NCBI GenBank assembly: GCA_000091205.1 | Contig: AP006501.2 | Origin: Cyanidioschyzon merolae | Taxonomy: Eukaryota | Direction: 5' to 3' (one strand) | Length of the DNA: 64,000 nucleotides | In this document: positions 1-64,000 of the stretch, piece by piece | Layout: the number at the start of each line of letters is the position of its first letter | Position numbering within the stretch: position 1 is the first letter of the stretch | Translations under genes and position numbers: made by a program | Notes under the pieces: generated by a model | What the model was told of the DNA's origin: nothing | What the model saw: the letters and a program-made list of their open reading frames with translations, nothing else | The model's database searches: none

Positions 1-227
1 CATGAAGCAGCACCATCGCAAGCCTCCGGTGAGCCGCATTTCAGGACGTTTAAGAATCCGCTCTCGATGATTCCGGCAACCGGCTGGTGTACGAATCCTG
101 GAGTTATTGCTGGAGAGGTTGCGGATGCTGTGGGCAAAGATGCCATGAACAGCGAAACTGCTGCCAAATTCGCGTACCGCGCATCGATGCTCTAGCGCTT
201 CCTTAAACGACCACTGTTTTCTGCCGA

Positions 228-1385
228 TCAAGCCCGGCAGGAAGCGCGAATCTGTTCCGCGCTTTTGCGGCCGTAGTGGCGGATCCACGGATGCATCGCA
301 GAGAGAACCACCAAAAGCGCCTCTTCGGTTCGGATGGTGCGACTCCCCTGATGCGGGCAAGCATTTACGTAGGCGTCGAACAACTTTGCGACGTCCGGAC
401 TGCCATAGCTTGCTTCGAGTCCGTGGATTCCACCAAATGCAACGAGAAGCTTGCGGAAACCCCCTGGAGGAATGAATGACGCCCTCCGAGCACTCGCCCC
501 ATCGATTTCAGTTTCAGCCGCCGTGCTGTCCGTAGCTCGTTCGGCAGAGCTACCCCAGAGGGTAGCGAAGAGGTCGGTGCCCCGCTCGCTGGTACCTATT
601 TTCACATCAGCGCCGCTCGTGGACAGAGCCTGTACTAAGTTAGCAGCCAGTCGCACTTTGTAGCCCCAGTAAAGCCCAAGCCTTTCGCGGGGCTCATCGC
701 GAGCGACCATCACGGCCCGAGTCCAAGTCCAGCAGCCTTGCATATGTAAAGACGGATGCGAATCCCGTTTACGCTTACGGTTCGAGCCTTGTTCCGCAAC
801 ATAGTGTCCACTCCTCTCTAGTTTCTCGAATCGCACTGTAACGCGCTGTCCGACGGGCAACGGCATGTCAGTGTCGACAGCTACAGGAGCGTCCCAGCCG
901 ACGTGAACGTATCGACTTCGGTCTGACGTTGCGCCAGTGTCTGGAGCGGGTACCACGACCCCCTCGCGGTACGGAGTTCCCTCGTGCCGCCGCGGATGGT
1001 GCGGTGTATCCAGCGGGTTTAACAGTCCAACGTACTGTAGTTCAGGCGTATGCGGAAAAAGCGCCTGTCGCAGGTACTGAGGGCACTCGGCATACTGCAA
1101 AAGTCTCGCTAGATGGGTATCAAAAGCCGTCGACGACGGCGATGAAACGGTGCCCGCGATAGTTGCACGGACACGCTCAGCGAAGATAATGACCTCATCT
1201 ACCTCAAAGATTGCAAGTGCTCTCGCGATCTGCCCCGCAAGGTACGTCTGTAACGCCGGGGTCTGCGCGTTAGCCAGAACGGATCCAGGCAGCGCTACTG
1301 CAAGTGTCCACGAGCGCCCTTTCTGCTCGCTCTTGGTGCAGTTGGAAGCAAGGGCAGTTTCCTGGTGCATGCGTAGAAGGTGCAC
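228..1385 (-). CDS. SPOUT-class putative RNA methyltransferase, DUF171 / C9orf114 (SPOUT1)-like
   Basis: 385-aa ORF. The N-terminal block WTLAVALPGSVLANAQTPALQTYLAGQIARALAIFEVDEVIIF matches the conserved start of the DUF171/UPF0106 family (SVAIPGSI..NAQS..L.TYLAGQIARA..IF.VDEIVVF). A C-terminal Gly-rich SPOUT-knot-like segment LVAFGGIHGLEASYG is also present. Family membership inferred from motif recall, not from a database search. Confidence 0.72.
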   Translation of the reverse strand: MHLLRMHQETALASNCTKSEQKGRSWTLAVALPGSVLANAQTPALQTYLAGQIARALAIFEVDEVIIFAERVRATIAGTVSSPSSTAFDTHLARLLQYAECPQYLRQALFPHTPELQYVGLLNPLDTPHHPRRHEGTPYREGVVVPAPDTGATSDRSRYVHVGWDAPVAVDTDMPLPVGQRVTVRFEKLERSGHYVAEQGSNRKRKRDSHPSLHMQGCWTWTRAVMVARDEPRERLGLYWGYKVRLAANLVQALSTSGADVKIGTSERGTDLFATLWGSSAERATDSTAAETEIDGASARRASFIPPGGFRKLLVAFGGIHGLEASYGSPDVAKLFDAYVNACPHQGSRTIRTEEALLVVLSAMHPWIRHYGRKSAEQIRASCRA

Positions 1386-3417
1386 AGCGCCCTTTGTTTC
1401 GGTTCAGTTATGGGCCAATTAGAAACCGTCTGAGCGCCCTCTGCTCCAGTCGATCTGAGCAACGCTGGGTCAGACAAAAATGTTTCTAAGCGTTGCAAAT
1501 GGCGTCGATGATCCAGTGCGCTGCGCGTCAGCGCGTGCTGAAGTGCTCGTTATTTGAGGACGAAAGCCATTCTGTGACTAGAGACATCTAAAGCCGTGGA
1601 ATAATAGAATAAAAGACTGAACGCCCGCCCTGTACCTGGCTAGCGATTTTTTGCGAACCCTTCCCAGGTGTACAGCCTGCACACTCGAATTCAAGCAGTG
1701 AGGGCGTAAGGATTACACCGTAGCTTAAGGTTGCGTTGTTTTCCTCTGGGACTTGCAAACACGACGCTCTGCCGCCGGAATTTGTTACGTTACCGAAATC
1801 GCCATTTTTCAGGACGCTTTAGAGCAAGTTTTCGTAAATCAATACATGCCATTATCCAACGCTTACGTTCAAGCCTCTACTTGTCAAATTGGACAGCCAG
1901 GAGTGTGCTCAAATCACCGACTTCCCGGGGTTTCGCTTATTTTGTTGCAAGGATGCTCGTTGGGCACAGCGACTTGCGCCGATGGATCGACGAGAACACG
2001 TAGTAGCCCGCGTCGTCCCTTGGCGACGTGCCCACAAGCTCATGCTGAAAGACCACCGCCCGATTCAGGTCCGATGATCGGTTCCGTTCCGAAGACAAAT
2101 CGTCCCCTATTGTGGACATCAGGGAAGCTCCATTCGAATGAAGCATCACAAGTCCCACGGAATATGCCTTAGAGGCTCCTGTCTGTTCTCTTTGCACGGA
2201 ATACGGTTATGGACTCGAACTTGAGCGATCGTAGCGATCGCTTCCTGTAGAGGACGCGTCGCAGCTTAGCACGAAATGAGTGAACATAAATCCAAATTTC
2301 TCGAACAAATCTCCAGCCTGGGTTTTCCGTCGGCCACTCGTTACACCACGGACAACGTTGCATTCCATACAGGCTCTGTCGAATGGAACATGGTGCGCTT
2401 GCACGTCGAGCGTACGACGTCCGCTCCTAGGGGATCGCCCAGAACAAGCTCGCAAACGTAGCGCACAGCGCGCAACGGAGTCGGGCACCCATGGGGGCAC
2501 TCTGCACCCGTCATGGGCATGTACCGGGTGGTGAGGGGAGCGTTCAGGTACCGTGGGGCGGCCCTTGGAGGAAGAGGAGGATGACGAGGAGCTCGTGTGC
2601 ATCTGAGGGAACGCCTGACCAGTCTCAAGTGTCACCCCTGCAGCGGGTACAGCGCGACCGTATGCCAAGACGATTCCCTTATCGCAAACGACGCGCATGT
2701 CGCAACCGCCGCCTGTGCATGAATTGTGTGGACAGCAGCCGAACACCTCAAGCTGACGCCCTCAGTGATATGGCAAAGCCGTTCTGTGTCTGTCCTGCGA
2801 TCGCACCGGCGCTTTAGGAGCCATCGCTGACGCTCAAGGCGGGCTCGGCGCACGAAAGAACTGGAAAACTGCACGGTGTCTTCGAAGGAAGCCCCGATGA
2901 GTGCAACTTGGAAGGAGGCGTAGCGATTGATGCTCCATCGTATGCTGGTATCAAGCGCACAATCGGGGATTCCCGGTCTGGGCAAACCCTCGATCAGAAA
3001 ACAGCTGGAGGCGGCGATATCGAGGACTGCAACGCTACGATCAATATCATTCAACTGCGTACAACCGCGTTGGACAGACAGGAGAGACCGGTATATGTAA
3101 AGCTGAAGATATGAAAGAGAAAAATGATCAGTAACAAGAAACTTGCAAAGGATGGTGTTGATGATATTGGAATAGGCCTAAACTTAAGAGTCTTTGCCCA
3201 AGTTCAGTGAGTGAATCCGTAATACTCTCATGTGACATGGGTGCGAAGAAGATCGGCCAACGTGCATCAACTGCCCGATGCGCGCCAAAATACGCGCGCG
3301 GACGCTGCTCGAACGCGCCTCGGTCGGCAATTTCCCGCGGCAAGCTTCTTCCCGCCTGGTACTCTCTGCCCTGCGTTGGCGTGTACCCAATATTCACAGA
3401 AGAGCCTTTGTGAAAAC

Positions 3418-4206
3418 ATGTTCGAGGCCCGCTTTCCGGAAGCGCTGCTTTTAAAGAAAATACTGGAGGCTATCAAGGACCTAGTCCAGGATGCCAACTT
3501 CGAGTGCACTGAGAGTGGCATCACCCTCCAGGCTATGGACAACGCTCACGTATCGCTCGTCACACTGCTTCTGCGTGGCGAGGGTTTCGACCTCTACCGA
3601 GTCGACAAACCTGAATCGCTTGGTATTAACTTGAACTCTATGTCGAAGATCATGCGTTGTGCGGCGAACAATGACACTGTCACTGTGGACAAACTCGAAG
3701 GTGCTGACACGGTGCGCTTTCTCTTCGAATCGCCGAACGCAGATCGCATGAGCGAGTTCCATCTCAAGTTGATGGATATTGACTCGGAAACGCTTGAGAT
3801 CCCCGAATCCATGTATCACGCTGAGATAGAGTTGCCCAGCGCGGAACTGCGTCGGATCGTGAGTGATCTCTCCACAATGGGCGACTCCGTGCGCATTTCT
3901 GTAAGCAAGGAGGGCGTCCGCTTTACGGTTCGTGGTGACGAAGGGAGTGGAAGCGTGATTCTGCGCCAAAGTACCGGTGTGGATAAGCCGGAGGAGGCGA
4001 TTCATATTGTAATGAACGAACCGGTGGAGCAGAGCTTTGCACTAAAGTACTTGAACTTGTTCTGCAAGGCGGCGCCTTTGAGTGCGCGCGCACAGATCAA
4101 ACTGAGTAAGGATGCTCCACTCTTGGTCAACTTCTCCATGAACAATATCGGATATTTGGCTTACTATTTGGCCCCGAAGATAGGAGATGAAGATATTGAA
4201 GAGTGA
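3418..4206 (+). CDS. PCNA: Proliferating cell nuclear antigen (PCNA), DNA sliding clamp
   Basis: Start taken at the internal ATG at 3418 (MFEARFPEALLLKKILEAIKDL...), which aligns with the canonical PCNA N-terminus ([22 protein letters not shown]). Full-length collinear similarity: LQAMDNAHVSLV, GINLNSMSKIMRCA, QSFALKYLNLFCKAAPLS, YYLAPKIGDED. 262 aa is the canonical length. The ORF-track start at 3232 adds a non-homologous leader. Confidence 0.95.
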   Translation: MFEARFPEALLLKKILEAIKDLVQDANFECTESGITLQAMDNAHVSLVTLLLRGEGFDLYRVDKPESLGINLNSMSKIMRCAANNDTVTVDKLEGADTVRFLFESPNADRMSEFHLKLMDIDSETLEIPESMYHAEIELPSAELRRIVSDLSTMGDSVRISVSKEGVRFTVRGDEGSGSVILRQSTGVDKPEEAIHIVMNEPVEQSFALKYLNLFCKAAPLSARAQIKLSKDAPLLVNFSMNNIGYLAYYLAPKIGDEDIEE

Positions 4207-4830
4207 AACCACAGTCTTTGCTAAGTCCGGAGTCGGAAGAGTTAGGTGGACTTGTTTACTATCTGCAGAACGGATCCTCTGCGATTCTCCCCGGTGGCTT
4301 GCAACTACCTGTGGTTAAAGACTGGACCGCAGGCATCCAATGCGCATGACGCAGGTTACTGCCGATGAGCGTAGGCGCGCTGCGTTTTTAAACTCGAAAT
4401 GAAAACTCGTGCACAGGTTGCCTGATCGAATCTGTCGGCACTCAATACCGCACTCGCAAGCTTTTCTTCTATGTCCAAGTTCAGAACGCCTACTGAAGCT
4501 TGTGAAGCAGCCTCAGGAAGCTGGCAGAAACAACAGCAGTGTCCACATCATCTATTGCAGCTGCAGCGCGCGCGCTGCAACGATCCAGACACATCACCGG
4601 AATGCGCCTGATCCGCAATACTTGAGGCAATGCGTCTCTACCGAAATCCTGGACTCGGAGCATACCATTCATGGATGCGCTCATCGAATTCGAAAGCATA
4701 TACAGGTTTCGCTTCCATGGCATACAATCGGCGACCATGTAGCTGTTGATTTCTCGAACGCTACGTGACTTCCTGGGGCGAAATGAATGGAAGCGTTCTC
4801 CCCGCCGCTAGCGCCATGGCCCAATGCGAT

Positions 4831-6501
4831 TTACTCGACGCGACGCGCCTCTCGTTGACCGGATCGCGAGCTGCCACCCATCGGCGCTGCACCGGTACCG
4901 CTGCCGCTGCCGCCATGTCCACGGCCTGTGCGTCCGTGGCCCCGAAGGCGTCCTGTACCACCCGATGGATGCGTATCTCGGTCAAGAGCGTACCCCAGCG
5001 AGCTTGTTCGGTACGTCAGGGAGCGTGTCGTATCTATGACGTACTCGTAGATGCCAAGTGGTTGGTAACTCATGAGCACCTGATTGCGGCGATCGTCAAT
5101 TTTTGCATCCAGGCGGGCGCTGCGTACGAGACTTGCTACCCAGCGCTCTGCTCGAGCACGATCCATATTCAGTCGATCCGCGAATCCGTGCAAGTCGATG
5201 CAATCATGCGTACGACAATACATCTCAAAGATCAGCTGCAGACCGCTCTCCTGAAAGGCATCAACCGAGTCTCGCAAAAAGTAATCTTGACGCAGTGCGC
5301 TCTCACACTCTCGAAGCATATCTTCTGCTGTGCCCAGATCAAGGTTCCCCCAGAGACTTTCAACAAAACCTACAACAGGGTCTTTGGACAACTTTGCTCC
5401 GTCAAGGTCGATAGAACGCACCACTTCAGCGAACAGGTTCCGTTTCTGCCGTTTGTTGCAGATGGCGAGTGCAGCGACGACGTAGCGATAGAGATGTGCT
5501 GCGTTGGTTTCAATGGCCGTAAAGTAACGTTCGCTGGCGATGTTACCGATCGAGCCGGAAACATTGCGGTCAGTGCCCGCGCCAGACGACGAATGTAGTG
5601 AGAATACCAGGTCGATGAAATAATTCAGTGTGGTTGTGTTTTGGAAAAACACAAAGAGGCCCCAATGCAGCAACCAGGTCCGTTGTTGAAGCTGTTGCAG
5701 TGGGTTCAGCACGGGCGAACTCGATCCTGACAAGGAGGTGATAAATGCACGCAGGTTTTCAATTTCTTGCAACGCTGGTTCCCAACGATTTTCGAGGATC
5801 TCAGAGGCCAGCATTCCCCAGTGCAGCCCCAGGTCACGTTCCCAGTCTAAATCAGGCACGAGCGCGCGATATAGACGCAGCAACTCGCGTGACTCTGCAT
5901 AGTTTCCACAGTCGAACTGAAAGCGAGCATATTCATAAAGGGCATCAAAGAGGTCTTCGGAAAATACGTCCCGTATTTGGCGTACTTTGTCCAAAACGGA
6001 AGCATCCAGTTGTGGCAGTTCCTCTAAGTTGCTCGCCTCAGTTTCACCGTCTATCTTCGCGGTATCGCTTGTCGATGTTGGCGATAAATCCAGGCTCACT
6101 CTCGGCGGTGCTTTATCGTCCACGATGCCAGCCTCATCGGACTTGCTGATTTGCGCCTCTTTTGCCACTTTGCTTACTGCCTGGAGCAGCGGACGCACCT
6201 CAATATGGAGCGTCTTCAGTGCCAAAACTATTGATTCTCGCCTTTCCGCCAGCGCAGCACGCCCTTCCAGACCTCTCTGCTCGTCCTCAGAAAGTGGCTG
6301 GTCCTGCTCAATTTCCTGCCATACTTCCAGTGCATAGTCGATCATGCTTGTGCGCACCAGCGTGTGCAGCAACGCGAGTTGCGCATCCCGTTTTTCCGCG
6401 CGAGTTGGCGCGGTTTCCTCCTGAAACCTAAGCAAGGGTATTATCAAGTGGCGATCGAGGCACGACGTTAATGTCGGGAGTAGATCTTGTGACCACGACA
6501 T
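4831..6501 (-). CDS. EIF3E: Eukaryotic translation initiation factor 3 subunit E (eIF3e / INT6), with a Gly/Arg-rich C-terminal extension
   Basis: 556-aa ORF collinear with eIF3e: FLDRHLIIPLL, YEYARFQFDCGNY, SPLQQLQQRTWLLHWGLFVFF, LRECESAL..DYFL, ADRLNMDRARAERWVASLVRSARLDAKID (PCI domain). The last ~80 aa (GGTGRLRGHGRTGRGHGGSGSGTG...) lie beyond the canonical eIF3e end. Confidence 0.9.
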   Translation of the reverse strand: MSWSQDLLPTLTSCLDRHLIIPLLRFQEETAPTRAEKRDAQLALLHTLVRTSMIDYALEVWQEIEQDQPLSEDEQRGLEGRAALAERRESIVLALKTLHIEVRPLLQAVSKVAKEAQISKSDEAGIVDDKAPPRVSLDLSPTSTSDTAKIDGETEASNLEELPQLDASVLDKVRQIRDVFSEDLFDALYEYARFQFDCGNYAESRELLRLYRALVPDLDWERDLGLHWGMLASEILENRWEPALQEIENLRAFITSLSGSSSPVLNPLQQLQQRTWLLHWGLFVFFQNTTTLNYFIDLVFSLHSSSGAGTDRNVSGSIGNIASERYFTAIETNAAHLYRYVVAALAICNKRQKRNLFAEVVRSIDLDGAKLSKDPVVGFVESLWGNLDLGTAEDMLRECESALRQDYFLRDSVDAFQESGLQLIFEMYCRTHDCIDLHGFADRLNMDRARAERWVASLVRSARLDAKIDDRRNQVLMSYQPLGIYEYVIDTTRSLTYRTSSLGYALDRDTHPSGGTGRLRGHGRTGRGHGGSGSGTGAAPMGGSSRSGQREARRVE

Positions 6502-6832
6502 TGAATCTAGGGTTTAAACTAGCCGCTTTCGTGTTCCTAGGAAAGAGTTTGTAGAAGAGTCCAACCAGCTTGCTCCGATCGTTGCAAGCAACCCGTTGGA
6601 AGCGATCTAGCTGGCGGGTCCAGGCGATTTGGCTTAGCCTGCAGCCTGCCTTTAACAACGATTAAAGGATTTGAGCACAATAAAACCTCAAGTAAAGCAC
6701 GCAAGCCTTTTCACGAAGCCGCTCACGTGGAATAGGAGTTCTGTAACAGTCTTTGCGACGATATGCACTTGCTCGAAGCGGCCGTCGCCGATCGATGGCA
6801 GGCGAGGCCGTCAACCACCCAAACCCGAGCGT

Positions 6833-9020
6833 CTCTAACATAGTCTGCTACCTCTATTATGTTCCACCGCAGGTGCGAGTCCTTTACGGCCTCTTCGCGG
6901 TTTACCGCAGATTCATTCGAAGCGCGTTCATCTTGAAGAAATACAGTATTCAAGGGGAAGGTATGCACGTAAAAGCCGAGGATCCTGGAGGACCGTCATC
7001 CCTGGCTGCCCGAAGAAAACGCAAAAAATCCTCTCATCGCCGATCATCGAGCGAAGACAAGCAAGTTACGAGGAAAAAAACAGAATAGGGGACACAGACG
7101 ATAAAAGGTGTTTGCTAGACGTGACAATGACGAGACTGTTGTGGCGCAGGGGGCGCGAGTACTTGGAATTCTTGCAATGTTGAGCTCCACCAGCGTCAAT
7201 GCACGCAAGGAGTTCGTGAATCGAGACGTGAACGCCGCCATCTATACCAAACGATGTGCGGTGCTGAAGAGGATACCCGAGGCGCTGGCGCGAGCCCGTC
7301 TTGTGAGGCAGCCTCTCAGGCTCGAGGTATACATGCAGAATCTGGAACTGATAGCAGGCGGCCGGTCAGACGAGAGAGTGAGGCGTCTGCGAGTGGGTGT
7401 CTATGTACCTATCATGGTCGTGAACCGCTGCTCGTTGTACCGACTATAAACTTAGAGCAGTGGATTCTGGAACAACTTTTCGAGGGCGCGCTTTTGTTTC
7501 GATTGCTTTTCTCGCAGGTGTTCAACCAAGCAATTGTGTACTTTAGGTTCGGGGGAAAGTCGCGAAACGTTTTGAGCTTTTTATGGCTTGCGTGCGCAAA
7601 CCGCCGTCATTCTGAACTGAAGGCAACGCAATCCGATAAAGTGCATGAATCAGCTGTCTCGTAGTGCCTGTTCCTAGAACTGCGCTCCAAAACGAGAACG
7701 TACCAGACGCCACCTACAAGCCTTGCTCGTTTTCAATCCGTTCCACTCCACAGTTCCGTTCAGAAAAAGCAGAGAAAAAACCACACGATATGAAGATTCT
7801 GTACCGTCGATACCGACGGTAATGAAGAGGCACGGGTGGACGACGCAAAAGCACGTTGCTCCGTGAGACCGTCGTACGTTGAACGAGACGCGCACACTCT
7901 CATACGCACACCCGCGATCGATTACATCATGAAAAGCGAGCGGTTACTACGGGACGGACGAGTGCTCGTCGCTCTCAATGAGACTTCATTCAGAGAAGCG
8001 TGCAGACCTGGACACGGGCGCCCTAACAGGGATCATCGATGTTCGCACACCAGGAACACGCGAGTATTCCGAAAAGATCAGCAGTAGCAGCAGCATGGAA
8101 ATCGTGTGGTCGCCTACTTTTCGCCAAACGGGCGGGATTGCCCAACAGCTCATTCGCGGTCGAGGCAGTCCCCAGGATGCAGAGCTGAAGTGGATGCCCT
8201 GCACGCTTGCTCCGGGGTGCGCCTTAGCGACCATGCGGCACATGCGGACGATATTGGGGCAGGGGCACAGCGAACCGCGCTGGGGCCGCCAACGGTTTCG
8301 GTTGTATAGGCCGAACTGGCGTGCAATCGCCTACGTGGTCAGTCAGTTGGACAAAGCATCGACAGACGTGTCGCATCGTTTGGTGGAGGACGAAGGCGCT
8401 CGACGTATTGCTGCGCGCAAAGCACGTACCCGTGTTCGTTGCGCGAGAGCGCACACCGAGTGCAGGAATCGATGCGGTACGTGCTCCCGTTGATGAGTTC
8501 AAAACGACGTATACGCATCACAAGCATGTGTGCACGCCGAAACGGGTAGAGAAGACGAATGTGAAACGGAACCTGATGCACGACGTGGTGTGCGGGAAGC
8601 GGGGCATCGTCAGGTAGCGACGAGGGTGCAGGTGAGCGGCTGGCAACGGCGTGATTCCCCGAGCAGCCACGCGTGCAAGCACATTCTGCGCGGAGACTTG
8701 GGCGTCTCAACGAGCACCCGGAAGCGTCTCGTGCTTCCGGAGCGTCCATCGGTTTTGCATGAAGCGAGCGCTCGAGGTAGTAATCGGTTCGACCTTCGCG
8801 GCGCCATGGTACTGGAACGCAGAAGGCTTGCGATGAAAAGAATCAGTGGCGGCGAGAGAGGGCTCTGGATTCCCGACTGGAGCTATGCACTGGTACGATA
8901 TGGATCAGCAATCGAGTGAGACTCGTGTACTCTCATATATACGCTGTGATTTGGATTCCCTGGCAGTTGGAGAAAGATCGTGCTGATATACTATCCGATT
9001 TTACTGCGGATATGAAGCGA
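6833..9020. repeat. Inverted-repeat arm A (~2.19 kb), near-identical inverted copy at 24630-26838
   Basis: The six-frame ORFs in 6750-8920 reappear on the opposite strand in 24730-26850: the 129-aa ORFs are identical, the 171-aa ORFs differ at 3 residues, and the 136-aa ORFs at about 4. Boundaries were set by manually aligning the flanks against the reverse complement. No convincing protein-coding content. Confidence 0.85.
7205..7420 (+). repeat. ~200-bp dispersed core repeat, copy 1 of 4 (inside arm A)
   Basis: Shares blocks with 12530-12705 (rc), 26260-26450 (rc) and 28021-28200: gagttcgtgaatcgagacgtgaacg, gtgcggtgctgaag, ctcaggctcgaggtatacatg and gatagcaggcggccgg. About 70% identity among the old copies. 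Confidence 0.7.
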
Positions 9021-9666
9021 GATGCAACACAGTGTTTTGATATAAATCCGCGCATTCAAACCTATAGACTTTCAGATGAACTTTGACACTCGCAACACAA
9101 ATCTCGCTCGTTGGAGCTGCTCGACTCGCGGCGTCTAGCCTTCTCGAAACTGGAATGCGACTGCCGGACAGTCACAGTTGCAAAACGTTCGCTGCGAAAT
9201 CGGTCATTGGGACAGTATTTCCAACCATCCACGGCTATTTCATGTGCAAAAGCTCTCCAAGCCGTAGAATTTGCAGTGTTTTCTTTTTTATAGGCATGCA
9301 CATGAGCTTTCTTATTTTGACGCTCCAAAGAACTAGTGTCTGATTCGGCGATCGTTGCGAGCACCGGAACACGCACGGTGCGTCTGTCGAGCTCAGAACG
9401 CAGCAGGGAGCGGAAGCAGCTGCCACAGGCGAAGACGGCTTGTTTCTCGCCGAGCGAGCGACTTAGAGGACGACCATTTGGCTATCTCGCGTGAAAGTCG
9501 TAGTTGTCGCTTGTTGGGAGCAGTATTCAGGCACAACTACTGCTGTTTGCGTACAAGACTCAATTTTCTGTGCGAGCTCCCGTGGAGCAACGGGGAACGC
9601 TACTACGGACCTACTAGTGTTGCTCTCGAAAGCCGACCGGGACGGCTATCCTGCTCGTCCAGGTCT

Positions 9667-10458
9667 ATGAATGACGACTCACGACGCTATCCCAACTTTA
9701 GTGCGTACTTTCGACCAGTGCAAGACGGCGAACCGCTACCGTCTGCACCGGAGAGTTTGGCGCTGTGGGGTCAGCGCACTGTATGGGGCCTTCTCGGTGG
9801 AGCAGCACTGGGCTTTGGCCAGGGACTTCAACGCGCACGTATGCGAAAAGCGTACCCAATGCCTGCGGGTCTCGTGAACTCGCCATCGAGGCGCCTCGCC
9901 TACTTCGTGACGAGTGGCGTGGTGAGCACCAGTGCTCACCTCGGCCTCTTCGTGGCCCTCTATAGCGCTGTCGACCTCGGTGTTCGGGAATGGTTGCGCT
10001 CGGCGCCTGCTGAGCCTTTAGCAGACGGCTGTATACTCTGTAACTGGACCCGATCGGCGGGCGTTGAACAGTCCAGCGGTCTTGCTGCTGGCTCCATAAC
10101 AGGCTTTCTCTTCCGACTTCCTACCGGTTCTGCCTCGCTAGCTCTTTCTGGAGCTGCATACGGCGCTGGCCTTGGTTTCATAGCAGGCTCCATTGAACGA
10201 TGGCTGCGCAAACTCGAGCACGCTGCTCGTTCAAAGTGGACAGCGCAGCAAGCAGCTGACGAGGTCGACCATAAAGAAGTCGAGCAGGCTGGCACAGCTA
10301 CAGCATCCTCGCCGAAGTCAGGCGCTGTTGATGCCTATATTCTAGCGCTCCAGCAACGGGTTCAGCCAAATACGCATCAGGGATTAGAAGAATGGAGAGC
10401 AAATGGCGAGGTCTCTTCTGAGGAGTCGGAGAAGAATACATCACCCGGTAGCCCTTGA
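9667..10458 (+). CDS. Tim17/Tim22/Tim23/OEP16 (PRAT) family-like small membrane protein (tentative)
   Basis: Gly-rich predicted TM segments (GLLGGAALGFGQGL, GLAAGSITGFLF, GAAYGAGLGFIAGS) with GxxxG spacing typical of preprotein-translocase-family proteins. Start placed at the internal ATG at 9667, because the upstream part of the 9355 ORF looks non-coding. Assignment rests on composition and motif, not on alignment. Confidence 0.35.
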   Translation: MNDDSRRYPNFSAYFRPVQDGEPLPSAPESLALWGQRTVWGLLGGAALGFGQGLQRARMRKAYPMPAGLVNSPSRRLAYFVTSGVVSTSAHLGLFVALYSAVDLGVREWLRSAPAEPLADGCILCNWTRSAGVEQSSGLAAGSITGFLFRLPTGSASLALSGAAYGAGLGFIAGSIERWLRKLEHAARSKWTAQQAADEVDHKEVEQAGTATASSPKSGAVDAYILALQQRVQPNTHQGLEEWRANGEVSSEESEKNTSPGSP

Positions 10459-11463
10459 AATCTTCGGAAAACTGCGAAGAGCGTACGGAGACTCGCTGGA
10501 TATTGGAGACGCCAGCGCTGTGGCGCGCCGTCTTCGCGCATAGTGGCGCCGTTTCGCGCTGTTGATGACTTTCACATTCGAGCAATGTAGTGCATTACTG
10601 TCTCACACGAGACTGTGCGAGAAAGTTTTCACACAAGCTGCTGATTCGAGAGCTCCCATCACGGATGCGATAGAAGACCGGCTGCATCCTAATGAATCAG
10701 ATCTATGACGAATCTCTTGTTCCTGCTCGTCATTTGAGGAAAACTTCCTCAAGCAGATGTGGTATATACCGGTTTCCGATGGCGCAAGATGAGAATTCTA
10801 TTTTTTCGGTGAAATATTTTCTCGGAGGCAGATGCGGCCTGCCTTCCCAAAAGCACGCAAAACGTTCAAACTAGGAGGAGGATGTACCAAAGCGACATCG
10901 TGTGCGGAGTTTATTGGAGCGTAGCTGTGTCCTCAGCTGCGTCTGCGAGCAGTCCATCTCTCATTGCTGATGGGAAACAGGGCCCTATCCAAAGGTCAAA
11001 AAAGCGTCCTACGAGGTTTCATAGCGCTCTCCCCAATCAATGCAAACCTCTCCGCTTGAAGACGCGACATGGGAAGCTCGCGTTTTGATTGTTATCTGTT
11101 GAGGAAACGTGGAAATTCTTCAGCATTTATTGCTACTCGGGCATTGCTATCTGCAGGGCTAGTAAGCGGAATGTAGTGCATCCCTATCATTCAAGTCGCT
11201 CAACACGGGCGCACAGGCGAAACCGCGGCACCGTGGTTCGCGATCGCCGAAGGCTGCATTTTAGATTTCTTGTCGGTTTACGATCGATGAAACGAGCTTA
11301 TTTACTTTGTATGCGCCGCTGCTGTCTACAGGGAAGGCAGAAGCCACTGCTCGTCAACTGCATTTTTGATTGGAGGAGCCTTGCAATCGGCGTCGGTTTT
11401 TGTAATGACACGGAGGCGTTGCGATGGAGTCCACGGGCGGGCACCAAGCCAAGCAATGTAGGT

Positions 11464-11952
11464 TCATGTCGGAGACACATGCGGGGTACCAGCGCCCTGG
11501 TCCACGGATTCGGTTGCCGCAGGAAGTTTCGTACGCGACTGTCTTGCGTCGCCCCAAATTTGGTAGCAGTAGAAGCCAACGCCGAGCCAGAGCGTCAAAA
11601 GCGCCAAAAAAGCTGCTGTCTTCGCGCTTTGCTGAGATGAACTGTAGACTAACGCAAGGACCAGTATAGGGCAGACTCCGTTGAAGGCTATGACGCTCCA
11701 GAATAACCCCCAGGGCGACCTTTTGGGTTTCTCCACGGGGTTTCGCTCTGACGCACCCACGCAGAGCGTACAGCCTCCCGCAGAGGTATGCTTCGGCGCC
11801 TTCGACGAAATCGGCTCCACTCCCGCTGTTCCGTACATGTTGGACAGCTTCTCCCAGTCGTGCCAAGTGACTGGAGCTCTTGCCTGCGGTGCTTGCTGTT
11901 TTCCTGGCACCAGCGATGTCTCGGTCGACAGCTGTGGCGTTTCGGGTCGCAA
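11464..11952 (-). CDS. Hypothetical small membrane protein
   Basis: 162-aa ORF with two strongly hydrophobic stretches (GLFWSVIAFNGVCPILVLALVY, AAFLALLTLWLGVGFYCY). No recognisable family and it overlaps other ORFs; may be spurious. Confidence 0.15.
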   Translation of the reverse strand: MRPETPQLSTETSLVPGKQQAPQARAPVTWHDWEKLSNMYGTAGVEPISSKAPKHTSAGGCTLCVGASERNPVEKPKRSPWGLFWSVIAFNGVCPILVLALVYSSSQQSAKTAAFLALLTLWLGVGFYCYQIWGDARQSRTKLPAATESVDQGAGTPHVSPT

Positions 11953-12439
11953 CTACGTTATGAGCTGCAACGGAGGGCACGATCTCTGCTCTTCAGCAAT
12001 TGGCGCCCTAGTTTCCAGTTCCTATTTCTGCCAGAGTAACCTGCTCGTATGGGAAAGCTGGCCTCGTGAACGCGACTCGCAGGCCGGTACGCAAGATTGC
12101 TCGAGGTTGCAGGTTTTGCAGCGTGGCACTCGCGTAGGGTGCCAAATTTTTAGCTGCGTTTCGAAGGTTCCAAAGCCGACGACTAAGCGAAGCTCTCCGA
12201 CGCTCTGGCAGTTTCCAAGTACGTCAAAAAACAGCCAGCGGTCGTTCCCGTCAACAAGCATAGCAACTCGAGCACTGCGCGAGCGTTTTCATGAGCGTTT
12301 ACTAGAGCAGTAGAGCACGCTTCCAAGACTCACAGCCAGTTTTACGTAACATCGTGCTATTCAGTTGCCCGCCGCTGTGCTCGAGCCCGGACTCCACAAA
12401 ATTATCGCTCTTTACAGATTCCTTGGTTGAAGCAACCAG

Positions 12440-13893
12440 TCAATAAATAAAAATATATCGTCATTGGAACAAAAAATGTTTGTCGAACAGTGAGAGTAAA
12501 CATATAAACTCAAGCGCAGACGACTTCCAGCCATTTTTGACCGGGCACCTGCTATCGGTTTCAGCTTCTCCTTATACACTTCAAGCCTGAAAGGCAGCTT
12601 CACGAAGTTCTCTGGCGTCAGCTATGCGATTCTCGTCTTCAGCACCGCACATCGTCTGATGTTGATATCGGTTTCGAAGTCTCGGCTCACGATCTCCTTG
12701 CATACATTGCTGCTAGTTAACGTTATTTATGCAAGGGTTCCTTGAACTCGTGCCCTTTGTGCCCCTACAGTCTCGTCATCCTACTGTCGGGCAGACACCT
12801 TGCATCGCACATCTCTCATCGTCATCTTTTCCGTGGTCACTTGCTCCTCATCGCTCGATGGTCGCCAAGGAGAGAATTTTTCGCTTGTTCGTCGAACCCG
12901 CAGGCAAGGGGCCTCCAGGACCCTCCACTTCCATGTCCATAAGTTTCCTTTATACAGTATGGTCTTGAAAATGAATGCACCTCTTTATGAACTCAGGTGA
13001 GAAAATTCCTCAAGCGTGAAGCTCTTGCGTAGGAGAGACGAAATGTGCCCCAGTGTGTCGTCGTGTGCTGAAAGCTTCAGCGATTCGGCCAGCGGAGGGA
13101 TCATTACGTTTCACGATCCAAAACGGTCATTCGAAGACGTTGAATCACGGCAATTACGGAGGGATGAAAAGCTACTGTACCCAGGCAGGATCCGCAAATG
13201 CTCGAAACCAAGTCGAATTGTTAAATACCATGTTGATCAATGGAAGGACGTCGCCAGACGTCAGGAGTAAAGTCTTTAATGATTCCACAAACTTGGTGGC
13301 GCTGTTGTATGAGCCTTCTTCACTTGCGAAACTGAGGCCATCAAATGAATCCATTCCAGCTTGAACTGATGAAGATATCATCGTTCTCTTCGAGTACCTT
13401 CATGCATGCATCGGGCCCCCAGTCAGCGAATACCCATCCATGCCCCGATCGTTTTTCCGAAGAAGGTTTCATCGATTTGAAAAACATACCAATGTCTCTG
13501 TGCTTCATATCGATCGCAGCGTTCCGAGAATTCTGTCGTTGCGATTTCGGTGGAAGCTGACGTTCATTGAACTTTGACTTTCTTGTAAGCGTATCCTAGT
13601 GTTTTCAAGACTACACGAACAAACTGCTGAGTAACCGAGACGCCCGTGGAGACTTTCATCGTCCTTTTTGCTTTCCGTAAGGCGATTAACGGGACGTTTT
13701 CTACCACCGACAGCAGGCAATCTCCGAGAATATTGGTTTTTTGCCTGTAGTGTACATGCTTCTCTCCTTCCAGTGTTCCTGAACCATCTGAAACTGTGGT
13801 ATGACTGACCTGCAGAAGGAATGCAGTATTCCGTGTATTGCTCAGTAAAGAACATATACTGGGCATTTCGTCTACATTCTGTGGGGTATCTTG
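12440..13893. repeat. Repeat element B (~1.45 kb), near-identical inverted copy at 26880-28270; possible decayed Tc1/mariner-like element
   Basis: ORFs 13016-13902 recur inverted at 26912-27788: the 103-aa ORFs are identical, and the 116-aa and 93-aa ORFs differ at 1 residue. Minus-strand peptides resemble Tc1/mariner transposase pieces. The HTH-like segment KVSTGVSVTQQFVRVVLKTLGYAYKKV matches ..KVSISTVKRVL....L.G...KKP, and the C-terminal RRCAVLK segment matches RRCQAVID. Size fits Tc1/mariner. I could not find clean terminal inverted repeats or TA duplications. Confidence 0.6.
12530..12705 (-). repeat. ~200-bp dispersed core repeat, copy 2 of 4 (terminal part of element B)
   Basis: The reverse complement aligns with 7205-7420 and 28021-28200. 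Blocks gtgcggtgctgaagacgag and gatagcaggtgcccgg are conserved. Confidence 0.7.
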
Positions 13894-13908
13894 CCGGGCC
13901 ACTTCGAT
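13894..13908. repeat. Target-site duplication (left) of the LINE
   Basis: Exact 15-mer ccgggccacttcgat, also present at 18982-18996, immediately abutting the element termini. Confidence 0.8.
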
Positions 13909-14935
13909 TTTTCTTTAATCACTGACGAAATGTTTACCTAAGCCAGCGTTCTCCGATTATGCGCATTTTTCGTTTCTTAATTTTTTTGTGTTTTTTGTCA
14001 GTGTGAGGTGGGATATCCATCAACCCCCTACCTCCATGTTACATTACCTATACTTCGTCTCGGATATTCTGGTCGTTTCATGCGTCCTATCGGGTGCCGA
14101 GCCTGCCGAAAGCGACAGCAATAGCGCCTATAGCGCCGGTGCAGTCGCTGCACGGAGACAGAACGGCGTTGCCGTACCACAAAGAGCGTCTGCTCGAGGT
14201 GTGCTTCACCCGACGTAGAATCGGGTCTCGTCGTCAGTTTGTGCTCGGATAGTCTGCAAATGCAGGCTTGCCTTCGCTGCAATACACGCTGTAGAAACTT
14301 GGCTGTTAGGATATATCCTGAGAGCCGCCTCTCTCCTTCGTGATCATGCATGGAATGCGTTGTTGTCGGTTGGCAATGCGGGTTTGTGCTTGACACCCAT
14401 CACAGTGGGTAGGCACAAAGAGCACTAAACCCGTGTGCTCATCCGATTCGTTGGACCTGCTGCCTAGAAGGTAGAGTTTGAGTTTATTGGCCACTCATGA
14501 GCGCTGAGGCTCCGTTAGCGCACCATCAGTTGCCAGTGCTACACTCAGAGTGAGTGTCCGGCCTTCGACAATCACGGTGATGTCCAGCTGCTGCTGTCCT
14601 CCAAGGAACTCGCTGCGCTCCTGCTTCGAGCGCGGGCACTGTAAGCTTAAATATGTCAGCGTCTCGGGGATTTCGTCTCGATAGCAGGTACAGTGTGACT
14701 CCCAGTGCGGTTCCAGTGTTCCCGTACGGAGTAGAGCCGGTGCTGGTAGCCAGAAGCCACCAACGCGGATTTTGGCGAGCCACTGGGTACCGCGAGCAAG
14801 TCCCGGGAATTCCAGCGCCTCCCACCAGTACTTGCTTGTGTATGCTAGGTTGTAGTTCCGGTATAGAGTCAAGCCGGCGTTACTGGCGCGACTGGTACCG
14901 TGTCTACCTTCCCATATTGGCGTTCGGACCGTTCG

Positions 14936-17202
14936 CTAGAGGCGGCGGGAGCCTTGTACATTTCTGGGGAACGATTGGAGCGCATTTTCGCGTAAGAGGC
15001 GCTTTAGCCAAATCTGCGCTGATTTCATCCAAGTTTTCTTGCGGTGCGTTGGGGTCTGCATGAAAATCCGACTCAAAGGGGTGCGCATAGTGGGCCCTTT
15101 GGCCCGTATACATGCCCAGCAGCCTGCTGCTATCGCTTCTATCGAGGCTATTTGGAGTTCAAGTCCGAGTGCCAGCGGGTTGGTTGCTCTGCGCTGCATT
15201 GAGCATCCAACAACAACAACGAGTCGCATTGCCCTGTTGGCAGCTGTCTGCAGACGCGAGGCATTTGTGTGCTTCATGCCGCACCATTCAGCACCCCAGG
15301 TCGAAGGCTGGATGATACACATCCTTAGTGCCCTCGTACGGATTGCTAAGGGGATAGAGGGGTCGGATGGGAATGGGCGTGCGATCGCTGTACGTCTATG
15401 CATCTTGGCGATCATCTCGTCGACGTGAGCCTTTTCGTCGAGCGTCGGCGTGAGACAGACCCCCAGGTAGCGATATTTTTCCACGATCGGAATTTCCTGA
15501 TTCTGCAACCGCCATGAGCGATTGCGAATGCTCTGTGAGTCTCCATGGATGACCATGGCGCCGCACTTCAATGCTCCTATGTTCATAACCCAGCGATCGG
15601 CCCAGGCGCTGACTTGTTGCATGCTAGCCGCAAGCGTTTCCGGGGCGGGTGCCAACAGCACGACGTCGTCGGCAAGTAGAAGGCCTGCGAGGCGGTTTCT
15701 ATGTGAGGGCTCCTCATCGGGCATCTCCACAGTCTATCCACGGCACCTCAAGTCCGTATTGTCTGCGGTTGTTCAGCAGATCGTTGATGAAGATGTTGAA
15801 AAGGCGCGGGGATGCGCGGTCGCCCTGTCGCAGTCCACGGCGGATTCTTATCGAAGGGGTTCTTGAGCAGTCGCCCAGTCGGGTGCACATCCACGAGTCT
15901 GCATAGAGCGCACGGAAGAACGCTAAGCACTTTCCGGAGACTCCGGCACGTTCCATCTTCAGAAATGGAGCCTCGTGCGGGACCGTTTCAAAGGCCTTTT
16001 GAAAGTCGATGAAGCATACGTAAGTTGGTTGTTGGCAGCTAATGGAGCGACGTTGCACCACTTCAATGAAGGTCAGGTCATGGCTCATGTACTCCTCGCG
16101 GCTCCGGAATCCAGCCTGTTCTGGGGCGAGGAATTTGCGTTCCTCGAGGCCCCTCTGAGTCCGGTTCGTGAGGTTGGCGCAAAGTAGCTTCATGATTTAC
16201 GGGATGAGGCGCATAGTCCGGTAGATATTCATGTCTGTGGGGTTCGGAGTCCTTTTTGAGGATCGGTACGACCTCGGCAGTCCTCCATACATCTGGGATG
16301 TACGCTTCTTCGAACATGCGTTGGATGAGCTCCAGAAGGCGCTTGCCTAAGATTGTGTCAGGTTCATCTGGTATCGATAGTGTCCCTGTTGTCTCGTCTT
16401 TTGGGGTCGCCAGTTTCATCCACTCCGTAGGGATACCGTCAAAGCCAGGTGTTTTGCGGTTGCATGACCTTAAGAGGGTCCGGACAGATTCAGGCCAGAA
16501 GATTGGGTCGTTCCATACCGGTACCGGGTCGAGGCGCGGTAGTTCTGCAGCATATTGGTGCCAATAGATTGGGTCTTGGCAGTGCCCAGTTGCGTCTTCA
16601 TGCAGCTCTGTCCCGTGGTCTATCCAGGCCTCATTCACTGAGGCACTCTCCGTCCTCAGCGCTTCCTTATAAACAATTGGTGTGAGCCCCAGGCACTTTC
16701 TTGGTGGGTCCAGTCTCGATCGAATGGAGCGCCATGTCTCATCTTCGTTGGTGCTCTCCAGCATAGATTTCGCCAGGGAGGCGATTCTGCGATTTCGATC
16801 CTCCTGTTTGTCTTCTCTGGAAAGTTTCTTCTTTCTTTTGATAGCTTCCTCATGTTGTGCCTGTAGCGCCGTTAGGACTGCCTTCGCTTCCTTGTCTCCG
16901 GCGTTGGCGCGTATGGCGGTGCGGTTGACGATCTTGTTGAGTCGGTGGCATCCATCAATCTGTGCTTTTTTACGTCGTTTCAGGTACTGAGGTTTGCAAC
17001 TGTTGCGTTCTGGTGCAAGCAGTCCCAGTTCTCTGGCAATCTTCTGATTCCCATCTACATACTCGCGTGCCAATTGGTCAAAAGATTTGTATGCACGGCT
17101 TTTCGGATCTTCAACGCTGTGAGCAGGTGCCTGGGTTTGGCGACGGCTTTCTTGAGTTCCAGCTGGGGTGCCCTCTCGGGGGATACCTTGTGATGAGCTC
17201 AT
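14936..17202 (-). pseudogene. LINE ORF2 reverse-transcriptase segments (three overlapping frames)
   Basis: RT motifs are spread over three ORFs (16078-17202, 15714-16193, 14936-15730) whose ends overlap in different frames. This is consistent with frameshift mutations or assembly indels. Confidence 0.8.
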
Positions 17203-17365
17203 TTGGGAGTTCTTTTTTCTATTCTTCTGTTTTTTTCTTGCTGGTCTTTTTCTTCTTCGGGCTCTTTCCTGAGCTGCTTTCTCTGGTTATTCTTCTGGTA
17301 CGTGGATCATGATGCCAGCGTGTCTATCCTTCCGTATCGCCTTGAGTCTCTTTTCCTATTGTAGA

Positions 17366-18148
17366 TCACTCTATTGTTGTCTCTTCTTCGTTAATGTACT
17401 GATAATTCGTTATCTTTTCTCGGAAGGCTGCAAGTGACTTGTTGGTTAGTATCCGGGCTTGGTATGTTGAGGGTGCAATTGCTGGTAACCCTCGCTGTGC
17501 GCTCTGAGTCGTGTCGGCTACTGGTTCAGCATTTTGGTTCCTCGGGCGCGGGTACCATCTGCAGTGGATGGGCCAGTGATCTGAGGCATCCCAAATTCGG
17601 TCAACGGCGGTATGTTGGAGTGCCGGGTCGCATCGGTCGCTTAAGATGTGGTCTATCGATGAGCGAAGCAAACGTTGGTCGGTAATGCGGTGCCACGTCA
17701 GGGGTGAACCTCTACACGGATTCACCGACAGCAATCCGCATCTCATTCGTTGTAGGTGTTGCCTAAGGTGGCCCGCCGACATGTTAAAATCTCCCATAAT
17801 TATCATCGGTTCCTCATTCCGTGTGCGGCGTTTCAATCGCTGGATGTTGGAGGCCAACTCTTTGAGTGCCTGTCGGCGCATCTCACAGGCGTGTGGTATA
17901 TAAATGGAGCCCACAAGCCAAGGTGCAGGCTGACCTGGAATTGTAACACTCACAAAGACCATCCATGGAGACGGGTTGCCGACCGCATAGCAAGTGAGGC
18001 GTCGATCGACAGTGAGCGCAACACCACGTGTGCGTAACGAAGTTGGCTTGTCCGTAGGGTCTACGTACGTTGGTTCAACCGTGTTGTAGCCTGGGATATG
18101 CAGACGATAATACGTCTTTGTGTTCTCTGAGTGTAGTGTCTCCTGCAA
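17366..18148 (-). pseudogene. LINE ORF2 endonuclease-domain segment (frame-separated from the RT segments)
   Basis: APE-like endonuclease motifs (see the LINE feature). Stop codons and frame changes separate it from the RT segment. Confidence 0.8.
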
Positions 18149-18981
18149 TGCCAGGATATGGACGTCTCAGCGTTCCAGGAAGTACCTTACGTCGTCTAGA
18201 ATCGAGGCTACCCCCAAAAATTTTCCATGATGCGAAACCTATCGAGTCGTAGCGCGTAAGGGAATAGGAATAGCGCTGCGGTACTCGAGAGATACGTTGT
18301 CGATTGAGATGCACCCTCCACGGCGTGTGAGAACGCACATGCCACCATTGCCTCCTGCATTCCAGTCGTTCAGTGAGTGTCTGCCGCAGCGCTAGCGTAG
18401 AATCAGATGTACATTAGTCAAAGTCGATTCGAATGCGACCTTTATCTTGCCGGACGCGTGAAGCTCCCCTCAATCACTGGGGATACGCTATGAACCACCC
18501 TGTCAGCGGCTTCGTATCCGCTCCCCAAATACATAGGCGGGCAAGTCGCTTATTCCAGCTTCGATCGCGAACATACTGCCAGCCGTCTTCCAAAGTATCC
18601 GCCGAAATTGTTCCCAAAGTTGAGGTAGGTACCCAATGTAGGAGGTAAACCGGAGCCCGAGTTTAAGGATCGATCCAAGATTTGCGCCCGAACCTGCAGC
18701 GTTGATTCGGGAGGGGCGGATAACTGCTCAGAATTTTCGTCAGCTTTTTCTGCTGCTGCTGCCTCCGCCCCTCCGTTCGTTGCGGTCAAGGTCCCTGGCG
18801 TGGGCTTCCTTCGCCGTCGCCCAAGCACCCCGTGTTTACCCACTTTCAGAGCTTCTCCGGAAAAACTAGACCTCTTAAGCAGGCATGGTGTGTGGGTCTT
18901 TAAGATAGTTGTTCTTTAATAAATAGTTTGCGACTAGTTTGTTTTGTTGTTTTTTATGTACGTTACGATTTTTTTTTCATT

Positions 18982-18996
18982 CCGGGCCACTTCGAT
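18982..18996. repeat. Target-site duplication (right) of the LINE
   Basis: Exact 15-mer ccgggccacttcgat, matching 13894-13908. Confidence 0.8.
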
Positions 18997-19189
18997 CTCA
19001 AGCTATTCACCGCATCGAGGTTGAAACAAAATTCAGCTGGAAAAATATAATGCTGTAGGTGTTGCAGCCTTTTTGGCGTCCCGTCTTACGCAGCAGACTC
19101 TAGGTTGTCATAGGCTTTCGGAGGCACTCGCAGAACGAGCGTCATCTCGGTAGACAAATCAGTCTCAACTCCTCAATTTCTAGACGTGC

Positions 19190-20041
19190 ATGCTTCTGAC
19201 AAACAGCAGACAGCTGGGCTTCGTGGGGCCCGTCCACGGAAGGGGCTCACCAACGCGCTCGCTTGTCGGGCGTTTCCGGAGAGTAGGACGAACGCGCACT
19301 CCCCTTGAACGACTTGTTGCGACTCGAGAATGGGAGCGAGTGACAAATAGTCGCCAGCACCTTGTAGCTGTAGTTGCATTGGTGGCGCTTTTGTCAGGTT
19401 TTCCCGAGTGGACTGGGGGTGCAGCGTTCACGTCCACTTCGACACTTGCTAGTCAGGAGCGCGTAGAGGGCGGAGTCGTGTCGCCCGAGCGCTGGGAACT
19501 CCTTCCTGCACTAGAAGGCAAAGACTATGGGAAACCCCGTATGCGATACTCGGACTTTGTAACGTTACCTGATGGAGTACAGTATCGAGACGTGCGTATT
19601 GGCGACACGGAGATCACACCCCGCCCAGGTGACCGGGTGGTCCTCAACTGGAGTGGGTACACAATTGGTTACTATGGGCGAATTTTCGAGGCTAAAAATC
19701 GAGTACAGGGTGGCGCTTTTGGTGACGACCGCGAATATTCTCGCTACGTCCTTGGCCGAGGGGAACTCGTACCTGCTCTCGAAGAGACTCTGCTGACAAT
19801 GCATCCGGGAGGTGTTAGACAGGTGATCGTTCCGCCCGAGCGCGGGTATCCTCTAGACGGCTCGGACTGGAACCACGATCGTGTCGGACCAAAACCACGG
19901 ACCTTCAGCGGCATGCGTGCTCTCAATTTTGTGCTTGAGAACAAGGGCCTCGTAGACAAGACGCTACTGTTTAACATAGAGTTGATCCGAATTGATCGAC
20001 CTGGCGAAAACGGCTTCGAAACTGTTGGACGACGGCAATGA
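19190..20041 (+). CDS. FKBP-type peptidyl-prolyl cis-trans isomerase, probably organelle (thylakoid-lumen-type) targeted
   Basis: C-terminal ~150 aa form an FKBP domain (GDRVVLNWSGYTIGYYGRIFEAK, YVLGRGELVPALEETLLTMHPGGVRQVIVPPERGYP). The N-terminal ~110 aa are Arg/Ser-rich followed by a hydrophobic stretch (LVAVVALVALLSG), resembling a bipartite targeting sequence. The exact start is uncertain. Confidence 0.8.
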   Translation: MLLTNSRQLGFVGPVHGRGSPTRSLVGRFRRVGRTRTPLERLVATREWERVTNSRQHLVAVVALVALLSGFPEWTGGAAFTSTSTLASQERVEGGVVSPERWELLPALEGKDYGKPRMRYSDFVTLPDGVQYRDVRIGDTEITPRPGDRVVLNWSGYTIGYYGRIFEAKNRVQGGAFGDDREYSRYVLGRGELVPALEETLLTMHPGGVRQVIVPPERGYPLDGSDWNHDRVGPKPRTFSGMRALNFVLENKGLVDKTLLFNIELIRIDRPGENGFETVGRRQ

Positions 20042-20908
20042 ATGACGCACTCCACATTGAGAAAGAGACAGCTCATTGTATTCGCCTTCCATGTTCGCCG
20101 CGCCCCTCAGTTGGAAGCGATGAAGCACGGAAGCCTTCAGTGGCATCTACTTTATGGCGATTGTCAGTGAAATTGCTCAGCAGAGTTCGCCCTCGCTGTG
20201 CTGCTGTTCGTACTGGAGGCGTATACACTACCCACGAACCATATCCATGATAGCATCACTGTTTGCGTTGATCGATCATTTAGCGCATTGCAGGACTGGC
20301 ATCTCGTACTGACTAACATGCTACTGGTCCGTCTCGCACAGCGCAGCGTGAGAAAAATTCATGTCATAATGCGGGCACCTTCGGCGCCATTATGCCGCCG
20401 CCTTGTGCATTTTTGAGTACGCGCTGCATAGAATGTGAAGCGGTGCGAGCGACAGCTGGTTGAGGAAATATGCAGGGCTTTGTTCCGATCACTTTAAAGG
20501 CGACTGCAACAAAACAGAGCTCTGCATTATGGCCAAAAAAAGCGATGATCCCCCCGCAAGAAATGTTACATTCGTGAAAATTGTTCACGTTCAGGCAGGA
20601 TTCTGCTGATGGAGCTCATACGCTTTGGCGTTTGAACGAATCGGCCAAAGTGTGAGCAATGCTTGTGGAGGTGGCGCTCTAATGCGACTAAGACTTCCTA
20701 CGATGCACCGGAGGCCAGCTCTTTAACATTCAAAAACATAATCACTCTCACATCTTGACGGTTCTCCGAGAGCGTTGTGCTTTGCGCATGAGGTTTCCTG
20801 CAAGTCGCGATTATTACTACGGAATGGGTGAATCCACGAAACGAACGCTAGAGAAGTTGTGCTGGCAACACCACGAATACACAGTTTCGAAAAATGTTAA
20901 CACCAGTC

Positions 20909-22456
20909 TCACTGGTGTTTCCGAACGTCATCTATGGGCTTCCTTTCGAGCCCAAGCGTACGTAGGATAACCAATAAAATTAGCTCCTTTGCCATGGCGA
21001 ACATGATATACGGCCGGAAGAGTTGGCTCTTAGGCCGCTGGCCAGTCATGATGCGCGCCCATTCCGCCAAGAATTCATCACCTTGCTTCTCAATGCACAG
21101 CGTCGCCGCATCCAGCAGAATTGGGAAGCGATACAGAATTTGGGCGAGCCGCATGCTCGCTTTGAAGTCATAGCCAAAAGCCCGCATCCAGCGACGTTGA
21201 TAGTTGGACAGGAAACGGGCGGACAAGTCCGAATGTTTGAATGCTTCTTTGAGCACCTCTGCAGCCATCACTCCGGAATCCATTGCATGATGGATGCCCT
21301 CGCCAGTCAGGGGATCGATGAAGCCAGCAGCATCACCAACGATCAGCAAATTATCCGCATAGGATCGTGGCACACCACCCAGTCGCAAAGAGCCAGCCTT
21401 CATGGGCTCTAACTCTGCCCTGGGGCCGAGCGCTCGCGATAAATAGAAGTCCTCTTTCACGAACCCGTGATGCAGGCGGCTCAAATCATCGTTACGCACC
21501 CGCGGATTACCAGGGATGATGTAACAGCAATAGTTCAGCTCGTCGTTCACTTCCCGGAAAATAGCCATGTAGCCCGGTAACAGGTTCAGATTGTAGATCA
21601 CCGTTCCATCCGCAGCATAATTGTGTGAGCCGGCCTTCACATACGCGCGAGAGCACGTACCCTGAGGCGCCTCTTTCACAATACCAAGCTGCATTGCCAA
21701 CCTTGATGGCGCTCCATCGGCACAAACCAACACCCGAGCCTGGTAAGAGGCCTCCTCAGGAGCGCTTCCAGTTCGCTCACCGCTAATGCTCCATAAAGCC
21801 TTTCCTGTGTCGAAACGCGCGCTCTCTACACTTACCTCTTCGAGGAGATTCGCGCCAGCGTAAGCGGCTGATCTTGCCAACTTCTCGTCCAGTACGATGC
21901 GCTTTATCGCAATGACTGCAGATCGAGCCAATTTACCGGAATCACCCTCACCGACCGAGTTACCGATATAAGAATAGCCAGCGGGCGAGACGAGTCCCCC
22001 GTTCGATGCCGGGTGGCCCTTGCCTTCGCGTAGAATCTCGTCCAGTACGCTGCCTTTACCGGTCGCACTCTCCATTCTCTCCATTATATCTTGTGCCAGC
22101 GTGCACACGGCATCACCGCAGATTTTCTGGCGGGGAAACTTTTTCTTCTCTAGGAGAAGAACACGTAAGCCCGCCCGCGCACAAAAGTACGCAGTCACTG
22201 AACCGGCCGGTCCAGCGCCTACTATGCAAACATCGTAAGCATCTTTTGGCAAAGGCGGGTACGACTTGGGACTCGGCTTTACAAGAGTTGTTTCCTTTCT
22301 CCAGGTACGCAGCACCCAGAATATAGAGAGCAACGCGACAAGCACACAGCTCAGCGCTAGCAATGGTATAGGTTTTGTTGCCAGTGCCTCTAAAACTGGC
22401 TCTCGTAGTTTTGCGAAACGAGCGCCAACGCCCTGACTGAGCGCAACGAAGTACAT
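20909..22456 (-). CDS. FAD-dependent oxidoreductase of the geranylgeranyl reductase family (ChlP-like), with an N-terminal TM segment
   Basis: Dinucleotide-binding motif YDVCIVGAGPAGSVTAYFCARAG. KICGDAV matches the GGR CGG/CGD motif. LIVGDAAGFIDPLTGEGIHHAMDSG matches GDAAG..P..GEGI. N-terminal hydrophobic helix PIPLLALSCVLVALLSIFWVL. Confidence 0.7.
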   Translation of the reverse strand: MYFVALSQGVGARFAKLREPVLEALATKPIPLLALSCVLVALLSIFWVLRTWRKETTLVKPSPKSYPPLPKDAYDVCIVGAGPAGSVTAYFCARAGLRVLLLEKKKFPRQKICGDAVCTLAQDIMERMESATGKGSVLDEILREGKGHPASNGGLVSPAGYSYIGNSVGEGDSGKLARSAVIAIKRIVLDEKLARSAAYAGANLLEEVSVESARFDTGKALWSISGERTGSAPEEASYQARVLVCADGAPSRLAMQLGIVKEAPQGTCSRAYVKAGSHNYAADGTVIYNLNLLPGYMAIFREVNDELNYCCYIIPGNPRVRNDDLSRLHHGFVKEDFYLSRALGPRAELEPMKAGSLRLGGVPRSYADNLLIVGDAAGFIDPLTGEGIHHAMDSGVMAAEVLKEAFKHSDLSARFLSNYQRRWMRAFGYDFKASMRLAQILYRFPILLDAATLCIEKQGDEFLAEWARIMTGQRPKSQLFRPYIMFAMAKELILLVILRTLGLERKPIDDVRKHQ

Positions 22457-24629
22457 TTATATTCGGTTGTTGTACGAGATCAAAGCTGGGCTCTGTGCGT
22501 TCAGTTAGAGCTGACTGAATAAGTGCCTCTGCTGAGCGAAATATGCCACTGCCGTTGCAGACTCCGCGTGCAGTTCGTCCATTCGCAAATGCGTGTGAGT
22601 GTGCGTACAATGCGTACGTGCGTGTGTGCATCGCCCACAGCGACGAGCGCCAGCCGTACGAGCGCTTTGGGCCTGCGCGCCATTGCTGCGCCATTCGGTG
22701 GCTGGCTCATGATCGCCGCCGTGCGTGCAGACCTTGAGCGCACCCGCGTCGGAATAAATTGGAGAGAGGCCACGCTCCCAACTCTGGCGTAAAGAATAGA
22801 GAGTGAATCTCTTTATCAAAAAGAAGCGCATTTTCAAGCTTTTTTATGAATTCTTGATTTTTTCTCTTTTCTGTCTTGGAAAACACCGGGCTCTTTTTCC
22901 CATCTAGCTCTGTTGTCAGCAGTCGAGGGGTGTTGATGACAGCGTTCGAGTCCCAATTTTAAGGCTTTCTGATGTTGTCGACGCCGTACATTCGCAGACG
23001 GCTGTTGCGATCTAAGAGAGATCGCCATTTCGATTTCTTCGTATACGGCCTCAATGCGCCATCTGCAGCTGTGATTCTTGGTTATTTTGTGGTGTTCACG
23101 TACGTCAACTACACCTTATCTTCCTCGGGCCGCTCTGCGGCGAGATAACGTTTGCGATGTCATTCAGTGTGTGCCCCCGAGGGTAACGGCGGTTCGCCTC
23201 GATGACCTCCTCCGTATCCGCACCCGACGCCGACCTCCAGCATCACAGTCATCTTCCGGGAAATCCCACGATGGCTAAGCTGTCCGCTGGACACGCAAGC
23301 ACGCGCACCTCCATTCTTTGGAGGATTTGTGGAAAACGATTTTCTCTATGATGAAAAGAGAATCGAAAGGGAAACCCGGGTTGAGAAGCAGTCAGGATTT
23401 TTTGACAAAAGTATGCTGCATTCGTGCAAAGCGGTGATGCAATCACCGCTCGAAGCGGTCGATGCGATGAATCAAGTCCGAGCCCAAGACTCTTTCCCCG
23501 ACACACTTTAGAGATGGGAGCAAATGCGAGCATATCCCGTAAGAGGTATGACGCTCCAATGGAATGCAGTTAGGTCGATATCCATAAAATAGTAGGATTT
23601 AGGGTTCGAAAAGAAGCTTTTATTCTTCTCCTGAGATGTTCAGTGAGGTTTCGGCACGAGCATGTGATGATGTCGTCAAGCTTTCCCCTCATCTATCCAG
23701 GGTGCGACTTGTTCCGCGTACGAGCCTTCTTAAAAAAGACAGATCGAAAACATGAAGAATGCGTGATTTGCGCACGCAGAACGCAAGGGATGGTAATGAG
23801 CGGAGACTTGTTCGAATGAATTGGATAAGAATTTCAGTCATTTTACGAACCCTGCTTCGAAGGCGTCGAGAATCATCTTGATTTTCGGTAAGGTTATGAA
23901 TTCCAGCCGAAAAAGGCAAAGAAGCGACGAAGGAATGAGAAGCGAGAATCCTTAAGTTACGCATGAATGAATAGCCCTTCTTGCTGCACTTCGAATATCG
24001 ACACCGTATATCTGAGGAAAAGTTCCAAAGAGAAGTCAAGAGGGAGCAGTTCTGTTCTCCGTTTTGGTCTGATACAATTGTAAGAGCGGTGCTTGGCGAT
24101 TTCTTCGACACGACGTCGCCGAGTCCCGAGCAAGTGCCCGCTCCGCCAGAGGCACTGGTGGTTGTGTGCGCCAAACTCGACTCTTCTCGACGGACAATTC
24201 ACTGATTCTTTGGGCGTTTGCTTCCTTCAATACGCTTTTGAGGAGGCAGTATCAAACGCCCACTCCACCAGATGCATTCTGAGTTGATTGAAGAAACCTC
24301 GACTCGTCTCCAACAGTACTTTTCGGACTGCCGGGCTATCGACACATTTTCCAGAGGCATCCACTCATACTGGCATGACGCCCCAGCCGCATGCTGGCGA
24401 AGGAAATGAATGGATTTTTTCTCTGCATCTTAATCCACTAGCGCCTGTTCCCTGGGGGACCAAGACTGTAGCAGAAGGCGAAAAATTGGCCAGTGTAAAG
24501 ACTCTATTAGGTTTCCGGACAATGATCATGCAGTTAAAAAATTGCCTCGCCTTCCAGAGCACGTCTGTTGTGTACAAATTTTGTAAGCAGTTTTGGAAAC
24601 GGCTAGGGCTCACGGAAACGTTTCAGCTC

Positions 24630-26838
24630 AACCGCTCGTATATCCGCAGCAAAATCGGATAGTATATCAGCACGATCTTTCTCCAACTGCCAGGGAATCC
24701 AAATCACAGCGTATATATGAGGGTGCAAAAGTCTCACTCGATTGCTGATCCATATCGTACCAGTGCATAGCTCCAGTCGGGAATCCAGAGCCCTCTCTCG
24801 CCGCCACTGATTCTTTTCATCGCAAGCCTTCTGCGTTCCAGTACCATGGCGCCGCGAAGGTCGAACCGATTACTACCTCGAGCGCTCGCTTCATGCAAAA
24901 CCGATGGACGCTCCGGAAGCACGAGACGTTTCCGGGTGCTCGTTGAGACGCCCAAGTCTCCGCGCAGAATGTGCTTGCACGCGTGGCTGCTCGGGGAATC
25001 ACGCCGTTGCCAGCCGCTCACCTGCACCCTCGTCGCTACCTGACGATGCCCCGCTTCCCGCACACCACGTCGTGCATCAGGTTCCGTTTCACATTCATCT
25101 TCTCTACCCGTTTCAGCGTGCACACATTCTTGTGATGCGTATACGTCGTTTTGAACTCATCAACGGGAGCACGTACTGCATCGATTCCTGCACTCGGTGT
25201 GCGCTCTCGCGCAACGAACACGGGTACGTGCTTTGCGCGCAGCAATACGTCGAGCGCCTTCGTCCTCCACCAAACGATGCGACACGTCTGTCGATGCTTT
25301 GTCCAACTGACTGACCACGTAGGCGATTGCACGCCAGTTCGACCTATACAACCGAAACCGTTGGCGGCCCCAGCGCGGTTCGCTGTGCCCCTGCCCCAAG
25401 ATCGTCCGCATGTGCCGCATGGTCGCTAAGGCGCACCCCGGAGCAAGCGTGCAGGGCATCCACTTCAGCTCTGCATCCTGGGGACTGCCTCGACCGCGAA
25501 TGAGCTGTTGGGCAATCCCGCCCGTTTGGCGAAAAGTAGGCGACCACACGATTTCCATGCTGCTGCTACTGCTGATCCTTTCGGAATACTCGCGTGTTCC
25601 TGGTGTGCGAACATCGATGATCCCTGTTAGGGCGCCCGTGTCCAGGTCTGCACGCTTCTCTGAATGAAGTCTCATTGAGAGCGACGAGCACTCGTCCGTC
25701 CCGTAGTAACCGCTCGCTTTTCATGATGTAATCGATCGCGGGTGTGCGTATGAGAGTGTGCGCGTCTCGTTCAACGTACGACGGTCTCACGGAGCAACGT
25801 GCTTTTGCGTCGTCCACCCGTGCCTCTTCATTACCGTCGGTATCGACGGTACAGAATCTTCATATCGTGTGGTTTTTTCTCTGCTTTTTCTGAACGGAAC
25901 TGTGGAGTGGAACGGATTGAAAACGAGCAAGGCTTGTAGGTGGCGTCTGGTACGTTCTCGTTTTGGAGCGCAGTTCTAGGAACAGGCACTACGAGACAGC
26001 TGATTCATGCACTTTATCGGATTGCGTTGCCTTCAGTTAAGAATGACGGCGGTTTGCGCAAGCAAGCCATAAAAAGCTCAAAACGTTTCGCGACTTTCCC
26101 CCGAATCTATAGTACACAATTGCTTGGTTGAACACCTGCGAGAAAAGCAATCGAAACAAAAGCGCGCCCTCGAACAGTTGTTCCAGAATCCACTGCTCTA
26201 AGTTTATAGTCGGTACAACGAGCAGCGGTTCACGACCATGATAGGTACATAGACACCCACTCGCAGACGCCTCACTCTCTCGTCTGACCGGCCGCCTGCT
26301 ATCAGTTCCAGATTCTGCATGTATACCTCGAGCCTGAGAGGCTGCCTCACAAGACGGGCTCGCGCCAGCGCCTCGGGTATCCTCTTCAGCACCGCACATC
26401 GTTTGGTATAGATGGCGGCGTTCACGTCTCGATTCACGAACTCCTTGCGTGCATTGACGCTGGTGGAGCTCAACATTGCAAGAATTCCAAGTACTCGCGC
26501 CCCCTGCGCCACAACAGTCTCGTCATTGTCACGTCTAGCAAACACCTTTTATCGTCTGTGTCCCCTATTCTTCTTTTTTTCCTCGTAACTTGCTTGTCTT
26601 CGCTCGATGATCGGCGATGAGAGGATTTTTTGCGTTTTCTTCGGGCAGCCAGGGATGACGGTCCTCCAGGATCCTCGGCTTTTACGTGCATACCTTCCCC
26701 TTGAATACTGTATTTCTTCAAGATGAACGCGCTTCGAATGAATCTGCGGTAAACCGCGAAGAGGCCGTAAAGGACTCGCACCTGCGGTGGAACATAATAG
26801 AGGTAGCAGACTGTTAGAGACACTCGGGACTGTGCCAG
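24630..26838. repeat. Inverted-repeat arm A' (inverted copy of 6833-9020)
   Basis: See arm A. The A' end at 26838 lies only ~40 bp from the start of B' at 26880. Confidence 0.85.
26260..26450 (-). repeat. ~200-bp dispersed core repeat, copy 3 of 4 (inside arm A')
   Basis: Reverse complement of the 7205-7420 core, as part of the A/A' duplication. Confidence 0.7.
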
Positions 26839-26879
26839 ATCATATGCTTTCAATCCAATTTCGTTTCAGCCTCTGCTGC

Positions 26880-28270
26880 AGCGTATAGCAAGATATCGAA
26901 ATCACTATTGAATGAGCCCTGTAGATCGTAGTCGAATTGCCTGTAGGATATATTCTTTACTGAGCAATACACGGAATACTGCATTCCTTCTGCAGGTCAG
27001 TCATACCACAGTTTCAGATGGTTCAGGAACACTGGAAGGAGAGAAGCATGTACACTACAGGCAAAAACCAATATTCTCGGAGATTGCCTGCTGTCGGTGG
27101 TAGAAAACGTCCCGTTAATCGCCTTACGGAAAGCAAAAAGGACGATGAAAGTCTCCACGGGCGTCTCGGTTACTCAGCAGTTTGTTCGTGTAGTCTTGAA
27201 AACACTGGGATACGCTTACAAGAAAGTCAAAGTTCAATGAACGTCAGCTTCCACCGAAATCGCAACGACAGAATTCTCGGAACGCTGCGATCGATATGAA
27301 GCACAGAGACATTGGTATGTTTTTCAAATCGATGAAACCTTCTTCGGAAAAACGATCGGGGCATGGATGGGTATTCGCTGACTGGGGGCCCGATGCATGC
27401 ATGAAGGTACTCGAAGAGAACGATGATATCTTCATCAGTTCAAGCTGGAATGGATTCATTTGATGGCCTCAGTTTCGCAAGTGAAGAAGGCTCATACAAC
27501 AGCGCCACCAAGTTTGTGGAATCATTAAAGACTTTACTCCTGACGTCTGGCGACGTCCTTCCATTGATCAACATGGTATTTAACAATTCGACTTGGTTTC
27601 GAGCATTTGCGGATCCTGCCTGGGTACAGTAGCTTTTCATCCCTCCGTAATTGCCGTGATTCAACGTCTTCGAATGACCGTTTTGGATCGTGAAACGTAA
27701 TGATCCCTCCGCTGGCCGAATCGCTGAAGCTTTCAGCACACGACGACACACTGGGGCACATTTCGTCTCTCCTACGCAAGAGCTTCACGCTTGAGGAATT
27801 TTCTCACCTGAGTTCATAAAGAATTGTGCTCATTTGAAAATATGTAAAACCCAGGAGACGAGCTGGGGGTGTACAGTTTTGAGGTGGAAATGGAAAAAGA
27901 GCCAGCGGAGCGTTTTAGCGATAGCGAAGCATGGGGAGCTGACGGAGCACCGAATGTCACGTAGGGCACGAGTTCGAGGACTACTTTCTCTGGTGATTTC
28001 CTCCAGCGGCAATTTACGCACTGAGTTCGTGAGCCGAAACTTCAACGTCGCTATCAATATCAGGAGATATGCGGTGCTGAAGACGAGCCCCCAAGACCTG
28101 ACGAAATCTACCTTGGTATTGTAGCCTCTCAGGCTCGAAGTCTACATGGAAAAAGTGACACCATTATCAGGAAGCCGATCACGTTAAGGCGGAGAGGTGT
28201 TTGTGCATAGGCATTAATTTAACGTAAACGGCGGGAATTTTTTTGTTCCATTGAACGTGTATGCGTGTGC
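26880..28270. repeat. Repeat element B' (inverted copy of 12440-13893)
   Basis: See element B. Terminal homology: tttttgttccattgaacg (about 28245) matches tttttgttccaatgacg in the reverse complement of about 12460. Confidence 0.6.
28021..28200 (+). repeat. ~200-bp dispersed core repeat, copy 4 of 4 (terminal part of element B')
   Basis: Aligns with 7205-7420 (gagttcgtgagccgaaac..gcggtgctgaagacgag..ctcaggctcgaagtctacatgg). Confidence 0.7.
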
Positions 28271-28456
28271 GTTTTTTCAGGATCTGGCTGTGTTTCTTTA
28301 ACCAGCTCAGCATTCAGCGTCTCGGTTAGTATTGGGTGCCTTGTCTTGTTAGCGGTAGCGCACAGGGCTTAAAGTGGACAGAAACAGCCACAAGGCGGAC
28401 TAAGGAATAGAACAACCAGAGAGCGTTCTTGCACAGCTTGTGCTAGGGAGGACTCG

Positions 28457-30820
28457 ATGCGAAACGGAGCGAGTTGTAAAAGAAAAAAACGTGAAGAGGA
28501 TTTGCAGGGTGGTCTCATGCCTAGGCGAACGCAACTGAAGCGTCGTACCGTGCGAAAGACGGGCGCAAGCTCTCGACCAAGTCTCCCTACAGAGGCCGAA
28601 CAACGGCGTTTCAACTGCGGAGACTATGTGCTTCTGAGGGCTCCGAAAAAGGAATCACAAGATACTGCAGCGGGGGGTAGTCTGTCGCGGACAATAGCCG
28701 CCACAACTCCGAGGGGCCGCAGACGGAGCCAAGGACCTGAGGATGTCGCAGAGATCGATCTGACGACGTGTTGGATCGCTCAGATTCTCAAGATATCGAG
28801 AGAGAGTACAGGGAACGACGAGCGTATCCTGGTAAAATGGTTTTATCGTATGAAAGACCTCTATCACTGGCATACCACGGTAGGCCACGAGGAGGTCTTT
28901 GAGAGCGAGCATCTCGACGAAAATGAGTCCGATTGCGTCGTCGGTCGGTGCCACATCGTTTGCGAAATGGAATGGCGAATGCTTCTAGAAAAGCGCACCC
29001 GAAGCAGTTCTGTGTCAAAGCAAGAGGAGCTTCGGGTCTTCTTATGCCGGGAACGTTATGACTTTATCACGGGGAGCTTTGCACCGTCCACAATGACGAT
29101 CCAGTGGATTCAGGAGCACCAACCAGACTCTAATTTCGTTGCCTCGAGCATTCAGAGAGACAGTTTTAGTCATCGATCATTGCTCGCTCTGCTTCGTTAC
29201 ATGGTTGAAAACAGCTTTCCCGTCGATAATGATGGCGACTGCGCCGAGCAGGTCGATCTTCATGATACCGGCGATGAAGACGCCTGGGATCCTGCAGAAG
29301 AGCGAGCCCTTCAGCTGCGTCTCCGCTCGAGGCAACGTGCAGCGGCCGGCAGATCGCGCGGCAACAACTGTAGCCAGGAGTCAGATATGACGCCGCGTCC
29401 AAGAGCTGGAGGTCAGCTATTACTCTGGCCGTCCGATGTGGGTGCCCACGAGCACCGCCAATCGAGGATTTCAAAGAACGCCGTTGAGTTCGCGGAGGTA
29501 TCTGAGCCAACGGGGTCCGTCCCCCGTCTACTCCAAGTTTCCCGCTTCGGGGCCCCCCGCGTCCAGTTAGTGTGCCGTGACGTCGAGACTGAGCGTGTCT
29601 TGAAGTTCCTAACCGACTGTTTGCGCGGCTCTTCAGAGCGTTGTCTTTATATTTCCGGAGTACCTGGCACCGGCAAGACGGCTGTAGTCCGTTGTGCTGT
29701 ACAACAACTCGAGCAGCGACGTCAGCAGGGTCAGGTACCGCACTTTCAGTACATCGAGATCAACGGCATGACTATCCCTGATCCAACAAGAGCATATAAC
29801 ATTCTCTTACAACGACTGGGGCACCGCAGCACAGGTGCCGCCGGTGGACGACGGCCACCGGCGCCTGCAGAGGCGGCACGTCTGCTCGATCAGCGTTTCC
29901 GTCAGCGCAGAGGCGTCCATAACAGAAAGCATCATTCATCTATCCTAGTGCTTTTAGATGAAATGGATGCACTCGTTCTGAACCATTCCGCAGCGGCGCA
30001 GAGGGTGCTGTATGACTTCCTTGACTGGGCCAGCCGGCCTGCATCAGAACTAGTCATCATTGGTATTGCGAACACCCTCGATCTACCGGAGCGTCTGTTA
30101 CCTCGGCTTGCGTCCAGGCTCGGAATGAACCGTCAGGTGTTCAAACCCTATTCTGTGACCCAGTTGCAGCAGATTCTTCGCCACAAATTGGGGCCCCAGC
30201 TTTTGCAACATTTCGATGAAGACGCATTAGAGCTCTGCACGCGCAGAGTTGCGGCAGTATCTGGAGATATTCGACGAGCACTGGCCATCTGTTTGCATGC
30301 GTATGCTCGCTCGCATAGCGAGGATTGTTCTTTGAGGGCTTCAGAAAACGAGCATGATCGCCTGGTATCTGCTGTGGATATCGATGAGGCAATTAGAGAG
30401 CTGACTCCGAGCTCTGTCCAGAGTGCTGTGAAACAGCTAAGCCAGATCGAGCAGCAGGTCCTCATGAGTGCAGCACTTTGTGGTAGACAGGCAGTGCAGC
30501 AGGGCTCCGAAACTTTCCGTTTCCAACAGATATGGCATAGATTTCGGCAGTTTCACGCCTCCACAGAAGGTCATCCTGCATACCCGTTGCCCTTGCAGGA
30601 CCAGATCGAAGAGGTCTGGCATATCCTCATGGGTCTTTGTGCCTGCAACCTGCTTAGTTGTTCAGTGCCGTCTTCTTCTTGTGCTTACGCTGGATTTGCG
30701 AGTACTCGACTCCCAAATCTGCACGAAAGCCAATTCGTGTTGAACCCGCTTTTTGACGATATTGCATTTGCATTTCGCGAGAACCGTTCATTTGCGCAAG
30801 CTGCTGGGGAACTTGTATGA
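28457..30820 (+). CDS. ORC1: Origin recognition complex subunit 1 (ORC1), BAH + AAA+ ATPase
   Basis: 787 aa. The N-terminal BAH-like region (ILVKWFYRMKDLYHW..CHIVCEMEW) precedes an AAA+ core with Walker A (LYISGVPGTGKTAVVRCAV) and Walker B (ILVLLDEMDAL). The sensor and winged-helix region contains QVFKPYSVTQLQQILRHKL..AVSGDIRRALAIC. ORC1 is assigned over CDC6 because of the BAH domain and the size. Confidence 0.85.
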   Translation: MRNGASCKRKKREEDLQGGLMPRRTQLKRRTVRKTGASSRPSLPTEAEQRRFNCGDYVLLRAPKKESQDTAAGGSLSRTIAATTPRGRRRSQGPEDVAEIDLTTCWIAQILKISRESTGNDERILVKWFYRMKDLYHWHTTVGHEEVFESEHLDENESDCVVGRCHIVCEMEWRMLLEKRTRSSSVSKQEELRVFLCRERYDFITGSFAPSTMTIQWIQEHQPDSNFVASSIQRDSFSHRSLLALLRYMVENSFPVDNDGDCAEQVDLHDTGDEDAWDPAEERALQLRLRSRQRAAAGRSRGNNCSQESDMTPRPRAGGQLLLWPSDVGAHEHRQSRISKNAVEFAEVSEPTGSVPRLLQVSRFGAPRVQLVCRDVETERVLKFLTDCLRGSSERCLYISGVPGTGKTAVVRCAVQQLEQRRQQGQVPHFQYIEINGMTIPDPTRAYNILLQRLGHRSTGAAGGRRPPAPAEAARLLDQRFRQRRGVHNRKHHSSILVLLDEMDALVLNHSAAAQRVLYDFLDWASRPASELVIIGIANTLDLPERLLPRLASRLGMNRQVFKPYSVTQLQQILRHKLGPQLLQHFDEDALELCTRRVAAVSGDIRRALAICLHAYARSHSEDCSLRASENEHDRLVSAVDIDEAIRELTPSSVQSAVKQLSQIEQQVLMSAALCGRQAVQQGSETFRFQQIWHRFRQFHASTEGHPAYPLPLQDQIEEVWHILMGLCACNLLSCSVPSSSCAYAGFASTRLPNLHESQFVLNPLFDDIAFAFRENRSFAQAAGELV

Positions 30821-31179
30821 AATTTTGAATAGTTTGTTCCATACGGCGAAATTTGAATGCTCGCGAGGAATGAGTCGATAGACTCGTGTTGCTGATTTCA
30901 TTGCTATCCTGAATAGACAAAGCATGCTAATCGGAGCACCATCCCCTGGTCCTCCATCGCCTAGAGCTCAGTCTGTCGATGATGCAACGAAAAATGCATC
31001 GTCATTTCCATGTGTCAATGTGCTTATCAGGCTTATTAGAAATAGATGCCCACGAACGAGGACATATGCTATTGAAGCTTAGTAGGAGCAGTTCCCATCG
31101 CCCGTGGCAGTGTCCTTGTTAGCCTTGATAAGAGCATATGCTCAAGGCCGGTGCTAGCAGTTCAACGCTGACTCGTTCT

Positions 31180-31836
31180 TCAGCGCAGGAATTTCGAAGC
31201 GAGAGCACCTGCCATGAGCAAGCCGAGCAATGGCTGCACAACTGGTTGCCAAAGTATGTACCAAACATCCAACAACGCGCTGTATCCGCTGGTCAACTGA
31301 AGAATAACTCCAACAACAAGCCACGCCATGAAAAAGAACACTAAAAAAGCGTCTGCAATCAACAGGTTTGTGAGCCAGCTACGAAGCCTACCAGCGACAG
31401 GTTTTGACTCTCCAACCTGTATTTTTTCCGCGTTGCCAGGACTCTGGCGTCGGAAACGTTCGATATCCGACAGGAGGTCCTTATTGGGGCCGAGCTTTCG
31501 ATCTCCGGGTCGCCTAGAGGTCCCCGGCCCGTTGCCGTTAAGGGCGAAAACTTCACGAGTTGCTGTTCGAGGCCCTCGACCTGCTCTGTGGGCCGCGCTT
31601 CTAAAAAACGCCAACGCGGCGTTCCTTTCGACGTTGTGTATTCCTGACGTAAGAAAATCTTGCCAGTCAAAGCCGCATCGCCGAGTGGTCTGCCCCTTCA
31701 GGGCCGACACTGCGATGAACATGGCCTCCGAGAGAGCGAACCGATGCGCTTGTCCAGTTCCTGAACGAAACGCAAGACTTGTGAGACCCGTGACACCATC
31801 TACCAAAATACATTTATAAGGGATTATAACTGTCAA
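31180..31836 (-). CDS. Hypothetical protein with C-terminal two-helix membrane anchor
   Basis: 218-aa ORF. The C-terminal 70 aa are strongly hydrophobic (LLIADAFLVFFFMAWLVVGVILQL…LLGLLMAGALASKF). The N-terminal part has low complexity, so this may be only partly coding. Confidence 0.2.
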   Translation of the reverse strand: MTVIIPYKCILVDGVTGLTSLAFRSGTGQAHRFALSEAMFIAVSALKGQTTRRCGFDWQDFLTSGIHNVERNAALAFFRSAAHRAGRGPRTATREVFALNGNGPGTSRRPGDRKLGPNKDLLSDIERFRRQSPGNAEKIQVGESKPVAGRLRSWLTNLLIADAFLVFFFMAWLVVGVILQLTSGYSALLDVWYILWQPVVQPLLGLLMAGALASKFLR

Positions 31837-32857
31837 TTTACGAACTTATTTGTACACTCAGTTTTCGCATAAGCACGCACGCTGGGCAACACAGAATTCA
31901 GAATGAAATGGAAAGGGTCGACTTTATTAACTCGGTCGTCTACGCCAAAGTTTAGGCTTTAGCCCTCTCGTATGAGCGCCAGCCTTCACAGGATACGTCT
32001 CTGACTGTGTCGTCTTCGTCCCTTTTTTCCGGCTTTAAACACCCCGATCGCTCCTCTCCCTCCGTTCCGGGTGTCAGCAGTCCGAGAATATTGATGACAA
32101 CCCGTAAGTCTCAATTTCACAGCTCCCGGATGTTTTTGCCGCGTGCCAGGCGATGTGTTTATCGCAACGCGGGCCTATGCGTGAAAATCATAGACTACAA
32201 CCGGAAGTGGTGTAATTGAGACTTAACTGTTTTCATTAATATTCTCGGACTGCTGACACCCGGAACGGAGGGAAAAGAATGTACAGCACGTCAAAAGCCG
32301 GCGAAAAAGAGTCGATCAGCAAGCAATCACGGAAATATCCCGCAATGGCTAGTGCTCATAACAGAGTGCTAATACCCAAATTTTAGAGTAGCCGCTTTCA
32401 CTCGCGAACTCTGTCGGCATTGATGAAATATGTCCATAATCCAAACAAAAAGGATATTTTAATGCGAGAAGCTTTCGTAACTCTTTCGCTCTAGCCGTGA
32501 CTCCAGCGTAGAGATCTTCCACCATCACTACTGAGGTTGGAAACGAAGGTGCACTCGGGGTTAGGCGACGGGATCGTTCCGGCTTTCGAGTTCGAGTACA
32601 CTTGTAGGCCGGGCTCTCAGAAGTTACTTCGCAAAGGCGATCGGCAATAACATCTGGGCAGCTTTCGAGTCCAGCTGCTTCCTTCAAGTTCTTTTGGGAC
32701 GGAGAATCTTTTACGTTAACTAAGGGTGTCCGATCGCGCGATTGATATCATTTTGTGCAGTGCTTCTCTCCAAAGTACGGCCGCCAGAAACAGAGGCGCA
32801 TCAGTACGATCCAGCAACCCGCTTTCGGGGTATTTGGTAAGAGACGGCTTCTCCTGA

Positions 32858-35800
32858 ATGACGCACGCTCAACAAACCACTGGTACCGTTCTATCCGAGT
32901 CGGAAACCCGACACCTGACAGAAACGCTTCTTCAGATTCTGGAGCCGCATCTTCAATCCTTCAACAGTGCAATAACGCAGGGCCTGCAGCAGGTGCTCCA
33001 CGATATCGAGCCACTTATCCTTGAAGGAACCGTTCAGCAAGCAGCTGACCACGTGTCCAAGGAACGACTTGAGGTCTGGTTTGAAGACCTCCGCCTTCAA
33101 AAGCCGCGTCTGCCCAGGGCTCGCGCGTTGCAGTCTACAGGCAACCTCAGAGCGCGCGGCTTTGCAGATGAACTCGAACTGGGTCTAGATCCTTCAGCGA
33201 TACTCCCGCACCAGTGTCGCGCCCTGCAGTCGTCGTATACAGGCTCGCTAAGCGTCGTTCTCTGCTGGCGAGCGACGCGCATCTCGCACGGCTGTTACCG
33301 GAAAGACAGCACGCTATGTAATACAGCGCTCTGGACAAACGGCTCCTACGCGGAAGATGTTTATCGCAGCGAACGGCATCTGGGCGAGGTTCCCATACTA
33401 GTGGGATCCAAGTTGTGCCACTTAGACGGACTGAGTCCAAACGAGCGCGTTGCACTTCACGAAGAGGAGTACGATTACGGTGGCTACTTCATCGTGAATG
33501 GTGTCGAAAAGCTGCTGCGAATGGTGATTATGCCGCGAGCCAACCATGTGATGGTCATAGCGCGTGATGCAAACGTCCGACGTGGAGAGCACTTCACTCG
33601 CTTCAGTGCAATGATTCGCTGTCGACGCGCTGACCGAGTTCGAGTTGTTACCAATCATCTCCACTACCTTCAAACTGGTCTTCTTAGGCTTCGATTTTCC
33701 GTCAAACGCCAAGAATACTTGCTACCGTTAGGGCTTGTGCTGAAAGCCCTTTACGATCTGGCTGATCGGGAGCTATTTTTGCTGCTCACAATGCCAAGTG
33801 GATGCTGCGGAACTAACGCAGATGAAAACCTCCGCTATATCCGCGAGCGAGCGCTCATGACGGTTCGTGAGCTGCATGTACTAACTGGTGGTGAGGGTAC
33901 CCAGCACGCAGCGCTGTCTTACTTGGGTGCTCGTTTCCGTTGCCTGTTTCCAGAGTACCTGTCTTCTGACGATTCCGATGAGCGCTGTGGCGCGTTTATT
34001 TTGCGTCGATATGTGCTCATTCACCTCGACGATCCACTTCAAAAACTAGAGCTCCTCGCCTATATGTCGCGGAAGCTTTTGCATTATATGACTGGCTGTC
34101 TCGCAGAGGACGATCCAGATTCGCTAGCGAACCAGGAGCTCCTCTTGCCCGGACAGCTTTGGCTGCTTTTCCTCCAGGAGAAGCTCCAAGACGCCCTGTT
34201 CGCGCTACGGGATGAAATTTCCCGGCAGTTGACTCAGCGAGCCAATCAGGGAAGCTTACTAGACCCAGATTTTGTCCGCAAATGTGTAAGCAAACCTCGC
34301 AGTGGTATCAGAGTAGGCGAAAGGATGTTGCACCTGCTATCCACGGGAACAGCGTCCCTGCGGGATGGTGCAGAGTTGCTACAGACGTCGGGTTACAGCA
34401 TCATAGCGGATCGGATCAACTTCCAACGCTTCCTTTCCCACTTCTACAGCGTCCATCGAGGGCAGTACTTTTTGAATCTGCGCACGTCGGAGTCTCGCAA
34501 ACTCAAGCCGGAGACTTGGGGCTTCATCTGTCCGGTGCACACACCCGATGGAGCACCCTGTGGAATTCTCAATCATCTCACGCGAATGTGCCGCGTCGTC
34601 GCGGATCAACAACAGGTACTGCAGGAGCAGAAGCGAATCGAATGGATCTTGGAGACGCTGCCACTGGAGCATCCTCTCGCTCACAACGATGCACTGCTTA
34701 TGCCACCGGCGAATGCAAGACCAGTACTGGTGGATGGTCGGATTCGAGGCTATGTGCATGGAGATGTACCGCTGGGGAAGCTTTTGCGTCAGCAAAAACT
34801 CGAGCATTTCCCCCAAACAGAAATTGTGGATGTGGAGATCCCGCGTCTCTTCCCGAGCGTCATGGTGTTCTCGACACCGTCACGGCTCATGCGCTCAGTG
34901 TGGAATATGCCGCAAGCTGGCATAGAATGGATAGGCACCATGGAGCAACTTTTCATGCCCGTTGACCTGTGCAAGTCGCAGTCGATGTCTCGTGCTGGAA
35001 ACGCAGCCATTCATCGTGAGCTGAGCGCAACGAACATTTTCAGTCTACTGGCCTCGTTTATTCCCTTCAGCAACATGAATCAATCACCGCGAAATATCTA
35101 CCAGTGCCAGATGGGCAAACAAGCCATGGGCGTTCCCTTTCACGATTGGGATCGGAGGTTCGACACCAAGTCCTACCGATTACTGACGCCCCAGCAACCT
35201 TTGGTGCAGAATCGCTCTGAGGCCCAAGCCGGTTGGTCCAAGGTCTTCGGATCGAGCTTCAATGCAGTAGTCGCTGTGATCTCATACACTGGTTACGATA
35301 TGGAGGACGGTATGGTGATCAACCGAGCGAGTCTGGATAGGGGTCTCGCCCACGGAGCGATCTACGGCTGCGAATTCGTGGATCTGGATCAGCTCAATGT
35401 CGCAAAGGATGCCCGGTTCAGCCGACTGCCAGCTGTAGGCGAGCGCATGACACCCGGCTCGGTGCTCTATAGTATTCAGGGCCGGAGACCTCATCTTTAT
35501 CGGAATAGTGAGACGAGTTATGTCGACGCTGTGCTCCTCGCCGAGAATCAACGGCGCGTTGCTATCCGGACCCGGACGCCTCGGCGACCCGTCATCGGGG
35601 ACAAGTTTGCCTCTCGACATGGCCAGAAAGGGGTGCTGTCTGCAATCTGGCCCGCTGAGGATATGCCGTACACGAGCGACGGGATCGTTCCGGATATTCT
35701 CTTCAATCCGAATGGCTTTCCGTCGCGGATGACCATCGGTATGATTGTGGAGTCTATCGCAGGGAAAGCTGCAGCCGTTCACGGCGCTGTGCCAATTGAC

Positions 35801-36385
35801 GCGAGTGCTTTTGAACGAGAAACGGAGGACGCAAGTGATCGCAGTAACGAGCCACCGCACGACTTCTTTGGAAGATTGTTGCTTAATACCGGATACACGT
35901 ACCACGGAACAGAAACGATGTACAACGGTTACACGGGCGAGCCGTTTGTTGTCCAAATATTCATCGGCGTGATTGCCTGGCAGCGACTTCGTCACCATAT
36001 TGCAGACAAGTTTCAGGTGCGAACTGAGGGTATTGTTCACCAGACACTCCGACAACCGCTGCGAGGCCGAAAGCGAGGTGGCGCTATTCGGCTCGGTGAG
36101 ATGGAGCGTGATGCGTTGCTTGCCAGTGGGGCTGCCTACACCCTCCAGGATCGGTTACAGAGCTGTTCAGACTTGCACACTGTATACGTTAGCGCTCTCG
36201 ACGGATCGCTACTCGCACCCATCGCAGCTCCGAACGAACGTCTGGGGGCTACCTCGCGGATCTCGGTCAAGTCCCGGACGAACACCCGCTCCCCAGTCGT
36301 TCGCGTGCACATGCCGTACGCTTTCAAGTATCTTGTTTACGAACTAGCAGCGATGAATATTAGGGTATCGCTTCCCGTTAAGTGA
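32858..36385 (+). CDS. DNA-directed RNA polymerase second-largest subunit, most consistent with Pol I (RPA2/A135)
   Basis: 1175-aa ORF with canonical beta-like subunit motifs: GKQAMG, GYDMEDGMVINRASLDRG, GDKFASRHGQKGVLS, PSRMTIGMIVESIAGKAAAVHG and GEMERDALLASGAAYTLQDRL. The polymerase class is judged from memory of Pol I motifs (HTPDGAPCGILNHL; FPSRMTIGM..ES.AGK) and from size, not from a search. Confidence 0.85.
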   Translation: MTHAQQTTGTVLSESETRHLTETLLQILEPHLQSFNSAITQGLQQVLHDIEPLILEGTVQQAADHVSKERLEVWFEDLRLQKPRLPRARALQSTGNLRARGFADELELGLDPSAILPHQCRALQSSYTGSLSVVLCWRATRISHGCYRKDSTLCNTALWTNGSYAEDVYRSERHLGEVPILVGSKLCHLDGLSPNERVALHEEEYDYGGYFIVNGVEKLLRMVIMPRANHVMVIARDANVRRGEHFTRFSAMIRCRRADRVRVVTNHLHYLQTGLLRLRFSVKRQEYLLPLGLVLKALYDLADRELFLLLTMPSGCCGTNADENLRYIRERALMTVRELHVLTGGEGTQHAALSYLGARFRCLFPEYLSSDDSDERCGAFILRRYVLIHLDDPLQKLELLAYMSRKLLHYMTGCLAEDDPDSLANQELLLPGQLWLLFLQEKLQDALFALRDEISRQLTQRANQGSLLDPDFVRKCVSKPRSGIRVGERMLHLLSTGTASLRDGAELLQTSGYSIIADRINFQRFLSHFYSVHRGQYFLNLRTSESRKLKPETWGFICPVHTPDGAPCGILNHLTRMCRVVADQQQVLQEQKRIEWILETLPLEHPLAHNDALLMPPANARPVLVDGRIRGYVHGDVPLGKLLRQQKLEHFPQTEIVDVEIPRLFPSVMVFSTPSRLMRSVWNMPQAGIEWIGTMEQLFMPVDLCKSQSMSRAGNAAIHRELSATNIFSLLASFIPFSNMNQSPRNIYQCQMGKQAMGVPFHDWDRRFDTKSYRLLTPQQPLVQNRSEAQAGWSKVFGSSFNAVVAVISYTGYDMEDGMVINRASLDRGLAHGAIYGCEFVDLDQLNVAKDARFSRLPAVGERMTPGSVLYSIQGRRPHLYRNSETSYVDAVLLAENQRRVAIRTRTPRRPVIGDKFASRHGQKGVLSAIWPAEDMPYTSDGIVPDILFNPNGFPSRMTIGMIVESIAGKAAAVHGAVPIDASAFERETEDASDRSNEPPHDFFGRLLLNTGYTYHGTETMYNGYTGEPFVVQIFIGVIAWQRLRHHIADKFQVRTEGIVHQTLRQPLRGRKRGGAIRLGEMERDALLASGAAYTLQDRLQSCSDLHTVYVSALDGSLLAPIAAPNERLGATSRISVKSRTNTRSPVVRVHMPYAFKYLVYELAAMNIRVSLPVK

Positions 36386-36752
36386 GTGTGCTCGTGGAAA
36401 CGATTACGTCCATGCAGAACAGACTAAAGAGGTGTCGTTTCCGAGTAAATTTGATGGCCTGTATTGACTGGAGGGGTTACGGATGAAGCGGCAATAAGGG
36501 TAGCGAACTGCTCACAGCAGGTAGGTTCAGCTCGAGTCTCACAGGAAGCCCACGGAAAGTTTTGTTGGCCTGGAGGAAACGCTTTCGCCGAATTTCGTAC
36601 CGAACGAGAACGGCAGCTCGCACTTTGGTTTTTATATACACGGCAGATAGGCTGTTTTCAGCGTTGTGTGGCTTTCAAAAGTGCTGGAGAGCTACCAGTG
36701 CACGCGACAGCTTCCAGACACTGTTAGAGTATACTGCAGAAGGGTGCTTGCT

Positions 36753-38636
36753 CTAAAGCAGCGCGATAAGTTCGCATGCTCTTGCTCGATACGCTTCTGG
36801 CGGGCGCTTCCTTTGCATTTTTTGGGCCACGAGTTCAAATGCGGCAGATTCGCTCATGGAGCCTAGATACTGTCGAGCGAGAAGAAGAAGCTCGCGATCC
36901 TCCTGCGGCGAAAATGGTTCCCACATCAGCTCCTGACAGCGCTCGGTCTGAGCGTGTCGGGCTTCTGTACCGTCCGTCCGTGGGCGTTCCGTTACGTGAC
37001 GGCTGTCGTGAACAACAACTGGAGCTGGCGTTCGCTGCAACCCCTCGCCCGACGCCTGACGTAAAGATGCCTCTTGACGTCGGCGCCTTCGACGAAGTTC
37101 CTTGCGAGCCCTGATGGAAACGCGTCTCCAAACGCGCTCGAGTAGAACCTTATCACGACCCGGAAGGAGGAAGGCTTGGATTGCATCCCAACACTCACCA
37201 TAGGTCATCACGCCGTGACGCAGCAATTCTATTTCCTGTACCGACAGCGGCTGCTGTGCCTTCAACTTCAAGGTTTTGATAGGATTTGCGGGGGCATCCC
37301 GGCGAGTCAATAGTCGATAGCGACCGACGCATTCTTCGAGGTTCCTGTGCGGTAGATAATCGTCGATGTGCTCCTGCCACATAACGCCGTGCCTGCTCAA
37401 ACACCGCTCCAAGAGCGTATCCTCGGCCTCAGTCCAGAATAGTTCTGCATCGGCGCTGCTAGCCAGAGCTCGTAAAATATTCGGATCCGACTCGATATCG
37501 ACGCCGTATGCTAAACGGTATTCTGGTAAAATCATGCTTGGATGGCTCTCGAGGACGGCATAGGCACGTTTTGCCTCTACTGCTGTTACGAGGCCATCCG
37601 GATTCGATAATGCCGGTTTGACAAGCAGCTGCTCGATTTGTTCCAGCAAATCAAGGGGCATCGCGTCGAAAAACGTTCGCTCGATACCACCCAGCGCTCT
37701 GCGGTACTCGCGGGCGACGTCCCGCTTTCGCCGCAAGTCATCAAGCATCATCCAAGCTGCTTCCCGAGCACGTTGGCGATGAACAACATGTTCAGGCGAT
37801 AGGTCAATATTCGCGCGACGTTGCGAAGAAATCAACAGAATGTGAAGAAGAAGCTGCACGTGAATGTGGAGTTGCTTCGAGAGCTCTCTTTCTTGCTCCG
37901 GTTTGAAGAGCTTGAACTTGAGCATCTGGAAAAGCCGTTCGCGTTCACATGAAGCGTTTCCGACCGACGGCGATTCCCGGTGCACTCGTGGCCGTCTTGG
38001 CGTTGCTTCAGTAAAAGCGCGGTGCGGCGTTGTCGTCGACCGAAAACTTTCTGCGCTCTCTTTCATTTCATTTCCTGGAAGCGTTCGCTGGCAGTCCTCT
38101 GCAACCAATTGGTAGAGTTCTTCAGAGCTGATGCGTGCGCCTGTGTCTGCGCGGTATTCTTCGTTGGGTTCAGAGTTCTCAAAGTCGACCTGTCTGAGTT
38201 CGAAGTCCCCATCATCCTCGAAAAGCAGCTCATCTAGTGCAGCCGTAGCAGAAGGAGCCAGCAGTGACGCACAAAACTTTTGGAAAAGTGCCTCGTCGTT
38301 ATCAGCGGTCTCCGCGGAGACAGCACCAGCGCTGCGTTCGCTTTGGACACCTCCCGCCAGAGAAAATGACGTTCCAGAGCGCTCCATAGATGTCATTCGC
38401 CTAGTTCCCTGCGAGGCATCGAACCTTTGATACCGTTCCTGCTTCTGATCTCGCCGCGCTCGCTCAATCGAGTCTGGAACACCTCCCAAAGAGCGTGGTG
38501 CATTTTGCGCTGCGGAAGGCAGTTTTTCGTCCCGCTCCGAACAAGTTGCGCTCGTCGATTCTACTTCATCGCTACTATCTGTCAGCACGTCGTGTTCAAA
38601 AACGACGCCAACTTGATAAATCCTATCCCTGGACAT
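36753..38636 (-). CDS. Myb/SANT-domain nuclear protein (two Myb-like repeats)
   Basis: 627 aa. Repeats WTEAEDTLLERCLSRHGVMWQEHIDDYLPHRNLEECVGRYRLL and PLSVQEIELLRHGVMTYGECWDAIQAFLLPGRDKVLLERVWRR. An acidic N-terminal region is present. The specific orthologue is not identified. Confidence 0.6.
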   Translation of the reverse strand: MSRDRIYQVGVVFEHDVLTDSSDEVESTSATCSERDEKLPSAAQNAPRSLGGVPDSIERARRDQKQERYQRFDASQGTRRMTSMERSGTSFSLAGGVQSERSAGAVSAETADNDEALFQKFCASLLAPSATAALDELLFEDDGDFELRQVDFENSEPNEEYRADTGARISSEELYQLVAEDCQRTLPGNEMKESAESFRSTTTPHRAFTEATPRRPRVHRESPSVGNASCERERLFQMLKFKLFKPEQERELSKQLHIHVQLLLHILLISSQRRANIDLSPEHVVHRQRAREAAWMMLDDLRRKRDVAREYRRALGGIERTFFDAMPLDLLEQIEQLLVKPALSNPDGLVTAVEAKRAYAVLESHPSMILPEYRLAYGVDIESDPNILRALASSADAELFWTEAEDTLLERCLSRHGVMWQEHIDDYLPHRNLEECVGRYRLLTRRDAPANPIKTLKLKAQQPLSVQEIELLRHGVMTYGECWDAIQAFLLPGRDKVLLERVWRRVSIRARKELRRRRRRQEASLRQASGEGLQRTPAPVVVHDSRHVTERPRTDGTEARHAQTERCQELMWEPFSPQEDRELLLLARQYLGSMSESAAFELVAQKMQRKRPPEAYRARACELIALL

Positions 38637-40012
38637 TTAGCACGAAAGATTCCAGCCTTGTCCACTGGAGCGCGGGCCAGCTTAGAGAACTCGCCTCGTG
38701 CCTCAGCTAAGCAAGTTCCGCAAAGTTTCGTGCCTATTCTCCGCGAGCACTCCTCGAACAAACCAGTTCCGCCCCAGAAAACTTTCGAACAGAAGTCAGC
38801 AGAGCAATTGGGCTTCAGAAACAGCGCGAACGCCCTAGTCCTCACTCACGAGGTATCCCAGCTCAGCACGGACACAGGTAAACGTCCGTATCCGGTACAG
38901 GAATGCGCGGTAGCGATCCACCGGTGCGCATCGCGCCAACGCGCACTGCGTCCGCGTTCCCGCTGTGCGTGCAGTGCAGGCACTGCAGGAGCTATTCGCC
39001 CGGTTCATCAGGGCGAATGCGCTGGGTGGCCGCCCGCTGCGGGTGCCCGTGTCAAAGATCATTTGTATAGTTTTATACCGTTTCATAAGCACTGTAGAGC
39101 GAGCCTCTGCCTTCACTCTTCGATGGTGCCCGAAAGCGAAAACGACAACATCCGGCTCATGTAGACGGTACACGCGAATGTTTCACTTGCAATCGACTTC
39201 AGCTTGCGCTCTCTGATACTGTTCGGCAAGGAATGAATCTGTTCGGTGTACGACCGAGTGTCGGGAAACCACCCGGGGCCCTCTCGCGCTGGTGATGCTC
39301 CTCTGCAAGGACTTCACTAAAGCAAGGATCCGCTCAGACATGTCCATGAATGGATTCATTTGTCCGGTTCAAAGTGGAAACGGATTCGGTTGATAGGGTC
39401 TCGTAATTCAGGCGCATTACGCATAGAGTCACAGGTTGGGCTTAGATTTCCGACACGGATCTATCTATACTCGCCGAGAGATGCAAATGATGCCAAATCA
39501 GAGAGCATTCTTCTAAAATACACGTATAACAGCTTCGGCAAGCAGCCAGCAAGACGAGACTAGAGATGTTGCCAATCAGAGATGTTTAACTGTATTCTCG
39601 TTCTTATGCGCAACCGTCGAAAAGTGTCATATTCAGGGCCGATTTCAACTCCACAGACTCCAGTGGGCAGCACAGTGTGGACTAGGTGGCTTGCGGAAAG
39701 GCCAGCGAGCGCGTCCCAAACCGATATCGTTACGTGCTTGGGAGCGCCTCGCAGAAGCCTTACTCCCGCAAACGAACTCGGCCAGGCCCAAGCTCTGGAG
39801 CAATTGATCAACACTAGCGTGCATACCCAACCCCATATGCATTAAAAGGCTTGCTGTGTAAGCGTGGATCTCCGACTAGACCCTGTTTACACGAAACACC
39901 GCGCAGCCCGTCGCTCGCCTCCCTCGTCGGCGACGCAGCAGCCGCTGCCCTGGAACGGCGTCTCGGACGGATTGCCTTCCCACCCCCAATACGGCGCCTT
40001 ACAAGACACGAT

Positions 40013-40216
40013 CTAACCCAGAAGGATATTATTGATGGGAATATGGATTAAACGAATGAAGTACCCAATCAAACCCAGAAGCAGAATACCTAGCAAAACC
40101 GCCTGAGCGACACGTGCATACTCCTTCTGATCTGGTTTCGTACATCGTTTCCAAAGACGCACAGACTTTTCTGCAAAATCAACAATTGGTTTCGATAGTA
40201 GAGAAAGCGCCTCCAT
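40013..40216 (-). CDS. SEC61G: Protein transport protein Sec61 subunit gamma (Sss1/SecE family)
   Basis: 67 aa. [54 protein letters not shown] is nearly collinear with metazoan and yeast Sec61-gamma (…VKDSIRLVKRCTKPDRKEF.KIA…GF.[20 protein letters not shown]). Confidence 0.9.
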   Translation of the reverse strand: [67 protein letters not shown]

Positions 40217-40688
40217 CCGTGTAACTGCCGCAGGGTCAACACCAAGAAGCGTTATGAATGTTCATCGTGCACTCGTGTTCGGCAGGTATGATGGCGACGA
40301 TGTGCGGCCCGCGAAACCGCTCCAGGGCATCGCTCCTCAACTTCATAAACGTTTTCTTTGAGCGACGCAGCTTCTTGACTGGCCTTGGATACCCGATTGC
40401 ACAAGCAATATCGACACCTGGGAGAACTGCAGAGGTGTTGTCGCAAGTATACTCAACATACCATTGGTGCTGAGTTGAAACGAACCCCAGGAATAGCGTC
40501 GGCAACCCTCTCGTGCCGTTCAAGACTCACGTGTACGCTTGCCAACTTGGTGTCTGCTGGTTTTTCTAGCACGCATTGCAAGCGCACTGCTGGAGTCACT
40601 GCAGTAATTTTGAGGCTATAATGCCCAATACACTGGAAGTTTTGCACGCGGCTTCGAAAGTAGAACGTTCTCACAAAGATAGATCGCG

Positions 40689-42053
40689 GTGATGCCTCGC
40701 CCAGAGCGGGAACTTGCCCGAAAGAGGCGTTTTCTTCCCTGGGTAGGGTTTGTTGTGCTGCTGTTGCTGGCACAAGTATGGTTGCAGGCTCGCCAGCCTC
40801 TTCCATACATGGACGAACTCTACCACATACCCGCAGCGAACGCGGTGTGTTGCAGAGTCGTTAGCGTAGCTTGCGAGCAAAATAAGCTATCTGTCGAATG
40901 GGGACGTATCACGACACCACCGGGCGCCTACTACTTTGGCTGTCCTCTATGCTTGCTGTGGCGGGTTTGGCGGTATGCAACATGTCCACCATGGCTCTGG
41001 CGCCTCGCAGTCGGCACGATACCTCTCGCTCTTGCCACAAGGGAATTGATGCTCTTCCCTGGGATGAGTGCCGAGGAAGCAATCACCCTGGCAACGTTTC
41101 TGCCTCTCTTTTTTTCGAGTCTGCTGTGCTACACCGATACTTTGGCTTTCATGCTCTATGTGCGAGCTTGGCGTCAGCAACGCGGGCAACACCCGACTTC
41201 GCCGCTTCAAAGCGCCGTGTTTGGGATGCTCGCTTCATTAACGCGCCAGTCCTACATCGTCTGGCATACTTTTCTGGGGCTCACCGCCCTAGGAGCTGCC
41301 GCAAGCACCACCGCGCAACTGGAGATCATCTTCGCCCACGGAACTGCGGGTCTCGCATATGTGGCCTTTTTCGTATGGCACGTTCTCATCAAAGGAGGGA
41401 GCATCTATCTGGGGGATGCTGAGCGACACGGACTTTCTACACACTGGTCAAACTGTCTCTACTTTGTCACGACCTGGTTTATACTGGCTGGTGGCTGGCG
41501 CGCCTTGTTTCTCCAATCCGCAGGCAACTCATCAGTAGGGAAATACTTGGCTGTAAGAGCGGAAGCCATTCGACAATCCTGGAGAAGATTCATTTGTCTC
41601 ACAACCGTAGCTGCTATAGCTGTACGTCGAGGCACGTGTATTCACCCATTCGTCCTCGCAGATAATCGACACTACGTATTCTATTTCTTTCGGTATTTTA
41701 TCATCCCGGGTAATCTAAGGAGATACACACTGGTCCCGCTGTATGCCGTCAGCATGGCATGCTGGCTGAGTCACTTGCGATCTACAGGCCGCATGGAGCG
41801 TCTCTTGCTATTTTCGGCGACTGCATTGACGCTAGTGCCCAGCAGACTGGTCGAACCAAGATATTTTATTCCACCGGTTGTCGCAACCGAGCTTCTAGCA
41901 GCGCAGCGGCAGCGTAGAACGTTGAGCACTATCCGTATGATTTTGAACCTGCTATTGGCATTCGTCTGTTTATGGTTCTTTCTCGAGAGACCCTTCGAAA
42001 GAACGCCTGATCTGCATATTTCTGATCCAAGTCCAGGTCGTTTTATGCCATAA
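40689..42053 (+). CDS. ALG10: Dol-P-Glc:Glc2Man9GlcNAc2-PP-Dol alpha-1,2-glucosyltransferase (ALG10/DIE2)
   Basis: 454-aa multi-TM protein. N-terminal LPYMDELYHIPAANAV…ITTPPGAYY matches the ALG10 motif DEIFHIPQAQ..C…ITTPPGLY. C-terminal IHPFVLADNRHYVFYFFR matches HPFLLADNRHY. The exact start (ATG at 40689 versus 40692) is uncertain. Confidence 0.8.
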   Translation: MMPRPERELARKRRFLPWVGFVVLLLLAQVWLQARQPLPYMDELYHIPAANAVCCRVVSVACEQNKLSVEWGRITTPPGAYYFGCPLCLLWRVWRYATCPPWLWRLAVGTIPLALATRELMLFPGMSAEEAITLATFLPLFFSSLLCYTDTLAFMLYVRAWRQQRGQHPTSPLQSAVFGMLASLTRQSYIVWHTFLGLTALGAAASTTAQLEIIFAHGTAGLAYVAFFVWHVLIKGGSIYLGDAERHGLSTHWSNCLYFVTTWFILAGGWRALFLQSAGNSSVGKYLAVRAEAIRQSWRRFICLTTVAAIAVRRGTCIHPFVLADNRHYVFYFFRYFIIPGNLRRYTLVPLYAVSMACWLSHLRSTGRMERLLLFSATALTLVPSRLVEPRYFIPPVVATELLAAQRQRRTLSTIRMILNLLLAFVCLWFFLERPFERTPDLHISDPSPGRFMP

Positions 42054-42705
42054 AGCCGTCTATGGACGCCAGAATCTCGGAGGTGTTTCAGGGATCCATT
42101 CTGGAAGAAGAGCCTGAAGCACTGGATACCGCTATGCACTTCAACGCCGAGCGCCTTTGGGCATCGAATCCGTGTATTATGACTTGCAGTTTGGTGGGCG
42201 GCTTGGTATATCGCGAACATTTCTCCCGTTTATATCGTAAGCCTGTGACGTATCATAACCTCCGTCGCCATCTCCAGGAGCATTCTGGCTCGCTTTACCG
42301 CTGGAACATGTGGATTGCTGCCCCAGACACGCTTAATATGCTCTTCCAGATTCAAATTCGGGTTTCTTATGGGTTTGGGACCAATTATTCACGCTGCCCC
42401 CGATGTCCGCACGGCGCCTATACTCAAGTTCTGAGACTACGAAGCTGTTTGTACAGTAATCAGGACAGACAAAGAAGAAATGGCATTTTTCACGTACCTG
42501 CGTCGCATGTAGTTGGTAATGAGCATTTTGCTCTATCGGAGCTGACCCGAATATGCCTTGTAGTAGATATTCGTTGGACAAGCCGCTTACTCTCCTGGAA
42601 GTAAAAAACGTTCCCGTGATACTCCTTGCAGCCCCCTGGAGTGGCGTTGTAGAGTCCTCGTGAGATGTCCTATCTTGACTCAGTGTGATGGTCAACTTCT
42701 GCCAG

Positions 42706-43761
42706 CTATAGCCTCGAAGTTCTTTCGAACGCGTTGCAGAGGACTTCACAAAAGTTACGCCAGGCAGAGCCCCTATCATACGGGAAGTGCACTGGAGGCG
42801 GATTGCTGTCCTGAAGATCCAACCCGGTTCCCGGAGGCGCTCCACGATGATTCCATGGCCAACTTTGATGTGTAGACGAAACCAGATCTGCAGCCTTTGC
42901 GTGCTCATGCTTATCACCCAAATTTTCATCTCGTTCCTGGAACATAGACCTGTGGGAATCATCCACAAATTCTAAAGTTGGAAATGTTTCGAAGATCAAA
43001 TCCTGCGGCTCAGGAGCTTCTAACCCTTCTCTAGTAGTCTGAAGCTCCTTCCAGGCGAAGAGCACTGCTTTCCACTTGTAGTACTCCTTAAATGTCATGT
43101 TTTTGCTCGCTAGATAGAGATGGAAACCAAATAAGTACACAACTACACAGAGCAAAAACGAGAAGCTAAGCACACAAAAAAATTCATCGAAATACATGCA
43201 TTCTAGTCTTTGGGTATCCACTCTGCGGCTTCCTGTCCAAAACGCCTCAAAAGGCGGCCCACAGCGCTGTATTTGATCCAAGAGAGCGGAGGCGCTGATG
43301 AGAAACCCATGGATAACGGCACAGACATGCAGGAACAAAAACAAAATAAAATGGGGGCGGTTTCTCCGCCCAATATCGTTATTCACCCATAAACAATAGT
43401 GATCATGGCACTCGATGCAGCGATCCGTCACACTTGAGTGTGAAACGCGGGGCAGTCGCCCCAGTCCGCAGAACTCGCACTTGACACCTGCTACGTACAA
43501 AACGCCGTCATATCTGGGTTCCCTCTCTGCAGCCGACTTGACAGCTGCTGCGGTAACAGTACCGGGGTCACGCAAAGATACGCTCAATAAGGCCCCAAAC
43601 AGCACGACTTGCCAGCAAAAAATATGCCAGTGCGCTGCGTAAGGGAAAGTTTTCTGCGGCAAGTCCCTGTCCAATGCGAGGAAGAGTACGCAGAAAGTAA
43701 GACCTGAGACTAAGGGATAGGCGAAGGGTCCGTACCTTTGCAAACGGGATTTCGGAAGCAT
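42706..43761 (-). CDS. zDHHC-family protein S-acyltransferase (palmitoyltransferase), DHYC variant
   Basis: 351 aa with four predicted TM helices. Cys-rich domain: KCEFCGLGRLPRVSHSSVTDRCIECHDHYCLWVNNDIG. Confidence 0.8.
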   Translation of the reverse strand: MLPKSRLQRYGPFAYPLVSGLTFCVLFLALDRDLPQKTFPYAAHWHIFCWQVVLFGALLSVSLRDPGTVTAAAVKSAAEREPRYDGVLYVAGVKCEFCGLGRLPRVSHSSVTDRCIECHDHYCLWVNNDIGRRNRPHFILFLFLHVCAVIHGFLISASALLDQIQRCGPPFEAFWTGSRRVDTQRLECMYFDEFFCVLSFSFLLCVVVYLFGFHLYLASKNMTFKEYYKWKAVLFAWKELQTTREGLEAPEPQDLIFETFPTLEFVDDSHRSMFQERDENLGDKHEHAKAADLVSSTHQSWPWNHRGAPPGTGLDLQDSNPPPVHFPYDRGSAWRNFCEVLCNAFERTSRL

Positions 43762-45362
43762 TGAGTTCGGGGTTTCCCTGCAGCCATAACTTGACTGTTT
43801 CTCGTGAAGGTCTCAACAAGCGCAACGCCCTTCAAGTCTGGATTGGAGGAGCCGCGAATGATAGAGCCTTGGCATGATCAGAGTGACCACTAGGCCCGAA
43901 ACCCTTGGCGGAATGAAATTGAGTGGATCGTCTGGCTCGGGTGTACACTCTTAAGTTTGGGTCGTTCCGATTGTCATTAACACAAGCACTTTTGGGCTTT
44001 TTTGTGACTGCTTCCTTTTCTTCTCTCTCATCTTCCTCTCTAGATACGCCGATCACTCCTTTCTCTCCAGCTTTGTAGTCAGCAACAGAAGGGTATTACT
44101 GATATCATTCAGGTGCTTGGTTCGCTTCTTGCGGATGTTGTCGACCCGTGTCATACACGAGCGTGAGCTGCGAACTACCCGGTGATTCCCACTTTGCATC
44201 TTCTCAGAATGCAGCCTTGGTGCTAACTTCGCAGCGGTGACACTTGACTGTGGTCGAATATTCCCATAGGTCCACAATACCTCCTCCAATTCCGAGGGTC
44301 AATATGTGCCCCGTGGAGGCTTGTCTCATTGCATCGTTCATGTCCTGGACGGGTTTAGAAGCCACGCCTCGATTCCCTCTCTCCGTTCCTGTGCCTCTTG
44401 TCGTGCACTGAGTTCATGAAGTTTCCTGCCAGTGGTTCCCTTGGCGAGTGCTCTGTCGGCTGCACGTGTCAGCGCTTGCTGTTCAAATCCACAAACGTAT
44501 GTGGAACGAGATGTTTTCCATAATGAAACACGTATCCGAAGAAAACGATTGGCCACAAATCAAATGCAGAGATTTGGACCCATCCACGCATAGCTCATGC
44601 GACGCTGTGACGCACTCTCTACTGGAAATGAACGGTTTTATGACTGAAATCCGACTGCAAGGCCTCTCTCCATGCAAAACAGAAGACATGCGAGCACAAG
44701 GGAGAATATCCCATGAGCGGTATCACGCAGGTGTCGAACGTCGCATCGTGGCGGGCCACAAAGAGATGGGGATATCCGATAGGGACAGGATCGATTATTT
44801 GAGGTGACAATTTGGGTGGACTTCTGTCATGCGTTTGTGAATGAGCTGCCAAGGGATGACGCTGCGTTTTCTCCTTGTCAATGCACCGGTACGAGTTTAT
44901 GCGCCCTGGAGCTGCTTTGCACCAGAAAGATCATAAATTTTGAGAATGCGTGATTTGAGCGCGCGACACGTGAGAGAAGGTGAGACTTAGGGACGTGTGC
45001 GTGCAAATAGGAAAACAATATCATATGCTATTTGACGCACCCTAGCTCGAGGGCGTCGCGAATAGACTTGATTTCGGTGACGCAAAGAATTCCGAGATTA
45101 AAGTTTTGGAGACACTATGCGGATCCGAATGCGAAGAAGACCTAGAGTAGGACTGAATCCGTATGCCACCGTTACTGCACACTGAACGTCGAGGCTGTCA
45201 TTCTAAACCTAGTTCGAAAAAAATTTTAAGGCAGAATGAGGGCAAGCATTTCAATGTCCCATTTTTACCCGACACGGACACTGGCTATGCGCCGTTCTGT
45301 ATCCTGGAGTACCTATTCGAACCATGAACCTCTTGGTGGACTAAAGTGCTCTCTAGAGCGTA

Positions 45363-47900
45363 ATGGGGGACCTTTCGCTGGGATTTGAGAAGTCCTGCGT
45401 TGAAATCGAACAAAAGCTGGTCGGTTGCCGCCGAGCTGGGTACCACGCTCTAGACTGTATTCGGTTGAAGTGCAGTTCCGAAGGTGCTGCTGTCACACAA
45501 TCGTTGCTTGCTTTCAGCAACGATCGAGCAGTTTACGTCACGAACCTGACAGGAATTAGGTACTCACTCGTTAGCCACGAAGGCATCGTAAACTGTCTGC
45601 GTTGGCAGCGACTCGGAGGTCAGGGCAACCTTTACGGCACGGGAGTACTCGTGAGTGGCGACGCAGCCGGCGCTCTGTGCGTTTGGCGCCCGCAGGGCTT
45701 GATTCATCGTTTCGACCTGGCGAAGCTATTCTCAACGACAGATTCTGCGACGGATCACTCACTCTTTTCGATTGTTTGTTTAGCAGTTCCGCCTGGTGCC
45801 GGCGAAGTGGCAACTGTTGGTACGAGCGGGCCGCTCTTCAGTTGTACTTCTGGTGGCTATCTTTATGCATTTGAGTATGCGAACACGGCATCGGCAGTAC
45901 AACTTACAGCCTTGCCTGAGAGTGTAGACTGCTTGCCTTTGGGTTCTGGAGCGATACGATCGGAGCAATCTTTTGATGGATGCTATCTCGTGTTTGTTGG
46001 CAATACCATAGGTACCATTGAAGGTTTTTTGTATAACAGCAAGCACCAAACATTCGCAAGAACAACAACAATCGAAGGACATGCAGACTGTATTCGAGAC
46101 GTGGCGCTGCACGTGATGGACATCCGAAATCAATGCGCCGATCAACTGCAAAATCGACGGAATGCTACTGGGCACGTCTTACTCGCGTCTGCGAGTCAAG
46201 ACGGCACAGCTCGCTTGTGGCTCGTCGCGTCGAGCACGCATCAGGGACATTTGGATTTAATAGATGACCCGGAGTGCCTTACGGTGCTCTATGATCATCA
46301 GTCAGCTGTTACCACTGTGAAATTTATCCGGGGCTCGTGTTGTGCAGACGAGAGGCCTCGTTTGTTGACGGCAGCCTTTGACCGCACCGTGAAGCTCTGG
46401 GAGCTGAGTGGGGATTCAGCGCCAAGGATTCAGCGTGTTGCAGAGATGGGTGTTATCGGTGAGCAAAGCTCCTTCCATGGGTTCTACAGCGCCGCCTACG
46501 GGGAATGGGATGACGGTCAAAGCGTTGTTTTCGCAACAACCTACACTGGTGCCGTCTTCCAGTGGCGGAATGCATCATCTCAGAATCTGTGGCGTAACGA
46601 TGAGCCGTGCATTAGGGGGCACAACCTGGGCGTTACTGATTTGGACTGGTGCCCCCCTGATGGCTTGATGCTCGTCACCGTTTCGCGGGATATGACGTGC
46701 AGACTCTTTGCTAAGGCGCAGGTCACCACTGCGTATCAGTGGGTGGAATTAGCACGCCCTCAGGTGCACGGTCACGAAATTTTCGCTGTTCGCTTTGTCG
46801 GAAAAAGTGGGCTGAAACTAGCATCTGCTGCAGAAGAAAAAGCGGTGCGTTTGTTTGATGCTCCCCAGCAGTTTGTCGAGGAATTATCTGGTATATTGCA
46901 AACAACGAGGCCGGAGGCCTGTTCTGACGGAAAGCCGCGTCCCGTTCGAGCGTCCCGCATCGCGCTTTCCCTTACGAACCAACCTGAGTATGAAGCATCA
47001 GAATCAAACGAGGGTGAGGAGATTCATAGGGACCTGAGCCCCAGCGCCGGACGACTCGGAAGGTTCCCTGCATCGGGCGCTTCGCCTCGAACGGAGGCGA
47101 CACTTCAGCAAGACACTCTATGGCCAGAGTGCGAGCAACTATTTGCTCATCCAAACAATGTTCAGCGGTTGGATTCCATCGAGCAACAGGACGGCTCTTT
47201 CATCCTAGCCTCTGCCTGTGTCGCACAATCTATGCGGGAATCCGCTATTCAGCTGTGGGAGATTCAAGATGCGGCTGTTGAACTCCATGATCTTCGTTGC
47301 CATGATCTGACCGTGACGGACCTTCGTTTCGCGTATAGGATCGTAGGAAAAACCCGACGGAACCTCCTGCTGTCCGTGGCGAGGGATCGCTCGTGGATTG
47401 TGTGGAATGTGCATTCCCGAGAGGTTATCTCGCGGAGAAAGAATGCACATGCGCGAATGATCCTCACATGCGCTTGGGTGGATCCCCAACAAGGGCTTTT
47501 CGCCACTGGTGGACGGGACAAGTGCATTCACTTGTGGCAAGTTTCGAATTTCGATGCTCCAGAAGCAGAATCCTTGGCAGAGCCTCTTCAGTCGTGGCGT
47601 CTGCACAGTGCCGTCACGGCGATGGATGTGTTCAGTGACAGGCCGGATCGCGCCATCGTCCTCGCTGGCCTTGAGTCCGGAGCTCTTCACGGTTTCAGCG
47701 TGAGCACGGTGGCGCCTTACTGCTCGAAAGCGCTCCAGATGTCTGAAAACGTCCGACACGTTCGAGCGGTAAGTCGAATTCGTTTTCGACCCCGATCGAG
47801 AGGTGTGTTTGCGTCCTGCAGTGAAGATGGTAGCGTGATGATAGCGCGTATACTCACTACGGAAAAGAACGAGGTTGCTGACACCGTTTCTACTTTCTAA
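45363..47900 (+). CDS. ELP2: Elongator complex protein 2 (ELP2), WD40 repeat protein
   Basis: 845 aa with multiple WD repeats (LASASQDGTARLW, LTAAFDRTVKLWEL, GGRDKCIHLWQV, SCSEDGSVMIARI). Collinear ELP2-specific stretches: TCRLFAKAQ..WVELARPQVHGHEIFAV…ASAAEEKAVRLFDAPQQFVEEL (ELP2: TTRLFAPW…EIARPQIHGYDL…[22 protein letters not shown]) and DTLWPECEQLF (NTLWPEVQKLY). Confidence 0.8.
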   Translation: MGDLSLGFEKSCVEIEQKLVGCRRAGYHALDCIRLKCSSEGAAVTQSLLAFSNDRAVYVTNLTGIRYSLVSHEGIVNCLRWQRLGGQGNLYGTGVLVSGDAAGALCVWRPQGLIHRFDLAKLFSTTDSATDHSLFSIVCLAVPPGAGEVATVGTSGPLFSCTSGGYLYAFEYANTASAVQLTALPESVDCLPLGSGAIRSEQSFDGCYLVFVGNTIGTIEGFLYNSKHQTFARTTTIEGHADCIRDVALHVMDIRNQCADQLQNRRNATGHVLLASASQDGTARLWLVASSTHQGHLDLIDDPECLTVLYDHQSAVTTVKFIRGSCCADERPRLLTAAFDRTVKLWELSGDSAPRIQRVAEMGVIGEQSSFHGFYSAAYGEWDDGQSVVFATTYTGAVFQWRNASSQNLWRNDEPCIRGHNLGVTDLDWCPPDGLMLVTVSRDMTCRLFAKAQVTTAYQWVELARPQVHGHEIFAVRFVGKSGLKLASAAEEKAVRLFDAPQQFVEELSGILQTTRPEACSDGKPRPVRASRIALSLTNQPEYEASESNEGEEIHRDLSPSAGRLGRFPASGASPRTEATLQQDTLWPECEQLFAHPNNVQRLDSIEQQDGSFILASACVAQSMRESAIQLWEIQDAAVELHDLRCHDLTVTDLRFAYRIVGKTRRNLLLSVARDRSWIVWNVHSREVISRRKNAHARMILTCAWVDPQQGLFATGGRDKCIHLWQVSNFDAPEAESLAEPLQSWRLHSAVTAMDVFSDRPDRAIVLAGLESGALHGFSVSTVAPYCSKALQMSENVRHVRAVSRIRFRPRSRGVFASCSEDGSVMIARILTTEKNEVADTVSTF

Positions 47901-48300
47901 CTGTTGTACCGTGGCGAAACAACTTGCTGCTATTATGCGTTTAGGTAATATGCACGAAATCATTCTTTCTTGACATCGCGGATTCGATAATCAGGCACCC
48001 GGTACCCGATCCATTCTGAAGCAGGGACGATGCAGTATCGAACCAGAATCAACTGGAGTGTGACTGCCAGAAGGCTCGTGTGCGAAAAACTGCCACCAGC
48101 GTGCGCGCCGAATGCCCACGACGTATGCGGGTCTGTCTAGTCCCGCCTGCCAACGCAACCCGACATGGCCTCCGTACGCTTGAAGGTACCCAATGTGCCG
48201 CTATCTGGAGTGCGCTGCTCCCTATAACCATGTCTCTTTTCATCAAGCGCGAGATCTCAATCAAATACTCTTCCCGCACAACTCCCCCCGCGACAGCCGC

Positions 48301-51300
48301 TCACTCATCCTCGTTGTCGGCGTCTTCCACCTCATGTTCAAGAAGACTACCGGCCATAGACAAGATCTCTACCTCGCCTGACTTGAGCCGTGCTAGAGTC
48401 TGGGCATATGACGACATGGCATGGGTCTCGTTGCCGCCAAGATGGTCTCGTACCCGACAGGTCTCAAGAACGTCCTCGAATGCAAGCAAACGCGTTCGCA
48501 ATCGTTCAATCTGATACTTGTCTTGCACAAGGATTTCAAAGAATAGTATCGCAGTATCTCTGGATATGCGGCTGGATGATCCCACAATCGAGATGCCCTC
48601 ACTCGAGATCGTACCTGCAATCCGTGACAGTAGACCAGGGCCATCGCGCGCCATCAGCGCGAGGCGCACTGGATAGCGTGAACGCGGCGCGCACCAGCGC
48701 ACGCTCACGCATGCCTCGGGATCACCGCGGAGGCTCGCGAGGCAGCGCACGCAGCGGAGGCGATGGACTTCAAAGGCGGCGGGTACTCCGTGGCTTGCCG
48801 GCCGAATTCGGATCGCAACAATACGATCGCCTGGTACGGGATTGCAGCAGCACGCAGCGAAACACTCTGGGTGAATGTCCTCACACGCTTCAGCTGCATT
48901 ACTTGCACCACTGGACAAGGTTCGACTTGAAGACGAATCCGTTCCAGGTTGACGCTCACGTTCAGGAAGTGAGCGTTCTAGGTATCGCTCAGCGTCCTTT
49001 TCTGGAAATTCGGCTGCTTCGAGGGTCTGGTAATTGGCTGGCGGATCGCGAGCACTCGACCTCAAGTAAAGAGGACTTGTTTCCTCTTCCGCAAATGTTC
49101 CATCGATTTCTGTATCAGGGACGCCAGTGTCAGCTGCAGCGTGCACATCGTTGTTACTTGCTGCAGTTGTATGCAGCTCTTCAAGAGTGCGGATGCGATC
49201 TGGATCAATATCCCGACAAAAATGGCATAAAATTTTTGCGGCAGCTGTTAATCCTCCGAATCGATGCACATAAACGAGCAGATCTTCCAAACATCGGATT
49301 TCAAGGGCTCGGGCCGGTGCGCAAACTTTCGGCACCAGTATAGGGAGGGCTGATTCCAAGACCAAGTCATTTGGAATCTCGTTCTCGTCCACACAAAGAT
49401 GCCGCGCTGCTGCTTGAAGAAGCTCTCTACCTCGCTCGCATGCCTCCTTCACTTCACGAGATCGAAGGAATCGGCGAATCTTCTGCTTGGCAGTGCGTGA
49501 ACGCGCGTAACGAAGCCACTCGCGGCTAGGCCCAGGTGCAGCCGGCGATGTAATGATTTTGATGCTATCCGCATTGCTGAGCTCGTAATCGAGCGGCACA
49601 AACCGGCCGGCTACACGAGCCCCGATCATTTGATTTCCTACGTCTGAGTGAATATGGTAGGCAGCATCTACGACAGTAGAGCCTTTCGGAAGATCCAAAA
49701 TGTAATTTTTCGGCGTGAATACGTAGACTCGATTCCCCAGGAGATCCTTCTGAACCGCATCAACACAGTCCTTGGAGTTCCCCGAATATTCCTTGCAGTA
49801 CTCCAGAATGTTGCGGAGCCAGTCTTCTGAGTGTTTTTGCCAGTGGTTTTGCGGTGAATGCAGCGTCCCATTTCCTGCCGCTTGTTGTCCACTTCGGAGC
49901 CTCGTTTCTGGCCAGAATTCCATAGCAATACCATATTCTGCTTGAACGTGCATGCTATCTGTGAAGATCTGCACCTCCACGGGGTGGAATCCACCCTTCG
50001 GACCCAGAAGCACCAGCGTGTGTAAACTCTGGTAGCCATTCGGTTTCGGATACGCAACAAAATCCTTCACATGCCCTGGAAATGGTCGGAAAAGCGAATG
50101 TACACGCCCCAGGATATGATAGCAGATATTTCTACCGAATGAAGGATCATAGTGCTCCTCGCTGAGTCCGACAATAATTTGCACAGTAGCGAGGTCATGG
50201 ATATTTTCCAGCCGTGCACCCTGCAAAATTCTTTGGTAGATGGAGAACAGATTTTTGAGAGCTACCTTCGTGCAGATCTCCCGCACCAAGGGTTTCAAGA
50301 TAGAGTCGTTCTCCAGAGAATCCACTAGAGCGTCCGCCGCGTGAGCCAGATTCATCTCAAGGTTCGTGCGATCTTTGTATATTCGCACTTGTTCGGAAAG
50401 TAGGCCATACTCTTTTGGATGCAAAAAGCGGAACGATAAGTCTTCCAACTCGGACGCTATTCGAGCCAGCCCGAGACGATGTGCGAGCGGCACAAATATC
50501 CCCAAGGTCTCCTGCGCGATGCTCTGCTGCTTGAGTGGTGGCATATGCTCCAAAGTTCGCATATTATGGAGTCGATCTGCCAGCTTCACGACTATAACCC
50601 GAATATCCTCCGCCATAGAGACAAACATGCGACGGATATACTCTGCCTGTTGCTCCTCTTTGCTGGATTTCCGAAAGTTCGGAGCTGCTCCGTTCGGCGA
50701 GTGCTCGGTCACAGTGCCGTTCGCGACTGTAGCCCTAATCTCGAAGTTCTGGTCAAGAGTTGAGGCGTCTATTTCTTCGCCTCCAGCCAGGTCATGATCG
50801 AGCCGTAAGCCCTTGAACTTGCTCCGAACTGCTGCAGCTGCGGCAGTTGCTGCCGCGGCTGCCGCTGATGCCGCTGCAGCAATCATGGAGACCGGAGCCA
50901 TGAGTGCACCATTGGCACCGCTAACAGCGTTGCTCGGTTTCATCTTTCTGGCTATTTTGGAGACTTTGGTTTCCGATTCAACAATATTTCGAACAACATG
51001 GCCAAAAAGACTTTCAACAGCATCAAGAGTGAGGTCTGTGTCCTCGACGGTATCGTGTAAGAGCCCAGCGATGAGTGTGTCAACGTCCATCCGAAGTTCC
51101 GCGAGAAGAAGAGCAACTGCGACGGGATGTGTGATGAAGGGCTCACCAGACCGACGAAGCTGCCCACTGTGCGCCGCAAATGCCACTTCGAGGGCACGGT
51201 GCAGACTCTCTATGGCCTCCTTGTCAAGGTAGTTCGCCTTTTCCCGTAAGCTGTGGAAAGACTGTGTAAACAACTCCCTCTCCGCGTGTGTAAGCGTCCG

Positions 51301-51540
51301 AGGCTTGCTCTCTGGAGAAACACCATCTAAGCTGCCTTTCGTGATCTGAAAGTCACTACCCGAGAGCAACAGGTCCTTCAAGACTTTTCGACAACGGGGA
51401 CGACGAATAGTTGGTCTCTCGAAGCGTCTTTGATTCGGAGACCAAAAGAGCGTCTTCGTTGTACTCAGATTGGTTGCGTAATTGTTGCTCTCGCGATAGC
51501 TCCTGGGAGCGTACACTGAAATGAAAGAAGGGCACTCCAT
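48301..51540 (-). CDS. RelA/SpoT homologue (RSH) (p)ppGpp synthetase/hydrolase, plant/algal-type
   Basis: 1079 aa. HD hydrolase motif (FITHPVAVALLLAELRMD…LLHDTVEDTDLT). Synthetase domain (VHSLFRPFPGHVKDFVAYPKPNGYQSLHTLVLLGPKGGFHPVEVQIFTDSMHVQAEYGIAMEFW). TGS domain (VYVFTPKNYILDLPKGSTVVDAAYHIHSDVGNQMIGARV) and a C-terminal ACT-like region. An alanine tract interrupts the linker. Confidence 0.9.
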   Translation of the reverse strand: MECPSFISVYAPRSYRESNNYATNLSTTKTLFWSPNQRRFERPTIRRPRCRKVLKDLLLSGSDFQITKGSLDGVSPESKPRTLTHAERELFTQSFHSLREKANYLDKEAIESLHRALEVAFAAHSGQLRRSGEPFITHPVAVALLLAELRMDVDTLIAGLLHDTVEDTDLTLDAVESLFGHVVRNIVESETKVSKIARKMKPSNAVSGANGALMAPVSMIAAAASAAAAAATAAAAAVRSKFKGLRLDHDLAGGEEIDASTLDQNFEIRATVANGTVTEHSPNGAAPNFRKSSKEEQQAEYIRRMFVSMAEDIRVIVVKLADRLHNMRTLEHMPPLKQQSIAQETLGIFVPLAHRLGLARIASELEDLSFRFLHPKEYGLLSEQVRIYKDRTNLEMNLAHAADALVDSLENDSILKPLVREICTKVALKNLFSIYQRILQGARLENIHDLATVQIIVGLSEEHYDPSFGRNICYHILGRVHSLFRPFPGHVKDFVAYPKPNGYQSLHTLVLLGPKGGFHPVEVQIFTDSMHVQAEYGIAMEFWPETRLRSGQQAAGNGTLHSPQNHWQKHSEDWLRNILEYCKEYSGNSKDCVDAVQKDLLGNRVYVFTPKNYILDLPKGSTVVDAAYHIHSDVGNQMIGARVAGRFVPLDYELSNADSIKIITSPAAPGPSREWLRYARSRTAKQKIRRFLRSREVKEACERGRELLQAAARHLCVDENEIPNDLVLESALPILVPKVCAPARALEIRCLEDLLVYVHRFGGLTAAAKILCHFCRDIDPDRIRTLEELHTTAASNNDVHAAADTGVPDTEIDGTFAEEETSPLYLRSSARDPPANYQTLEAAEFPEKDAERYLERSLPERERQPGTDSSSSRTLSSGASNAAEACEDIHPECFAACCCNPVPGDRIVAIRIRPASHGVPAAFEVHRLRCVRCLASLRGDPEACVSVRWCAPRSRYPVRLALMARDGPGLLSRIAGTISSEGISIVGSSSRISRDTAILFFEILVQDKYQIERLRTRLLAFEDVLETCRVRDHLGGNETHAMSSYAQTLARLKSGEVEILSMAGSLLEHEVEDADNEDE
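50800..50900 (-). repeat. GCN-codon (poly-alanine) simple repeat within the RSH coding sequence
   Basis: gctgcagctgcggcagttgctgccgcggctgccgctgatgccgctgcagc encodes AAASAAAAAATAAAAAV in the RSH frame. Confidence 0.8.
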
Positions 51541-51760
51541 AACTCAGGCCAGCAGCCCTGTCGAGAGCCAAACGTCAGGTCTTCCCAAGCACAGCCTGTC
51601 CCAGAGGTAGCGTCCTCCAAAGGAGAACAACAGTTGGATTCGAGCTCCGTCCGAGACCGATTAACTCTCTAGATTGTACATACCGCTGCGAACGGCGCTA
51701 TCATGGATTCCGTCACGCGCGTCTGGGCCGCGATGGAAGCGAATTTCGCGAGGGCGCGAT

Positions 51761-52031
51761 TTTTCTTTAATCATTGACGAAATGTTTACCTGGGCCAGCG
51801 TTCTCCGATTATGCGCATTTTTCTTTTCTTACTTTTTTTGTGTTATTTTTCAGTGCGCGGTGAAGTATCCACCAAATGCCCTACCTCCAAGTTACATCAC
51901 CTATACTTATTCTCGGATATTCTGGTCGTTTCATACGTCCTATCGTGTGCCGAGCCTGCGGCATGCGACCGCAATGGCGCCAATAGCGCCGGTGCAGTCG
52001 CTGCACGGAGACAGAACGGCGTTGGCGAACT
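51761..52031 (-). mobile_element. 5'-truncated copy (271 bp) of the 3' end of the LINE at 13909-18981
   Basis: Collinear with 13909-14190 in the same orientation, at about 85-90% identity (ttttctttaatcattgacgaaatgtttacc…ggtgcagtcgctgcacggagacagaacggcgtt). Flanked by an exact 13-bp direct repeat gcgagggcgcgat at 51748-51760 and 52032-52044. Confidence 0.75.
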
Positions 52032-55000
52032 GCGAGGGCGCGATGGGGACTTCCTGTACTTCACCTCAACTGTATTCCATCCTATGTGAATGTTACCATA
52101 TGCTTTTTCGCAGTTTTATAGCATATGCGTTCGAATCGCGTACATTTGAAGGGACAAAAAAACCAAGGGACGCTATGGACATGGAATTCGGGGATCCTGG
52201 AGGCCCGGTGTCGCTGGCTGCCGGAGAAAAGGGAAAATAGTAACAAGCCCAGGGAACGGTAGAAGACGAAGAAGCAGAAGCAGAAGGCCAGACGTCAGAA
52301 GCGACTCGAAAAATGACGCAACTACGAGAATTTCGTGGAAGCCTTTCTTCGACGCAATATCAAGGATCCCTAAAAGCAAAAGAAGCAAGAGGCCAACAGA
52401 AACAGTGTCGCGTCCCACTTCATGAGTGTTTGTAACGCTTCCCTAGAAAAGATGCATTTTGTGAGGGACATGTACCACGACGTAGCGGATACCAAAACAG
52501 TCAAAGTTCCGGAAGAATTTTTCACGGTTACCTCCATCTGGCACCTGATGGCTGCCACAGGGGAAATGTCGGGGAGGAACGATCCAGTGCACGCCTTCTA
52601 CGAAAACTATCCCTTCTGCAGCATCAACGGTACTCGATGCAGGGCTGACTCGGGTATTTACACTTACGAGGCGATAGAGTATCTCACGAACCTGGGGAAC
52701 CAAACAATCGTAAACCACGAACGGTTCATCAAAGGCTGCATCTTTGCGCTCTACTCGGCCTGTCTCATAGGGTGGGTGACCATCATCGATAGCTCGACTA
52801 GAGATCGCCAGTATGAATAAGAGATCGAATTCTTCGACGAGGAGACATCACACAGGAGCACTACTGAAGGTTCTGTGATCCGTGCGGCTATTAAAGAGCA
52901 ACGTGGGGCCTCGAGGCTAGCGGATCAGCAGAAAACGTATCAGATATGAAAAAACATGAAAAGGAATTTTATCCCCTATCCTGCGCTATGTCGTATTTTT
53001 GAACAGAGAACTCGAGCGCAGGGCCAAAACGGAGCAGGGTGTGGAAGAAAATGAGGAGTCGATGGGGCGGCGGACTGCGCCTTTGGGGAAGCGCTTCAAA
53101 ATCGTACTGTTATGCAACATCAAGTCATATTTTGTGAAAATCGACCCCAGAGTCCTTTACGGCACACTGAAGGAGGTAAGTTCGGATTTCGATGTAAGCA
53201 ACTTGGAATTTACGGGCGAAAACCTGGAGACTCATTGGAAGCACATCTTCGATTTCAAACGTCTCAAAATGAGCAAGAAAAAGGTATTCAAGGAGATGAT
53301 CGAAAGCGATGGAGTATCCATACGCGTTGACTACAGGTGCTTGAAGGTGGATCGTCCTGTTTTGTCCTCGATATCGCGGGTGACGAAGCGTGACGAAATG
53401 AATGATGCGGACCCTACGACGTAGGAGGTGCAGGCGAAGGACCTCGTCGCCGGCGTGGACCGTGGGAACACGAATATCATGACCATTGCTGTTTCCATGC
53501 ATGGGAAAAATGCAAGGGCTCCCATCGCACAGGTGCAGCAAATGGAGAGCATAACCTCTGGACTTGTGACGACGCGGTTAACGACTTTTGCAATGAAACC
53601 CGCAGCGTATGGCACATTTACCTGAGCGGTTATACTCAGACCAGTGGATTTTGGAGTACATGTGCCAGCAACCCATTTTGTTATTGTTTCTTTTGCTCCC
53701 AGGCATTCAAAGAAAGCAATGGATCCCTTAGATTCGATAATTGTGGAGAAGAGACCTCAAACTGTCACTTTTAGCCTGCGAGCAATGATCTGACTCGTTC
53801 AATTCGGTCATTCTGCCATCAGCAGGTGGATGGATCACCTTTATCGTCGTCTTTGACTTGAACTTCGTGCATGAAAGGCAAAACTTAACAAACTCCCTCA
53901 CATAGACAGAATCGGCATCGATCCGTTCCACTCCATACACTCTCGCAGAAATTCTGCCGAAGAACCCAAATCGTGTGGAGTCCCCAGTCCTTTGATGCGA
54001 GGGATGATGAAGAGACACGAATGGACGAAGGAAAAAGCATGCTTCTTTGGGAGTTAATTGCGTGTTTGACGGGCCATTACCGACTCTGTACCGATGTAGA
54101 AGGCTTTTTCCAGAAGCGATATGTTTCGGCCTCTTACGATGAGACCTCTTTCGGAAGAAATGCGAAAGATGTTGATGAATACTTCACGAAGAAGGACAAC
54201 AAATGTTGTTCGTAATGAAGAGACAAGCTAGAATAATGACGACATCAGCCCATGCGCAGATTCCATCGAGTGGTAGTACGCAGGTCGCCAAACCTAGGGG
54301 ATCCCTCAGCAACCCATGCATCCTCGGGGCGCTATGTGGCACCTCCATTGTATATTTTTCTTGATTTGAGATGAAGTTGCTTTCCATAACTCTCTAGCGA
54401 TCAAGGAATAAGCAGCTGAGATAAGCGTTGAGCTGCCCTACATATCGGTCCATTCTTGCATGCAAAATCCGGTCGAGTGCGTCCTCTCGATTGCTATACG
54501 ATATTTTCTCGGCCTCGAATTCATAGACGAGACGTTTGCGTCCGTAACAAAGCAGTTCTTCGATAGATCCTTCTTCAACAAGTAATTCTCTACCTTAACC
54601 AGCTTTCAAATGCCCTGTGGCTCTTCCGATCTTTCGGACAAGGGTGTGCAAAAGCGCGCTCTGGCAGTGGAAGTGCCCGCGGCGAAGAAGATGCAAGAAG
54701 GTCACGGAGCATAGTAGAGACACATCTGCATTGTGGTTAGCGTCCGTCCCGCCGTCCTTCTAGTGTATCCAAGTCCCCGGGAGAATAAGATTACAAATAT
54801 AGCTACCGGATCTATGCTACTCTGCTAAGAAAAAGAAAAGGCGAGGAAGCAGAAGAACAAGCGACCAGACAGAGAAAGATACTGTCTGAAAGAAGAGGAG
54901 GAATAGGAAGGGATAACAGTAGGACACGGATTCAATCTTAGAATACCTTTAAGGTCTCTCTGCTAAAAATTGCCAAGAGGATATTTTTCCAATCGTTGAG

Positions 55001-56552
55001 ATTAAGGACGCCGTTAGGGACCGTATTGCACCTTGCTCGAGGACAATTCACCAGGCCTGCATAACATTGACACATCTCGTCAATGAATTGCTCGGCGTTC
55101 CAGGTGCGGAACTCCAAGGTACCCGCATTCCAATGGAATTTTTCGATCAAATATTCGTGCCAGAACTGAGACCCGGGACAGAAGCTGCGATACGACCTGA
55201 TATATCCAGAGCTCTAAATCATCATGAACCGGGCGGAATAGACACCAGGGGGCATACCAATATCGGGAATTTCAGTAGCTAGACCTCCATCTCGACGCTC
55301 TGCTTACGGTATTGATCTGAGAGGGATGATTTGTGCGCTTCTCTCACGGTATATGATGGTTCGGATGGCGCATGAGGACGATCCTTGGCTGGGATACCTG
55401 AGACGGTGCTGGTTTCGCCGCAAGTCTTGTTTGTATGGAGGTAAAACGTGCATTTGCGAAATTCGGGAATGGAAGAAATAGAAAATATCTGATAAGTTGC
55501 GTTGTTCGGGGGTTGCCTATGTCGCTTAACTTGCCGAAGAGCGCAAGGGCTCCACCCCTGCTCCTTCACAAAAAGCGCACAATGAGTGAAGGAATCGCTT
55601 CTGTTCGATTCCAATCGATGCTTTTGAGAGAACACTGACGCATCATGAGCTCGAGTGCACGCTGGAAAAGGTACAGAAACAAAGGGGGAAACAGAGCCGA
55701 ATGCAAGTGATGATACACAGTAAGTTGATCGAACTTCAAACGGCAAGGGAATCGAAGTAAAGAGGCTTGCTATGGATAATTTCACTAGGATCCATGAGCG
55801 TAAGCATGTCCTGCACCAGGACTTGAATGCTTCGAGAATCATCCGGAAATGTCTCGTACTTTCGGAACTTCCTGCCGCTGCTGGCGAGCGACGATTCAAG
55901 GGAATCATTTAGCGCTCAGTCTGGGCATTCTGATGAAACGTTGAGAAGCACGGATGAAAAACGTGAGTCGCCCGGAGAGATTGGAAGTGATTCCCGCCTG
56001 GAGCGAGTCACTGGTATGGCACAGTTCAGCAAACCACCAAGACCTAAACTCGATATCCATTCACGGAAAACGGTTTTCCATGAGACTAGCTAAACGATAT
56101 CTCGAGTTCGACTATTTGGTTTTAAATAGTATATTTTAACTTGTCCTGGCAAGCATGATCGTTTCTTCGAACGCCCTGCTGGGCATGAAGGTAGCCTCTA
56201 CATACAGCGGAGCTATGAGTCGGCGAGCTTCTCTCAGCCTCGTGAAAAGCCATTCAACACAAATACGTTTCAAATCAATGGCATGCCTCAGATTATCTTC
56301 ATCATACACAGGTCATCCACTACATACAGCATGAGTAGGCATTGATACTCCGCCAATCCTCCGTTTGGAGCGTCTGCCTGGAACGCCAAGCGTATCTTTC
56401 TCCGGGTGGCACAGTGTGCGGCCCAGCACGAGGACCAGATCCGACCGAAATGCACAGCGAACAGAATGTTTCGCAGCTGTTCCGCGATGTGTCGCAAGCT
56501 CTAGCAACGGGAGAGCTGTCGCAGATCGCACTTTTGACTAACTATTACTTCA

Positions 56553-57938
56553 ATGGCACAAAATGTCGAAGATGCAAGGCTCAAAGCTGAAGAGGAGGAA
56601 CAACTGCAGCGGAGCTTGTTGAGCATATTCCTACGGCGTCGCGATATTTGGGAGGAAGTTTGTGGCGACTTGCTCTTCGATCCGCTTTACGAATGGTGTG
56701 ATTACCCGACAGCTAAGGACCAGCGTGCAGTTGAACGTGCTATCATCGATGTTGATTTCGGACGGGCGGTCGTGCTGCTTCGACAGAAAAGATTCACGGA
56801 CGACGACGATAGCATCCTGGAGCGACGACTCGTCGGGCTGCTTCGCTGTTTATATCTGCAAGAGCCTCCATCGTCTTTGGTCCAAGACTTAGAGGCAGAA
56901 TTCTGCCAAGAGCACTTCACAAGGGAAAAGCACTTTAACTTTATGGACGGTGTACTGGACTCTCGTCGCGAGCTCGGAGAGGAATACCTCAGCCTTGAGG
57001 CCAGCCAGACTTGGATATTGTACTGGATTGCACACTCGCTGAATATTTTGGGCCGTAAGCTAACTGAATCTGAAGCCCGGGGCATCACTCGGTTCTGCTT
57101 GGAATGCCGAACGGAACAAGGTGGCTTTGGTGGGGGTATCGGCCATCATCCTCACGCAGCCGCGACGTTTGCAGCGACGTCGGCCCTTTTCATTGCCGGC
57201 ACTGTGTTGCCTGAAGCATTTGAGGTCTTGGATAGGCGGAAGTTCTTGCACTGGGTTCTGAGAGATCTGAAAATATCTCTGCCGGAGGGCGCCGCTTTTC
57301 GTGTGACAAGAGACGGAGAATCCGACGTTCGAGCAACGTATTGCGTTCTTGCTACAGCCTCGCTTTTGGGTGTACTAACAGAAGAGCTTGCCTCCGGAGT
57401 AGCTTCATGGATCTCTTGTTTACGTGCATTCGATGGAGGTTTCGGAGGTGAACCTTATAATGAGTCTCATGGAGGCTACACGTTTTGTGCTTTGGCTAGC
57501 CTGAGAATTCTGAACGATTCTGGGTTTTTATCCGAAAAGGAATTTGAAAGTTTGGTTAATCCATGCAGAAAATGGCTTCTCCTAAGACAGCGGCAGTTCG
57601 AGGGAGGATTCCAGGGAAGACCGAATAAACTTGTGGATGCTTGTTACGCGTATTGGATTGGAGCTTCTTGCAAAATAGTGGACGTTGAGTTCAACGCATC
57701 AGCGTTGGCAAGGTATCTGCTGCGCTACTGCCAGGACTTCGAGACAGGTGGCTTTCGGGACAAACCGGGTTCAGACCCTGATTTTTATCACACGTGCTAT
57801 GCTTTAAGCGGCTTGTGTCTCACGGGTTGGCATGCTCTCGGCGAAAATGGAACCAAAGTCGAGCTACTTGAATTAGACCCCATTTATAATCTCACAACGA
57901 ATGCGCTCAAACAAGCGAAGGAGTTTTTCGCAGACTAG
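56553..57938 (+). CDS. Protein farnesyltransferase beta subunit (prenyltransferase beta repeats)
   Basis: 461 aa. Five prenyltransferase/squalene-cyclase-type repeats (GGFGGGIGHHPHAAATFAATSAL; GGFGGEPYNESHGGYTFCALASL; EGGFQGRPNKLVDACYAYWIG; ETGGFRDKPGSDPDFYHTCYALSGL). N-terminal FTREKHFNFMDGVL…ASQTWILYWIAHSL is collinear with FNTB (LQREKHFHYLKRGL…ASRPWLCYWILHSL). Size and the REKHF motif favour FTase-beta over GGTase-I beta. Confidence 0.75.
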   Translation: MAQNVEDARLKAEEEEQLQRSLLSIFLRRRDIWEEVCGDLLFDPLYEWCDYPTAKDQRAVERAIIDVDFGRAVVLLRQKRFTDDDDSILERRLVGLLRCLYLQEPPSSLVQDLEAEFCQEHFTREKHFNFMDGVLDSRRELGEEYLSLEASQTWILYWIAHSLNILGRKLTESEARGITRFCLECRTEQGGFGGGIGHHPHAAATFAATSALFIAGTVLPEAFEVLDRRKFLHWVLRDLKISLPEGAAFRVTRDGESDVRATYCVLATASLLGVLTEELASGVASWISCLRAFDGGFGGEPYNESHGGYTFCALASLRILNDSGFLSEKEFESLVNPCRKWLLLRQRQFEGGFQGRPNKLVDACYAYWIGASCKIVDVEFNASALARYLLRYCQDFETGGFRDKPGSDPDFYHTCYALSGLCLTGWHALGENGTKVELLELDPIYNLTTNALKQAKEFFAD

Positions 57939-58014
57939 ATATACTATTATTTAGTCGTCGATTTGATTTGGGAATAGACGCTAAAGCAGCTTAAACCAAC
58001 AAAACTCTAAGATT

Positions 58015-58497
58015 TTACTTGCCTTTCTGCTCACGGGACGATTTCTTGCTGGACTGAAAGTCGAGGGCCCATAGGCTTGGAGGAATACTGATACGCATCA
58101 ACACGTAGTGAAAATCTAGGTGTTCGCAAGGTCTTAGTTCTTCTTTTGGTCTTATGTACAAAGAATGCTGACCATGTGCTGAGTATGACGACATAGCTCC
58201 AGATGCATGCAGAGTAAGGTACTCTCTTATGTAGCGTCCACTAATTTGGATAGTATGTTTGAGATTGCACGGAGACGAAACAGAAAACCAATCGCATAAT
58301 TCGCGCGCGGCGTACGGAAGATTTTTGTGCTCGATCTCAATTACTGGCCGGCGCGCCAGCCCAAATTTCGGTCTCGCTGGCAATCGTACAGGAGAGAACA
58401 ATATTTTCTCGACATGGGAAAATGTATTCGTGTGGTAGCACTTAGACTGAAATCTCGATCTTACCCGTAAATCTATTCCTCGTAACCAATCTCTCAA
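58015..58497 (-). CDS. Hypothetical protein (160 aa), no recognisable family
   Basis: An ORF in an otherwise gene-free 1.2-kb gap. Codon usage is unremarkable and I recognise no motifs. Confidence 0.15.
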   Translation of the reverse strand: MRDWLRGIDLRVRSRFQSKCYHTNTFSHVEKILFSPVRLPARPKFGLARRPVIEIEHKNLPYAARELCDWFSVSSPCNLKHTIQISGRYIREYLTLHASGAMSSYSAHGQHSLYIRPKEELRPCEHLDFHYVLMRISIPPSLWALDFQSSKKSSREQKGK

Positions 58498-59214
58498 AGG
58501 TTGCGGCAGCGGATGTTACGTTTTTTTCGCTTAAAAGCTCTCACACGGAGTTTCCATTTGCTTGGTTTTTATTCGATCCATGCCTCTCGCATATGCTGCA
58601 AATTATTCGTATACGTGAAGCTTCAGCTTCTCTTTGATTTTTGGTTCTGCTATGTTTCGCTAGCAAGCATTCGAGTCTGTTCTTTGGCTCCTGCAGAGCA
58701 GCGCTTGCTAAGGTCTATGCATTGATTTCAAATGAACACTGGAGGCCCGCTTGCAGGAGTGCGGGCTGTGGAAATCCCCAACATGCAGGTGCCTGTCATA
58801 CTTTGCTGAAGGCCAGTAGAATCACGCTCGGAACCGGTTACCCTTTACTGACGGCAGCAAGTATCCTCTTGAATTCTGAGATTTGGTACAGTGGAGCATA
58901 AGCGTCGGCGATGAGCTCGTAGCCGATACGTGCAGCCCTTGAAAAAATCAGCTTTTTAGAACTCAGTCAACCGCCTCCACACGCCTTTCCCTGCTTGTTT
59001 TACTCACTCCTGACAGCGAACGCATGTCTTTTCTGTCTCTGGCTGGAAGCCAACGTCTGGATAGGCACTAGCCGCGTTGCCAGGAAGCGAGGATTCCAAC
59101 AGAAGTTCGTTCCAGAGTTTGAGAGTAAAGCATCAAATTTTGGGTTCGGATTTCTGCATTACTGCTCACTTGAGAACAACATCCGACCTTGAAAAGATGC
59201 CATACATTCGCGGC

Positions 59215-62200
59215 CTAGAGGGCATTTCGCGAGGTGATAGATTTGTTGAAACGTATTGAGACTGTCGCATGAGCCGAATCCTTCTCGAGTGCAGGACAAC
59301 CAAATCCGCCGCGCACATAGAACTCCTGCTCGGATTGCTCGCTTGCTTGAGTTCCATCCTCGTCTGAGCCTTCATCATAGACGCTATCTATGTCGCACCT
59401 TTCAGAGGCCTCAATGTCGTCAGAGAAACTGTCTTCCGAATCTAAGAAATCTGTTTGGCTTGCGTCTGAAACGATGTCAGTACTGTCTCGGTCTTCACCG
59501 CCGAAGATGAGCTCCAATGCATTGTTCGTTCGGGTAGAGGATGTTGGGCCGTGCAGAAGCCCTTCGATATCATATGAATACAGTTTGCACCATGAAATAA
59601 TTTCGCCGCGGAGCTCCTCTGTTCGAAGCAATATTCGTGGAGAAAGTTTCATGAGCCGCTTATTCGCAGAGTTGTCAAAACTGCCGACTTCAGTGAACGA
59701 ATTAGACATCTTTGTTGCTTCACATAAAGTTTCACACAAGTTCAGCGCTTTCGCGAAAACGAAAGCGATCGCATCGCGGACGGTGACGAGCTCCATCCCC
59801 TGTGGCGGTTGAACACGATTGAGGCGGTCCAGTCGAGAACGTAGTACAGGCAAGACTGCGAGAAGCTCACTGAAGAAGACCACCCTACAGGTTTGACGGT
59901 CGGATCGAGCATTCTGTACCACCGCGAATACCCGCCTGCAAACCTCAATGCTAAAATGGGAGGATCGAAGTTGATTTCGCAGGTGACCGTGTGATTCTCG
60001 AATGAGCAATCGAGGGAGGCATAGCGCAATCCACGGGATTGACGCATTCGTCACACAGTTGAAACGAGGATGCGTACTCGGTGAGCTCCAGTTTTCAAGT
60101 ACATCTAGCAACTGCCCGACCTCATTCGGTAGGCAACTTTCCGGCAGACTGTATAACCATTTCCAAACGCGATAGCGCTCCGAAAGAAAAGGATGTCGAG
60201 AGTTGCCCCCACATGGCGAATTCAAATACTTCCGAACTATCTTAGCATTCGGTTCTGCATCGAACTTTCTGGTAAGCGCGTACTTCCGAAGCATTGTACA
60301 GCGCTCCCGCAATTGCAATGCAAAGGAGCACGATGGATGAGTTTGTTTCCAGTGCTTGATACGCAGCTTTGCACAGGTCTCGAACACGTTAGTGGCCAGG
60401 ATAGCCTCCAGGACTGTTCGAGCACCGTGTGTCAACGTCTCAAAATATTCAAGCACATCGAAAACCAGATTCTGTTCGATCTCTGTGCCGCCGGCGCCTA
60501 TGTAGTACCAGACAGTCAGGTGCCAAAGACGCAGGAGTGCCGGCGCCAACGCCATACACAGCGGACTCGTTTCACGCATGCATAGACATGTTTTCTCGCA
60601 CAGGTAGCTCAGCCAGGCGGGATTCCACAGATCTGCAAAGTGCTTCAATCCGCCAAGATCTTCAGTGATACCTGTTTCGAGTTCGTCTAGGAGGCAGAAA
60701 ATCTGACCTGTGCTATGCAAGAGATCAGACTTAATGATCCGCTGAACTAGCAGAGGGACATTTGTCTCTTCAGAAATGGATCTATATAGGGCCTCGATTC
60801 TTGTCATGGCATTTCTAGAATCAGGAGCGCGCTCAAGGAAAATGAAGATTCCAACAGCTATCGCCCTCTCCAGCTGGTCTAACGCATGAGCAAAGACCCA
60901 AGCAAGCTCAGGTGGAACGGGTCTGCGACAATGTTCCATTGCACCTAGCAGAATTTCCCGTCCGTGAATTGCACATTCCACAGCTTTTGAGACCTCAACA
61001 GTTTGCATAGAGCATATGTCGGTCGCAAGCTCAGTGAGGACACTGCTGAAATTCTCAGAGGGGCCTGTAGGCTCCTGCTCGTATGCCGCAAAAATAGATG
61101 CCTCGTAGAGTTTGAAAACGTTTCGAGGTACAGCCACCTGAAAGTCTCTCCATGAGCTATCTGTGCACGCAATATACGCACGAAGCGCTTGCCGCGTGAA
61201 ATGAGGCATGCTCTTCGAGAGTGATTTCGTCCGAAATATTCGACAGCCATGAAATATGTCGCTTGGGATGATTTTCTCTAGTATAGCAGCAAAACCATCC
61301 GGATTGATTCCATGTTCAGCAGAATCAGCAATGAGGCCGAGCAGGCTCGCCGCGAAAACTTCTTGAGCATCCATAGGAACGTTTTCCAGAATACTCCTGA
61401 GAACGACAAGTCGCTCCTGCTCGTCGCATCCGCGCGTAGTTGCTCGAACGTACAGTCGAGCCATGCTGCAAGCAGTATTCCACTGCCATAACGCTTGTTT
61501 CCGTATCAGCGAGCTTAAATTTGAAAGAATCCTCGAATCCTTTTCCCCCAGCGTTTGAAAAACGAGTGCGAACATATCAAGCATTGTCTCTGTCTGCAGC
61601 ATGTGCGAGAACGAAGAGACGCGATCCAGAATGAGTGGGGCGAATGGTAGCATCGTTTGCGTACGCGATCGACATAGCTCAAGTAAGGCAGAGGCGGCCT
61701 TGATTCTAAAAGCTCCCCCATGCTTTCGTGAGCTGCGGTACTTCGCAGATTGAAGAGGTACTGCACCACTGAAACACACTCCAAGAAGGTCTTTCACGAT
61801 ATCGGATCTTATGGACGCGTAAGAATCAAAAAATGTTGGCAAGCATACCTCAAGAACATCCCAGGATTTCTCGTGGGAACACAGAATTCGCAGAAAACGC
61901 AGCGCCCCAGTCGGAAATCTTTCAAATGCCGACATGTATGTTGCTAAGATACCGCGCAAGCACATTGCGTTCAAGCGTCGTGCAATCAGACTCTCTGAGA
62001 TAGCAATCTCAGCTATCCTGTCCATCCGAATTCGAGAAAGCATAAACAGCCAAAGACAGAAATCAAATGGCGAGATTTGGTCTGGAGACGGCCTATATCG
62101 AAACCTATTACGATGCCCATTCCGCGCATTCGAAGCCTTGCGTGGATGCCCCAGATCATCAAGGCACTTTTTCTCATCGCGCCCTTCGGTAAAACTATCA

Positions 62201-62820
62201 CTGAAGATCCTCTCCAGAACGTAACGGTCTATTCGTGAAACATCATCCAGCACTTCCACGACGAGAAAAAGAAGTTCAGGGGATGCGTCTTTCAGGTACT
62301 CGCGGATACGCTTGAAAAAAAGACCGCTCTTGGAACCTGACAGTTTGAGAAGTGCTCGAATAAGCGACGGAATTTCATTCTCTTCTACGTTGCCTAAGGA
62401 CTGCAGCGCAAGTTCGACTACGCCAGCGTGGAGTTTTCCTGACAGAGGCAACTCGCTGGCTGAAGCCAGTACTGGCACGAGCAAACTGCGGTCTAAAGCG
62501 ACGAGTTCCTTGTAGACTAGGAACGCGTTGTTGACGTCTTCCTGGCTACCAGATATAATATGCGCGGAGTAAGGCAGCAAGGTCCTAGGGTACAACGGCA
62601 GCAGCTCGAGAAAACGCTCCGTTACGGCTGGGGACGGTTGGCAGACGTGCTGCTTGATGATTTTGCAAGCTTCATCGAGAGCTTCTTCCTCTCCCAACTC
62701 CGAGGCAATCTCTAGCAGAAACAGTCCTGCTTCAGAACAAGTATCCCGTTGAGCTAGTAGTGAAATAGTTTCAGTAAGTTGCGCAGCGCCTATGGCCCGT
62801 AGCAGGTTTTTTGTGCTCAT
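59215..62820 (-). CDS. Large (1201 aa) alpha-helical-repeat protein with strongly acidic C-terminal tail; function unknown
   Basis: A single uninterrupted 3.6-kb ORF in a GC-rich, gene-like context. The predicted protein is leucine-rich and helical (HEAT/ARM-like composition). C-terminal DSEDSFSDDIEASERCDIDSVYDEGSDEDGTQASEQSEQE. No confident family assignment. Confidence 0.55.
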   Translation of the reverse strand: MSTKNLLRAIGAAQLTETISLLAQRDTCSEAGLFLLEIASELGEEEALDEACKIIKQHVCQPSPAVTERFLELLPLYPRTLLPYSAHIISGSQEDVNNAFLVYKELVALDRSLLVPVLASASELPLSGKLHAGVVELALQSLGNVEENEIPSLIRALLKLSGSKSGLFFKRIREYLKDASPELLFLVVEVLDDVSRIDRYVLERIFSDSFTEGRDEKKCLDDLGHPRKASNARNGHRNRFRYRPSPDQISPFDFCLWLFMLSRIRMDRIAEIAISESLIARRLNAMCLRGILATYMSAFERFPTGALRFLRILCSHEKSWDVLEVCLPTFFDSYASIRSDIVKDLLGVCFSGAVPLQSAKYRSSRKHGGAFRIKAASALLELCRSRTQTMLPFAPLILDRVSSFSHMLQTETMLDMFALVFQTLGEKDSRILSNLSSLIRKQALWQWNTACSMARLYVRATTRGCDEQERLVVLRSILENVPMDAQEVFAASLLGLIADSAEHGINPDGFAAILEKIIPSDIFHGCRIFRTKSLSKSMPHFTRQALRAYIACTDSSWRDFQVAVPRNVFKLYEASIFAAYEQEPTGPSENFSSVLTELATDICSMQTVEVSKAVECAIHGREILLGAMEHCRRPVPPELAWVFAHALDQLERAIAVGIFIFLERAPDSRNAMTRIEALYRSISEETNVPLLVQRIIKSDLLHSTGQIFCLLDELETGITEDLGGLKHFADLWNPAWLSYLCEKTCLCMRETSPLCMALAPALLRLWHLTVWYYIGAGGTEIEQNLVFDVLEYFETLTHGARTVLEAILATNVFETCAKLRIKHWKQTHPSCSFALQLRERCTMLRKYALTRKFDAEPNAKIVRKYLNSPCGGNSRHPFLSERYRVWKWLYSLPESCLPNEVGQLLDVLENWSSPSTHPRFNCVTNASIPWIALCLPRLLIRESHGHLRNQLRSSHFSIEVCRRVFAVVQNARSDRQTCRVVFFSELLAVLPVLRSRLDRLNRVQPPQGMELVTVRDAIAFVFAKALNLCETLCEATKMSNSFTEVGSFDNSANKRLMKLSPRILLRTEELRGEIISWCKLYSYDIEGLLHGPTSSTRTNNALELIFGGEDRDSTDIVSDASQTDFLDSEDSFSDDIEASERCDIDSVYDEGSDEDGTQASEQSEQEFYVRGGFGCPALEKDSAHATVSIRFNKSITSRNAL

Positions 62821-62978
62821 GTGTACTAGAGCTCATGGAAAATAAATGAATTTTTCGCGCGCAAATTTCTTCGCGAAGCGCAGTTCTCGTTCGGCAGTGT
62901 ATGCCGTCGCAAACTTTAAGGCACTGGAGCGGGCGTGCCGACAGTCCAGAGTTTTTGAGTTTTGTCAGACAATTGGTA

Positions 62979-64000
62979 GAAGATCAAGGCGAAGTTGAGA
63001 AAACAAGTTTAGATCAGCTCGTAACCGAGATTTCCAAGGTCTTTGTTGGTTTCTCACGTCTGCCTACCCGGGCAAAGTTCCAGGCAGCCGCGAAAGCTCT
63101 TACGCTCGTGCAAAGTGTCGAACAGAACGTGAACACGGAGGTTTATCGTGCCGCAGGTTGCGCTCGCCTACCTTCCAAAGTTGGATCGCGGATCCCTGAT
63201 GGTAACCACTTCGTCACTTCCGTTCAGGAGAGTTCCCGTGAGACGACAGCATCAGTAAAAAGGCACCGACAAGTAGACCCCAACATGCCCCATACGCCGC
63301 CGAGGGCGCCCTTAAGTCGGAGTTCTTTTTTAACTGCCCGCCCGAAACAACGATATGAAGACATCGGAGGTATCGAAAGCATACTGAGTCATATTCGTGA
63401 GCTTGTAGAATGGCCGCTTCGGTACACAGAGCTCTACAAACATCTCGGAGTTGATCCACCTCGAGGTGTGCTGCTTCACGGGCCCCCTGGCTGCGGTAAA
63501 ACTCTCCTTGCCAATGCAATTGCCGGCGAGCTCGGTGTTCCGTTCTTGCGATTGTCGGCGCCAGAACTTATTGCGGGAATCTCGGGAGAATCAGAGCAAC
63601 GTGTCCGTTCCTTATTTGACGAGGCGAAGTCGTTGGCGCCTTCACTTATCTTTATTGATGAAATCGATGCAGTCACATCAAGAAGAGAGACTTCCAGCAG
63701 AGAGATGCAAAATCGTGTTATCGCCCAGCTTCTTTCGTGTTTGGATTCTATATCTTTGCAGGAGACTGGCGACCGGTTGGTGATCGTTATCGGCGCAACA
63801 AACAGAGCTGAAGCACTAGACCCCGCTCTTCGACGCGCAGGACGATTTGACCGAGAAATTGAAATAGGGGCCCCTGATGAGGAAGCACGTGAAAAAATAC
63901 TGCGGAATGTAACCAGGAGAATGCTTCTCTCCGAAGATTTCAACTTCAGAACGATTGCGCGCCGTACCGCCGGATACGTGGGTGCGGACCTCGCAGCACT
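62979..64000 (+). CDS. AAA+ ATPase of the CDC48/NVL(Rix7) subfamily, 5' portion (runs off the window end; start codon uncertain)
   Basis: Manual translation of the frame opening after the TAG at 62976 gives …RYEDIGGIESILSHIRELVEWPLRYTELYKHLGVDPPRGVLLHGPPGCGKTLLANAIAGELGVPFLRLSAPELIAGISGESEQRVRSLFDEAKSLAPSLIFIDEIDAV…VIVIGATNRAEALDPALRRAGRFDREIEIGAPDEEAREKIL. It contains Walker A, Walker B, sensor-1 and arginine-finger motifs. The first in-frame ATG is at 63285; the ~100 aa before it look N-domain-like. Confidence 0.8.

What the first reader, a model, noticed from the sequence alone, without database searches (positions are those of the whole stretch)
6833..26838. 2.2-kb inverted repeat pair (A/A') at >99% identity, 15.6 kb apart
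Segment 6833-9020 recurs as a reverse complement at 24630-26838. Of the translated ORFs, one 129-aa frame is identical, and others differ at 3 of 171 and about 4 of 136 residues. Neither arm has convincing coding potential, so the conservation is not selection on a protein. It indicates a very recent duplication or ongoing gene conversion between the arms. The internal core repeat (7205-7420) shows that the arms are built partly from older transposon-derived sequence.
Basis: seen in the sequence. Interest (0 to 1): 0.6.

Follow-up and report, generated by a model that had tools for sequence, protein, structure and literature searches.

The report
Near-identical inverted copies of dead Fanzor transposon debris
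The 2.2-kb inverted repeat is real, but it is an ordinary low-copy duplication of non-coding wreckage from a known red-alga transposon family (Fanzor1/CMe-1), apparently kept similar by recombination between at least three nearby copies.

Summary
The window is Cyanidioschyzon merolae 10D chromosome 19. The inverted repeat is confirmed: 6824-9013 against 24640-26828 reversed, with 20 mismatches and 2 indels in 2191 columns (98.95%) and 15,626 nt between the arms. Independent metagenome and SRA assemblies reproduce every junction, so it is not a misassembly.

Each arm is non-coding debris of the known Fanzor1 (CMe-1A, "WSV486-like") interspersed repeat. It holds an internally deleted mini-element (start codon plus RuvC-III C-terminus) followed by a more diverged Fanzor1 pseudogene 3' half.

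In wild populations the arm's 3' end occurs in only three genomic contexts. The third copy (A'') lies next to CMS092C, upstream on the same chromosome. A second inverted pair (B 12969-13875, B' 26928-27835, 98.5%) lies nearby, in a different order on the two sides.

The arms have sharp ends, no target-site duplications, no terminal inverted repeats and no canonical element termini. This favours DNA-level duplication of a composite over transposition. Haplotypes next to the junctions are shared among the three copies across samples, which points to non-allelic gene conversion or recombination.

Some contigs show an inverted-isomer junction, but short-read chimeras cannot be excluded. This is an ordinary finding of modest interest.

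The parts
6824..9013 (+). Arm A, the left copy of the 2.19-kb repeat. It starts 323 nt upstream of the eIF3e start codon.
   Evidence: Junctions reproduced by independent contigs L002/L039, L031, L034, L035, L015 and L030.
24640..26828 (-). Arm A', the right copy, reverse complement of A (98.95% identity).
   Evidence: Junctions reproduced by L009-L012, L014, L036, L038, L048 and L049.
6894..7445 (+). 'c' mini-element inside arm A, an internally deleted CMe-1A-type Fanzor1 element. It has the 5' UTR and ATG (6963) with about 55 N-terminal codons (consensus 843-969). These are fused to the C-terminal RuvC-III region, aa 647-728 (7153-7395, motif FVNRDVNAAI), and the 3' tail. The mirror copy in A' is at about 26258-26760.
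   Evidence: BLASTN and TBLASTN against the published CMe-1A consensus and CMe-1 protein: 51% aa identity, E 2e-18; 67-71% nt identity.
7446..9013 (+). Right part of arm A, a diverged and degenerate Fanzor1 pseudogene 3' half. The match to aa 523-692 lies at 8254-8757. The RuvC-II motif 'PVDEFKTTYTHH' is in another frame at 8477-8572. The 171-aa and 129-aa ORFs (7978-8493, 8530-8919) share one frame and are separated by stops. The pseudo-ORF ends 94 nt before the arm end. The mirror copy in A' is at 24640-26206.
   Evidence: E about 1e-5 to 1e-7. Colinear TBLASTX similarity to 53820-56042, which itself matches CMe-1 aa 499-660 at E 5e-19.
12969..13875 (+). B, a 907-nt non-coding unit (GC 46%) and the left copy of the second inverted pair. 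Its low-coordinate end abuts the 5' end of c'.
   Evidence: No similarity to CMe-1A or to anything else in the window. Spanned with both flanks by contig L035.
26928..27835 (-). B', the right copy of B (98.46% identity). It is 99 nt from the outer end of A' and 25 nt from c''.
   Evidence: Contigs L023 and L024 run from inside B' into ORC1.
26829..26927 (.). A 99-nt spacer between A' and B'. It is unique, with no counterpart beside A or B on the left.
12507..12980 (-). c', an old copy (about 69-72%) of the same internally deleted mini-Fanzor element. It has the same deletion junction as c.
27860..28193 (+). c'', an independent old Fanzor1 C-terminal fragment (aa 614-723). It contains residues that c' lacks, so it is not a duplicate of c'.
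   Evidence: (E 4e-26).
13905..14225 (+). D, a fragment of the CMe-1A 5' non-coding region (consensus 84-282, 78%). It is also 89% identical to 51757-52030.
14900..18150 (-). Degenerate non-LTR (LINE-like) retrotransposon inside the segment between the arms. It has an AP-endonuclease domain at 17366-18148 and a reverse-transcriptase fragment at 14936-15730.
   Evidence: Pfam. AT skew of -0.28 at 16-18 kb.
9014..24639 (.). The 15,626-nt interior between the arms. It carries cellular genes: a Tim17-like ORF (9355-10458 +), FKBP (19190-20041 +) and the geranylgeranyl-reductase-like gene BAM82743 (20909-22456 -). It also carries c', B, D and the LINE.
4831..6501 (-). eIF3 subunit E (BAM82739), the outer neighbour of arm A.
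28457..30820 (+). ORC1-like gene (BAM82744), the outer neighbour of the A'-B'-c'' cluster.

Best explanation
The arms are paralogous copies of a non-coding composite. Each is two old, dead fragments of Fanzor1 (CMe-1-type) transposons lying head to tail: an internally deleted mini-element followed by the 3' half of a more diverged Fanzor1 pseudogene.

The composite was copied as a unit at the DNA level within a transposon-rich neighbourhood of C. merolae chromosome 19. This gave at least three copies:
- A'' next to CMS092C, outside the window and probably in direct orientation;
- A next to eIF3e;
- A' in inverted orientation upstream of ORC1.

The copies differ by about 1%. They are kept similar by non-allelic homologous recombination, meaning gene conversion and possibly crossovers. 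C. merolae carries out recombination between repeats readily.

The repeat has no coding or RNA function of its own. Its main consequence is to provide 2.2 kb of homology that could invert the 15.6-kb interior or duplicate the segment between A'' and A.

Shown: identity and boundaries; Fanzor1 ancestry and pseudogene state; three contexts only; junction support; haplotype sharing between copies.
Inferred: the copying mechanism (segmental duplication rather than transposition); the orientation and distance of A''; that haplotype sharing reflects conversion rather than assembly mixing.
For: Organism and finished chromosome.

Repeat geometry.

Fanzor1 ancestry: the published CMe-1A consensus and CMe-1 protein map onto the arm. 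A second, weaker line is TBLASTX colinearity with another Fanzor remnant at 53.8-56.0 kb.

Known family: 253 interspersed copies averaging 3.2 kb, with a truncated ORF resembling WSSV WSV486 (PMC1955436). About 150 CMe-1A copies roughly 80% identical to consensus, with no TIRs and TSDs undetermined; WSSV also carries a Fanzor1 (PMC3627910).

No function signal: no Pfam family above noise, no Rfam family, no tRNA, no tandem repeat. The 3' end folds no better than shuffles (z = -0.38). A stitched pseudo-ORF has no database homologue.

Low copy number: a 26-mer from the arm's 3' end hits 8 JGI metagenome contigs, which fall into exactly three flank contexts. Exact-ORF look-ups find the same three 3' contexts and only two 5' contexts.

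Third copy.

Not transposon-like ends:
- Flanks share no homology and there is no TSD or TIR.
- A'' loses homology 21-26 nt before the end shared by A and A'.
- The 5' end corresponds to about position 780 of the 3169-bp consensus, not to its terminus.

Exchange between copies: haplotypes of 8 variable sites within 130 nt of the junction recur in different contexts. TATTCCAA occurs in A' of 10D and L036 and in A'' of L008. TGCGTTGT occurs in A' of L038 and in A'' of L037. Site 9003, 10 nt from the junction, carries the A' allele in an A-context contig (L031).

Intrachromosomal recombination between repeats has been shown experimentally in 10D (PMC13353863).
Against: Both ends of the arm fall near the ends of its constituent elements. 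The 5' edge lies just upstream of the mini-element's homology to the consensus. The 3' edge lies 94 nt after the pseudo-ORF stop; the published consensus has 59 nt there. A chimeric transposon using one element's 5' end and the next element's 3' end would give the same picture.

Three copies within roughly 50 kb also fits local hopping.

B/B' is an equally young, sharply bounded unit. In both loci it sits directly 5' of a Fanzor fragment in the same relative orientation. A simple segmental-duplication model does not explain this.

A and B are in a different order on the two sides (A...B on the left, B-99 nt-A on the right), so one duplication event cannot account for both pairs.

The 20 substitutions between A and A' in the reference are not significantly clustered (p about 0.1-0.3). 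The reference pair alone therefore shows no conversion tracts.

All population evidence comes from short-read contigs, which can mix repeat copies. Mosaicism in the arm interior among closely related samples looks like such mixing.

I could not read 10D sequence outside the window. The presence, orientation and 5' end of A'' in 10D are inferred.
Confidence: 0.7

Rival explanations
1. Arm A, and separately unit B, is a recently active non-autonomous transposon. In this reading A is a chimeric Fanzor1-derived element that uses the 5' end of the mini-element and the 3' end of the downstream fragment. It would be mobilised in trans by an intact CMe-1 element or an unknown transposase, with local hopping producing three nearby copies.
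For: The ends are sharp and coincide roughly with element ends. There are three copies with unrelated flanks. Bao & Jurka report that some CMe-1A copies still encode intact Fanzor1, that the family lacks TIRs, and that its TSDs are unknown, so the absence of TIR and TSD is not disqualifying. B is a discrete 907-nt unit found twice, each time immediately 5' of a Fanzor fragment. This recalls TE-N2_CMe, an independent element identical to the CMe-1A 5' region.
Against: Only three contexts appear in all sampled populations, all on one stretch of chromosome 19. The 3' ends differ by 21-26 nt between A'' and A/A'. The 5' end is not the family terminus. The constituent parts are only 67-71% identical to the consensus, or 27% at the protein level, so they are old. 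No intact close relative of the arm's pseudo-ORF was found. No insertion polymorphism (empty site) was seen in any contig.
Confidence: 0.2
2. The copies are old duplicates whose present 99% identity is due entirely to continuing gene conversion. The duplication itself would not be recent.
For: Haplotypes are shared among paralogous contexts across samples. All sampled populations already carry all three 3' junctions, so the duplication predates their divergence.
Against: Flanks just outside the arms show no decayed homology at all. An old, larger duplication with a converted core would be expected to leave some. The reference pair shows no significant clustering of differences.
Confidence: 0.2
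3. The inverted repeat is an assembly artefact, meaning a collapsed or misjoined repeat in the reference.
For: None beyond the general risk with repeats. Some metagenome contigs do join the wrong flanks through the arm (L001, L008, L040, L047).
Against: The reference is the gap-free, finished chromosome 19. Each of the four arm junctions and the B/B' junctions is reproduced by independent JGI, ENA and Logan assemblies at 99.5-99.9% identity. L002/L039 span the whole left arm with both reference flanks.
Confidence: 0.01
4. The inverted repeat is a selected functional device. In this reading it would be a recombination switch that flips the 15.6-kb gene-bearing interior, or a cis-regulatory or RNA element conserved by selection.
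For: The geometry (2.2-kb arms, 15.6-kb interior) resembles known flip-flop systems. Contig L040 joins eIF3e-arm to the far interior flank, which is the junction expected of the inverted isomer. The legend of Fig. S3 of PMC13353863 shows structural rearrangements on chromosomes 3 and 19 between 10D and a Yellowstone strain, and reports one inversion whose chromosome is not stated.
Against: The interior holds housekeeping-type genes and transposon debris, with nothing regulatory. The mating-type region is on chromosome 11 (CMK076C-CMK078C), and homothallic switching was not observed. There is no Rfam hit, no structure signal and no coding constraint. In L040's population the arms differ at only 3-4 sites, so a short-read chimera is at least as likely. 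From the same eIF3e entrance, contigs exit into all three possible flanks, as random chimeras would.
Confidence: 0.03

Closest known systems
CMe-1A Fanzor1 elements of C. merolae (Bao & Jurka 2013). These appear to be the same as the 'novel interspersed repetitive element' with a WSV486-like truncated ORF (Nozaki et al. 2007).
   Same: The arm's sequence derives from this family. The start codon and N-terminus, the RuvC-III C-terminus and a RuvC-II region are all recognisable. It lacks TIRs and TSDs, has a degenerate ORF, and is dispersed together with other fragments of the family in the same window.
   Different: The arm is not one element. It is a composite of a deletion derivative plus a much more diverged 3' half. 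Its ends are not the consensus termini. It is 99% identical between copies, whereas family members are about 80% identical to consensus. It exists in only three nearby copies.
Low-copy repeats and segmental duplications that undergo non-allelic homologous recombination (for example human LCRs, or yeast Ty/delta-mediated rearrangements).
   Same: It is kilobase-scale, at least 98% identical, present in few copies, built from older mobile-element debris, and shows concerted evolution. Inverted pairs predispose to inversion and direct pairs to duplication or deletion.
   Different: Recombinant isomers are not proven here. The genome is a 16.5-Mb haploid alga with very few repeats, so such structures are rare in it.
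Flip-flop inversion systems bounded by roughly 2-kb inverted repeats (for example mating-type switching in Ogataea polymorpha and Komagataella phaffii, or plastid inverted-repeat isomers).
   Same: The geometry matches: roughly 2-kb inverted arms flanking a segment of about 15-19 kb. One contig has the inverted-isomer junction.
   Different: There is no regulatory cargo and no link to the mating-type region, which is on chromosome 11. The arms are transposon debris. The existence of both isomers is untested by long reads.
Internally deleted non-autonomous derivatives of autonomous elements (MITE-like derivatives, HAL1 from L1).
   Same: The 'c' unit keeps the 5' UTR and start and the last 330 nt or so of the Fanzor element, and has lost about 590 codons. 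Two copies (c, c') share the same deletion junction, so the derivative itself amplified.
   Different: There are no terminal inverted repeats. The mobilising enzyme of CMe-1 elements is unknown. The copies are old (about 70% identical).

Membership tests
Fanzor1 / CMe-1A element family | Significant protein homology to the CMe-1 Fanzor1 ORF | tested here: met
   TBLASTN of the published 734-aa CMe-1 protein: aa 647-728 at 7153-7395 (51%, E 2e-18); aa 523-692 at 8254-8757 (27%, E 9e-6); aa 597-628 at 8477-8572 (53%, E 4e-5).
Fanzor1 / CMe-1A element family | Nucleotide homology to the 3169-bp CMe-1A consensus | tested here: met
   Consensus 843-969 maps to 6894-7026 (71%) and 2842-3084 maps to 7151-7390 (67%). 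This is weaker than the roughly 80% reported for typical members. The right part of the arm has no nucleotide-level match.
Fanzor1 / CMe-1A element family | Intact Fanzor ORF with RuvC D-E-D motifs and a zinc finger | tested here: not met
   About 590 codons are deleted in c. The right part is frameshifted and stop-interrupted. Only motif relics remain: NRDVNAA (RuvC-III) and VDEF (RuvC-II). No Pfam family scored above noise.
Fanzor1 / CMe-1A element family | Canonical element termini (consensus positions 1 and 3169) | tested here: not met
   The arm's 5' end corresponds to about consensus position 780. Its 3' end belongs to the diverged fragment and does not resemble the consensus 3' end. A'' ends 21-26 nt earlier.
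Fanzor1 / CMe-1A element family | No terminal inverted repeats | tested here: met
   No TIR was seen at the arm ends.
Fanzor / TnpB guide-RNA (omega-RNA) module at the element 3' end | Structured, conserved RNA overlapping the ORF's 3' end | tested here: not met
   Region 8800-9013 folds no better than shuffled sequence (z = -0.38). No Rfam hit. Function of any such RNA is not testable with these tools.
Low-copy repeat / segmental duplication subject to NAHR | At least 1 kb, at least 90% identity, few copies | tested here: met
   2.19 kb at 98.95%. There are exactly three 3'-flank contexts in JGI metagenomes and in gene-index look-ups.
Low-copy repeat / segmental duplication subject to NAHR | Sequence exchange between paralogous copies (concerted evolution) | tested here: inconclusive
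   Junction-proximal haplotypes are shared across contexts in different samples. The data are short-read contigs, and the reference pair shows no significant clustering of differences.
Low-copy repeat / segmental duplication subject to NAHR | Recombinant structural isomers (inversion, duplication) | tested here: inconclusive
   L040 has the inverted-isomer junction. L001 and L008 have an eIF3e-arm-CMS092C junction. Short-read chimeras are equally likely.
Composite transposon (inverted-repeat-flanked mobile segment) | Target-site duplication at the outer ends of the two arms | tested here: not met
   The outer flanks...ACCCAAA|arm and arm|ACTGTGCC..., share nothing.
Flip-flop mating-type or phase switch | Regulatory cargo whose expression depends on orientation, and linkage to the mating-type region | tested here: not met
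   The interior genes are a Tim17-like ORF, FKBP, a GG-reductase-like gene and a LINE. The candidate mating-type region is at CMK076C-CMK078C on another chromosome, and no homothallic switching was observed (PMC13353863).

The most novel reading that the evidence does not exclude
The three near-identical copies form an active recombination hotspot on chromosome 19. Natural C. merolae populations would then carry structural isomers: the 15.6-kb interior inverted between A and A' (junction seen in contig L040), and a duplication or circular form between A'' and A (junction seen in L001 and L008). The hotspot may be connected to the rearrangements on chromosome 19 reported between strain 10D and the Yellowstone strain MS1 Ha3. 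In that case Fanzor-transposon debris would be what drives chromosome rearrangement in one of the most repeat-poor free-living eukaryotic genomes.
Probability: 0.2. Interest if true: 0.45.

Novelty: new member of a known kind. Interest (0 to 1): 0.27.

Why it matters
The finding itself matters little. It shows that a striking 99% inverted repeat in a very compact genome is a young low-copy duplicate of already catalogued Fanzor1 transposon debris, and neither a new element nor an artefact.

Three modest points have value:
- It pins the old 'WSV486-like' interspersed repeat of the genome papers to Fanzor1 at a concrete locus.
- It documents an internally deleted mini-Fanzor derivative that itself amplified.
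- It gives a defined three-copy system on chromosome 19 in which non-allelic recombination (conversion, inversion, duplication) can be measured in an organism with efficient homologous recombination, for which T2T assemblies of two strains now exist.

Anyone designing gene-targeting constructs or interpreting structural variation near eIF3e, ORC1 or CMS092C should know these repeats are there.

Tried and rejected
Organism guess. I first took the window for a filamentous fungus. Exact protein look-up showed C. merolae 10D.

Position of the RuvC-III motif. I suspected the core's 'FVNRDVNAAI' was a RuvC-III motif. I then doubted this, because a conserved ATG lies only 200 nt upstream. The published CMe-1 protein resolved it: both readings are right, because the core is an internal-deletion derivative.

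Searches that found nothing relevant:
- Rfam, tRNA scan, tandem repeats.
- Pfam on 10 arm and B ORFs gave only noise-level matches, E 0.07 and 0.9.
- RNA fold of the arm's 3' end, z = -0.38.
- IMG/VR scan for the arm's 5' end, 0 hits.
- Database search with the stitched pseudo-ORF, 0 hits.

Tests on the repeat sequence itself:
- Codon periodicity between diverged core copies: none.
- Homology of the 99-nt spacer to D, to the consensus or to A's flank: none.
- Extended, decayed homology beyond the arm ends: none for A or for B's right end. B's left flank matches only through the old c'/c'' family members.
- TSD or TIR at the arm ends, or at the outer ends of the pair: none.
- Clustering of A versus A' differences as a sign of conversion tracts: not significant.
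- Reading B as coding in six frames: nothing protein-like.

Attempts to reach sequence outside the window:
Look-ups of the 113-aa ORF gave only the eIF3e and spacer/B' entrances.
- More diverged strains that might show an empty site: all contigs retrieved are 99.5% or more identical to 10D and carry the repeats.

Models considered:
- A single inverted segmental duplication was rejected, because A and B are in a different order on the two sides.
- A circular or tandem intermediate (the B-end to A-start junction) was considered, but nothing supports it.

Full report
IDENTITY OF THE WINDOW

Ten long ORFs of the window match annotated proteins of Cyanidioschyzon merolae strain 10D exactly. The proteins carry CMS locus tags and lie on a contig of 1,282,939 bp. 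That is the published length of finished chromosome 19 (PMC1955436).

The finding lies between eIF3 subunit E (4831-6501, minus strand, BAM82739) and an ORC1-like gene (28457-30820, BAM82744).

THE OBSERVATION

The repeat finder and self-BLASTN place arm A at 6824-9013 and arm A' at 24640-26828 on the opposite strand. A global alignment gives 20 substitutions (12 transitions, 8 transversions) and two small indels in 2191 columns, which is 98.95% identity. There are 15,626 nt between the arms.

Homology stops abruptly at both ends. Flanks beyond the arms align no better than shuffled sequence.

Two relevant things were not in the finding.
- A second inverted pair exists. B (12969-13875) and B' (26928-27835) are 98.46% identical.
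- The two pairs are arranged differently on the two sides. On the right, A' and B' are 99 nt apart. On the left, A and B are 3.95 kb apart and in the opposite order.

NOT AN ARTEFACT

Metagenome contigs (JGI, ENA) and SRA-derived contigs (Logan) that are 99.5-99.9% identical to the window reproduce each junction.
- eIF3e into A: many contigs.
- A into the Tim17-like side: L015, L031, L034 and L035. L002/L039 span the whole arm with both flanks.
- Spacer into A': L009, L048 and L049.
- A' into the interior: L009-L012, L014, L036 and L038.
- B with both flanks: L035.
- B' into ORC1: L023 and L024.

WHAT THE ARMS ARE

[quoted passage not shown] It averages 3.2 kb, makes up about 5% of the genome, is transcribed, and has a truncated ORF weakly similar to WSSV protein WSV486 (PMC1955436).

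Bao & Jurka (PMC3627910) described the C. merolae Fanzor1 family CMe-1A.
- The consensus is 3169 bp and the ORF is 734 aa.
- There are about 150 copies, roughly 80% identical to consensus.
- The family has no TIRs, and its TSDs are undetermined.
- They also listed a Fanzor1 in WSSV.

I took the consensus and the protein from their supplementary files and mapped them on the window.

It holds:
- the CMe-1A 5' UTR and start codon (ATG at 6963; MHVKAEDPGGP against the consensus MEKEVEDPGGP) with about 55 N-terminal codons;
- fused directly to these, the C-terminal 82 residues, aa 647-728 (51% identity, E 2e-18), including the RuvC-III motif (FVNRDVNAAI against FVNRDFNAAINI).

About 590 codons are missing. 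A second copy, c' (12507-12980, minus strand, about 70% identical), has the same deletion junction. This mini-element therefore once amplified as a non-autonomous derivative.

The rest of the arm (7446-9013) is a much more diverged Fanzor1 3' half.
- It matches aa 523-692 at 27% identity (E about 1e-5 to 1e-7).
- The RuvC-II motif PVDEFKTTYTHH sits in a different frame.
- The 171-aa and 129-aa ORFs are one ancestral frame broken by stops.
- This part is colinear at the TBLASTX level with 53820-56042, which itself matches CMe-1 aa 499-660 at E 5e-19.
- The pseudo-ORF ends 94 nt before the arm's inner end. The consensus has 59 nt of 3' tail.

The arm is therefore two dead Fanzor1 remnants in tandem. 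No signal of present function was found:
- No Pfam family scored above noise.
- Rfam gave no hit.
- The 3' end showed no significant RNA structure.
- There is no tandem repeat.
- Diverged core copies showed no codon periodicity.
- The stitched pseudo-ORF had no database homologue.

The surrounding region is a transposon graveyard. It contains:
- c'' (27860-28193), an independent C-terminal fragment;
- D (13905-14225), from the CMe-1A 5' region;
- a LINE remnant (about 14.9-18.15 kb, minus strand).

B has no similarity to CMe-1A or to any protein. In both loci its reverse complement sits immediately 5' of a Fanzor fragment (c' or c''), in the position and at about the length of the CMe-1A 5' region. 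It may be an alternative 5' module or a separate non-autonomous element. This remains unexplained.

COPY NUMBER AND THE THIRD COPY

Contigs L001, L008, L013, L020, L021, L037, L050 and L051 leave the arm after position 8987-8992. They enter sequence that is absent from the window and encodes CMS092C and CMS093C (BAM82731 and BAM82732). By accession order these genes lie seven to eight genes before eIF3e on chromosome 19.

From the gene order in L020, this copy (A'') is probably a direct repeat of A, a few tens of kb upstream. This is an inference, because I could not read 10D outside the window.

A scan of JGI metagenomes with a 26-mer from the arm's 3' end returned eight contigs, which fall into exactly three flank contexts. 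Exact-ORF look-ups gave the same three contexts. Only two 5' contexts were seen: eIF3e and the spacer/B' side. A'' may therefore lack the c part.

The unit is thus a three-copy local repeat and not a young multi-copy family.

HOW THE COPIES AROSE AND WHY THEY STAY ALIKE

Several features argue against a simple transposition.
- There are no TSDs or TIRs.
- The 3' ends differ by 21-26 nt between A'' and A/A'.
- The 5' end lies at about consensus position 780, not at the element terminus.
- The constituents are ancient, only 67-71% identical to consensus.

I therefore favour DNA-level duplication of the composite. A chimeric non-autonomous element is not excluded (rival, 0.2), because the arm ends fall near constituent-element ends and B behaves like a discrete unit.

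Divergence between the arms is about 1%. This is only a few-fold above the 0.1-0.5% divergence of unique flanks between 10D and the wild populations. Published inter-strain divergence is 0.71% (PMC13353863).

Within 130 nt of the 3' junction, eight sites vary among contigs, and the same haplotypes appear in different paralogous contexts.
- TATTCCAA occurs in A' of 10D and L036, and in A'' of L008.
- TGCGTTGT occurs in A' of L038 and in A'' of L037.
- TACGTTAA occurs in A, A' and A''.
- Site 9003, 10 nt from the junction, carries the A' allele in an A-context contig (L031).

This is the signature of non-allelic gene conversion or recombination. Three caveats apply.
- Logan contigs (which I understand to be built with short k-mers) and the arm interiors in related JGI samples look mixed by assembly.
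- The reference pair alone shows no significant clustering of differences.
- Intrachromosomal recombination between repeats is experimentally established in 10D (PMC13353863), which makes the mechanism plausible.

POSSIBLE STRUCTURAL ISOMERS

Starting from the eIF3e side, contigs cross the arm and exit into all three possible flanks.
- The reference flank: L002/L039.
- The CMS092C flank: L001 and L008.
- The far end of the interior, which is the inverted-isomer junction: L040.

In L040's sample series the arms differ at only 3-4 sites, and L047 is a similar cross-join through B. Short-read chimeras therefore explain these joins at least as well as real isomers.

The legend of Fig. S3 of PMC13353863 reports one inversion and one reciprocal translocation between 10D and the Yellowstone strain MS1 Ha3. 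[quoted passage not shown] The positions are not given in the text. This is a lead and has not been tested here.

The candidate mating-type region is on another chromosome (CMK076C-CMK078C), and no homothallic switching was seen. A mating-type flip-flop reading is therefore not supported.

VERDICT

The object is a young, low-copy, non-coding duplicate of known Fanzor1 transposon debris. The evidence for exchange between copies is suggestive, and its potential to rearrange the chromosome is unproven.

It is a new instance of known kinds: a catalogued repeat family, and a low-copy repeat subject to non-allelic recombination. Interest is low to modest.

Noticed in passing
window 31937-32394: A roughly 460-nt imperfect palindrome lies in the intergenic region between ORC1 and the RNA polymerase I subunit gene. 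Arms 32023-32133 and 32197-32307 are 78% complementary, and self-BLAST gives 69% over 469 columns. As single-stranded DNA it folds into one long hairpin at -112.6 kcal/mol, z = -12.8 against shuffles. It has no similarity to CMe-1A. It might be a foldback or MITE-like element, in a genome for which a MITE survey reported none (PMC3964958 abstract).
   Followed up: partly
window 51757-56042: Another Fanzor1 locus. 51880-52024 and 52101-53512 are a partial CMe-1A copy (77% to consensus; consensus 84-228 joined to 837-2250; aa 19-442 at 52-63% identity). It is followed by a much more diverged 3' half at 53820-56042 (CMe-1 aa 499-660 at 33%), which is colinear with the right part of arm A at the TBLASTX level.
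   Followed up: partly
window 12969-13875 and 26928-27835 (unit B/B'): A 907-nt non-coding unit is present twice at 98.5% identity. In both loci its reverse complement sits directly 5' of a different old Fanzor1 fragment: c' at about consensus 871 and c'' at consensus 2739. It thus occupies the place and the length of the CMe-1A 5' region. Identity jumps from about 71% to 98.5% at its edge. I could not explain this.
   Followed up: partly
loci L001, L008 (= L032), L040, L047: These contigs join unique flanks that are not adjacent in the reference, passing through the repeats. L001 and L008 read eIF3e-arm-CMS092C. L040 reads eIF3e-arm-interior far end. L047 reads left-B flank-B-spacer-A'. They are either real recombinants or short-read chimeras.
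   Followed up: partly
window 8530-8919: The 129-aa frame is identical in both arms although they differ at 3 nucleotides there, all at third codon positions. The frame starts with GTG and has no ATG until near its end. It is the ancestral Fanzor frame of a pseudogene, so this is probably chance.
   Followed up: partly
window 2746-2861 (minus strand): A fragment of the CMe-1A 5' region (consensus 141-256, 78%) lies upstream of PCNA. It also matches 14084-14202. Several metagenome contigs end about 500 nt downstream, near 3360-3400, for reasons I did not establish.
   Followed up: no
window 23737-23904 and 44924-45093: A weak direct repeat (68% over 171 columns, E 9e-8) of unknown nature.
   Followed up: no
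window 14900-18150 (minus strand): A degenerate LINE-like retrotransposon (AP endonuclease and reverse-transcriptase fragments in broken ORFs) with strong AT skew (-0.28). It is presumably one of the 26 class I elements reported for the genome.
   Followed up: no
tool behaviour: The protein homology search returned no hit at E <= 0.001 for a query that contains the 129-aa arm ORF, although that exact ORF is present in the gene-position index. The absence of hits is therefore weak evidence.
   Followed up: no

What the first reader, a model, noticed from the sequence alone, without database searches (positions are those of the whole stretch)
7205..28200. ~200-bp core sequence present four times (7205-7420, 12530-12705 rc, 26260-26450 rc, 28021-28200), conserved at both nucleotide and short-peptide level
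Four loci share gtgcggtgctgaag…ctcaggctcga(g/a)gt(a/c)tacatg…gatagcagg(c/t)g(g/c)ccgg. Two are the recent A/A' copies, but the other two are about 70% diverged, so this is an old repeat family. In one frame the copies give KEFVNRDVNAAIYTKRCAVLKR, TEFVSRNFNVAINIRRYAVLKT and KEIVSRDFETDINIRRCAVLKT, but stops and frame changes follow. The pattern is therefore a decayed transposase 3' end plus terminal region (Tc1-like) rather than a host gene. The alternative is a conserved cis element such as a promoter or structured RNA that rides on transposon ends. The copy at 28021-28200 lies roughly 250-440 bp upstream of the ORC1 ATG.
Basis: seen in the sequence. Interest (0 to 1): 0.5.

Follow-up and report, generated by a model that had tools for sequence, protein, structure and literature searches.

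The report
Decayed Fanzor1 transposon tail ends
The four repeats are decayed tail ends of an already described transposon family of the red alga Cyanidioschyzon merolae (CMe-1), whose gene encoded a Fanzor1 RNA-guided nuclease rather than a Tc1 transposase, so they are ordinary genomic fossils and not a host regulatory element.

Summary
The window is nuclear DNA of Cyanidioschyzon merolae 10D. The four copies exist as described: A and A' are 99% identical, and B and D are about 70% identical to A and to each other. The shared core is the last ~85 codons of the Fanzor1 (TnpB-like) ORF of the published repeat family CMe-1A (Bao & Jurka 2013; about 150 copies, 3169-bp consensus). The peptide "FVNRD-NAAINI" is the RuvC-III catalytic motif. 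A full-length relative modelled with AlphaFold matches solved Fanzor1 structures (SpuFz, E about 1e-10). A, A' and B are internally deleted "mini" elements: the start codon plus about 45 codons, fused to the last ~100 codons and the 3' tail. At least five independent metagenome copies share the same deletion junction. In B and D a decayed Tc1/mariner-type transposase (Pfam DDE_3, E 6e-14) lies directly upstream, and independent metagenome loci show the same composite. "Tc1-like" is therefore right only for the carrier. Seventy-one metagenome copies end at one sharp 3' terminus. I found no sign of extra nucleotide constraint and no support for a conserved RNA structure. A Fanzor guide RNA (omega-RNA) overlapping this region is plausible by analogy but unproven. 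The finding is already known and of low interest.

The parts
6894..7444 (+). Copy A: internally deleted 'mini' CMe-1-type element. It consists of leader, ATG (6963) and about 45 N-terminal Fanzor1 codons (consensus 843-969 = 6894-7026), joined to the last ~90 codons (consensus 2842-3084 = 7151-7390) and a 3' tail ending near 7444.
   Evidence: blastn/tblastn against the CMe-1A consensus and protein; alignments; motif coordinates
26209..26760 (-). Copy A': 99% identical inverted duplicate of A.
12459..12980 (-). Copy B: mini element with the same deletion junction as A (consensus 871-937 = 12980-12909; consensus 2903-3093 = 12697-12507). It is broken by several stop codons.
12969..13875 (-). 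Decayed IS630/Tc1/mariner-type (DDE_3) transposase relic directly upstream of B, on the same strand. It is 98.5% identical to the relic upstream of D.
26887..27858 (+). Decayed DDE_3 transposase relic directly upstream of D. Family-level homology to metagenome copies spans 26887-27858.
27860..28257 (+). Copy D: Fanzor1 C-terminal relic (aa 614-723 = 27867-28193; consensus 2739-2983 = 27860-28102) plus a 3' tail ending near 28257, about 200 bp upstream of the ORC1 ATG. Its deletion differs from that of A and B, and it has no ATG or N-terminal piece.
   Evidence: same architecture in L086
51880..53512 (+). Copy E: CMe-1A 5' region (consensus 84-228) plus Fanzor1 codons 1-442 (consensus 837-2250, 77% identity), with stops and frameshifts. 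It lacks the 3' core.
8179..8820 (+). Relic F: C-terminal half of a second Fanzor1 family (29-30% identical to P0070/P0072). It lies inside the A/A' duplicated block, and its RuvC-III remnant is at 8677-8748.
24875..25474 (-). Relic F': the inverted duplicate of F.
54980..55903 (+). Relic G: internally deleted copy of the second Fanzor1 family. It has an N-terminal piece at 54980-55300 and a C-terminal piece at 55263-55903, with the RuvC-III remnant at 55802-55873.
13905..14225 (+). Solo CMe-1A 5'-end piece of the kind published as TE-N2_CMe (consensus ~1-282), lying head-to-head with B's transposase relic.
2746..2861 (-). A second solo CMe-1A 5'-end fragment (consensus 141-256, 78% identity).

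Best explanation
The repeated core is the decayed 3' end of Fanzor1 elements of the CMe-1 family of Cyanidioschyzon merolae. It covers the last ~85-120 codons of the Fanzor1 ORF, including the RuvC-III catalytic motif, plus the short 3' tail of the element.

Fanzor1 is the eukaryotic TnpB homologue, an RNA-guided DNA endonuclease carried by transposons.

- A, A' and B are an old, amplified deletion subfamily. The start codon and about 45 codons are fused to the last ~100 codons.
- D belongs to a second deletion subfamily that keeps only the last ~120 codons.
- In B and D the relic forms the 3' part of a composite whose 5' part is an IS630/Tc1/mariner-type DDE transposase gene. This is the "Fanzor1 captured by Mariner" arrangement known from other eukaryotes.

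All copies in the window are dead, with stops, frameshifts and about 30% divergence. Their similarity is inherited, not maintained by selection. A and A', and the transposase parts of B and D, were made near-identical recently, by duplication or gene conversion.

Inferred, not shown: in active ancestors the last ~150-250 nt, overlapping the core, probably also encoded the scaffold of the Fanzor guide RNA (omega-RNA). The reason is that only 59 nt separate the stop codon from the element end.
For: **Organism.** Three proteins encoded in the window (eIF3e, ORC1, geranylgeranyl reductase) are exact matches to proteins named as C. merolae strain 10D.

**Published family.** Bao & Jurka 2013 (PMC3627910) describe CMe-1A as about 150 copies, about 80% identical to a 3169-bp consensus, encoding a 734-aa Fanzor1. 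I took the consensus and protein from their supplements.

**Match to the family.** All four copies hit the 3' end of that consensus and protein: tblastn aa 647-728, 645-729 and 614-723, E 1e-17 to 4e-26.

**Fanzor identity tested here.**
- RuvC D (GADPG), E (DEFRTS) and RD are invariant in an alignment of relatives that are 31-81% identical.
- An AlphaFold model of P0032 (71% identical to CMe-1) has SpuFz, PpFz and GtFz as its top seven Foldseek hits in the PDB, with E 2e-10 to 8e-8. Cas12 follows only weakly.

**Terminus.** In 71 distinct metagenome copies, homology collapses right after ...GAAAGGCG(TT).

**Shared deletion junction.** A, B, L023/L028, L040, L043, L044 and L084/L085 share it, at 66-73% pairwise identity. 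The D-type junction recurs in L086.

**Transposase relic.** A three-lineage consensus translation hits Pfam DDE_3 with E 6.1e-14 (52.5 bits, cut-off 28.6). It is 25% identical to the Fanzor-linked PUl-1 Mariner transposase, E 1e-6.

**Decay.** Differences are spread over codon positions 1/2/3 at about 0.26-0.40 / 0.25-0.34 / 0.31-0.42. Core identity between loci (about 72%) is about the same as in the neighbouring dead transposase (69%).
Against: - Sequence-only searches do not recognise the protein: Pfam found nothing and PDB phmmer/hmmsearch found nothing. The Fanzor assignment therefore rests on motifs, the fold match and the published analysis.
- The structural model is mediocre (mean pLDDT 60.8, pTM 0.39).
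- The window copies are only 67-75% identical to the CMe-1A consensus. They belong to sister lineages of the published consensus, not to CMe-1A proper.
- No terminal inverted repeats or TA target duplications could be found for the mariner-type composite, so its status as one mobile unit is inferred only from recurring junctions.
- The omega-RNA part is unsupported by covariation.
Confidence: 0.92

Rival explanations
1. The core is the decayed 3' end of a Tc1-like transposase gene plus the transposon terminus.
For: A DDE_3 (IS630/Tc1/mariner) transposase relic sits directly upstream of B and D on the same strand. The composite recurs in metagenome loci L023/L028, L044, L084/L085 and L086.
Against: - The DDE_3 match ends before the core. 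The transposase relic stops at about 27858 / 12969.
- The core aligns to Fanzor1 aa 614-734, which is a different ORF.
- In B a separate ATG and N-terminal Fanzor codons lie between the transposase relic and the core.
- A, A' and L040 have the core without any transposase relic.
Confidence: 0.03
2. The core is kept because it encodes a functional structured RNA, for example the Fanzor omega-RNA scaffold used in trans by intact Fanzor1 copies, or another cis element such as a promoter. On this reading its nucleotide conservation is selected.
For: - In Fanzor/TnpB systems the guide RNA is transcribed from the transposon's 3' end and can overlap the ORF end (Saito et al. 2023, PMC10432273).
- In CMe-1A only 59 nt follow the stop codon.
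- The last 264 nt of the consensus fold better than shuffles, with z = -2.59; 3 of 200 shuffles fold as well.
- Both deletion subfamilies retain exactly this region.
Against: - RNAalifold on 35 CMe-1A copies gives -5.7 kcal/mol, with only 2 of 15 pairs showing compensatory change.
- Across both lineages (18 sequences) it gives -9.3 kcal/mol with a covariation term of -0.18.
- The strongest hairpin of the consensus (CUGGAG...CUCCAG) is broken in A, B, D and L023, as read by eye from the alignment. This was not scored with a tool.
- The core is no better conserved than the adjacent dead transposase.
- Substitutions hit all codon positions.
- There is no Rfam match.
- Retention of the 3' end is expected anyway for any element that must keep its terminus to move.
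Confidence: 0.12
3. The copies are members of a host gene family, or copy D is a regulatory module of ORC1.
For: - D ends about 200 bp upstream of the ORC1 ATG.
- A has an uninterrupted 113-codon ORF (7109-7450) that gene callers picked up in metagenome contigs.
Against: - B and D carry in-frame stops and frameshifts.
- All copies map to a transposon consensus with at least 150 genomic copies.
- Different loci have unrelated flanks.
- No fetched locus pairs the relic with ORC1.
Confidence: 0.03
4. The similarity is a chance or low-complexity artefact.
For: None found.
Against: - BLAST E-values against an independent published consensus reach 6e-39.
- The region is not repetitive or compositionally biased.
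Confidence: 0.005

Closest known systems
CMe-1A / CMe-1 Fanzor1 element of Cyanidioschyzon merolae (Bao & Jurka 2013, Mob DNA 4:12)
   Same: - Same genome.
- Same protein C-terminus and the same leader and ATG region.
- Equivalent 3' terminus: ...TTTTTGTTCCAATGACG in B against ...TTTTTCTTTTGAAAGGCG in the consensus.
- An old family with copies of low identity.
   Different: - The window copies are only 67-75% identical to the consensus.
- They lack about 590 internal codons (A, A', B) or the first ~612 codons (D).
- They lack the ~40-nt GC hairpin that follows the stop codon in CMe-1A.
- B and D carry a DDE_3 transposase relic instead of the CMe-1A 5' region. The paper lists CMe-1A as having no terminal inverted repeats (TIRs), undetermined target site duplications (TSDs) and unknown class.
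Fanzor1 captured in Tc1/Mariner elements (PUl-1, PUl-2, PGv-1; Bao & Jurka 2013)
   Same: - The order is transposase then Fanzor1, on one strand.
- The transposase relic is detectably similar to the PUl-1 Mariner transposase (E 1e-6).
   Different: - No TIRs or TA duplications could be shown here.
- Both genes are dead.
- The Fanzor part is reduced to 120-190 codons.
TnpB/Fanzor OMEGA systems (ISDra2 TnpB; SpuFz1, GtFz1; Saito et al. 2023)
   Same: - Protein fold and RuvC triad.
- Position of the RuvC-III 'RD-NAA-NI' motif near the C-terminus.
- Gene at the 3' end of the element.
   Different: - No omega-RNA, target-adjacent motif (TAM) or nuclease activity has been shown for CMe-1.
- The C4 zinc finger is degenerate in this family (HHELGC...C).
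- The window copies cannot encode a nuclease.
Internally deleted non-autonomous DNA transposons (MITE-like derivatives)
   Same: Both element ends are kept, the middle is lost, and one deletion junction is shared by many dispersed copies.
   Different: Which enzyme mobilised these elements is unknown, and no TIRs or TSDs are visible.

Membership tests
Fanzor1 / TnpB superfamily (protein of the parent element) | C-terminal half with conserved D ... E ... RD RuvC catalytic residues (Bao & Jurka motif D-X-[TS][TS]-X-X-[zinc finger]-X-RD) | tested here: met
   GADPG (D), DEFRTS (E) and NRDFNAAINI (RD) are invariant across 10 relatives that are 31-81% identical. The window copies retain only the RD part: NRDVNAA in A, SRDFETD in B and SRNFNVA in D.
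Fanzor1 / TnpB superfamily (protein of the parent element) | Fanzor/TnpB/Cas12-type fold | tested here: met
   The AlphaFold model of P0032 (pLDDT 60.8) has SpuFz 9ceu/8gkh, PpFz and GtFz as its top seven Foldseek PDB hits, E 2e-10 to 8e-8, probability 1.00. The next hit is Cas12o1 at E 0.09.
Fanzor1 / TnpB superfamily (protein of the parent element) | Recognisable by sequence profiles (Pfam OrfB_Zn_ribbon / OrfB_IS605, or solved Fanzor chains) | tested here: not met
   There were no Pfam hits at E <= 0.01 and no PDB sequence hits at E <= 10. The database's precomputed table lists PF26935 for many relatives, but I could not read that family's name.
Fanzor1 / TnpB superfamily (protein of the parent element) | Associated omega-RNA encoded at the 3' end of the element, with the guide starting at the element boundary | tested here: inconclusive
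   - The 3' terminus is sharp.
- The consensus fold has z = -2.59.
- There is essentially no covariation.
- There is no Rfam family match.
- No RNA data are available.
CMe-1A repeat family (Repbase / Bao & Jurka 2013) | Nucleotide similarity to the 3169-bp consensus | tested here: met
   blastn gives A 67.5% over 243 nt, B 71.7% over 191 nt, D 74.9% over 247 nt and E 77.2% over 1424 nt. This is below the ~80% typical of CMe-1A, so A, B and D are best called sister sublineages of CMe-1.
CMe-1A repeat family (Repbase / Bao & Jurka 2013) | CMe-1A 5' region (635 bp = TE-N2_CMe) upstream of the Fanzor ORF | tested here: not met
   It is present in E (consensus 84-228) but absent from A, A', B and D. 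A starts at about consensus 790-843, and B and D have the DDE_3 relic instead.
IS630/Tc1/mariner superfamily (relic upstream of B and D) | DDE_3-type catalytic domain | tested here: met
   The consensus translation of three lineages hits PF13358 with E 6.1e-14, 52.5 bits against a cut-off of 28.6. Metagenome fragments P0077 and P0082 also carry PF13358.
IS630/Tc1/mariner superfamily (relic upstream of B and D) | Terminal inverted repeats and a TA target-site duplication | tested here: not met
   Local alignment of the 5' end against the reverse-complemented 3' end of D, B and L028 scores no better than shuffles. The 5' homology starts after TAT(A/G), but no matching TA is consistently seen at the 3' side. 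The copies are heavily decayed, so this is weak negative evidence.

The most novel reading that the evidence does not exclude
The Fanzor1 3' end may not be mere debris. The published text on this family does not mention two architectures: a DDE_3 transposase plus mini-Fanzor, and a DDE_3 transposase plus only the last ~120 codons. Each has spread as a unit in Cyanidioschyzon-like genomes. The most novel reading the evidence allows has two parts. First, C. merolae Fanzor1 elements are mariner-type composites, which would settle the "class unknown" status of CMe-1. Second, the retained tail was kept because it supplies the right end and/or an omega-RNA that intact Fanzor1 copies use in trans. 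That would make these elements guide-RNA-only satellites of a eukaryotic RNA-guided nuclease.
Probability: 0.12. Interest if true: 0.55.

Novelty: already known. Interest (0 to 1): 0.2.

Why it matters
Mainly as a correct annotation. These stretches, including the one about 200 bp upstream of ORC1, should be masked as Fanzor1-element relics. They should not be treated as candidate promoters, structured RNAs or small genes.

There is some secondary value. The window shows that the CMe-1 family has dispersed deletion subfamilies. It also shows a recurrent physical link to an IS630/Tc1/mariner transposase, which bears on how Fanzor1 elements move in red algae; the 2013 description left the element's class open. 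C. merolae is genetically tractable, so it could be used to test whether a eukaryotic Fanzor1 and its presumed guide RNA are active in their native host.

Tried and rejected
- **Pfam on the short peptides and on full-length relatives:** nothing found.
- **PDB sequence searches:** phmmer and a 10-sequence profile both found nothing. The fold search was needed instead.
- **Rfam on the whole window:** no match at gathering scores.
- **RNA structure:** RNAalifold on 35 CMe-1A 3' ends, and on 18 sequences from both lineages, gave weak consensus structures with almost no covariation. I do not claim a structure.
- **Mariner relic versus the CMe-1A 5' region (consensus 1-905):** I suspected they were homologous. 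The Smith-Waterman score (23) is within shuffles (maximum 28), so I rejected the idea.
- **Tail-to-tail inverted CMe-1A end downstream of A, B and D:** I suspected this from a MAFFT alignment. Local alignment scores are no better than shuffles, so I rejected it as an alignment artefact.
- **Terminal inverted repeats for the composite element:** none found.
- **An intact copy of the mariner-type transposase:** only fragments of 138-255 aa turned up.
- **Technical failures:** the first Pfam call on raw frames failed because of stop codons, and one MAFFT run timed out.

Full report
**Where the window comes from.** The long ORFs at 4831-6501 (-), 20909-22456 (-) and 28457-30820 (+) encode eIF3e, a geranylgeranyl reductase-like protein and ORC1. 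They are exact matches to proteins that the sources name as Cyanidioschyzon merolae strain 10D. These lie on a contig of 1,282,939 bp. The window is therefore nuclear DNA of this almost intron-free red alga.

**The observation.** The four copies are real.
- A (6831-9013, +) and A' (26823-24640, -) are 99% identical over about 2.18 kb.
- B (reverse strand, about 12980-12459) and D (forward strand, about 27860-28257) are 71-72% identical to A and to each other over 140-177 nt.
- The three quoted peptides are read correctly.
- "About 70% diverged" should read "about 70% identical".
- Homology extends well beyond 200 bp.

**What the core is.** The peptide FVNRD-NAAINI looked like the RuvC-III motif of TnpB/Fanzor proteins, so I searched the literature. 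Bao & Jurka 2013 (PMC3627910) describe the family CMe-1A in this very genome. It has about 150 copies, about 80% identical to a 3169-bp consensus. It has no TIRs, undetermined TSDs and unknown class, and it encodes a 734-aa Fanzor1. Its first 635 bp equal another repeat, TE-N2_CMe.

I took the consensus DNA and the protein from their supplements and mapped them onto the window.

| Copy | Matches to CMe-1A consensus or protein |
|---|---|
| A | consensus 843-969 and 2842-3084 |
| B | consensus 871-937 and 2903-3093 |
| D | consensus 2739-2983 (aa 614-723) |
| E (fifth copy, 51880-53512) | 5' region and codons 1-442; lacks the core |

E-values run from 1e-16 to 6e-39. The ORF occupies consensus 906-3110. 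The core is therefore the last ~85 codons of Fanzor1, and only 59 nt follow the stop codon before the element ends.

**Is the parent protein really a Fanzor?**
- Sequence profiles fail. Pfam finds nothing, and PDB phmmer/hmmsearch find nothing.
- A search of the large protein collection with CMe-1 returned 45 relatives, all from metagenomes. They include full-length proteins of 71%, about 43% and 31-33% identity.
- In their alignment the RuvC residues D (GADPG), E (DEFRTS) and RD (NRDFNAAINI) are invariant.
- An AlphaFold model of the 752-aa relative P0032 is mediocre (pLDDT 60.8). Even so, its top seven Foldseek hits in the PDB are solved Fanzor1 structures: SpuFz, PpFz and GtFz, with E 2e-10 to 8e-8. 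Cas12 proteins follow far behind.

Membership in Fanzor1 is thus supported by motifs and by fold.

**Element terminus.** A scan of metagenome contigs with the C-terminal 135 aa gave 273 confirmed loci, of which 80 were fetched. In 71 distinct 3' ends, column identity stays at 0.84-0.94 up to ...GAAAGGCG(TT) and then collapses. It is a sharp, shared 3' terminus.

**Architecture of the window copies.** A, A' and B are not random fragments. They contain about 70 nt of leader, the Fanzor ATG and about 45 codons (MxxxxEDPGGP...KRK...). These are joined to about the last 100 codons and a short tail. The same junction is present in independent metagenome copies L023/L028, L040, L043, L044 and L084/L085, at 66-73% pairwise identity. 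This is therefore an old deletion subfamily that spread after the deletion.

D has a different structure. The leader runs straight into codon ~612, and L086 has the same structure.

Upstream contexts are of two types:
- A and L040 continue into CMe-1A-type sequence, from about consensus 790.
- B, D, L023/L028, L044, L084/L085 and L086 are preceded on the same strand by about 0.95 kb of a decayed transposase gene.

A consensus translation of three lineages of that gene hits Pfam DDE_3 (IS630/Tc1/mariner) at E 6.1e-14. It resembles the Mariner transposase of the Fanzor1-bearing oomycete element PUl-1 at E 1e-6. So "Tc1-like" is right for the carrier of two of the four copies, but the core itself belongs to Fanzor1. 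I could not find TIRs or TA duplications, and no intact transposase copy was found.

**Selection or inheritance?** Three lines of evidence say the similarity is inherited.
- The copies carry stops and frameshifts.
- Differences between copies fall on codon positions 1/2/3 at about 0.26-0.40 / 0.25-0.34 / 0.31-0.42. This is nearly neutral decay, with a faint trace of former protein-level constraint.
- Between loci the core is 72% identical and the adjacent dead transposase 69%.

**RNA structure.**
- The last 264 nt of the consensus fold somewhat better than shuffles (z = -2.59).
- RNAalifold on 35 copies and on 18 sequences from both lineages gives weak structures with essentially no covariation.
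- Rfam has no match.

In Fanzor/TnpB systems the guide RNA is transcribed from the 3' end of the element and may overlap the ORF (Saito et al. 2023, PMC10432273). With only 59 nt after the stop codon, such an RNA in CMe-1 would have to overlap the core. This is a reasonable inference for the active ancestor, but nothing here demonstrates it.

**Recent homogenisation.** A/A' (6824-9015 against 26830-24638) and the transposase parts of B and D (12969-13875 against 27835-26928) are 98.5-99% identical, while the adjoining cores of B and D are 71% identical. The B/D tract ends where the two architectures stop being collinear. That fits gene conversion between inverted copies 14 kb apart.

**Other relics in the window.** The A/A' block also contains a relic of a second Fanzor1 family (F, 8179-8820, mirrored at 25474-24875). 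Another relic of that family lies at 54980-55903.

**Verdict.** The finding is a correct observation of an already published transposon family. The interpretation needs one correction: the peptide comes from Fanzor1, not from a Tc1 transposase. It also needs one caveat: the RNA idea is plausible by analogy but unsupported. Interest is low. The mariner link and the dispersed deletion subfamilies are modest additions to what was published.

Noticed in passing
window 6824-9015 (+) and 24638-26830 (-): A 2.18-kb inverted duplication at 99% identity flanks about 15.6 kb that contains host genes (a Tim17-like ORF and geranylgeranyl reductase). It starts at the 5' end of mini-element A and ends about 145 nt after relic F. 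No target duplication is visible at the junctions. It could be a substrate for inversion of the intervening segment.
   Followed up: partly
window 12969-13875 (-) and 26928-27835 (+): The transposase relics upstream of B and D are 98.5% identical, while the Fanzor cores next to them are only 71% identical. The tract ends where the two architectures cease to be collinear, which suggests recent gene conversion between inverted copies.
   Followed up: partly
window 8179-8820 (+), 24875-25474 (-), 54980-55903 (+): These are relics of a second Fanzor1 family, 29-39% identical to metagenome proteins P0070/P0072/P0073, which are themselves about 43% identical to CMe-1. I did not find this family mentioned in the passages of the 2013 paper that I read for C. 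merolae.
   Followed up: partly
window 13905-14225 (+); L028 5167-5270: A solo CMe-1A 5' end (the piece published as TE-N2_CMe) lies head-to-head with the 5' end of B's transposase relic. The same head-to-head arrangement occurs in the independent metagenome locus L028/L023. This could be chance in a transposon-rich region or part of a larger composite.
   Followed up: no
window 7109-7450 (+): Copy A keeps an uninterrupted 113-codon ORF (KVFARRDNDETV...). Gene callers report it as a gene on metagenome contigs of the same species (L001-L003, 1052-1393). I did not check whether NCBI annotates this ORF; none of the relatives found came from NCBI. It is most likely a chance-intact relic.
   Followed up: partly
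window 32023-32133 and 32197-32307: An inverted repeat with 111-nt arms, 78% complementary and 63 nt apart. It appears unrelated to the finding.
   Followed up: no
proteins P0032-P0076: Many relatives carry a precomputed Pfam label PF26935.1, yet the local Pfam copy gives no hit for the same proteins at E <= 0.01. None of the 45 relatives comes from NCBI, so the Fanzor1 ORFs may be unannotated in the reference genome.
   Followed up: no
L004-L083 (JGI metagenome contigs): Genomes like Cyanidioschyzon are abundant in several JGI metagenomes. At least 273 loci with a CMe-1 Fanzor1 C-terminus were confirmed among the first 600 pattern matches. This gives far more copies for family reconstruction than the single reference genome does.
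   Followed up: partly

What the first reader, a model, noticed from the sequence alone, without database searches (positions are those of the whole stretch)
12440..28270. Second inverted pair (B/B', ~1.45 kb, ~99.5% identity) carrying Tc1/mariner-like peptide remnants and arranged in circularly permuted order relative to A/A'
12440-13893 recurs inverted at 26880-28270: the 103-aa ORF is identical and the 116-aa and 93-aa ORFs differ at 1 residue. Minus-strand translations contain a segment resembling the second HTH of Tc1/mariner transposases (KVSTGVSVTQQFVRVVLKTLGYAYKKV versus KVSISTVKRVL..NLKG..ARKKP). They also contain a C-terminal-like RRCAVLK segment (Tc1 family MPRRCQAVIDAKG), and the size fits a Tc1/mariner element. 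I could not find clean TIRs or TA duplications.
On the right, A' and B' are contiguous (gap of about 40 bp at 26838-26880). On the left, A and B are 3.4 kb apart and in the opposite relative order. Read in the left orientation, the right-hand junction is B followed by A (B-then-A), whereas the left has A-gap-B. This is not a simple palindromic duplication. It suggests either an ancestral tandem A-B-A-B unit or independent paired transpositions.
Basis: partly seen in the sequence, partly recalled or inferred. Interest (0 to 1): 0.55.

Follow-up and report, generated by a model that had tools for sequence, protein, structure and literature searches.

The report
Dead transposase duplicated among Fanzor relics

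Summary
The window is Cyanidioschyzon merolae 10D nuclear DNA. The inverted pair is real but smaller than reported. Only 12969-13875 and 26928-27835 (907 nt) are near-identical. The 870-nt core differs by one SNP and one indel; the other differences cluster at the two edges.

The rest of the "1.45 kb" is only about 70% alike. It consists of independent old fragments of the known Fanzor1 element CMe-1A.

The core is a transposase pseudogene of the IS630/Tc1-mariner superfamily. After joining two reading frames it matches NCBIfam NF033545 at E=1.4e-8. It carries one frameshift and seven in-frame stops, and its second catalytic Asp is now Asn.

The "RRCAVLK Tc1 C-terminus" is actually the C-terminus of Fanzor1 (NRDFNAAINIRRCAVLEK).

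I found no terminal inverted repeats and no TA duplications. The copy boundaries do not coincide with element ends.

A/A' is also made of Fanzor debris, and a third copy lies near gene CMS092C.

The two B clusters sit at the ends of two blocks of gene order shared with Cyanidiococcus. They flank FKBP and GGR (a geranylgeranyl-reductase-like gene), which are inverted relative to that outgroup.

The best reading is DNA-level duplication or ectopic recombination between transposon-rich spacers, not transposition. Interest is low.

The parts
12969..13875 (-). B core. A pseudogene of an IS630/Tc1-mariner-type DDE transposase, read on the minus strand (start codon about 13866, frame ends about 12990). 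It has one frameshift and seven in-frame stops. The motifs are IDETFFGK (first Asp), NMVFNNSTW (second Asp now Asn) and LFIPP*LP*FNVFE* (PPYSPxLNPxE-like).
26928..27835 (+). B' core, the inverted copy of B. The same pseudogene is read on the plus strand, with an extra 1-nt indel at 27062. Differences from B cluster at 26932-26952 and 27823-27829.
12493..12980 (-). Old internally deleted CMe-1A (Fanzor1) fragment just downstream of the B transposase on the same strand. It covers consensus 871-969 plus 2841-3108, and keeps the Fanzor start (MDMEVEGPGGP...) and C-terminus (SRDFETDINIRRCAVLK...).
   Evidence: It is 67-69% identical to the fragment at the start of A.
27860..28203 (+). Old CMe-1A fragment (consensus 2739-3083; Fanzor residues 614-723) just downstream of the B' transposase on the same strand. 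It is about 72% identical to 12493-12756.
13905..14479 (+). Fragment of the 5' non-coding part of CMe-1A, of TE-N2_CMe type (consensus about -40 to 540). It lies head-to-head with the 5' end of the B transposase. Part of it (13905-14177) is 89% identical to 51757-52030.
26829..26927 (.). Unique 99-nt spacer between A' and B'. It has no other copy in the window and no similarity to CMe-1A.
   Evidence: Present in independent contigs L041, L057-L063.
6824..9013 (+). A, a composite of Fanzor debris. 6840-7390 is the same kind of internally deleted CMe-1A (consensus 787-1070 plus 2842-3084). 8254-8757 is a more distant Fanzor1-like C-terminal region (27% identity to CMe-1 residues 523-692). It sits in the eIF3e-Tim17 spacer, which measures 1.4 kb in Cyanidiococcus.
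24640..26828 (-). A', the inverted copy of A. It is 98.95% identical, with 23 differences spread along its length and sharp boundaries.

Best explanation
**What the sequences are (shown)**
- B/B' is a young inverted duplicate of about 0.9 kb. It consists almost exactly of a dead transposase gene of the IS630/Tc1-mariner superfamily.
- In both copies the pseudogene is followed, on the same strand, by an old fragment of the Fanzor1 element CMe-1A. It is a different fragment in each copy.
- A/A' is also made of CMe-1A-type debris.
- Nothing here is functional or currently mobile.

**How the copies arose (inferred)**
- The near-identical copies came from DNA-level copying between transposon-rich intergenic spacers, not from cut-and-paste transposition. 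Possible routes are non-allelic homologous recombination, gene conversion, or template switching during replication or repair.
- The clusters lie at the ends of two blocks of gene order conserved with Cyanidiococcus. They flank a segment whose FKBP and GGR genes are inverted relative to that outgroup.
- The repeats therefore mark an evolutionary inversion or rearrangement. They either mediated it or were generated by it.
For: **Source organism**
- Exact matches to C. merolae 10D proteins BAM82739, BAM82743, BAM82744 and BAM82746 on a 1,282,939-bp record.

**Transposase homology**
- NF033545 at E=1.4e-8 and 34.6 bits for the two-frame join. Frame 0 alone gives E=5.6e-4, and controls are empty.
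- Pfam DDE_3 improves from 12.8 to 19.6 bits on joining the frames. HTH_Tnp_Tc3_2 gives E=0.044.

**Fanzor identity of the flanks and of A**
- blastn and tblastn against the published CMe-1A consensus and CMe-1 protein (PMC3627910 supplements).

**Against transposition**
- No terminal inverted repeats.
- The B boundary on one side lies at the transposase start codon. On the other side it lies about 35 nt inside CMe-1-homologous sequence.
- Differences between B and B' cluster at the edges, as at the ends of a conversion or recombination tract.
- A third A copy next to CMS092C ends 26 nt earlier than A and A'.
- No other transposase copies were found in the window or in a 5.8-billion-protein search.

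**Breakpoint context**
- Gene order MTase-PCNA-eIF3e-Tim17-135aa is conserved up to window position 11748. Gene order ORC1 to ALG10 is conserved from 28457.
- The outgroup has GGR(+)-FKBP(-)-ORC1(+). Here the order is FKBP(+)-GGR(-)-[A', spacer, B', Fanzor fragment]-ORC1(+).
Against: - The frame join in the transposase was chosen by eye, and the score is far below the NCBIfam curated cut-off of 100 bits.
- I could not census the whole 10D genome, so further B copies with proper ends cannot be excluded.
- A has at least three copies at 97-99.6% identity with sharp ends. Some form of mobility for A is therefore not excluded.
- The left end of the outgroup inversion could not be mapped, so the link between the repeats and the inversion rests on position only.
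- The precise duplication mechanism is not resolved.
Confidence: 0.7

Rival explanations
1. B plus the adjacent Fanzor fragment is the relic of one composite transposon, with a Mariner/IS630 transposase followed by Fanzor1 as in Pythium PUl-1. Two old copies decayed independently, and the transposase part was later homogenised by gene conversion between the inverted copies.
For: - In both copies the transposase is directly upstream of CMe-1 sequence on the same strand. In the left copy the frame ends about 45 nt before the Fanzor ATG.
- Both copies include the same short stretch homologous to consensus about 845-880 before they diverge.
- PUl-1 and PGv-1 have this layout (PMC3627910).
- Differences clustered at the edges fit a conversion tract.
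Against: - The shared junction lies inside the young duplicated tract, so it is not independent evidence.
- The CMe-1A consensus has no trace of the transposase.
- There are no terminal inverted repeats or TA duplications.
- Similarity to the PUl-1 transposase is not significant (E=0.19; tblastn negative).
- No older diverged transposase copies were seen.
- The Fanzor fragments are about 70% alike, which is poor substrate for starting conversion.
- CMe-1 debris is dense here, so adjacency may be chance.
Confidence: 0.18
2. B and A are non-autonomous elements that transposed recently and independently into both places.
For: - The copies are 98.5-99.8% identical, far younger than the CMe-1A family (about 80% to its consensus, PMC3627910).
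- A occurs in at least three contexts.
- A is an insertion relative to the Cyanidiococcus eIF3e-Tim17 spacer.
Against: - No terminal repeats, no target duplications, and no intact transposase were found.
- The B ends fall at a start codon and inside another element.
- The right ends of the A copies differ by 26 nt.
- All copies lie in one neighbourhood of one chromosome. CMS092C is BAM82731 and eIF3e is BAM82739.
- The only contig placing B at a distant locus (L033, next to DNA polymerase alpha) switches sequence type inside a 40-nt stretch shared with an old solo fragment. It may be an assembly chimera.
Confidence: 0.07
3. The arrangement is an assembly artefact of the reference sequence.
For: - Short-read contigs show all four possible flank combinations around B.
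- They also show recombinant paths through A (L056, L011).
Against: - Every junction of the reference arrangement is found in independent contigs (L012, L032, L035, L041, L057, L059, L061, L062).
- The reference is the finished 10D genome (PMC1955436).
- The recombinant contigs are explained by collapse of an 870-nt identical core. L031 and L032, from one assembly, are 100% identical over 1607 nt before taking different exits.
Confidence: 0.03

Closest known systems
IS630 / Tc1 / mariner superfamily DDE transposases (NCBIfam NF033545; Pfam DDE_3, HTH_Tnp_Tc3_2)
   Same: The HTH followed by the DDE region match the profile in the same order. Recognisable motifs surround the three catalytic positions. 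The conceptual product is about 300 aa.
   Different: - It is a pseudogene, with one frameshift, seven stops and the second Asp changed to Asn.
- It has no terminal inverted repeats and no TA duplication.
- It scores below the curated cut-offs.
- No close intact relative was found.
- It cannot be assigned to a bacterial-type IS630 or a eukaryotic Tc1 subgroup. Nozaki et al. 2007 (PMC1955436) mention eight bacterial-like transposase relics in this genome; this may be one of them, but I could not check.
CMe-1A Fanzor1 element and TE-N2_CMe of C. merolae (Bao & Jurka 2013, PMC3627910)
   Same: The flanks of B and B', the start of A, and the 13905-14479 segment align to the published consensus and protein. 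This includes the NRD...NAA...RRCAVL C-terminus. Like the family, they show no terminal inverted repeats.
   Different: All copies here are fragments or internal-deletion derivatives, 62-76% identical to the consensus. None encodes an intact Fanzor.
Composite Mariner-Fanzor1 transposons PUl-1 and PGv-1 (PMC3627910)
   Same: The order and orientation match: transposase first, then Fanzor1 on the same strand a short distance downstream.
   Different: PUl-1 has 24-nt terminal inverted repeats and TA duplications, and both of its ORFs are intact. Here there are no ends and both genes are dead. The two transposases are not detectably closer to each other than to the superfamily in general.
Inverted duplications and transposon copies at inversion breakpoints, arising by ectopic recombination, staggered breaks or replication template switching (general knowledge, not tested against a specific paper)
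   Same: Inverted near-identical copies flank a segment that is inverted relative to an outgroup. The right-hand block is a patchwork of two non-adjacent left-hand segments joined by 99 nt of filler.
   Different: The simple staggered-break model predicts that A and B are adjacent on the left as well, but 3.95 kb including the Tim17 gene separates them. The second breakpoint in the outgroup was not mapped.

Membership tests
Tc1/mariner-IS630 transposon | DDE/D catalytic transposase domain | tested here: met
   NF033545 E=1.4e-8 and DDE_3 E=8.9e-4 on a two-frame join; controls negative. This shows homology only. The second Asp reads Asn and the ORF is broken.
Tc1/mariner-IS630 transposon | N-terminal paired helix-turn-helix DNA-binding region | tested here: inconclusive
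   HTH_Tnp_Tc3_2 E=0.044 on ORF 13564-13902(-). The IS630 profile alignment starts at profile position 79, so only the second HTH is covered.
Tc1/mariner-IS630 transposon | Terminal inverted repeats | tested here: not met
   An inverted-repeat search of 12300-14000 and 26800-28400 with 8-nt seeds found only short internal chance-level pairs.
Tc1/mariner-IS630 transposon | TA target-site duplication | tested here: not met
   Identity decays gradually at both B edges and no defined termini exist. No TA-flanked unit can be drawn.
Tc1/mariner-IS630 transposon | Multiple dispersed copies with identical ends | not testable with these tools
   The whole C. merolae genome could not be searched. There are only two copies in the window. 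One further context (L033) is possibly chimeric. A protein search found only self-matches.
Fanzor1 element CMe-1A / TE-N2_CMe | Sequence similarity to the published consensus DNA and CMe-1 protein | tested here: met
   blastn E from 1e-13 to 3e-48 and tblastn E from 1e-17 to 4e-26 for 6840-7390, 12493-12980, 14027-14479 and 27860-28203.
Fanzor1 element CMe-1A / TE-N2_CMe | C-terminal RuvC 'RD' motif of the D...[TS][TS]..zinc finger..RD signature | tested here: met
   FVNRDVNAAIY at about 7210-7240 and IVSRDFETDIN in 12493-12756 align to consensus FVNRDFNAAIN. The upstream Asp and zinc finger are deleted in these fragments.
Fanzor1 element CMe-1A / TE-N2_CMe | Intact Fanzor ORF (functional RNA-guided nuclease) | tested here: not met
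   All copies in 6.8-28.3 kb are fragments with internal deletions, frameshifts and stops.
Composite Mariner-Fanzor1 element (PUl-1 type) | Transposase and Fanzor1 co-oriented inside one pair of terminal inverted repeats with TA duplications | tested here: not met
   Co-orientation and adjacency are met. Terminal repeats and TA duplications are absent. The transposase is absent from the CMe-1A consensus.

The most novel reading that the evidence does not exclude
The B transposase may be the last relic of the autonomous Mariner/IS630-type partner that once carried or mobilised the CMe-1 Fanzor1 family. Its transposon class has been 'unknown' since 2013. That would make CMe-1 a decayed Mariner-Fanzor composite like PUl-1 of oomycetes. 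Separately, the interleaved inverted repeats A/A' and B/B' might still flip the 13-15 kb segment between them in natural populations.
Probability: 0.18. Interest if true: 0.45.

Novelty: new member of a known kind. Interest (0 to 1): 0.22.

Why it matters
Mostly it does not. These are dead transposon fragments in a finished, well-studied genome. The Fanzor family involved was described in 2013.

Three modest points of value remain.

1. It corrects a tempting misreading. A Fanzor1 C-terminus looks like a Tc1 C-terminus to the eye.
2. It documents a transposase pseudogene directly upstream of Fanzor1 sequence in a genome where the Fanzor element has no assigned transposase. This is a lead for classifying CMe-1.
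3. It shows that young inverted copies of transposon debris sit exactly at the ends of synteny blocks shared by Cyanidioschyzon and Cyanidiococcus, around an inverted gene pair. This is a concrete example of repeat-associated rearrangement in an extremely repeat-poor eukaryote.

Tried and rejected
**Transposase identity**
- Rfam and tRNA scans of the window found nothing.
- Pfam scans of single reading frames of B and of the three plus-strand frames of A gave only a weak DDE_3 hit, E=0.11.
- tblastn and BLASTP with the PUl-1 Mariner transposase were not significant.
- phmmer of the joined transposase against PDB sequences gave no hits.
- The k-mer-prefiltered search of 5.8 billion proteins returned only a self-match.
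- Longer 'proteins' P0030 and P0032 (302-305 aa) in the same cluster are not intact genes. They are read-throughs with TGA translated as Trp.

**My own wrong turn**
- I first read 'NRDVNAA' as a Fanzor C-terminus, then briefly took the fragment for an N-terminal region only. The published protein shows the fragment is an internal-deletion derivative that holds both ends.

**Copy census**
- A metagenome scan for the A'-B' spacer found 0 hits. That collection holds only 4 contigs with B, so the zero is uninformative. The spacer was later found in other assemblies.

**Inversion polymorphism**
- I tried to infer it from contigs. All four flank combinations occur, but collapse of the identical core explains them.

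**Origin models**
- The staggered-break inversion model does not fit, because 3.95 kb lies between A and B on the left.

**Outgroup PCNA**
- The 98% protein identity of PCNA to the outgroup looked odd. DNA identity is 80%, so it reflects purifying selection only.
Full report
**Source and setting**

The long ORFs of the window are exact matches to Cyanidioschyzon merolae strain 10D proteins. They are eIF3e BAM82739, a geranylgeranyl-reductase-like protein (GGR) BAM82743, ORC1 BAM82744 and RPA2 BAM82746, on a record of 1,282,939 bp. The genome is nearly intron-free, so long ORFs are genes. The many short overlapping ORFs in 6.8-14.5 kb and 24.6-28.3 kb are not.

**Checking the observation**

Self-comparison gives two inverted pairs.

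- A is 6824-9013 against 26828-24640: 2191 columns, 98.95% identical.
- B is 12969-13875 against 27835-26928: 909 columns, 98.5% identical.

B is therefore about 0.9 kb, not 1.45 kb.

- Beyond 12969 and 27835 the two sides align only at about 70%, with many gaps.
- Inside B the differences are not evenly spread. Seven fall in the first 25 nt and five in the last 12 nt. The 870-nt core has one SNP and one 1-nt indel.
- A and A' differ at 23 positions spread along the whole length, and their boundaries are sharp.
- The spacer between A' and B' is 99 nt (26829-26927), is unique in the window, and is unrelated to the Fanzor consensus.

**What the flanks and A are**

The literature search led to Bao & Jurka 2013 (PMC3627910). 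They describe CMe-1A, a Fanzor1 element of C. merolae. It is 3169 bp long and has about 150 copies, each about 80% identical to the consensus. It has no terminal inverted repeats and its class is unknown. Its 5' 635 bp equals TE-N2_CMe.

I took the consensus and the 734-aa protein from the supplements and compared them with the window.

- The diverged repeat seen at 6840-7390(+), 12493-12980(-) and 26263-26801(-) is an internally deleted CMe-1A. It keeps consensus about 787-1070 (the Fanzor start, M..EDPGGP...KRK) joined to about 2842-3108 (the Fanzor C-terminus).
- 27860-28203(+) is a different fragment, consensus 2739-3083.
- 14027-14479(+) is the 5' non-coding part, consensus 84-540. Similarity to a second copy at 51757 starts at 13905.
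- A also contains a more distant Fanzor-like C-terminal region at 8254-8757 (27% identity, E about 1e-5).
That is the RuvC 'RD' region at the Fanzor1 C-terminus, not a Tc1 C-terminus.

**What B is**

On the minus strand, B reads as follows.

- Then come ...YVFQIDETFFGK, a frameshift...LINMVFNNSTW... and LFIPP*LP*FNVFE*PFWIVKR.
- This has the shape of the three catalytic regions of IS630/Tc1-type transposases, with the second Asp now Asn.

The statistical support is this.

- Single frames give only weak profile hits: DDE_3 at E=0.11 and NF033545 at E=5.6e-4 for frame 0.
- Joining the two frames raises DDE_3 to E=8.9e-4.
- The join gives NCBIfam 'IS630 family transposase' at E=1.4e-8 and 34.6 bits, over profile positions 79-274 of 299.
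- Reversed and shuffled versions hit nothing.

Homology to the superfamily is therefore established. The join was chosen by eye, and the score is well below the curated cut-off for family membership. The gene is dead, with one frameshift and seven stops; B' has one more indel.

Searches for relatives found little.

- No relative other than itself was found among 5.8 billion proteins.
- Nothing was found in PDB sequences.
- The longer cluster members are TGA read-throughs.
- There are no other copies in the window and no trace in the CMe-1A consensus.
- Similarity to the Mariner transposase of the Fanzor-carrying element PUl-1 is not significant.

**Element ends**

- No terminal inverted repeats were found between the ends of either unit.
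- On the transposase 5' side, identity fades at the start codon.
- On the 3' side, identity ends about 35 nt into sequence homologous to CMe-1A consensus about 845-880. After that the left copy continues into the Fanzor start, and the right copy jumps to consensus about 2739.
- These are not transposon termini.

**Other copies and population data**

Exact-protein look-ups retrieved metagenome and Logan contigs 99-99.9% identical to the window.

- They confirm every junction of the reference arrangement.
- They also show recombinant paths.
  - The right flank of B joined through B to the right-hand Fanzor fragment and ORC1 (L031, L034, L036).
  - The spacer joined through B to the left-hand Fanzor fragment (L058, L060).
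  - The Tim17 side joined through A to the spacer and B' (L056).
- The switch always lies inside the identical core. Two contigs of one assembly are 100% identical over 1607 nt before taking different exits.
- Repeat collapse is therefore a sufficient explanation, and an inversion polymorphism is neither shown nor excluded.
- A third copy of the right end of A lies next to CMS092C (BAM82731), a few genes upstream on the same chromosome. It appears in five contigs, has its own substitutions, and ends 26 nt before the A/A' boundary.
- One contig puts B next to DNA polymerase alpha. It changes from the local type to the window type within a 40-nt stretch shared with an old solo fragment at that locus. 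It is either a chimera or a single ectopic exchange.

**Outgroup**

I compared the locus with Cyanidiococcus yangmingshanensis.

- The order MTase-PCNA-eIF3e-Tim17-135aa is conserved, matching window 252-11748.
- The eIF3e-Tim17 spacer measures 1.4 kb there, against about 3.2 kb here with A inside it.
- The order ORC1-182aa-RPA2-Myb-SecE-ALG10 is conserved, matching 28457-42050.
- Directly left of ORC1 the outgroup has GGR(+)-FKBP(-). C. merolae has FKBP(+)-GGR(-), then A', the spacer, B' and the Fanzor fragment.
- The FKBP-GGR pair is therefore inverted, and one breakpoint coincides with the A'-B' block.
- The left synteny block ends between 11748 and the cluster made of the left Fanzor fragment, B and the 13905-14479 segment.
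- Neither outgroup locus contains Fanzor or transposase sequence.
- The other breakpoint in the outgroup was not mapped.

**Explanation**

What is shown:

- B is a transposase pseudogene.
- The flanks of B, and A itself, are CMe-1A debris.
- The copies are young relative to the family.
- There are no transposon ends.
- The clusters sit at synteny-block ends around an inverted gene pair.

What is inferred:

- The young copies arose by DNA-level duplication or ectopic recombination between transposon-rich spacers.
- The right-hand block is a patchwork of two non-adjacent left-hand segments plus 99 nt of filler. This is what template switching or successive conversions would give.
- A simple staggered-break inversion does not fit, because 3.95 kb with the Tim17 gene separates A and B on the left.
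- I cannot tell whether the repeats caused the inversion or were made by it.

**Rival worth keeping**

The transposase may once have belonged with the Fanzor gene in one composite element, as in PUl-1. The layout fits. The only junction lies inside the young tract, however, and no other support was found. I give this about 0.18.

**Verdict**

The finding is ordinary transposon debris with a modest structural-evolution angle.

Noticed in passing
window 51757-53512 and 55311-55852: A much larger CMe-1A copy on the plus strand. It covers consensus 60-245 and then 794-2250 at 76%. The Fanzor protein region (residues 19-442) is 52-63% identical, and residues 499-660 are 33% identical. It is not intact.
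   Followed up: partly
window 6840-7390 and 12493-12980: Two old copies (about 68% alike) share the same internal deletion of CMe-1A. Roughly, the first ~55 codons are joined to the last ~85 codons plus the 3' end. This looks like a short non-autonomous subfamily. The retained 3' part is where the guide RNA lies in characterised Fanzor/TnpB systems; I did not test this.
   Followed up: partly
L011 1-7450, L018, L045, L051, L052 (not in the window): A third copy of the right end of A lies about 530 nt from gene CMS092C (BAM82731), on the same chromosome a few genes upstream of the window. It ends at the position equivalent to 8987, 26 nt before the A/A' boundary.
   Followed up: partly
L033 5560-5900 versus L053-L055: An old solo TE-N2-like fragment (about 230 nt, 90% identical to 13923-14152) lies upstream of the DNA polymerase alpha gene. 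One contig continues from it into window-type sequence and B. The switch falls inside a 40-nt shared stretch, so it is either an assembly chimera or an ectopic exchange.
   Followed up: yes
window 31937-32394 (arms 32023-32133 and 32197-32307): A roughly 460-nt imperfect palindrome (arms 78% complementary, 63 nt apart) in the spacer before RPA2. It has no similarity to CMe-1A.
   Followed up: no
L021 4172-4854 versus window 18271-18953: One metagenome contig leaves the reference order at about 18384. It continues with an inverted 88.6%-identical copy of 18271-18953 and then a GlmS-like gene that is absent from the window. Other contigs (L022, L024-L026, L029) follow the reference there.
   Followed up: no
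proteins P0030 and P0032 (Logan assemblies), equivalent to window 13902-12990 minus strand, frame 0: Public gene calls of 302-305 aa for this locus are artefacts of translating TGA as Trp. All in-frame stops of that frame are TGA. JGI annotation already labels the 100-112-aa ORF 'transposase'.
   Followed up: yes
window 23737-23904 and 44924-45093: A weak direct repeat (68% over about 170 nt) of unknown nature.
   Followed up: no

What the first reader, a model, noticed from the sequence alone, without database searches (positions are those of the whole stretch)
13894..18996. Near-full-length LINE with exact 15-bp target-site duplications but a shattered ORF2
The minus strand carries APE endonuclease, RT (PGFDGIP, QAGFRSRE, FIDFQKAF, ADDVVLLA) and zf-RVT (CTCYRDEIPETLTYLSLQCP) modules in the right order. 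They are bounded by the exact direct repeat ccgggccacttcgat at 13894-13908 and 18982-18996. The element ends in AAAGAAAA rather than a long poly-A. Intact TSDs imply a recent insertion. Yet ORF2 is split into at least 4 frames (junction overlaps at 15714-15730 and 16078-16193, and the endonuclease is separated by stops). Either the element was inactivated very soon after insertion or the assembly has indels here. A possible ORF1 remnant lies at 18550-18843 (Gly/Arg-rich).
Basis: seen in the sequence. Interest (0 to 1): 0.6.

Follow-up and report, generated by a model that had tools for sequence, protein, structure and literature searches.

The report
Dead LINE retroelement in Cyanidioschyzon merolae

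Summary
Window 13909-18981 (minus strand) is a 5,073-bp non-LTR retrotransposon with endonuclease (APE), reverse transcriptase and a degenerate zinc knuckle in that order. It ends in a short A-rich tail and sits between exact 15-bp target-site duplications. The window is chromosome 19 of C. merolae 10D, a gap-free finished genome. The element's 159-aa RT ORF is GenBank BAM82741.1, "retroelement, dead", so it is already known.

- Independent metagenome assemblies of the same locus match with zero indels, so the frameshifts are real.
- The copy is not demonstrably recent. It carries 3.8% private substitutions, typical of the family (2.4-5.8%). At that divergence an intact 15-bp TSD pair still has probability about 0.3.

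Four of its coding lesions are also found in independent copies about 10% diverged, in incompatible combinations. They were therefore inherited from defective templates or exchanged between copies. An endonuclease-less derivative occurs in three distinct sequence lineages, and about 290-bp tail-only units at 11 or more loci. Mobilisation in trans therefore looks routine in this family. Insertion sites tend to start with ATCG. The clade is unresolved: the closest intact relatives are unnamed environmental LINEs at about 31% identity. This is an ordinary finding of low interest.

The parts
13894..13908 (.). 3' target-site duplication (CCGGGCCACTTCGAT; on the element's sense strand ATCGAAGTGGCCCGG)
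   Evidence: Exact 15-mer with only two copies in the window. Its boundaries cannot be extended.
13909..18981 (-). Body of the LINE (5,073 bp), sense on the minus strand: 5' region, APE, linker, RT, CCHC, 3' UTR, A-rich tail
   Evidence: Pfam APE and RT. Colinear tblastn to intact relatives P0001-P0003. No other LINE coding sequence in the window.
18982..18996 (.). 5' target-site duplication
13909..13916 (-). Short A-rich tail AAAGAAAA
   Evidence: The whole family has 5-9 nt A-runs.
13909..14199 (-). Terminal ~290-nt 3' module. The same unit occurs alone at 11 or more other loci, always starting at this nucleotide.
   Evidence: No Rfam family, tRNA or structure signal.
13909..14494 (-). 3' UTR (586 nt) after the stop at 14495-14497
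   Evidence: Internally deleted derivatives rejoin just after this stop, at sense 4516.
14633..14692 (-). Degenerate zinc knuckle CTCYRDEIPETLTYLSLQCP. The second Cys and the His are both Tyr.
   Evidence: Intact relatives have CPxC-x9-H-x4-C. Some sister copies keep TGT (Cys), and L015 keeps CAT (His).
14936..14938 (-). In-frame TAG stop
   Evidence: AAG in 10 other copies; TAG shared only with L076.
14939..15733 (-). RT C-terminal segment (ADDVVLLA onward), third frame
15722..15723 (-). +1 frameshift (GGAGATGCCCG versus GGAGA-ACCCG)
   Evidence: Absent in L018, L080 and L079, where the RT ORF reads through for 424 aa. Shared with L125.
15714..16193 (-). RT core ORF, identical to GenBank BAM82741.1 'retroelement, dead'
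   Evidence: Exact look-up. RVT_1 E=4e-12.
16197..16199 (-). In-frame TAA stop (LIP*IMKLL)
   Evidence: TCA (Ser) in L018, L125, L035 and BAM82712.1. TAA shared with L080.
16235..16251 (-). Frameshift between ILKK and NPTDMNIYR (RT motif 1 region)
   Evidence: Shared with L018 and L125. L080 is in frame through a (CA)n +8 insertion.
16081..17286 (-). Lys-rich linker plus RT N-terminal segment (PGFDGIP)
17366..17368 (-). TGA stop at the end of the APE frame
   Evidence: GGA in same-locus contigs L002 and L007; GAC in other copies.
17369..18237 (-). APE endonuclease. The N-terminal SWN motif reads SWK; there is a TGA at 18167-18169 and a +1 in the G-run at 18211-18215.
   Evidence: Pfam. L018 and L004 lack the extra G and read ASWNICGVASILDD in frame. 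APE coding sequence was found only in contigs of this locus.
18553..18915 (-). Unproven.
   Evidence: No Pfam hit. Interrupted in most other copies.
18966..18981 (-). Private 5' leader AATGAAAAAAAAATCG, which resembles the family's 3' terminus
   Evidence: Found only at this locus. Other copies start at sense ~42-64.
26850..27045 (-). Paralogous empty site in another copy of the host repeat
   Evidence: Colinear alignment across the junction: score 19 against a null of 9.0 +/- 1.25, maximum 15.

Best explanation
Window 13909-18981 (minus strand) is a dead, near-full-length copy of the APE-type LINE family of Cyanidioschyzon merolae. GenBank already annotates it as 'retroelement, dead'.

How it got there (inferred from anatomy): it inserted by target-primed reverse transcription. 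The endonuclease nicked the + strand after ...CACTTCGAT. The exposed 3' end primed cDNA synthesis on the element RNA's short A-rich 3' end. A staggered second-strand break produced the 15-bp duplication. The site lies in a repeat 194 bp upstream of the FKBP/immunophilin gene.

Why it is broken (shown): the coding damage is real, comprising at least 4 frameshifts, at least 4 stops, two lost zinc ligands and SWN changed to SWK.

Why that fits intact TSDs (part shown, part inferred): the copy is of ordinary age for the family (3.8% private divergence), and several lesions are family polymorphisms shared with independent copies. They were most likely carried in from an already-defective RNA template mobilised in trans, and/or moved between copies by gene conversion or template switching. 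A few lesions are private and arose in place: the G-run +1 and the TGA at 17366.
For: Identity:
- 10 of 10 flanking ORFs are exact C. merolae 10D chromosome 19 proteins.
- ORF 15714-16193 is BAM82741.1 'retroelement, dead'.
- Nozaki 2007 counts 26 non-LTR-like elements, only 3 with an intact RT ORF.

Structure:
- Pfam APE and RT.
- Colinear matches to intact APE-RT-CCHC relatives.

TPRT:
- Exact 15-bp TSD and a paralogous empty site.
- A 5'-truncated copy B with its own 13-bp TSD.
- TSDs of 11-21 bp in other copies.
- Short A-run tails. The base after the tail is T in about 19 of 20 junctions, and ATCG starts about half of the targets.

Lesions are real:
- Zero indels in independent assemblies L013, L014, L002 and L005-L008.

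Lesions are shared:
- Frameshift ~16250 with L018 and L125; TAA with L080; +1 at 15723 with L125; TAG with L076. In each case copy-specific variants lie within about 30 nt.

Trans-mobilisation in the family:
- The identical 774-bp in-frame APE deletion occurs in three lineages.
- Other deletion derivatives and tail-only units exist.

Age:
- 3.8% private divergence against 2.4-5.8% for other copies, giving P(TSD intact) = 0.31.
Against: - Dead-on-arrival cannot be separated from later import of lesions by gene conversion. The lesions are not nested: all four combinations of TAA and +1 exist.
- Differences between the reference and environmental contigs of this same locus come in tight clusters, which suggests ongoing exchange or mosaic assemblies.
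- Metagenome contigs of repeats proved unreliable. L012, L015 and L016 were chimeras and had to be dropped. L050 is mosaic.
- 3.8% neutral decay could by itself produce several stops and frameshifts.
- No autonomous source element of this family was found.
- The other copies of the 10D genome itself could not be read directly.
- Clade assignment is unresolved.
Confidence: 0.85

Rival explanations
1. The frameshifts are assembly or sequencing indels, and the real element has an intact ORF2.
For: One frameshift lies in a T5G5 homopolymer at 18211-18220. The linker frame change lies in A-rich runs.
Against: The genome is finished and gap-free. Independent short-read assemblies from several samples reproduce the whole element with zero indels. 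At least four in-frame stop codons are substitutions, not indels. The genome's own annotators called it dead.
Confidence: 0.01
2. The copy was functional when it inserted recently and was then inactivated very quickly in place.
For: Perfect 15-bp TSDs. It is the only copy that keeps an endonuclease domain. Some lesions are private: the G-run +1, and the TGA at 17366, which is still GGA in some same-locus contigs.
Against: Its private divergence of 3.8% is average for the family, not low. Four lesions are shared with independent copies about 10% diverged. No empty allele appeared among 10 environmental contigs. An intact TSD pair is expected about 30% of the time even at 3.8%.
Confidence: 0.08
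3. The copy was autonomous at insertion, decayed neutrally over a long time, and acquired the shared lesions afterwards by ectopic gene conversion from other dead copies.
For: Substitutions between the reference and environmental versions of this locus are tightly clustered: 24 in 18287-18474, 23 in 16571-16805, and 12 in 17155-17215. The four-combination violation for TAA and +1 indicates recombination. L050, an A-locus contig, carries the L018-type sequence at 15723. 3.8% divergence is enough for several disabling hits.
Against: The clusters and mosaics could be assembly path-switching between paralogues, as shown for L012 and L015. The family clearly mobilises defective RNAs, so a defective template is at least as simple an explanation.
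Confidence: 0.3
4. The APE-to-RT frame change in the Lys-rich linker (about 17219-17290) is not a lesion but the family's native layout: two ORFs, or a +1 recoding or reinitiation site.
For: No length difference in this stretch between A, L018 and the ~80% diverged L004 copy. The APE frame ends at TAG 17219-21, and an ATG opens the RT frame 16 nt downstream at 17202.
Against: The closest intact relatives encode APE and RT in one continuous ORF. The shift needed is +1, and no recognised slippery motif is evident. All sampled copies may simply descend from one already-broken ancestor. The only APE-bearing copy is itself dead.
Confidence: 0.07
5. The 15-mer flanks are a chance or pre-existing repeat rather than a target-site duplication.
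For: The element sits in a repeat-rich neighbourhood.
Against: There are only two copies in 64 kb. They abut the A-rich tail and the 5' end exactly. The paralogous host-repeat copy has the target once and continues into the sequence homologous to the far flank. Other family members show the same architecture, with TSDs of 11-21 bp.
Confidence: 0.02

Closest known systems
C. merolae 10D class I elements (Nozaki et al. 2007, PMC1955436); GenBank BAM82741.1 'retroelement, dead' and BAM82712.1 'retroelement'
   Same: It is one of them. The 159-aa RT ORF is identical to BAM82741.1. The paper reports 26 non-LTR-like elements, only 3 with an intact RT ORF.
   Different: The published description gives only counts and BLASTX affinity. 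The TSDs, target preference, lesion map, deletion derivatives and tail-only units described here were not found in the two papers read. I could not check Repbase or Dfam.
L1/Tx1-type APE LINEs (human LINE-1 ORF2p, PDB 8SXT/8C8J/8UW3)
   Same: The order N-terminal APE, RT, C-terminal Cys/His knuckle. TPRT with variable-length TSDs, frequent 5' truncation and an A-rich 3' end. L1 ORF2p is the best solved-structure match (E=8e-13).
   Different: R2 scores almost as well (2e-11), so this does not place the clade. There is no recognisable ORF1. The tail is only 5-9 A's. Targets tend to start with ATCG rather than TT/AAAA. A conserved 3' module shared with short non-autonomous units suggests 3'-end-specific template recognition, unlike L1.
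Unnamed environmental single-ORF LINEs (P0001-P0003 and P0158-P0166)
   Same: They are the closest intact relatives, about 31% identical over 60-67% of ORF2, with the same APE-RT-CPxC..H..C layout and an element size of about 4.5-5.5 kb.
   Different: They are intact. At least L001 has a 20-nt poly-A tail. Their hosts are unknown. They have an N-terminal extension of 90-200 aa that is not detectable here.
Non-autonomous LINE derivatives (HAL1-like deletion derivatives; SINEs that share a partner LINE's 3' tail, as with eel UnaSINE1/UnaL2; the comparison rests on my own knowledge)
   Same: The family includes an APE-less derivative in three distinct sequence lineages, 5'+3' fusion derivatives and ~290-nt tail-only units with a fixed 5' start. 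All imply mobilisation in trans through the shared 3' end.
   Different: The tail-only units have no tRNA, 5S or 7SL-type head and match no Rfam family. Whether they are separately transcribed is unknown.

Membership tests
APE-type non-LTR retrotransposon (LINE) | Apurinic/apyrimidinic-type endonuclease domain N-terminal to the RT | tested here: met
   Pfam Exo_endo_phos E=5e-9 and Exo_endo_phos_2 E=2.7e-6 at 17366-18148, upstream of the RT on the sense strand.
APE-type non-LTR retrotransposon (LINE) | Reverse transcriptase domain with LINE-type motifs | tested here: met
   RVT_1 E=4e-12. Motifs PGFDGIP, QAGFR, FIDFQKAF and ADD present. Colinear with intact APE+RT proteins.
APE-type non-LTR retrotransposon (LINE) | Variable-length target-site duplications, an A-rich 3' end and 5'-truncated copies (the TPRT signature) | tested here: met
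   TSD of 15 bp here, 13 bp for copy B, 11-21 bp elsewhere. A-run tails. Many truncated copies.
APE-type non-LTR retrotransposon (LINE) | No long terminal or terminal inverted repeats | tested here: met
   BLAST of the element against the window gives only the self-hit plus 3'-end matches to copies B and C.
C. merolae annotated retroelements | Sequence identity to an annotated 10D retroelement gene | tested here: met
   ORF 15714-16193 is exactly BAM82741.1 / XP_005538777.1, 'retroelement, dead'.
L1 clade | RT-domain phylogeny placing it within L1 | tested here: inconclusive
   Human L1 ORF2p is the best PDB hit, but R2 is within two orders of magnitude. No clade-labelled reference set such as Repbase or RTclass1 was available.
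L1 clade | ORF1 encoding an RNA-binding protein upstream of ORF2 | tested here: inconclusive
   A 121-codon open frame exists only at this locus. It has no Pfam hit and is interrupted in other copies. The intact relatives appear to have a single ORF.
L1 clade | Long poly-A tail and a TT/AAAA-type target | tested here: not met
   Tails are 5-9 nt. Targets begin with AT(C/G)(G/C), and about half begin with ATCG.
Pfam zf-RVT (PF13966) | Score above the family's gathering threshold | tested here: not met
   No hit at E<=5 for the C-terminal 146 aa. The intact relatives score only E=0.2. Two zinc ligands are substituted in this copy.
Site-specific LINEs (Tx1 / R1 / R2-like) | All copies inserted at one defined sequence in a repeated target | tested here: not met
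   About 20 distinct junctions share only the first 2-4 target bases. Their flanks are otherwise unrelated.

The most novel reading that the evidence does not exclude
The element itself is known, but the family behind it may have features not yet described for C. merolae, one of the most transposon-poor free-living eukaryotes.
- A conserved 3' module that also exists as discrete ~290-nt tail-only retroposons with a fixed 5' start.
- A target or priming preference for ATCG. The private 5' leader AATGAAAAAAAAATCG hints that the template RNA itself ends in ...A(n)UCG.
- Spread of endonuclease-less derivatives.
- Disabling mutations shared between copies in a reticulate pattern, which points to gene conversion or template switching.
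- This locus may be the last copy that still carries an endonuclease, so the family may have no autonomous member left.
Probability: 0.35. Interest if true: 0.3.

Novelty: already known. Interest (0 to 1): 0.12.

Why it matters
It matters little beyond good bookkeeping. The genome's authors already counted and labelled the element.

The useful outcome is methodological. An intact 15-bp TSD is a weak clock: at 3.8% divergence it survives about 30% of the time. Broken ORFs next to perfect TSDs are also what one expects when defective LINE RNAs are mobilised in trans, or when copies exchange sequence.

For C. merolae specialists, three family-level details could refine the repeat annotation of this model genome, if they hold up on the finished sequence: the ATCG target bias, the tail-only units, and the APE-less derivative seen in three lineages. 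They also bear on whether any retroelement in it is still autonomous.

Tried and rejected
- Shared lesions in L012, L015 and L016. I first read these as proof of dead-on-arrival. Identity profiles then showed that L012 is 100% identical to A for 2.2 kb between the flanks of another locus (seen un-chimeric in L054), and that L015 and L016 are 100% A-like down to ~15550. All three were discarded and the table was rebuilt from uniformly diverged copies. The simple nested hierarchy of lesions disappeared and a reticulate pattern replaced it.
- Orthologous empty site. None was found; all 10 contigs carrying the FKBP flank are filled. The single metagenome scan went on the 3'-end motif rather than an empty-site junction.
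- Position look-ups. The NCBI proteins BAM82741.1 and BAM82712.1 are not indexed.
- Clade assignment. The PDB sequence search does not discriminate. The endonuclease alone has no PDB hit. The relatives of the intact homologue P0001 are unnamed environmental proteins. One literature query failed on term length; the others found no clade assignment.
- zf-RVT. No Pfam match.
- ORF1. No family match and weak conservation.
- 3' module as a SINE with an RNA-gene head. No Rfam family, no tRNA, folding z = -0.47.
- Identity of the host repeat. There are only weak IS630/Tc1-type hits (E about 0.004 and 0.04) for the 'transposase' ORF family, and no hit for the ORFs with the TnpB/Fanzor-like NRDVNAAI motif. 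The link to the Fanzor1 element CMe-1A of Bao & Jurka 2013 remains a lead.
- L018-L020. The LINE there is flanked by a perfect inverted copy of its own flank rather than a TSD. I treated this as a probable assembly fold-back and did not use it.

Full report
**1. What is at the coordinates**

The 15-mer CCGGGCCACTTCGAT occurs exactly twice in the window, at 13894-13908 and 18982-18996. Shuffled sequence gives only 0.12 expected matches even when 2 mismatches are allowed. The repeat cannot be extended on either side.

Between the two copies, on the minus strand, lie these features:
- An endonuclease/exonuclease/phosphatase domain (17366-18148, Pfam E=5e-9).
- A reverse-transcriptase core (15714-16193, E=4e-12).
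- The C-terminal part of the RT (14936-15730, E=0.002).

Three intact relatives align colinearly with the element, but in four successive reading-frame segments. The sense strand ends in ...GATTAAAGAAAA directly against the TSD.

**2. Where the window comes from**

All ten long flanking ORFs I tested are exact matches to proteins of Cyanidioschyzon merolae strain 10D on a 1,282,939-bp record, which is chromosome 19 (chromosome lengths from PMC1955436). That paper describes a telomere-to-telomere, gap-free sequence. It reports only 26 class I elements, all closest to non-LTR retrotransposons, and only three have an intact RT ORF.

The 159-aa ORF at 15714-16193 is exactly GenBank BAM82741.1, named "retroelement, dead". 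Its 90% cluster also contains BAM82712.1, "retroelement", from the same chromosome. The object is therefore already annotated.

**3. Are the frameshifts real?**

Yes. Metagenome contigs that carry the neighbouring FKBP gene are colinear with the window through the element at about 99% identity:
- L002 and L005-L008 cover 16410-19196 with substitutions only and no indels.
- L013 and L014 cover 18902 to 13726 and 18902 to 14135 with zero gaps.

The damage also includes in-frame stops, which are substitutions rather than indels: TGA 18167-9, TGA 17366-8, TAA 16197-9 and TAG 14936-8. In addition:
- The first endonuclease motif reads SWK where sister copies read SWN.
- Two zinc ligands of the C-terminal knuckle are Tyr. 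Intact relatives have CPxC-x9-H-x4-C, while this copy has CTCY...Y...C.

The assembly-error explanation is refuted.

**4. Is the TSD genuine?**

Yes, on three grounds.
- The inverted paralogous copy of the host repeat near 27045-26850 aligns colinearly with "left flank + one TSD copy + right flank". The post-element flank scores 19 against a shuffled null of 9.0 +/- 1.25, maximum 15. This serves as a paralogous empty site.
- A second copy in the window (B, 51761-52031, 89% identical over 274 bp) is 5'-truncated and has its own perfect 13-bp TSD.
- Other copies recovered from metagenomes have TSDs of 11, 15, 16 and 21 bp.

No orthologous empty site was found. All ten environmental contigs that reach the site are filled.

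**5. The family**

Of these, 94 truly resemble the element's 3' region. The data show four things.

- Junctions. About 20 distinct 3' junctions have A-runs of only 5-9 nt. The next base is T in nearly all of them. Counting the last A of the run, the target reads ATCG in about half; the rest read ATGC, ATCC, ATGG and so on. In copies A and B the ATCG is also present in the 5' TSD copy, so it belonged to the target.
- An endonuclease-less derivative. An identical, in-frame 774-bp deletion that removes the endonuclease occurs in three distinct lineages: L018-20; L054, L138 and L004; and L125.
- Other derivatives. Some copies join the first ~700 nt to the last ~570 nt.
- Tail-only units. At least 11 loci carry a ~290-nt unit that starts at exactly the same nucleotide (sense 4798, window 14199), with unrelated upstream sequence each time. 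It matches no Rfam family, has no tRNA-like part and shows no unusual folding.

Endonuclease-coding sequence was found only in contigs of this very locus. The family therefore seems to mobilise defective RNAs in trans routinely, probably through the shared 3' end. That last step is inference.

**6. Dead on arrival, or decayed in place?**

My first lesion table leaned on L012, L015 and L016. Identity profiles showed these contigs are assembly chimeras containing A's own sequence, so I dropped them.

Using only uniformly diverged copies (86-92% identical to A), each RT-region lesion of A turns up in at least one independent copy, and copy-specific variants lie within about 30 nt each time:

| Lesion | Also present in | Absent from |
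|---|---|---|
| Frameshift ~16250 | L018, L125 | L080 (in frame through a +8 (CA)n insertion) |
| TAA 16197-9 | L080 | L018, L125, L035 |
| +1 at 15723 | L125 | L018, L080, L079 |
| TAG 14936-8 | L076 | ten other copies |

The combinations are mutually incompatible. For TAA and +1, all four combinations exist. The history is therefore reticulate, which points to gene conversion, RT template switching or recurrent mutation.

Consistent with exchange between copies, the differences between the reference and environmental versions of this locus fall in tight clusters, for example 24 substitutions in 18287-18474. Path-switching by the assembler is an alternative cause.

Some lesions are private to this locus:
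- The +1 in the G-run at 18211-18215.
- The TGA at 17366-8, which is still GGA in contigs L002 and L007.
- The TGA at 18167-9 has no comparator, because the other copies lack the endonuclease.

**7. Age**

At sites where four or more independent copies agree, A differs at 96 of 2537 positions (3.8%). That sits within the range of the other copies, 2.4-5.8%. At this divergence the chance that both 15-bp TSD copies stay identical is 0.31.

Intact TSDs are therefore not evidence of recency. A divergence of 3.8% is also enough to account for several disabling hits.

**8. ORF1 and the 5' end**

It has no Pfam match and is interrupted in most other copies. Its third-position excess of substitutions is mild and the counts are not independent. 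I regard ORF1 as unproven.

The intact relatives appear to be single-ORF elements with an N-terminal extension.

Other copies begin at sense ~42-64. Only A has the leader AATGAAAAAAAAATCG..., which looks like the family's own 3' terminus. It may come from a template jump at the end of reverse transcription. That is inference only.

**9. Comparison with known families**

The architecture and insertion signature are those of an APE-type LINE. Human L1 ORF2p is the best solved-structure match (E=8e-13), but R2 is close behind (2e-11), so the clade is not settled. The endonuclease alone finds nothing.

The closest intact relatives, about 31% identical, belong to a diverse group of unnamed environmental LINEs. 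At least one has a true poly-A tail, and their hosts are unknown.

Features that differ from L1 are the very short tail, the ATCG-type target and the conserved 3' module shared with short non-autonomous units. The family is not site-specific in the Tx1 or R1 sense.

**10. Verdict**

This is a genuine, previously annotated, dead LINE copy. The inference that it is recent, and both proposed explanations for the broken ORF, are not supported. Interest is low. The family-level details could be worth a short follow-up on the finished genome.

Noticed in passing
window 51748-52044: A second, 5'-truncated copy of the same LINE (body 51761-52031, minus strand, 89% identical to A's 3' end). It has its own perfect 13-bp TSD, GCGAGGGCGCGAT, at 51748-51760 and 52032-52044, which also begins with ATCG on the sense strand.
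   Followed up: yes
window ~2743-3005 (+): A third, more diverged (77%) copy of only the last ~290 nt of the LINE, with no detectable TSD. It belongs to a set of 11 or more loci (e.g. L039, L115, L058, L048, L055, L063, L038) that all start at the same nucleotide (A-sense 4798) with unrelated upstream sequence. This looks like a discrete tail-only, SINE-like unit.
   Followed up: partly
window 6824-9013 / 24640-26828 and 12969-13875 / 26928-27835: Two large, nearly identical inverted duplications (98.95% and 98.5%) bracket the LINE, the FKBP gene and the geranylgeranyl reductase gene. A ~480-bp repeat family is also present at 6924-7406, 12500-12978, 26247-26730, 27964-28181 and 52107-52237 (69-72% identical). 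The LINE sits 19 bp from the end of one duplicated block.
   Followed up: partly
window 7108-7449 (+), 26204-26545 (-), 27834-28124 (+), 13564-13902 (-): Short ORFs in these repeats contain a TnpB/Fanzor-like motif (FVNRDVNAAIY; FVSRNFNVAINI). The ORF abutting the LINE's 3' TSD clusters with proteins that JGI names 'transposase'. Profile searches gave only weak IS630/Tc1-type hits (E about 0.004 to 0.04) and nothing for the Fanzor-like ORFs. Bao & Jurka 2013 report ~150 copies of a Fanzor1 element (CMe-1A) in this genome, so these may be its remnants.
   Followed up: partly
window 18287-18474, 16571-16805, 17155-17215: Differences between the 10D reference and environmental contigs of the same locus are concentrated in short patches of 10-13% divergence, while the surrounding sequence is identical. 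The cause is either ectopic gene conversion between LINE copies or assemblers switching between paralogues.
   Followed up: partly
window 18966-18981 (-): Directly after the 5' TSD the element starts with AATGAAAAAAAAATCG. This 16-mer matches the family's 3' terminus (…CAATGAAAAAAAATCG) and is absent from the 5' ends of other copies. It may be a template-jump product, and it hints that the RNA ends in A(n)UCG.
   Followed up: partly
window ~17219-17290 (-): The change of frame between endonuclease and RT in the Lys-rich linker shows no length difference between A, the 92% copy L018 and the ~80% copy L004. It is either a very old shared lesion or a native two-frame layout.
   Followed up: no
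L018 6278-6322 and 10586-10630 (also L019, L020): The endonuclease-less copy is flanked by a perfect inverted repeat of its own flank (…CACCGAGCGCGAT | LINE | ATCGCGCTCGGTG…) instead of a direct TSD, and all three contigs stop 448 bp downstream. This is probably an assembly fold-back, but a real palindromic target is not excluded.
   Followed up: no
L003 2586-3268; L011 1-413; L004 1-533: Several FKBP-locus contigs leave the reference inside the LINE at 18219-18390 and continue into another copy. L003 joins an inverted 88.6% copy of the LINE's 5' region next to a GFAT-type (GATase/SIS) gene. These are likely chimeric assemblies at repeats.
   Followed up: partly
L001; proteins P0001-P0003, P0158-P0166: A diverse group of intact single-ORF APE-RT-CCHC LINEs (1190-1401 aa) on ~4-5.5 kb environmental contigs. 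L001 has a 20-nt poly-A tail. Their hosts are unknown, and one member is binned in a Limnohabitans MAG, presumably wrongly. They are the closest intact relatives of the C. merolae family, at about 31% identity.
   Followed up: partly
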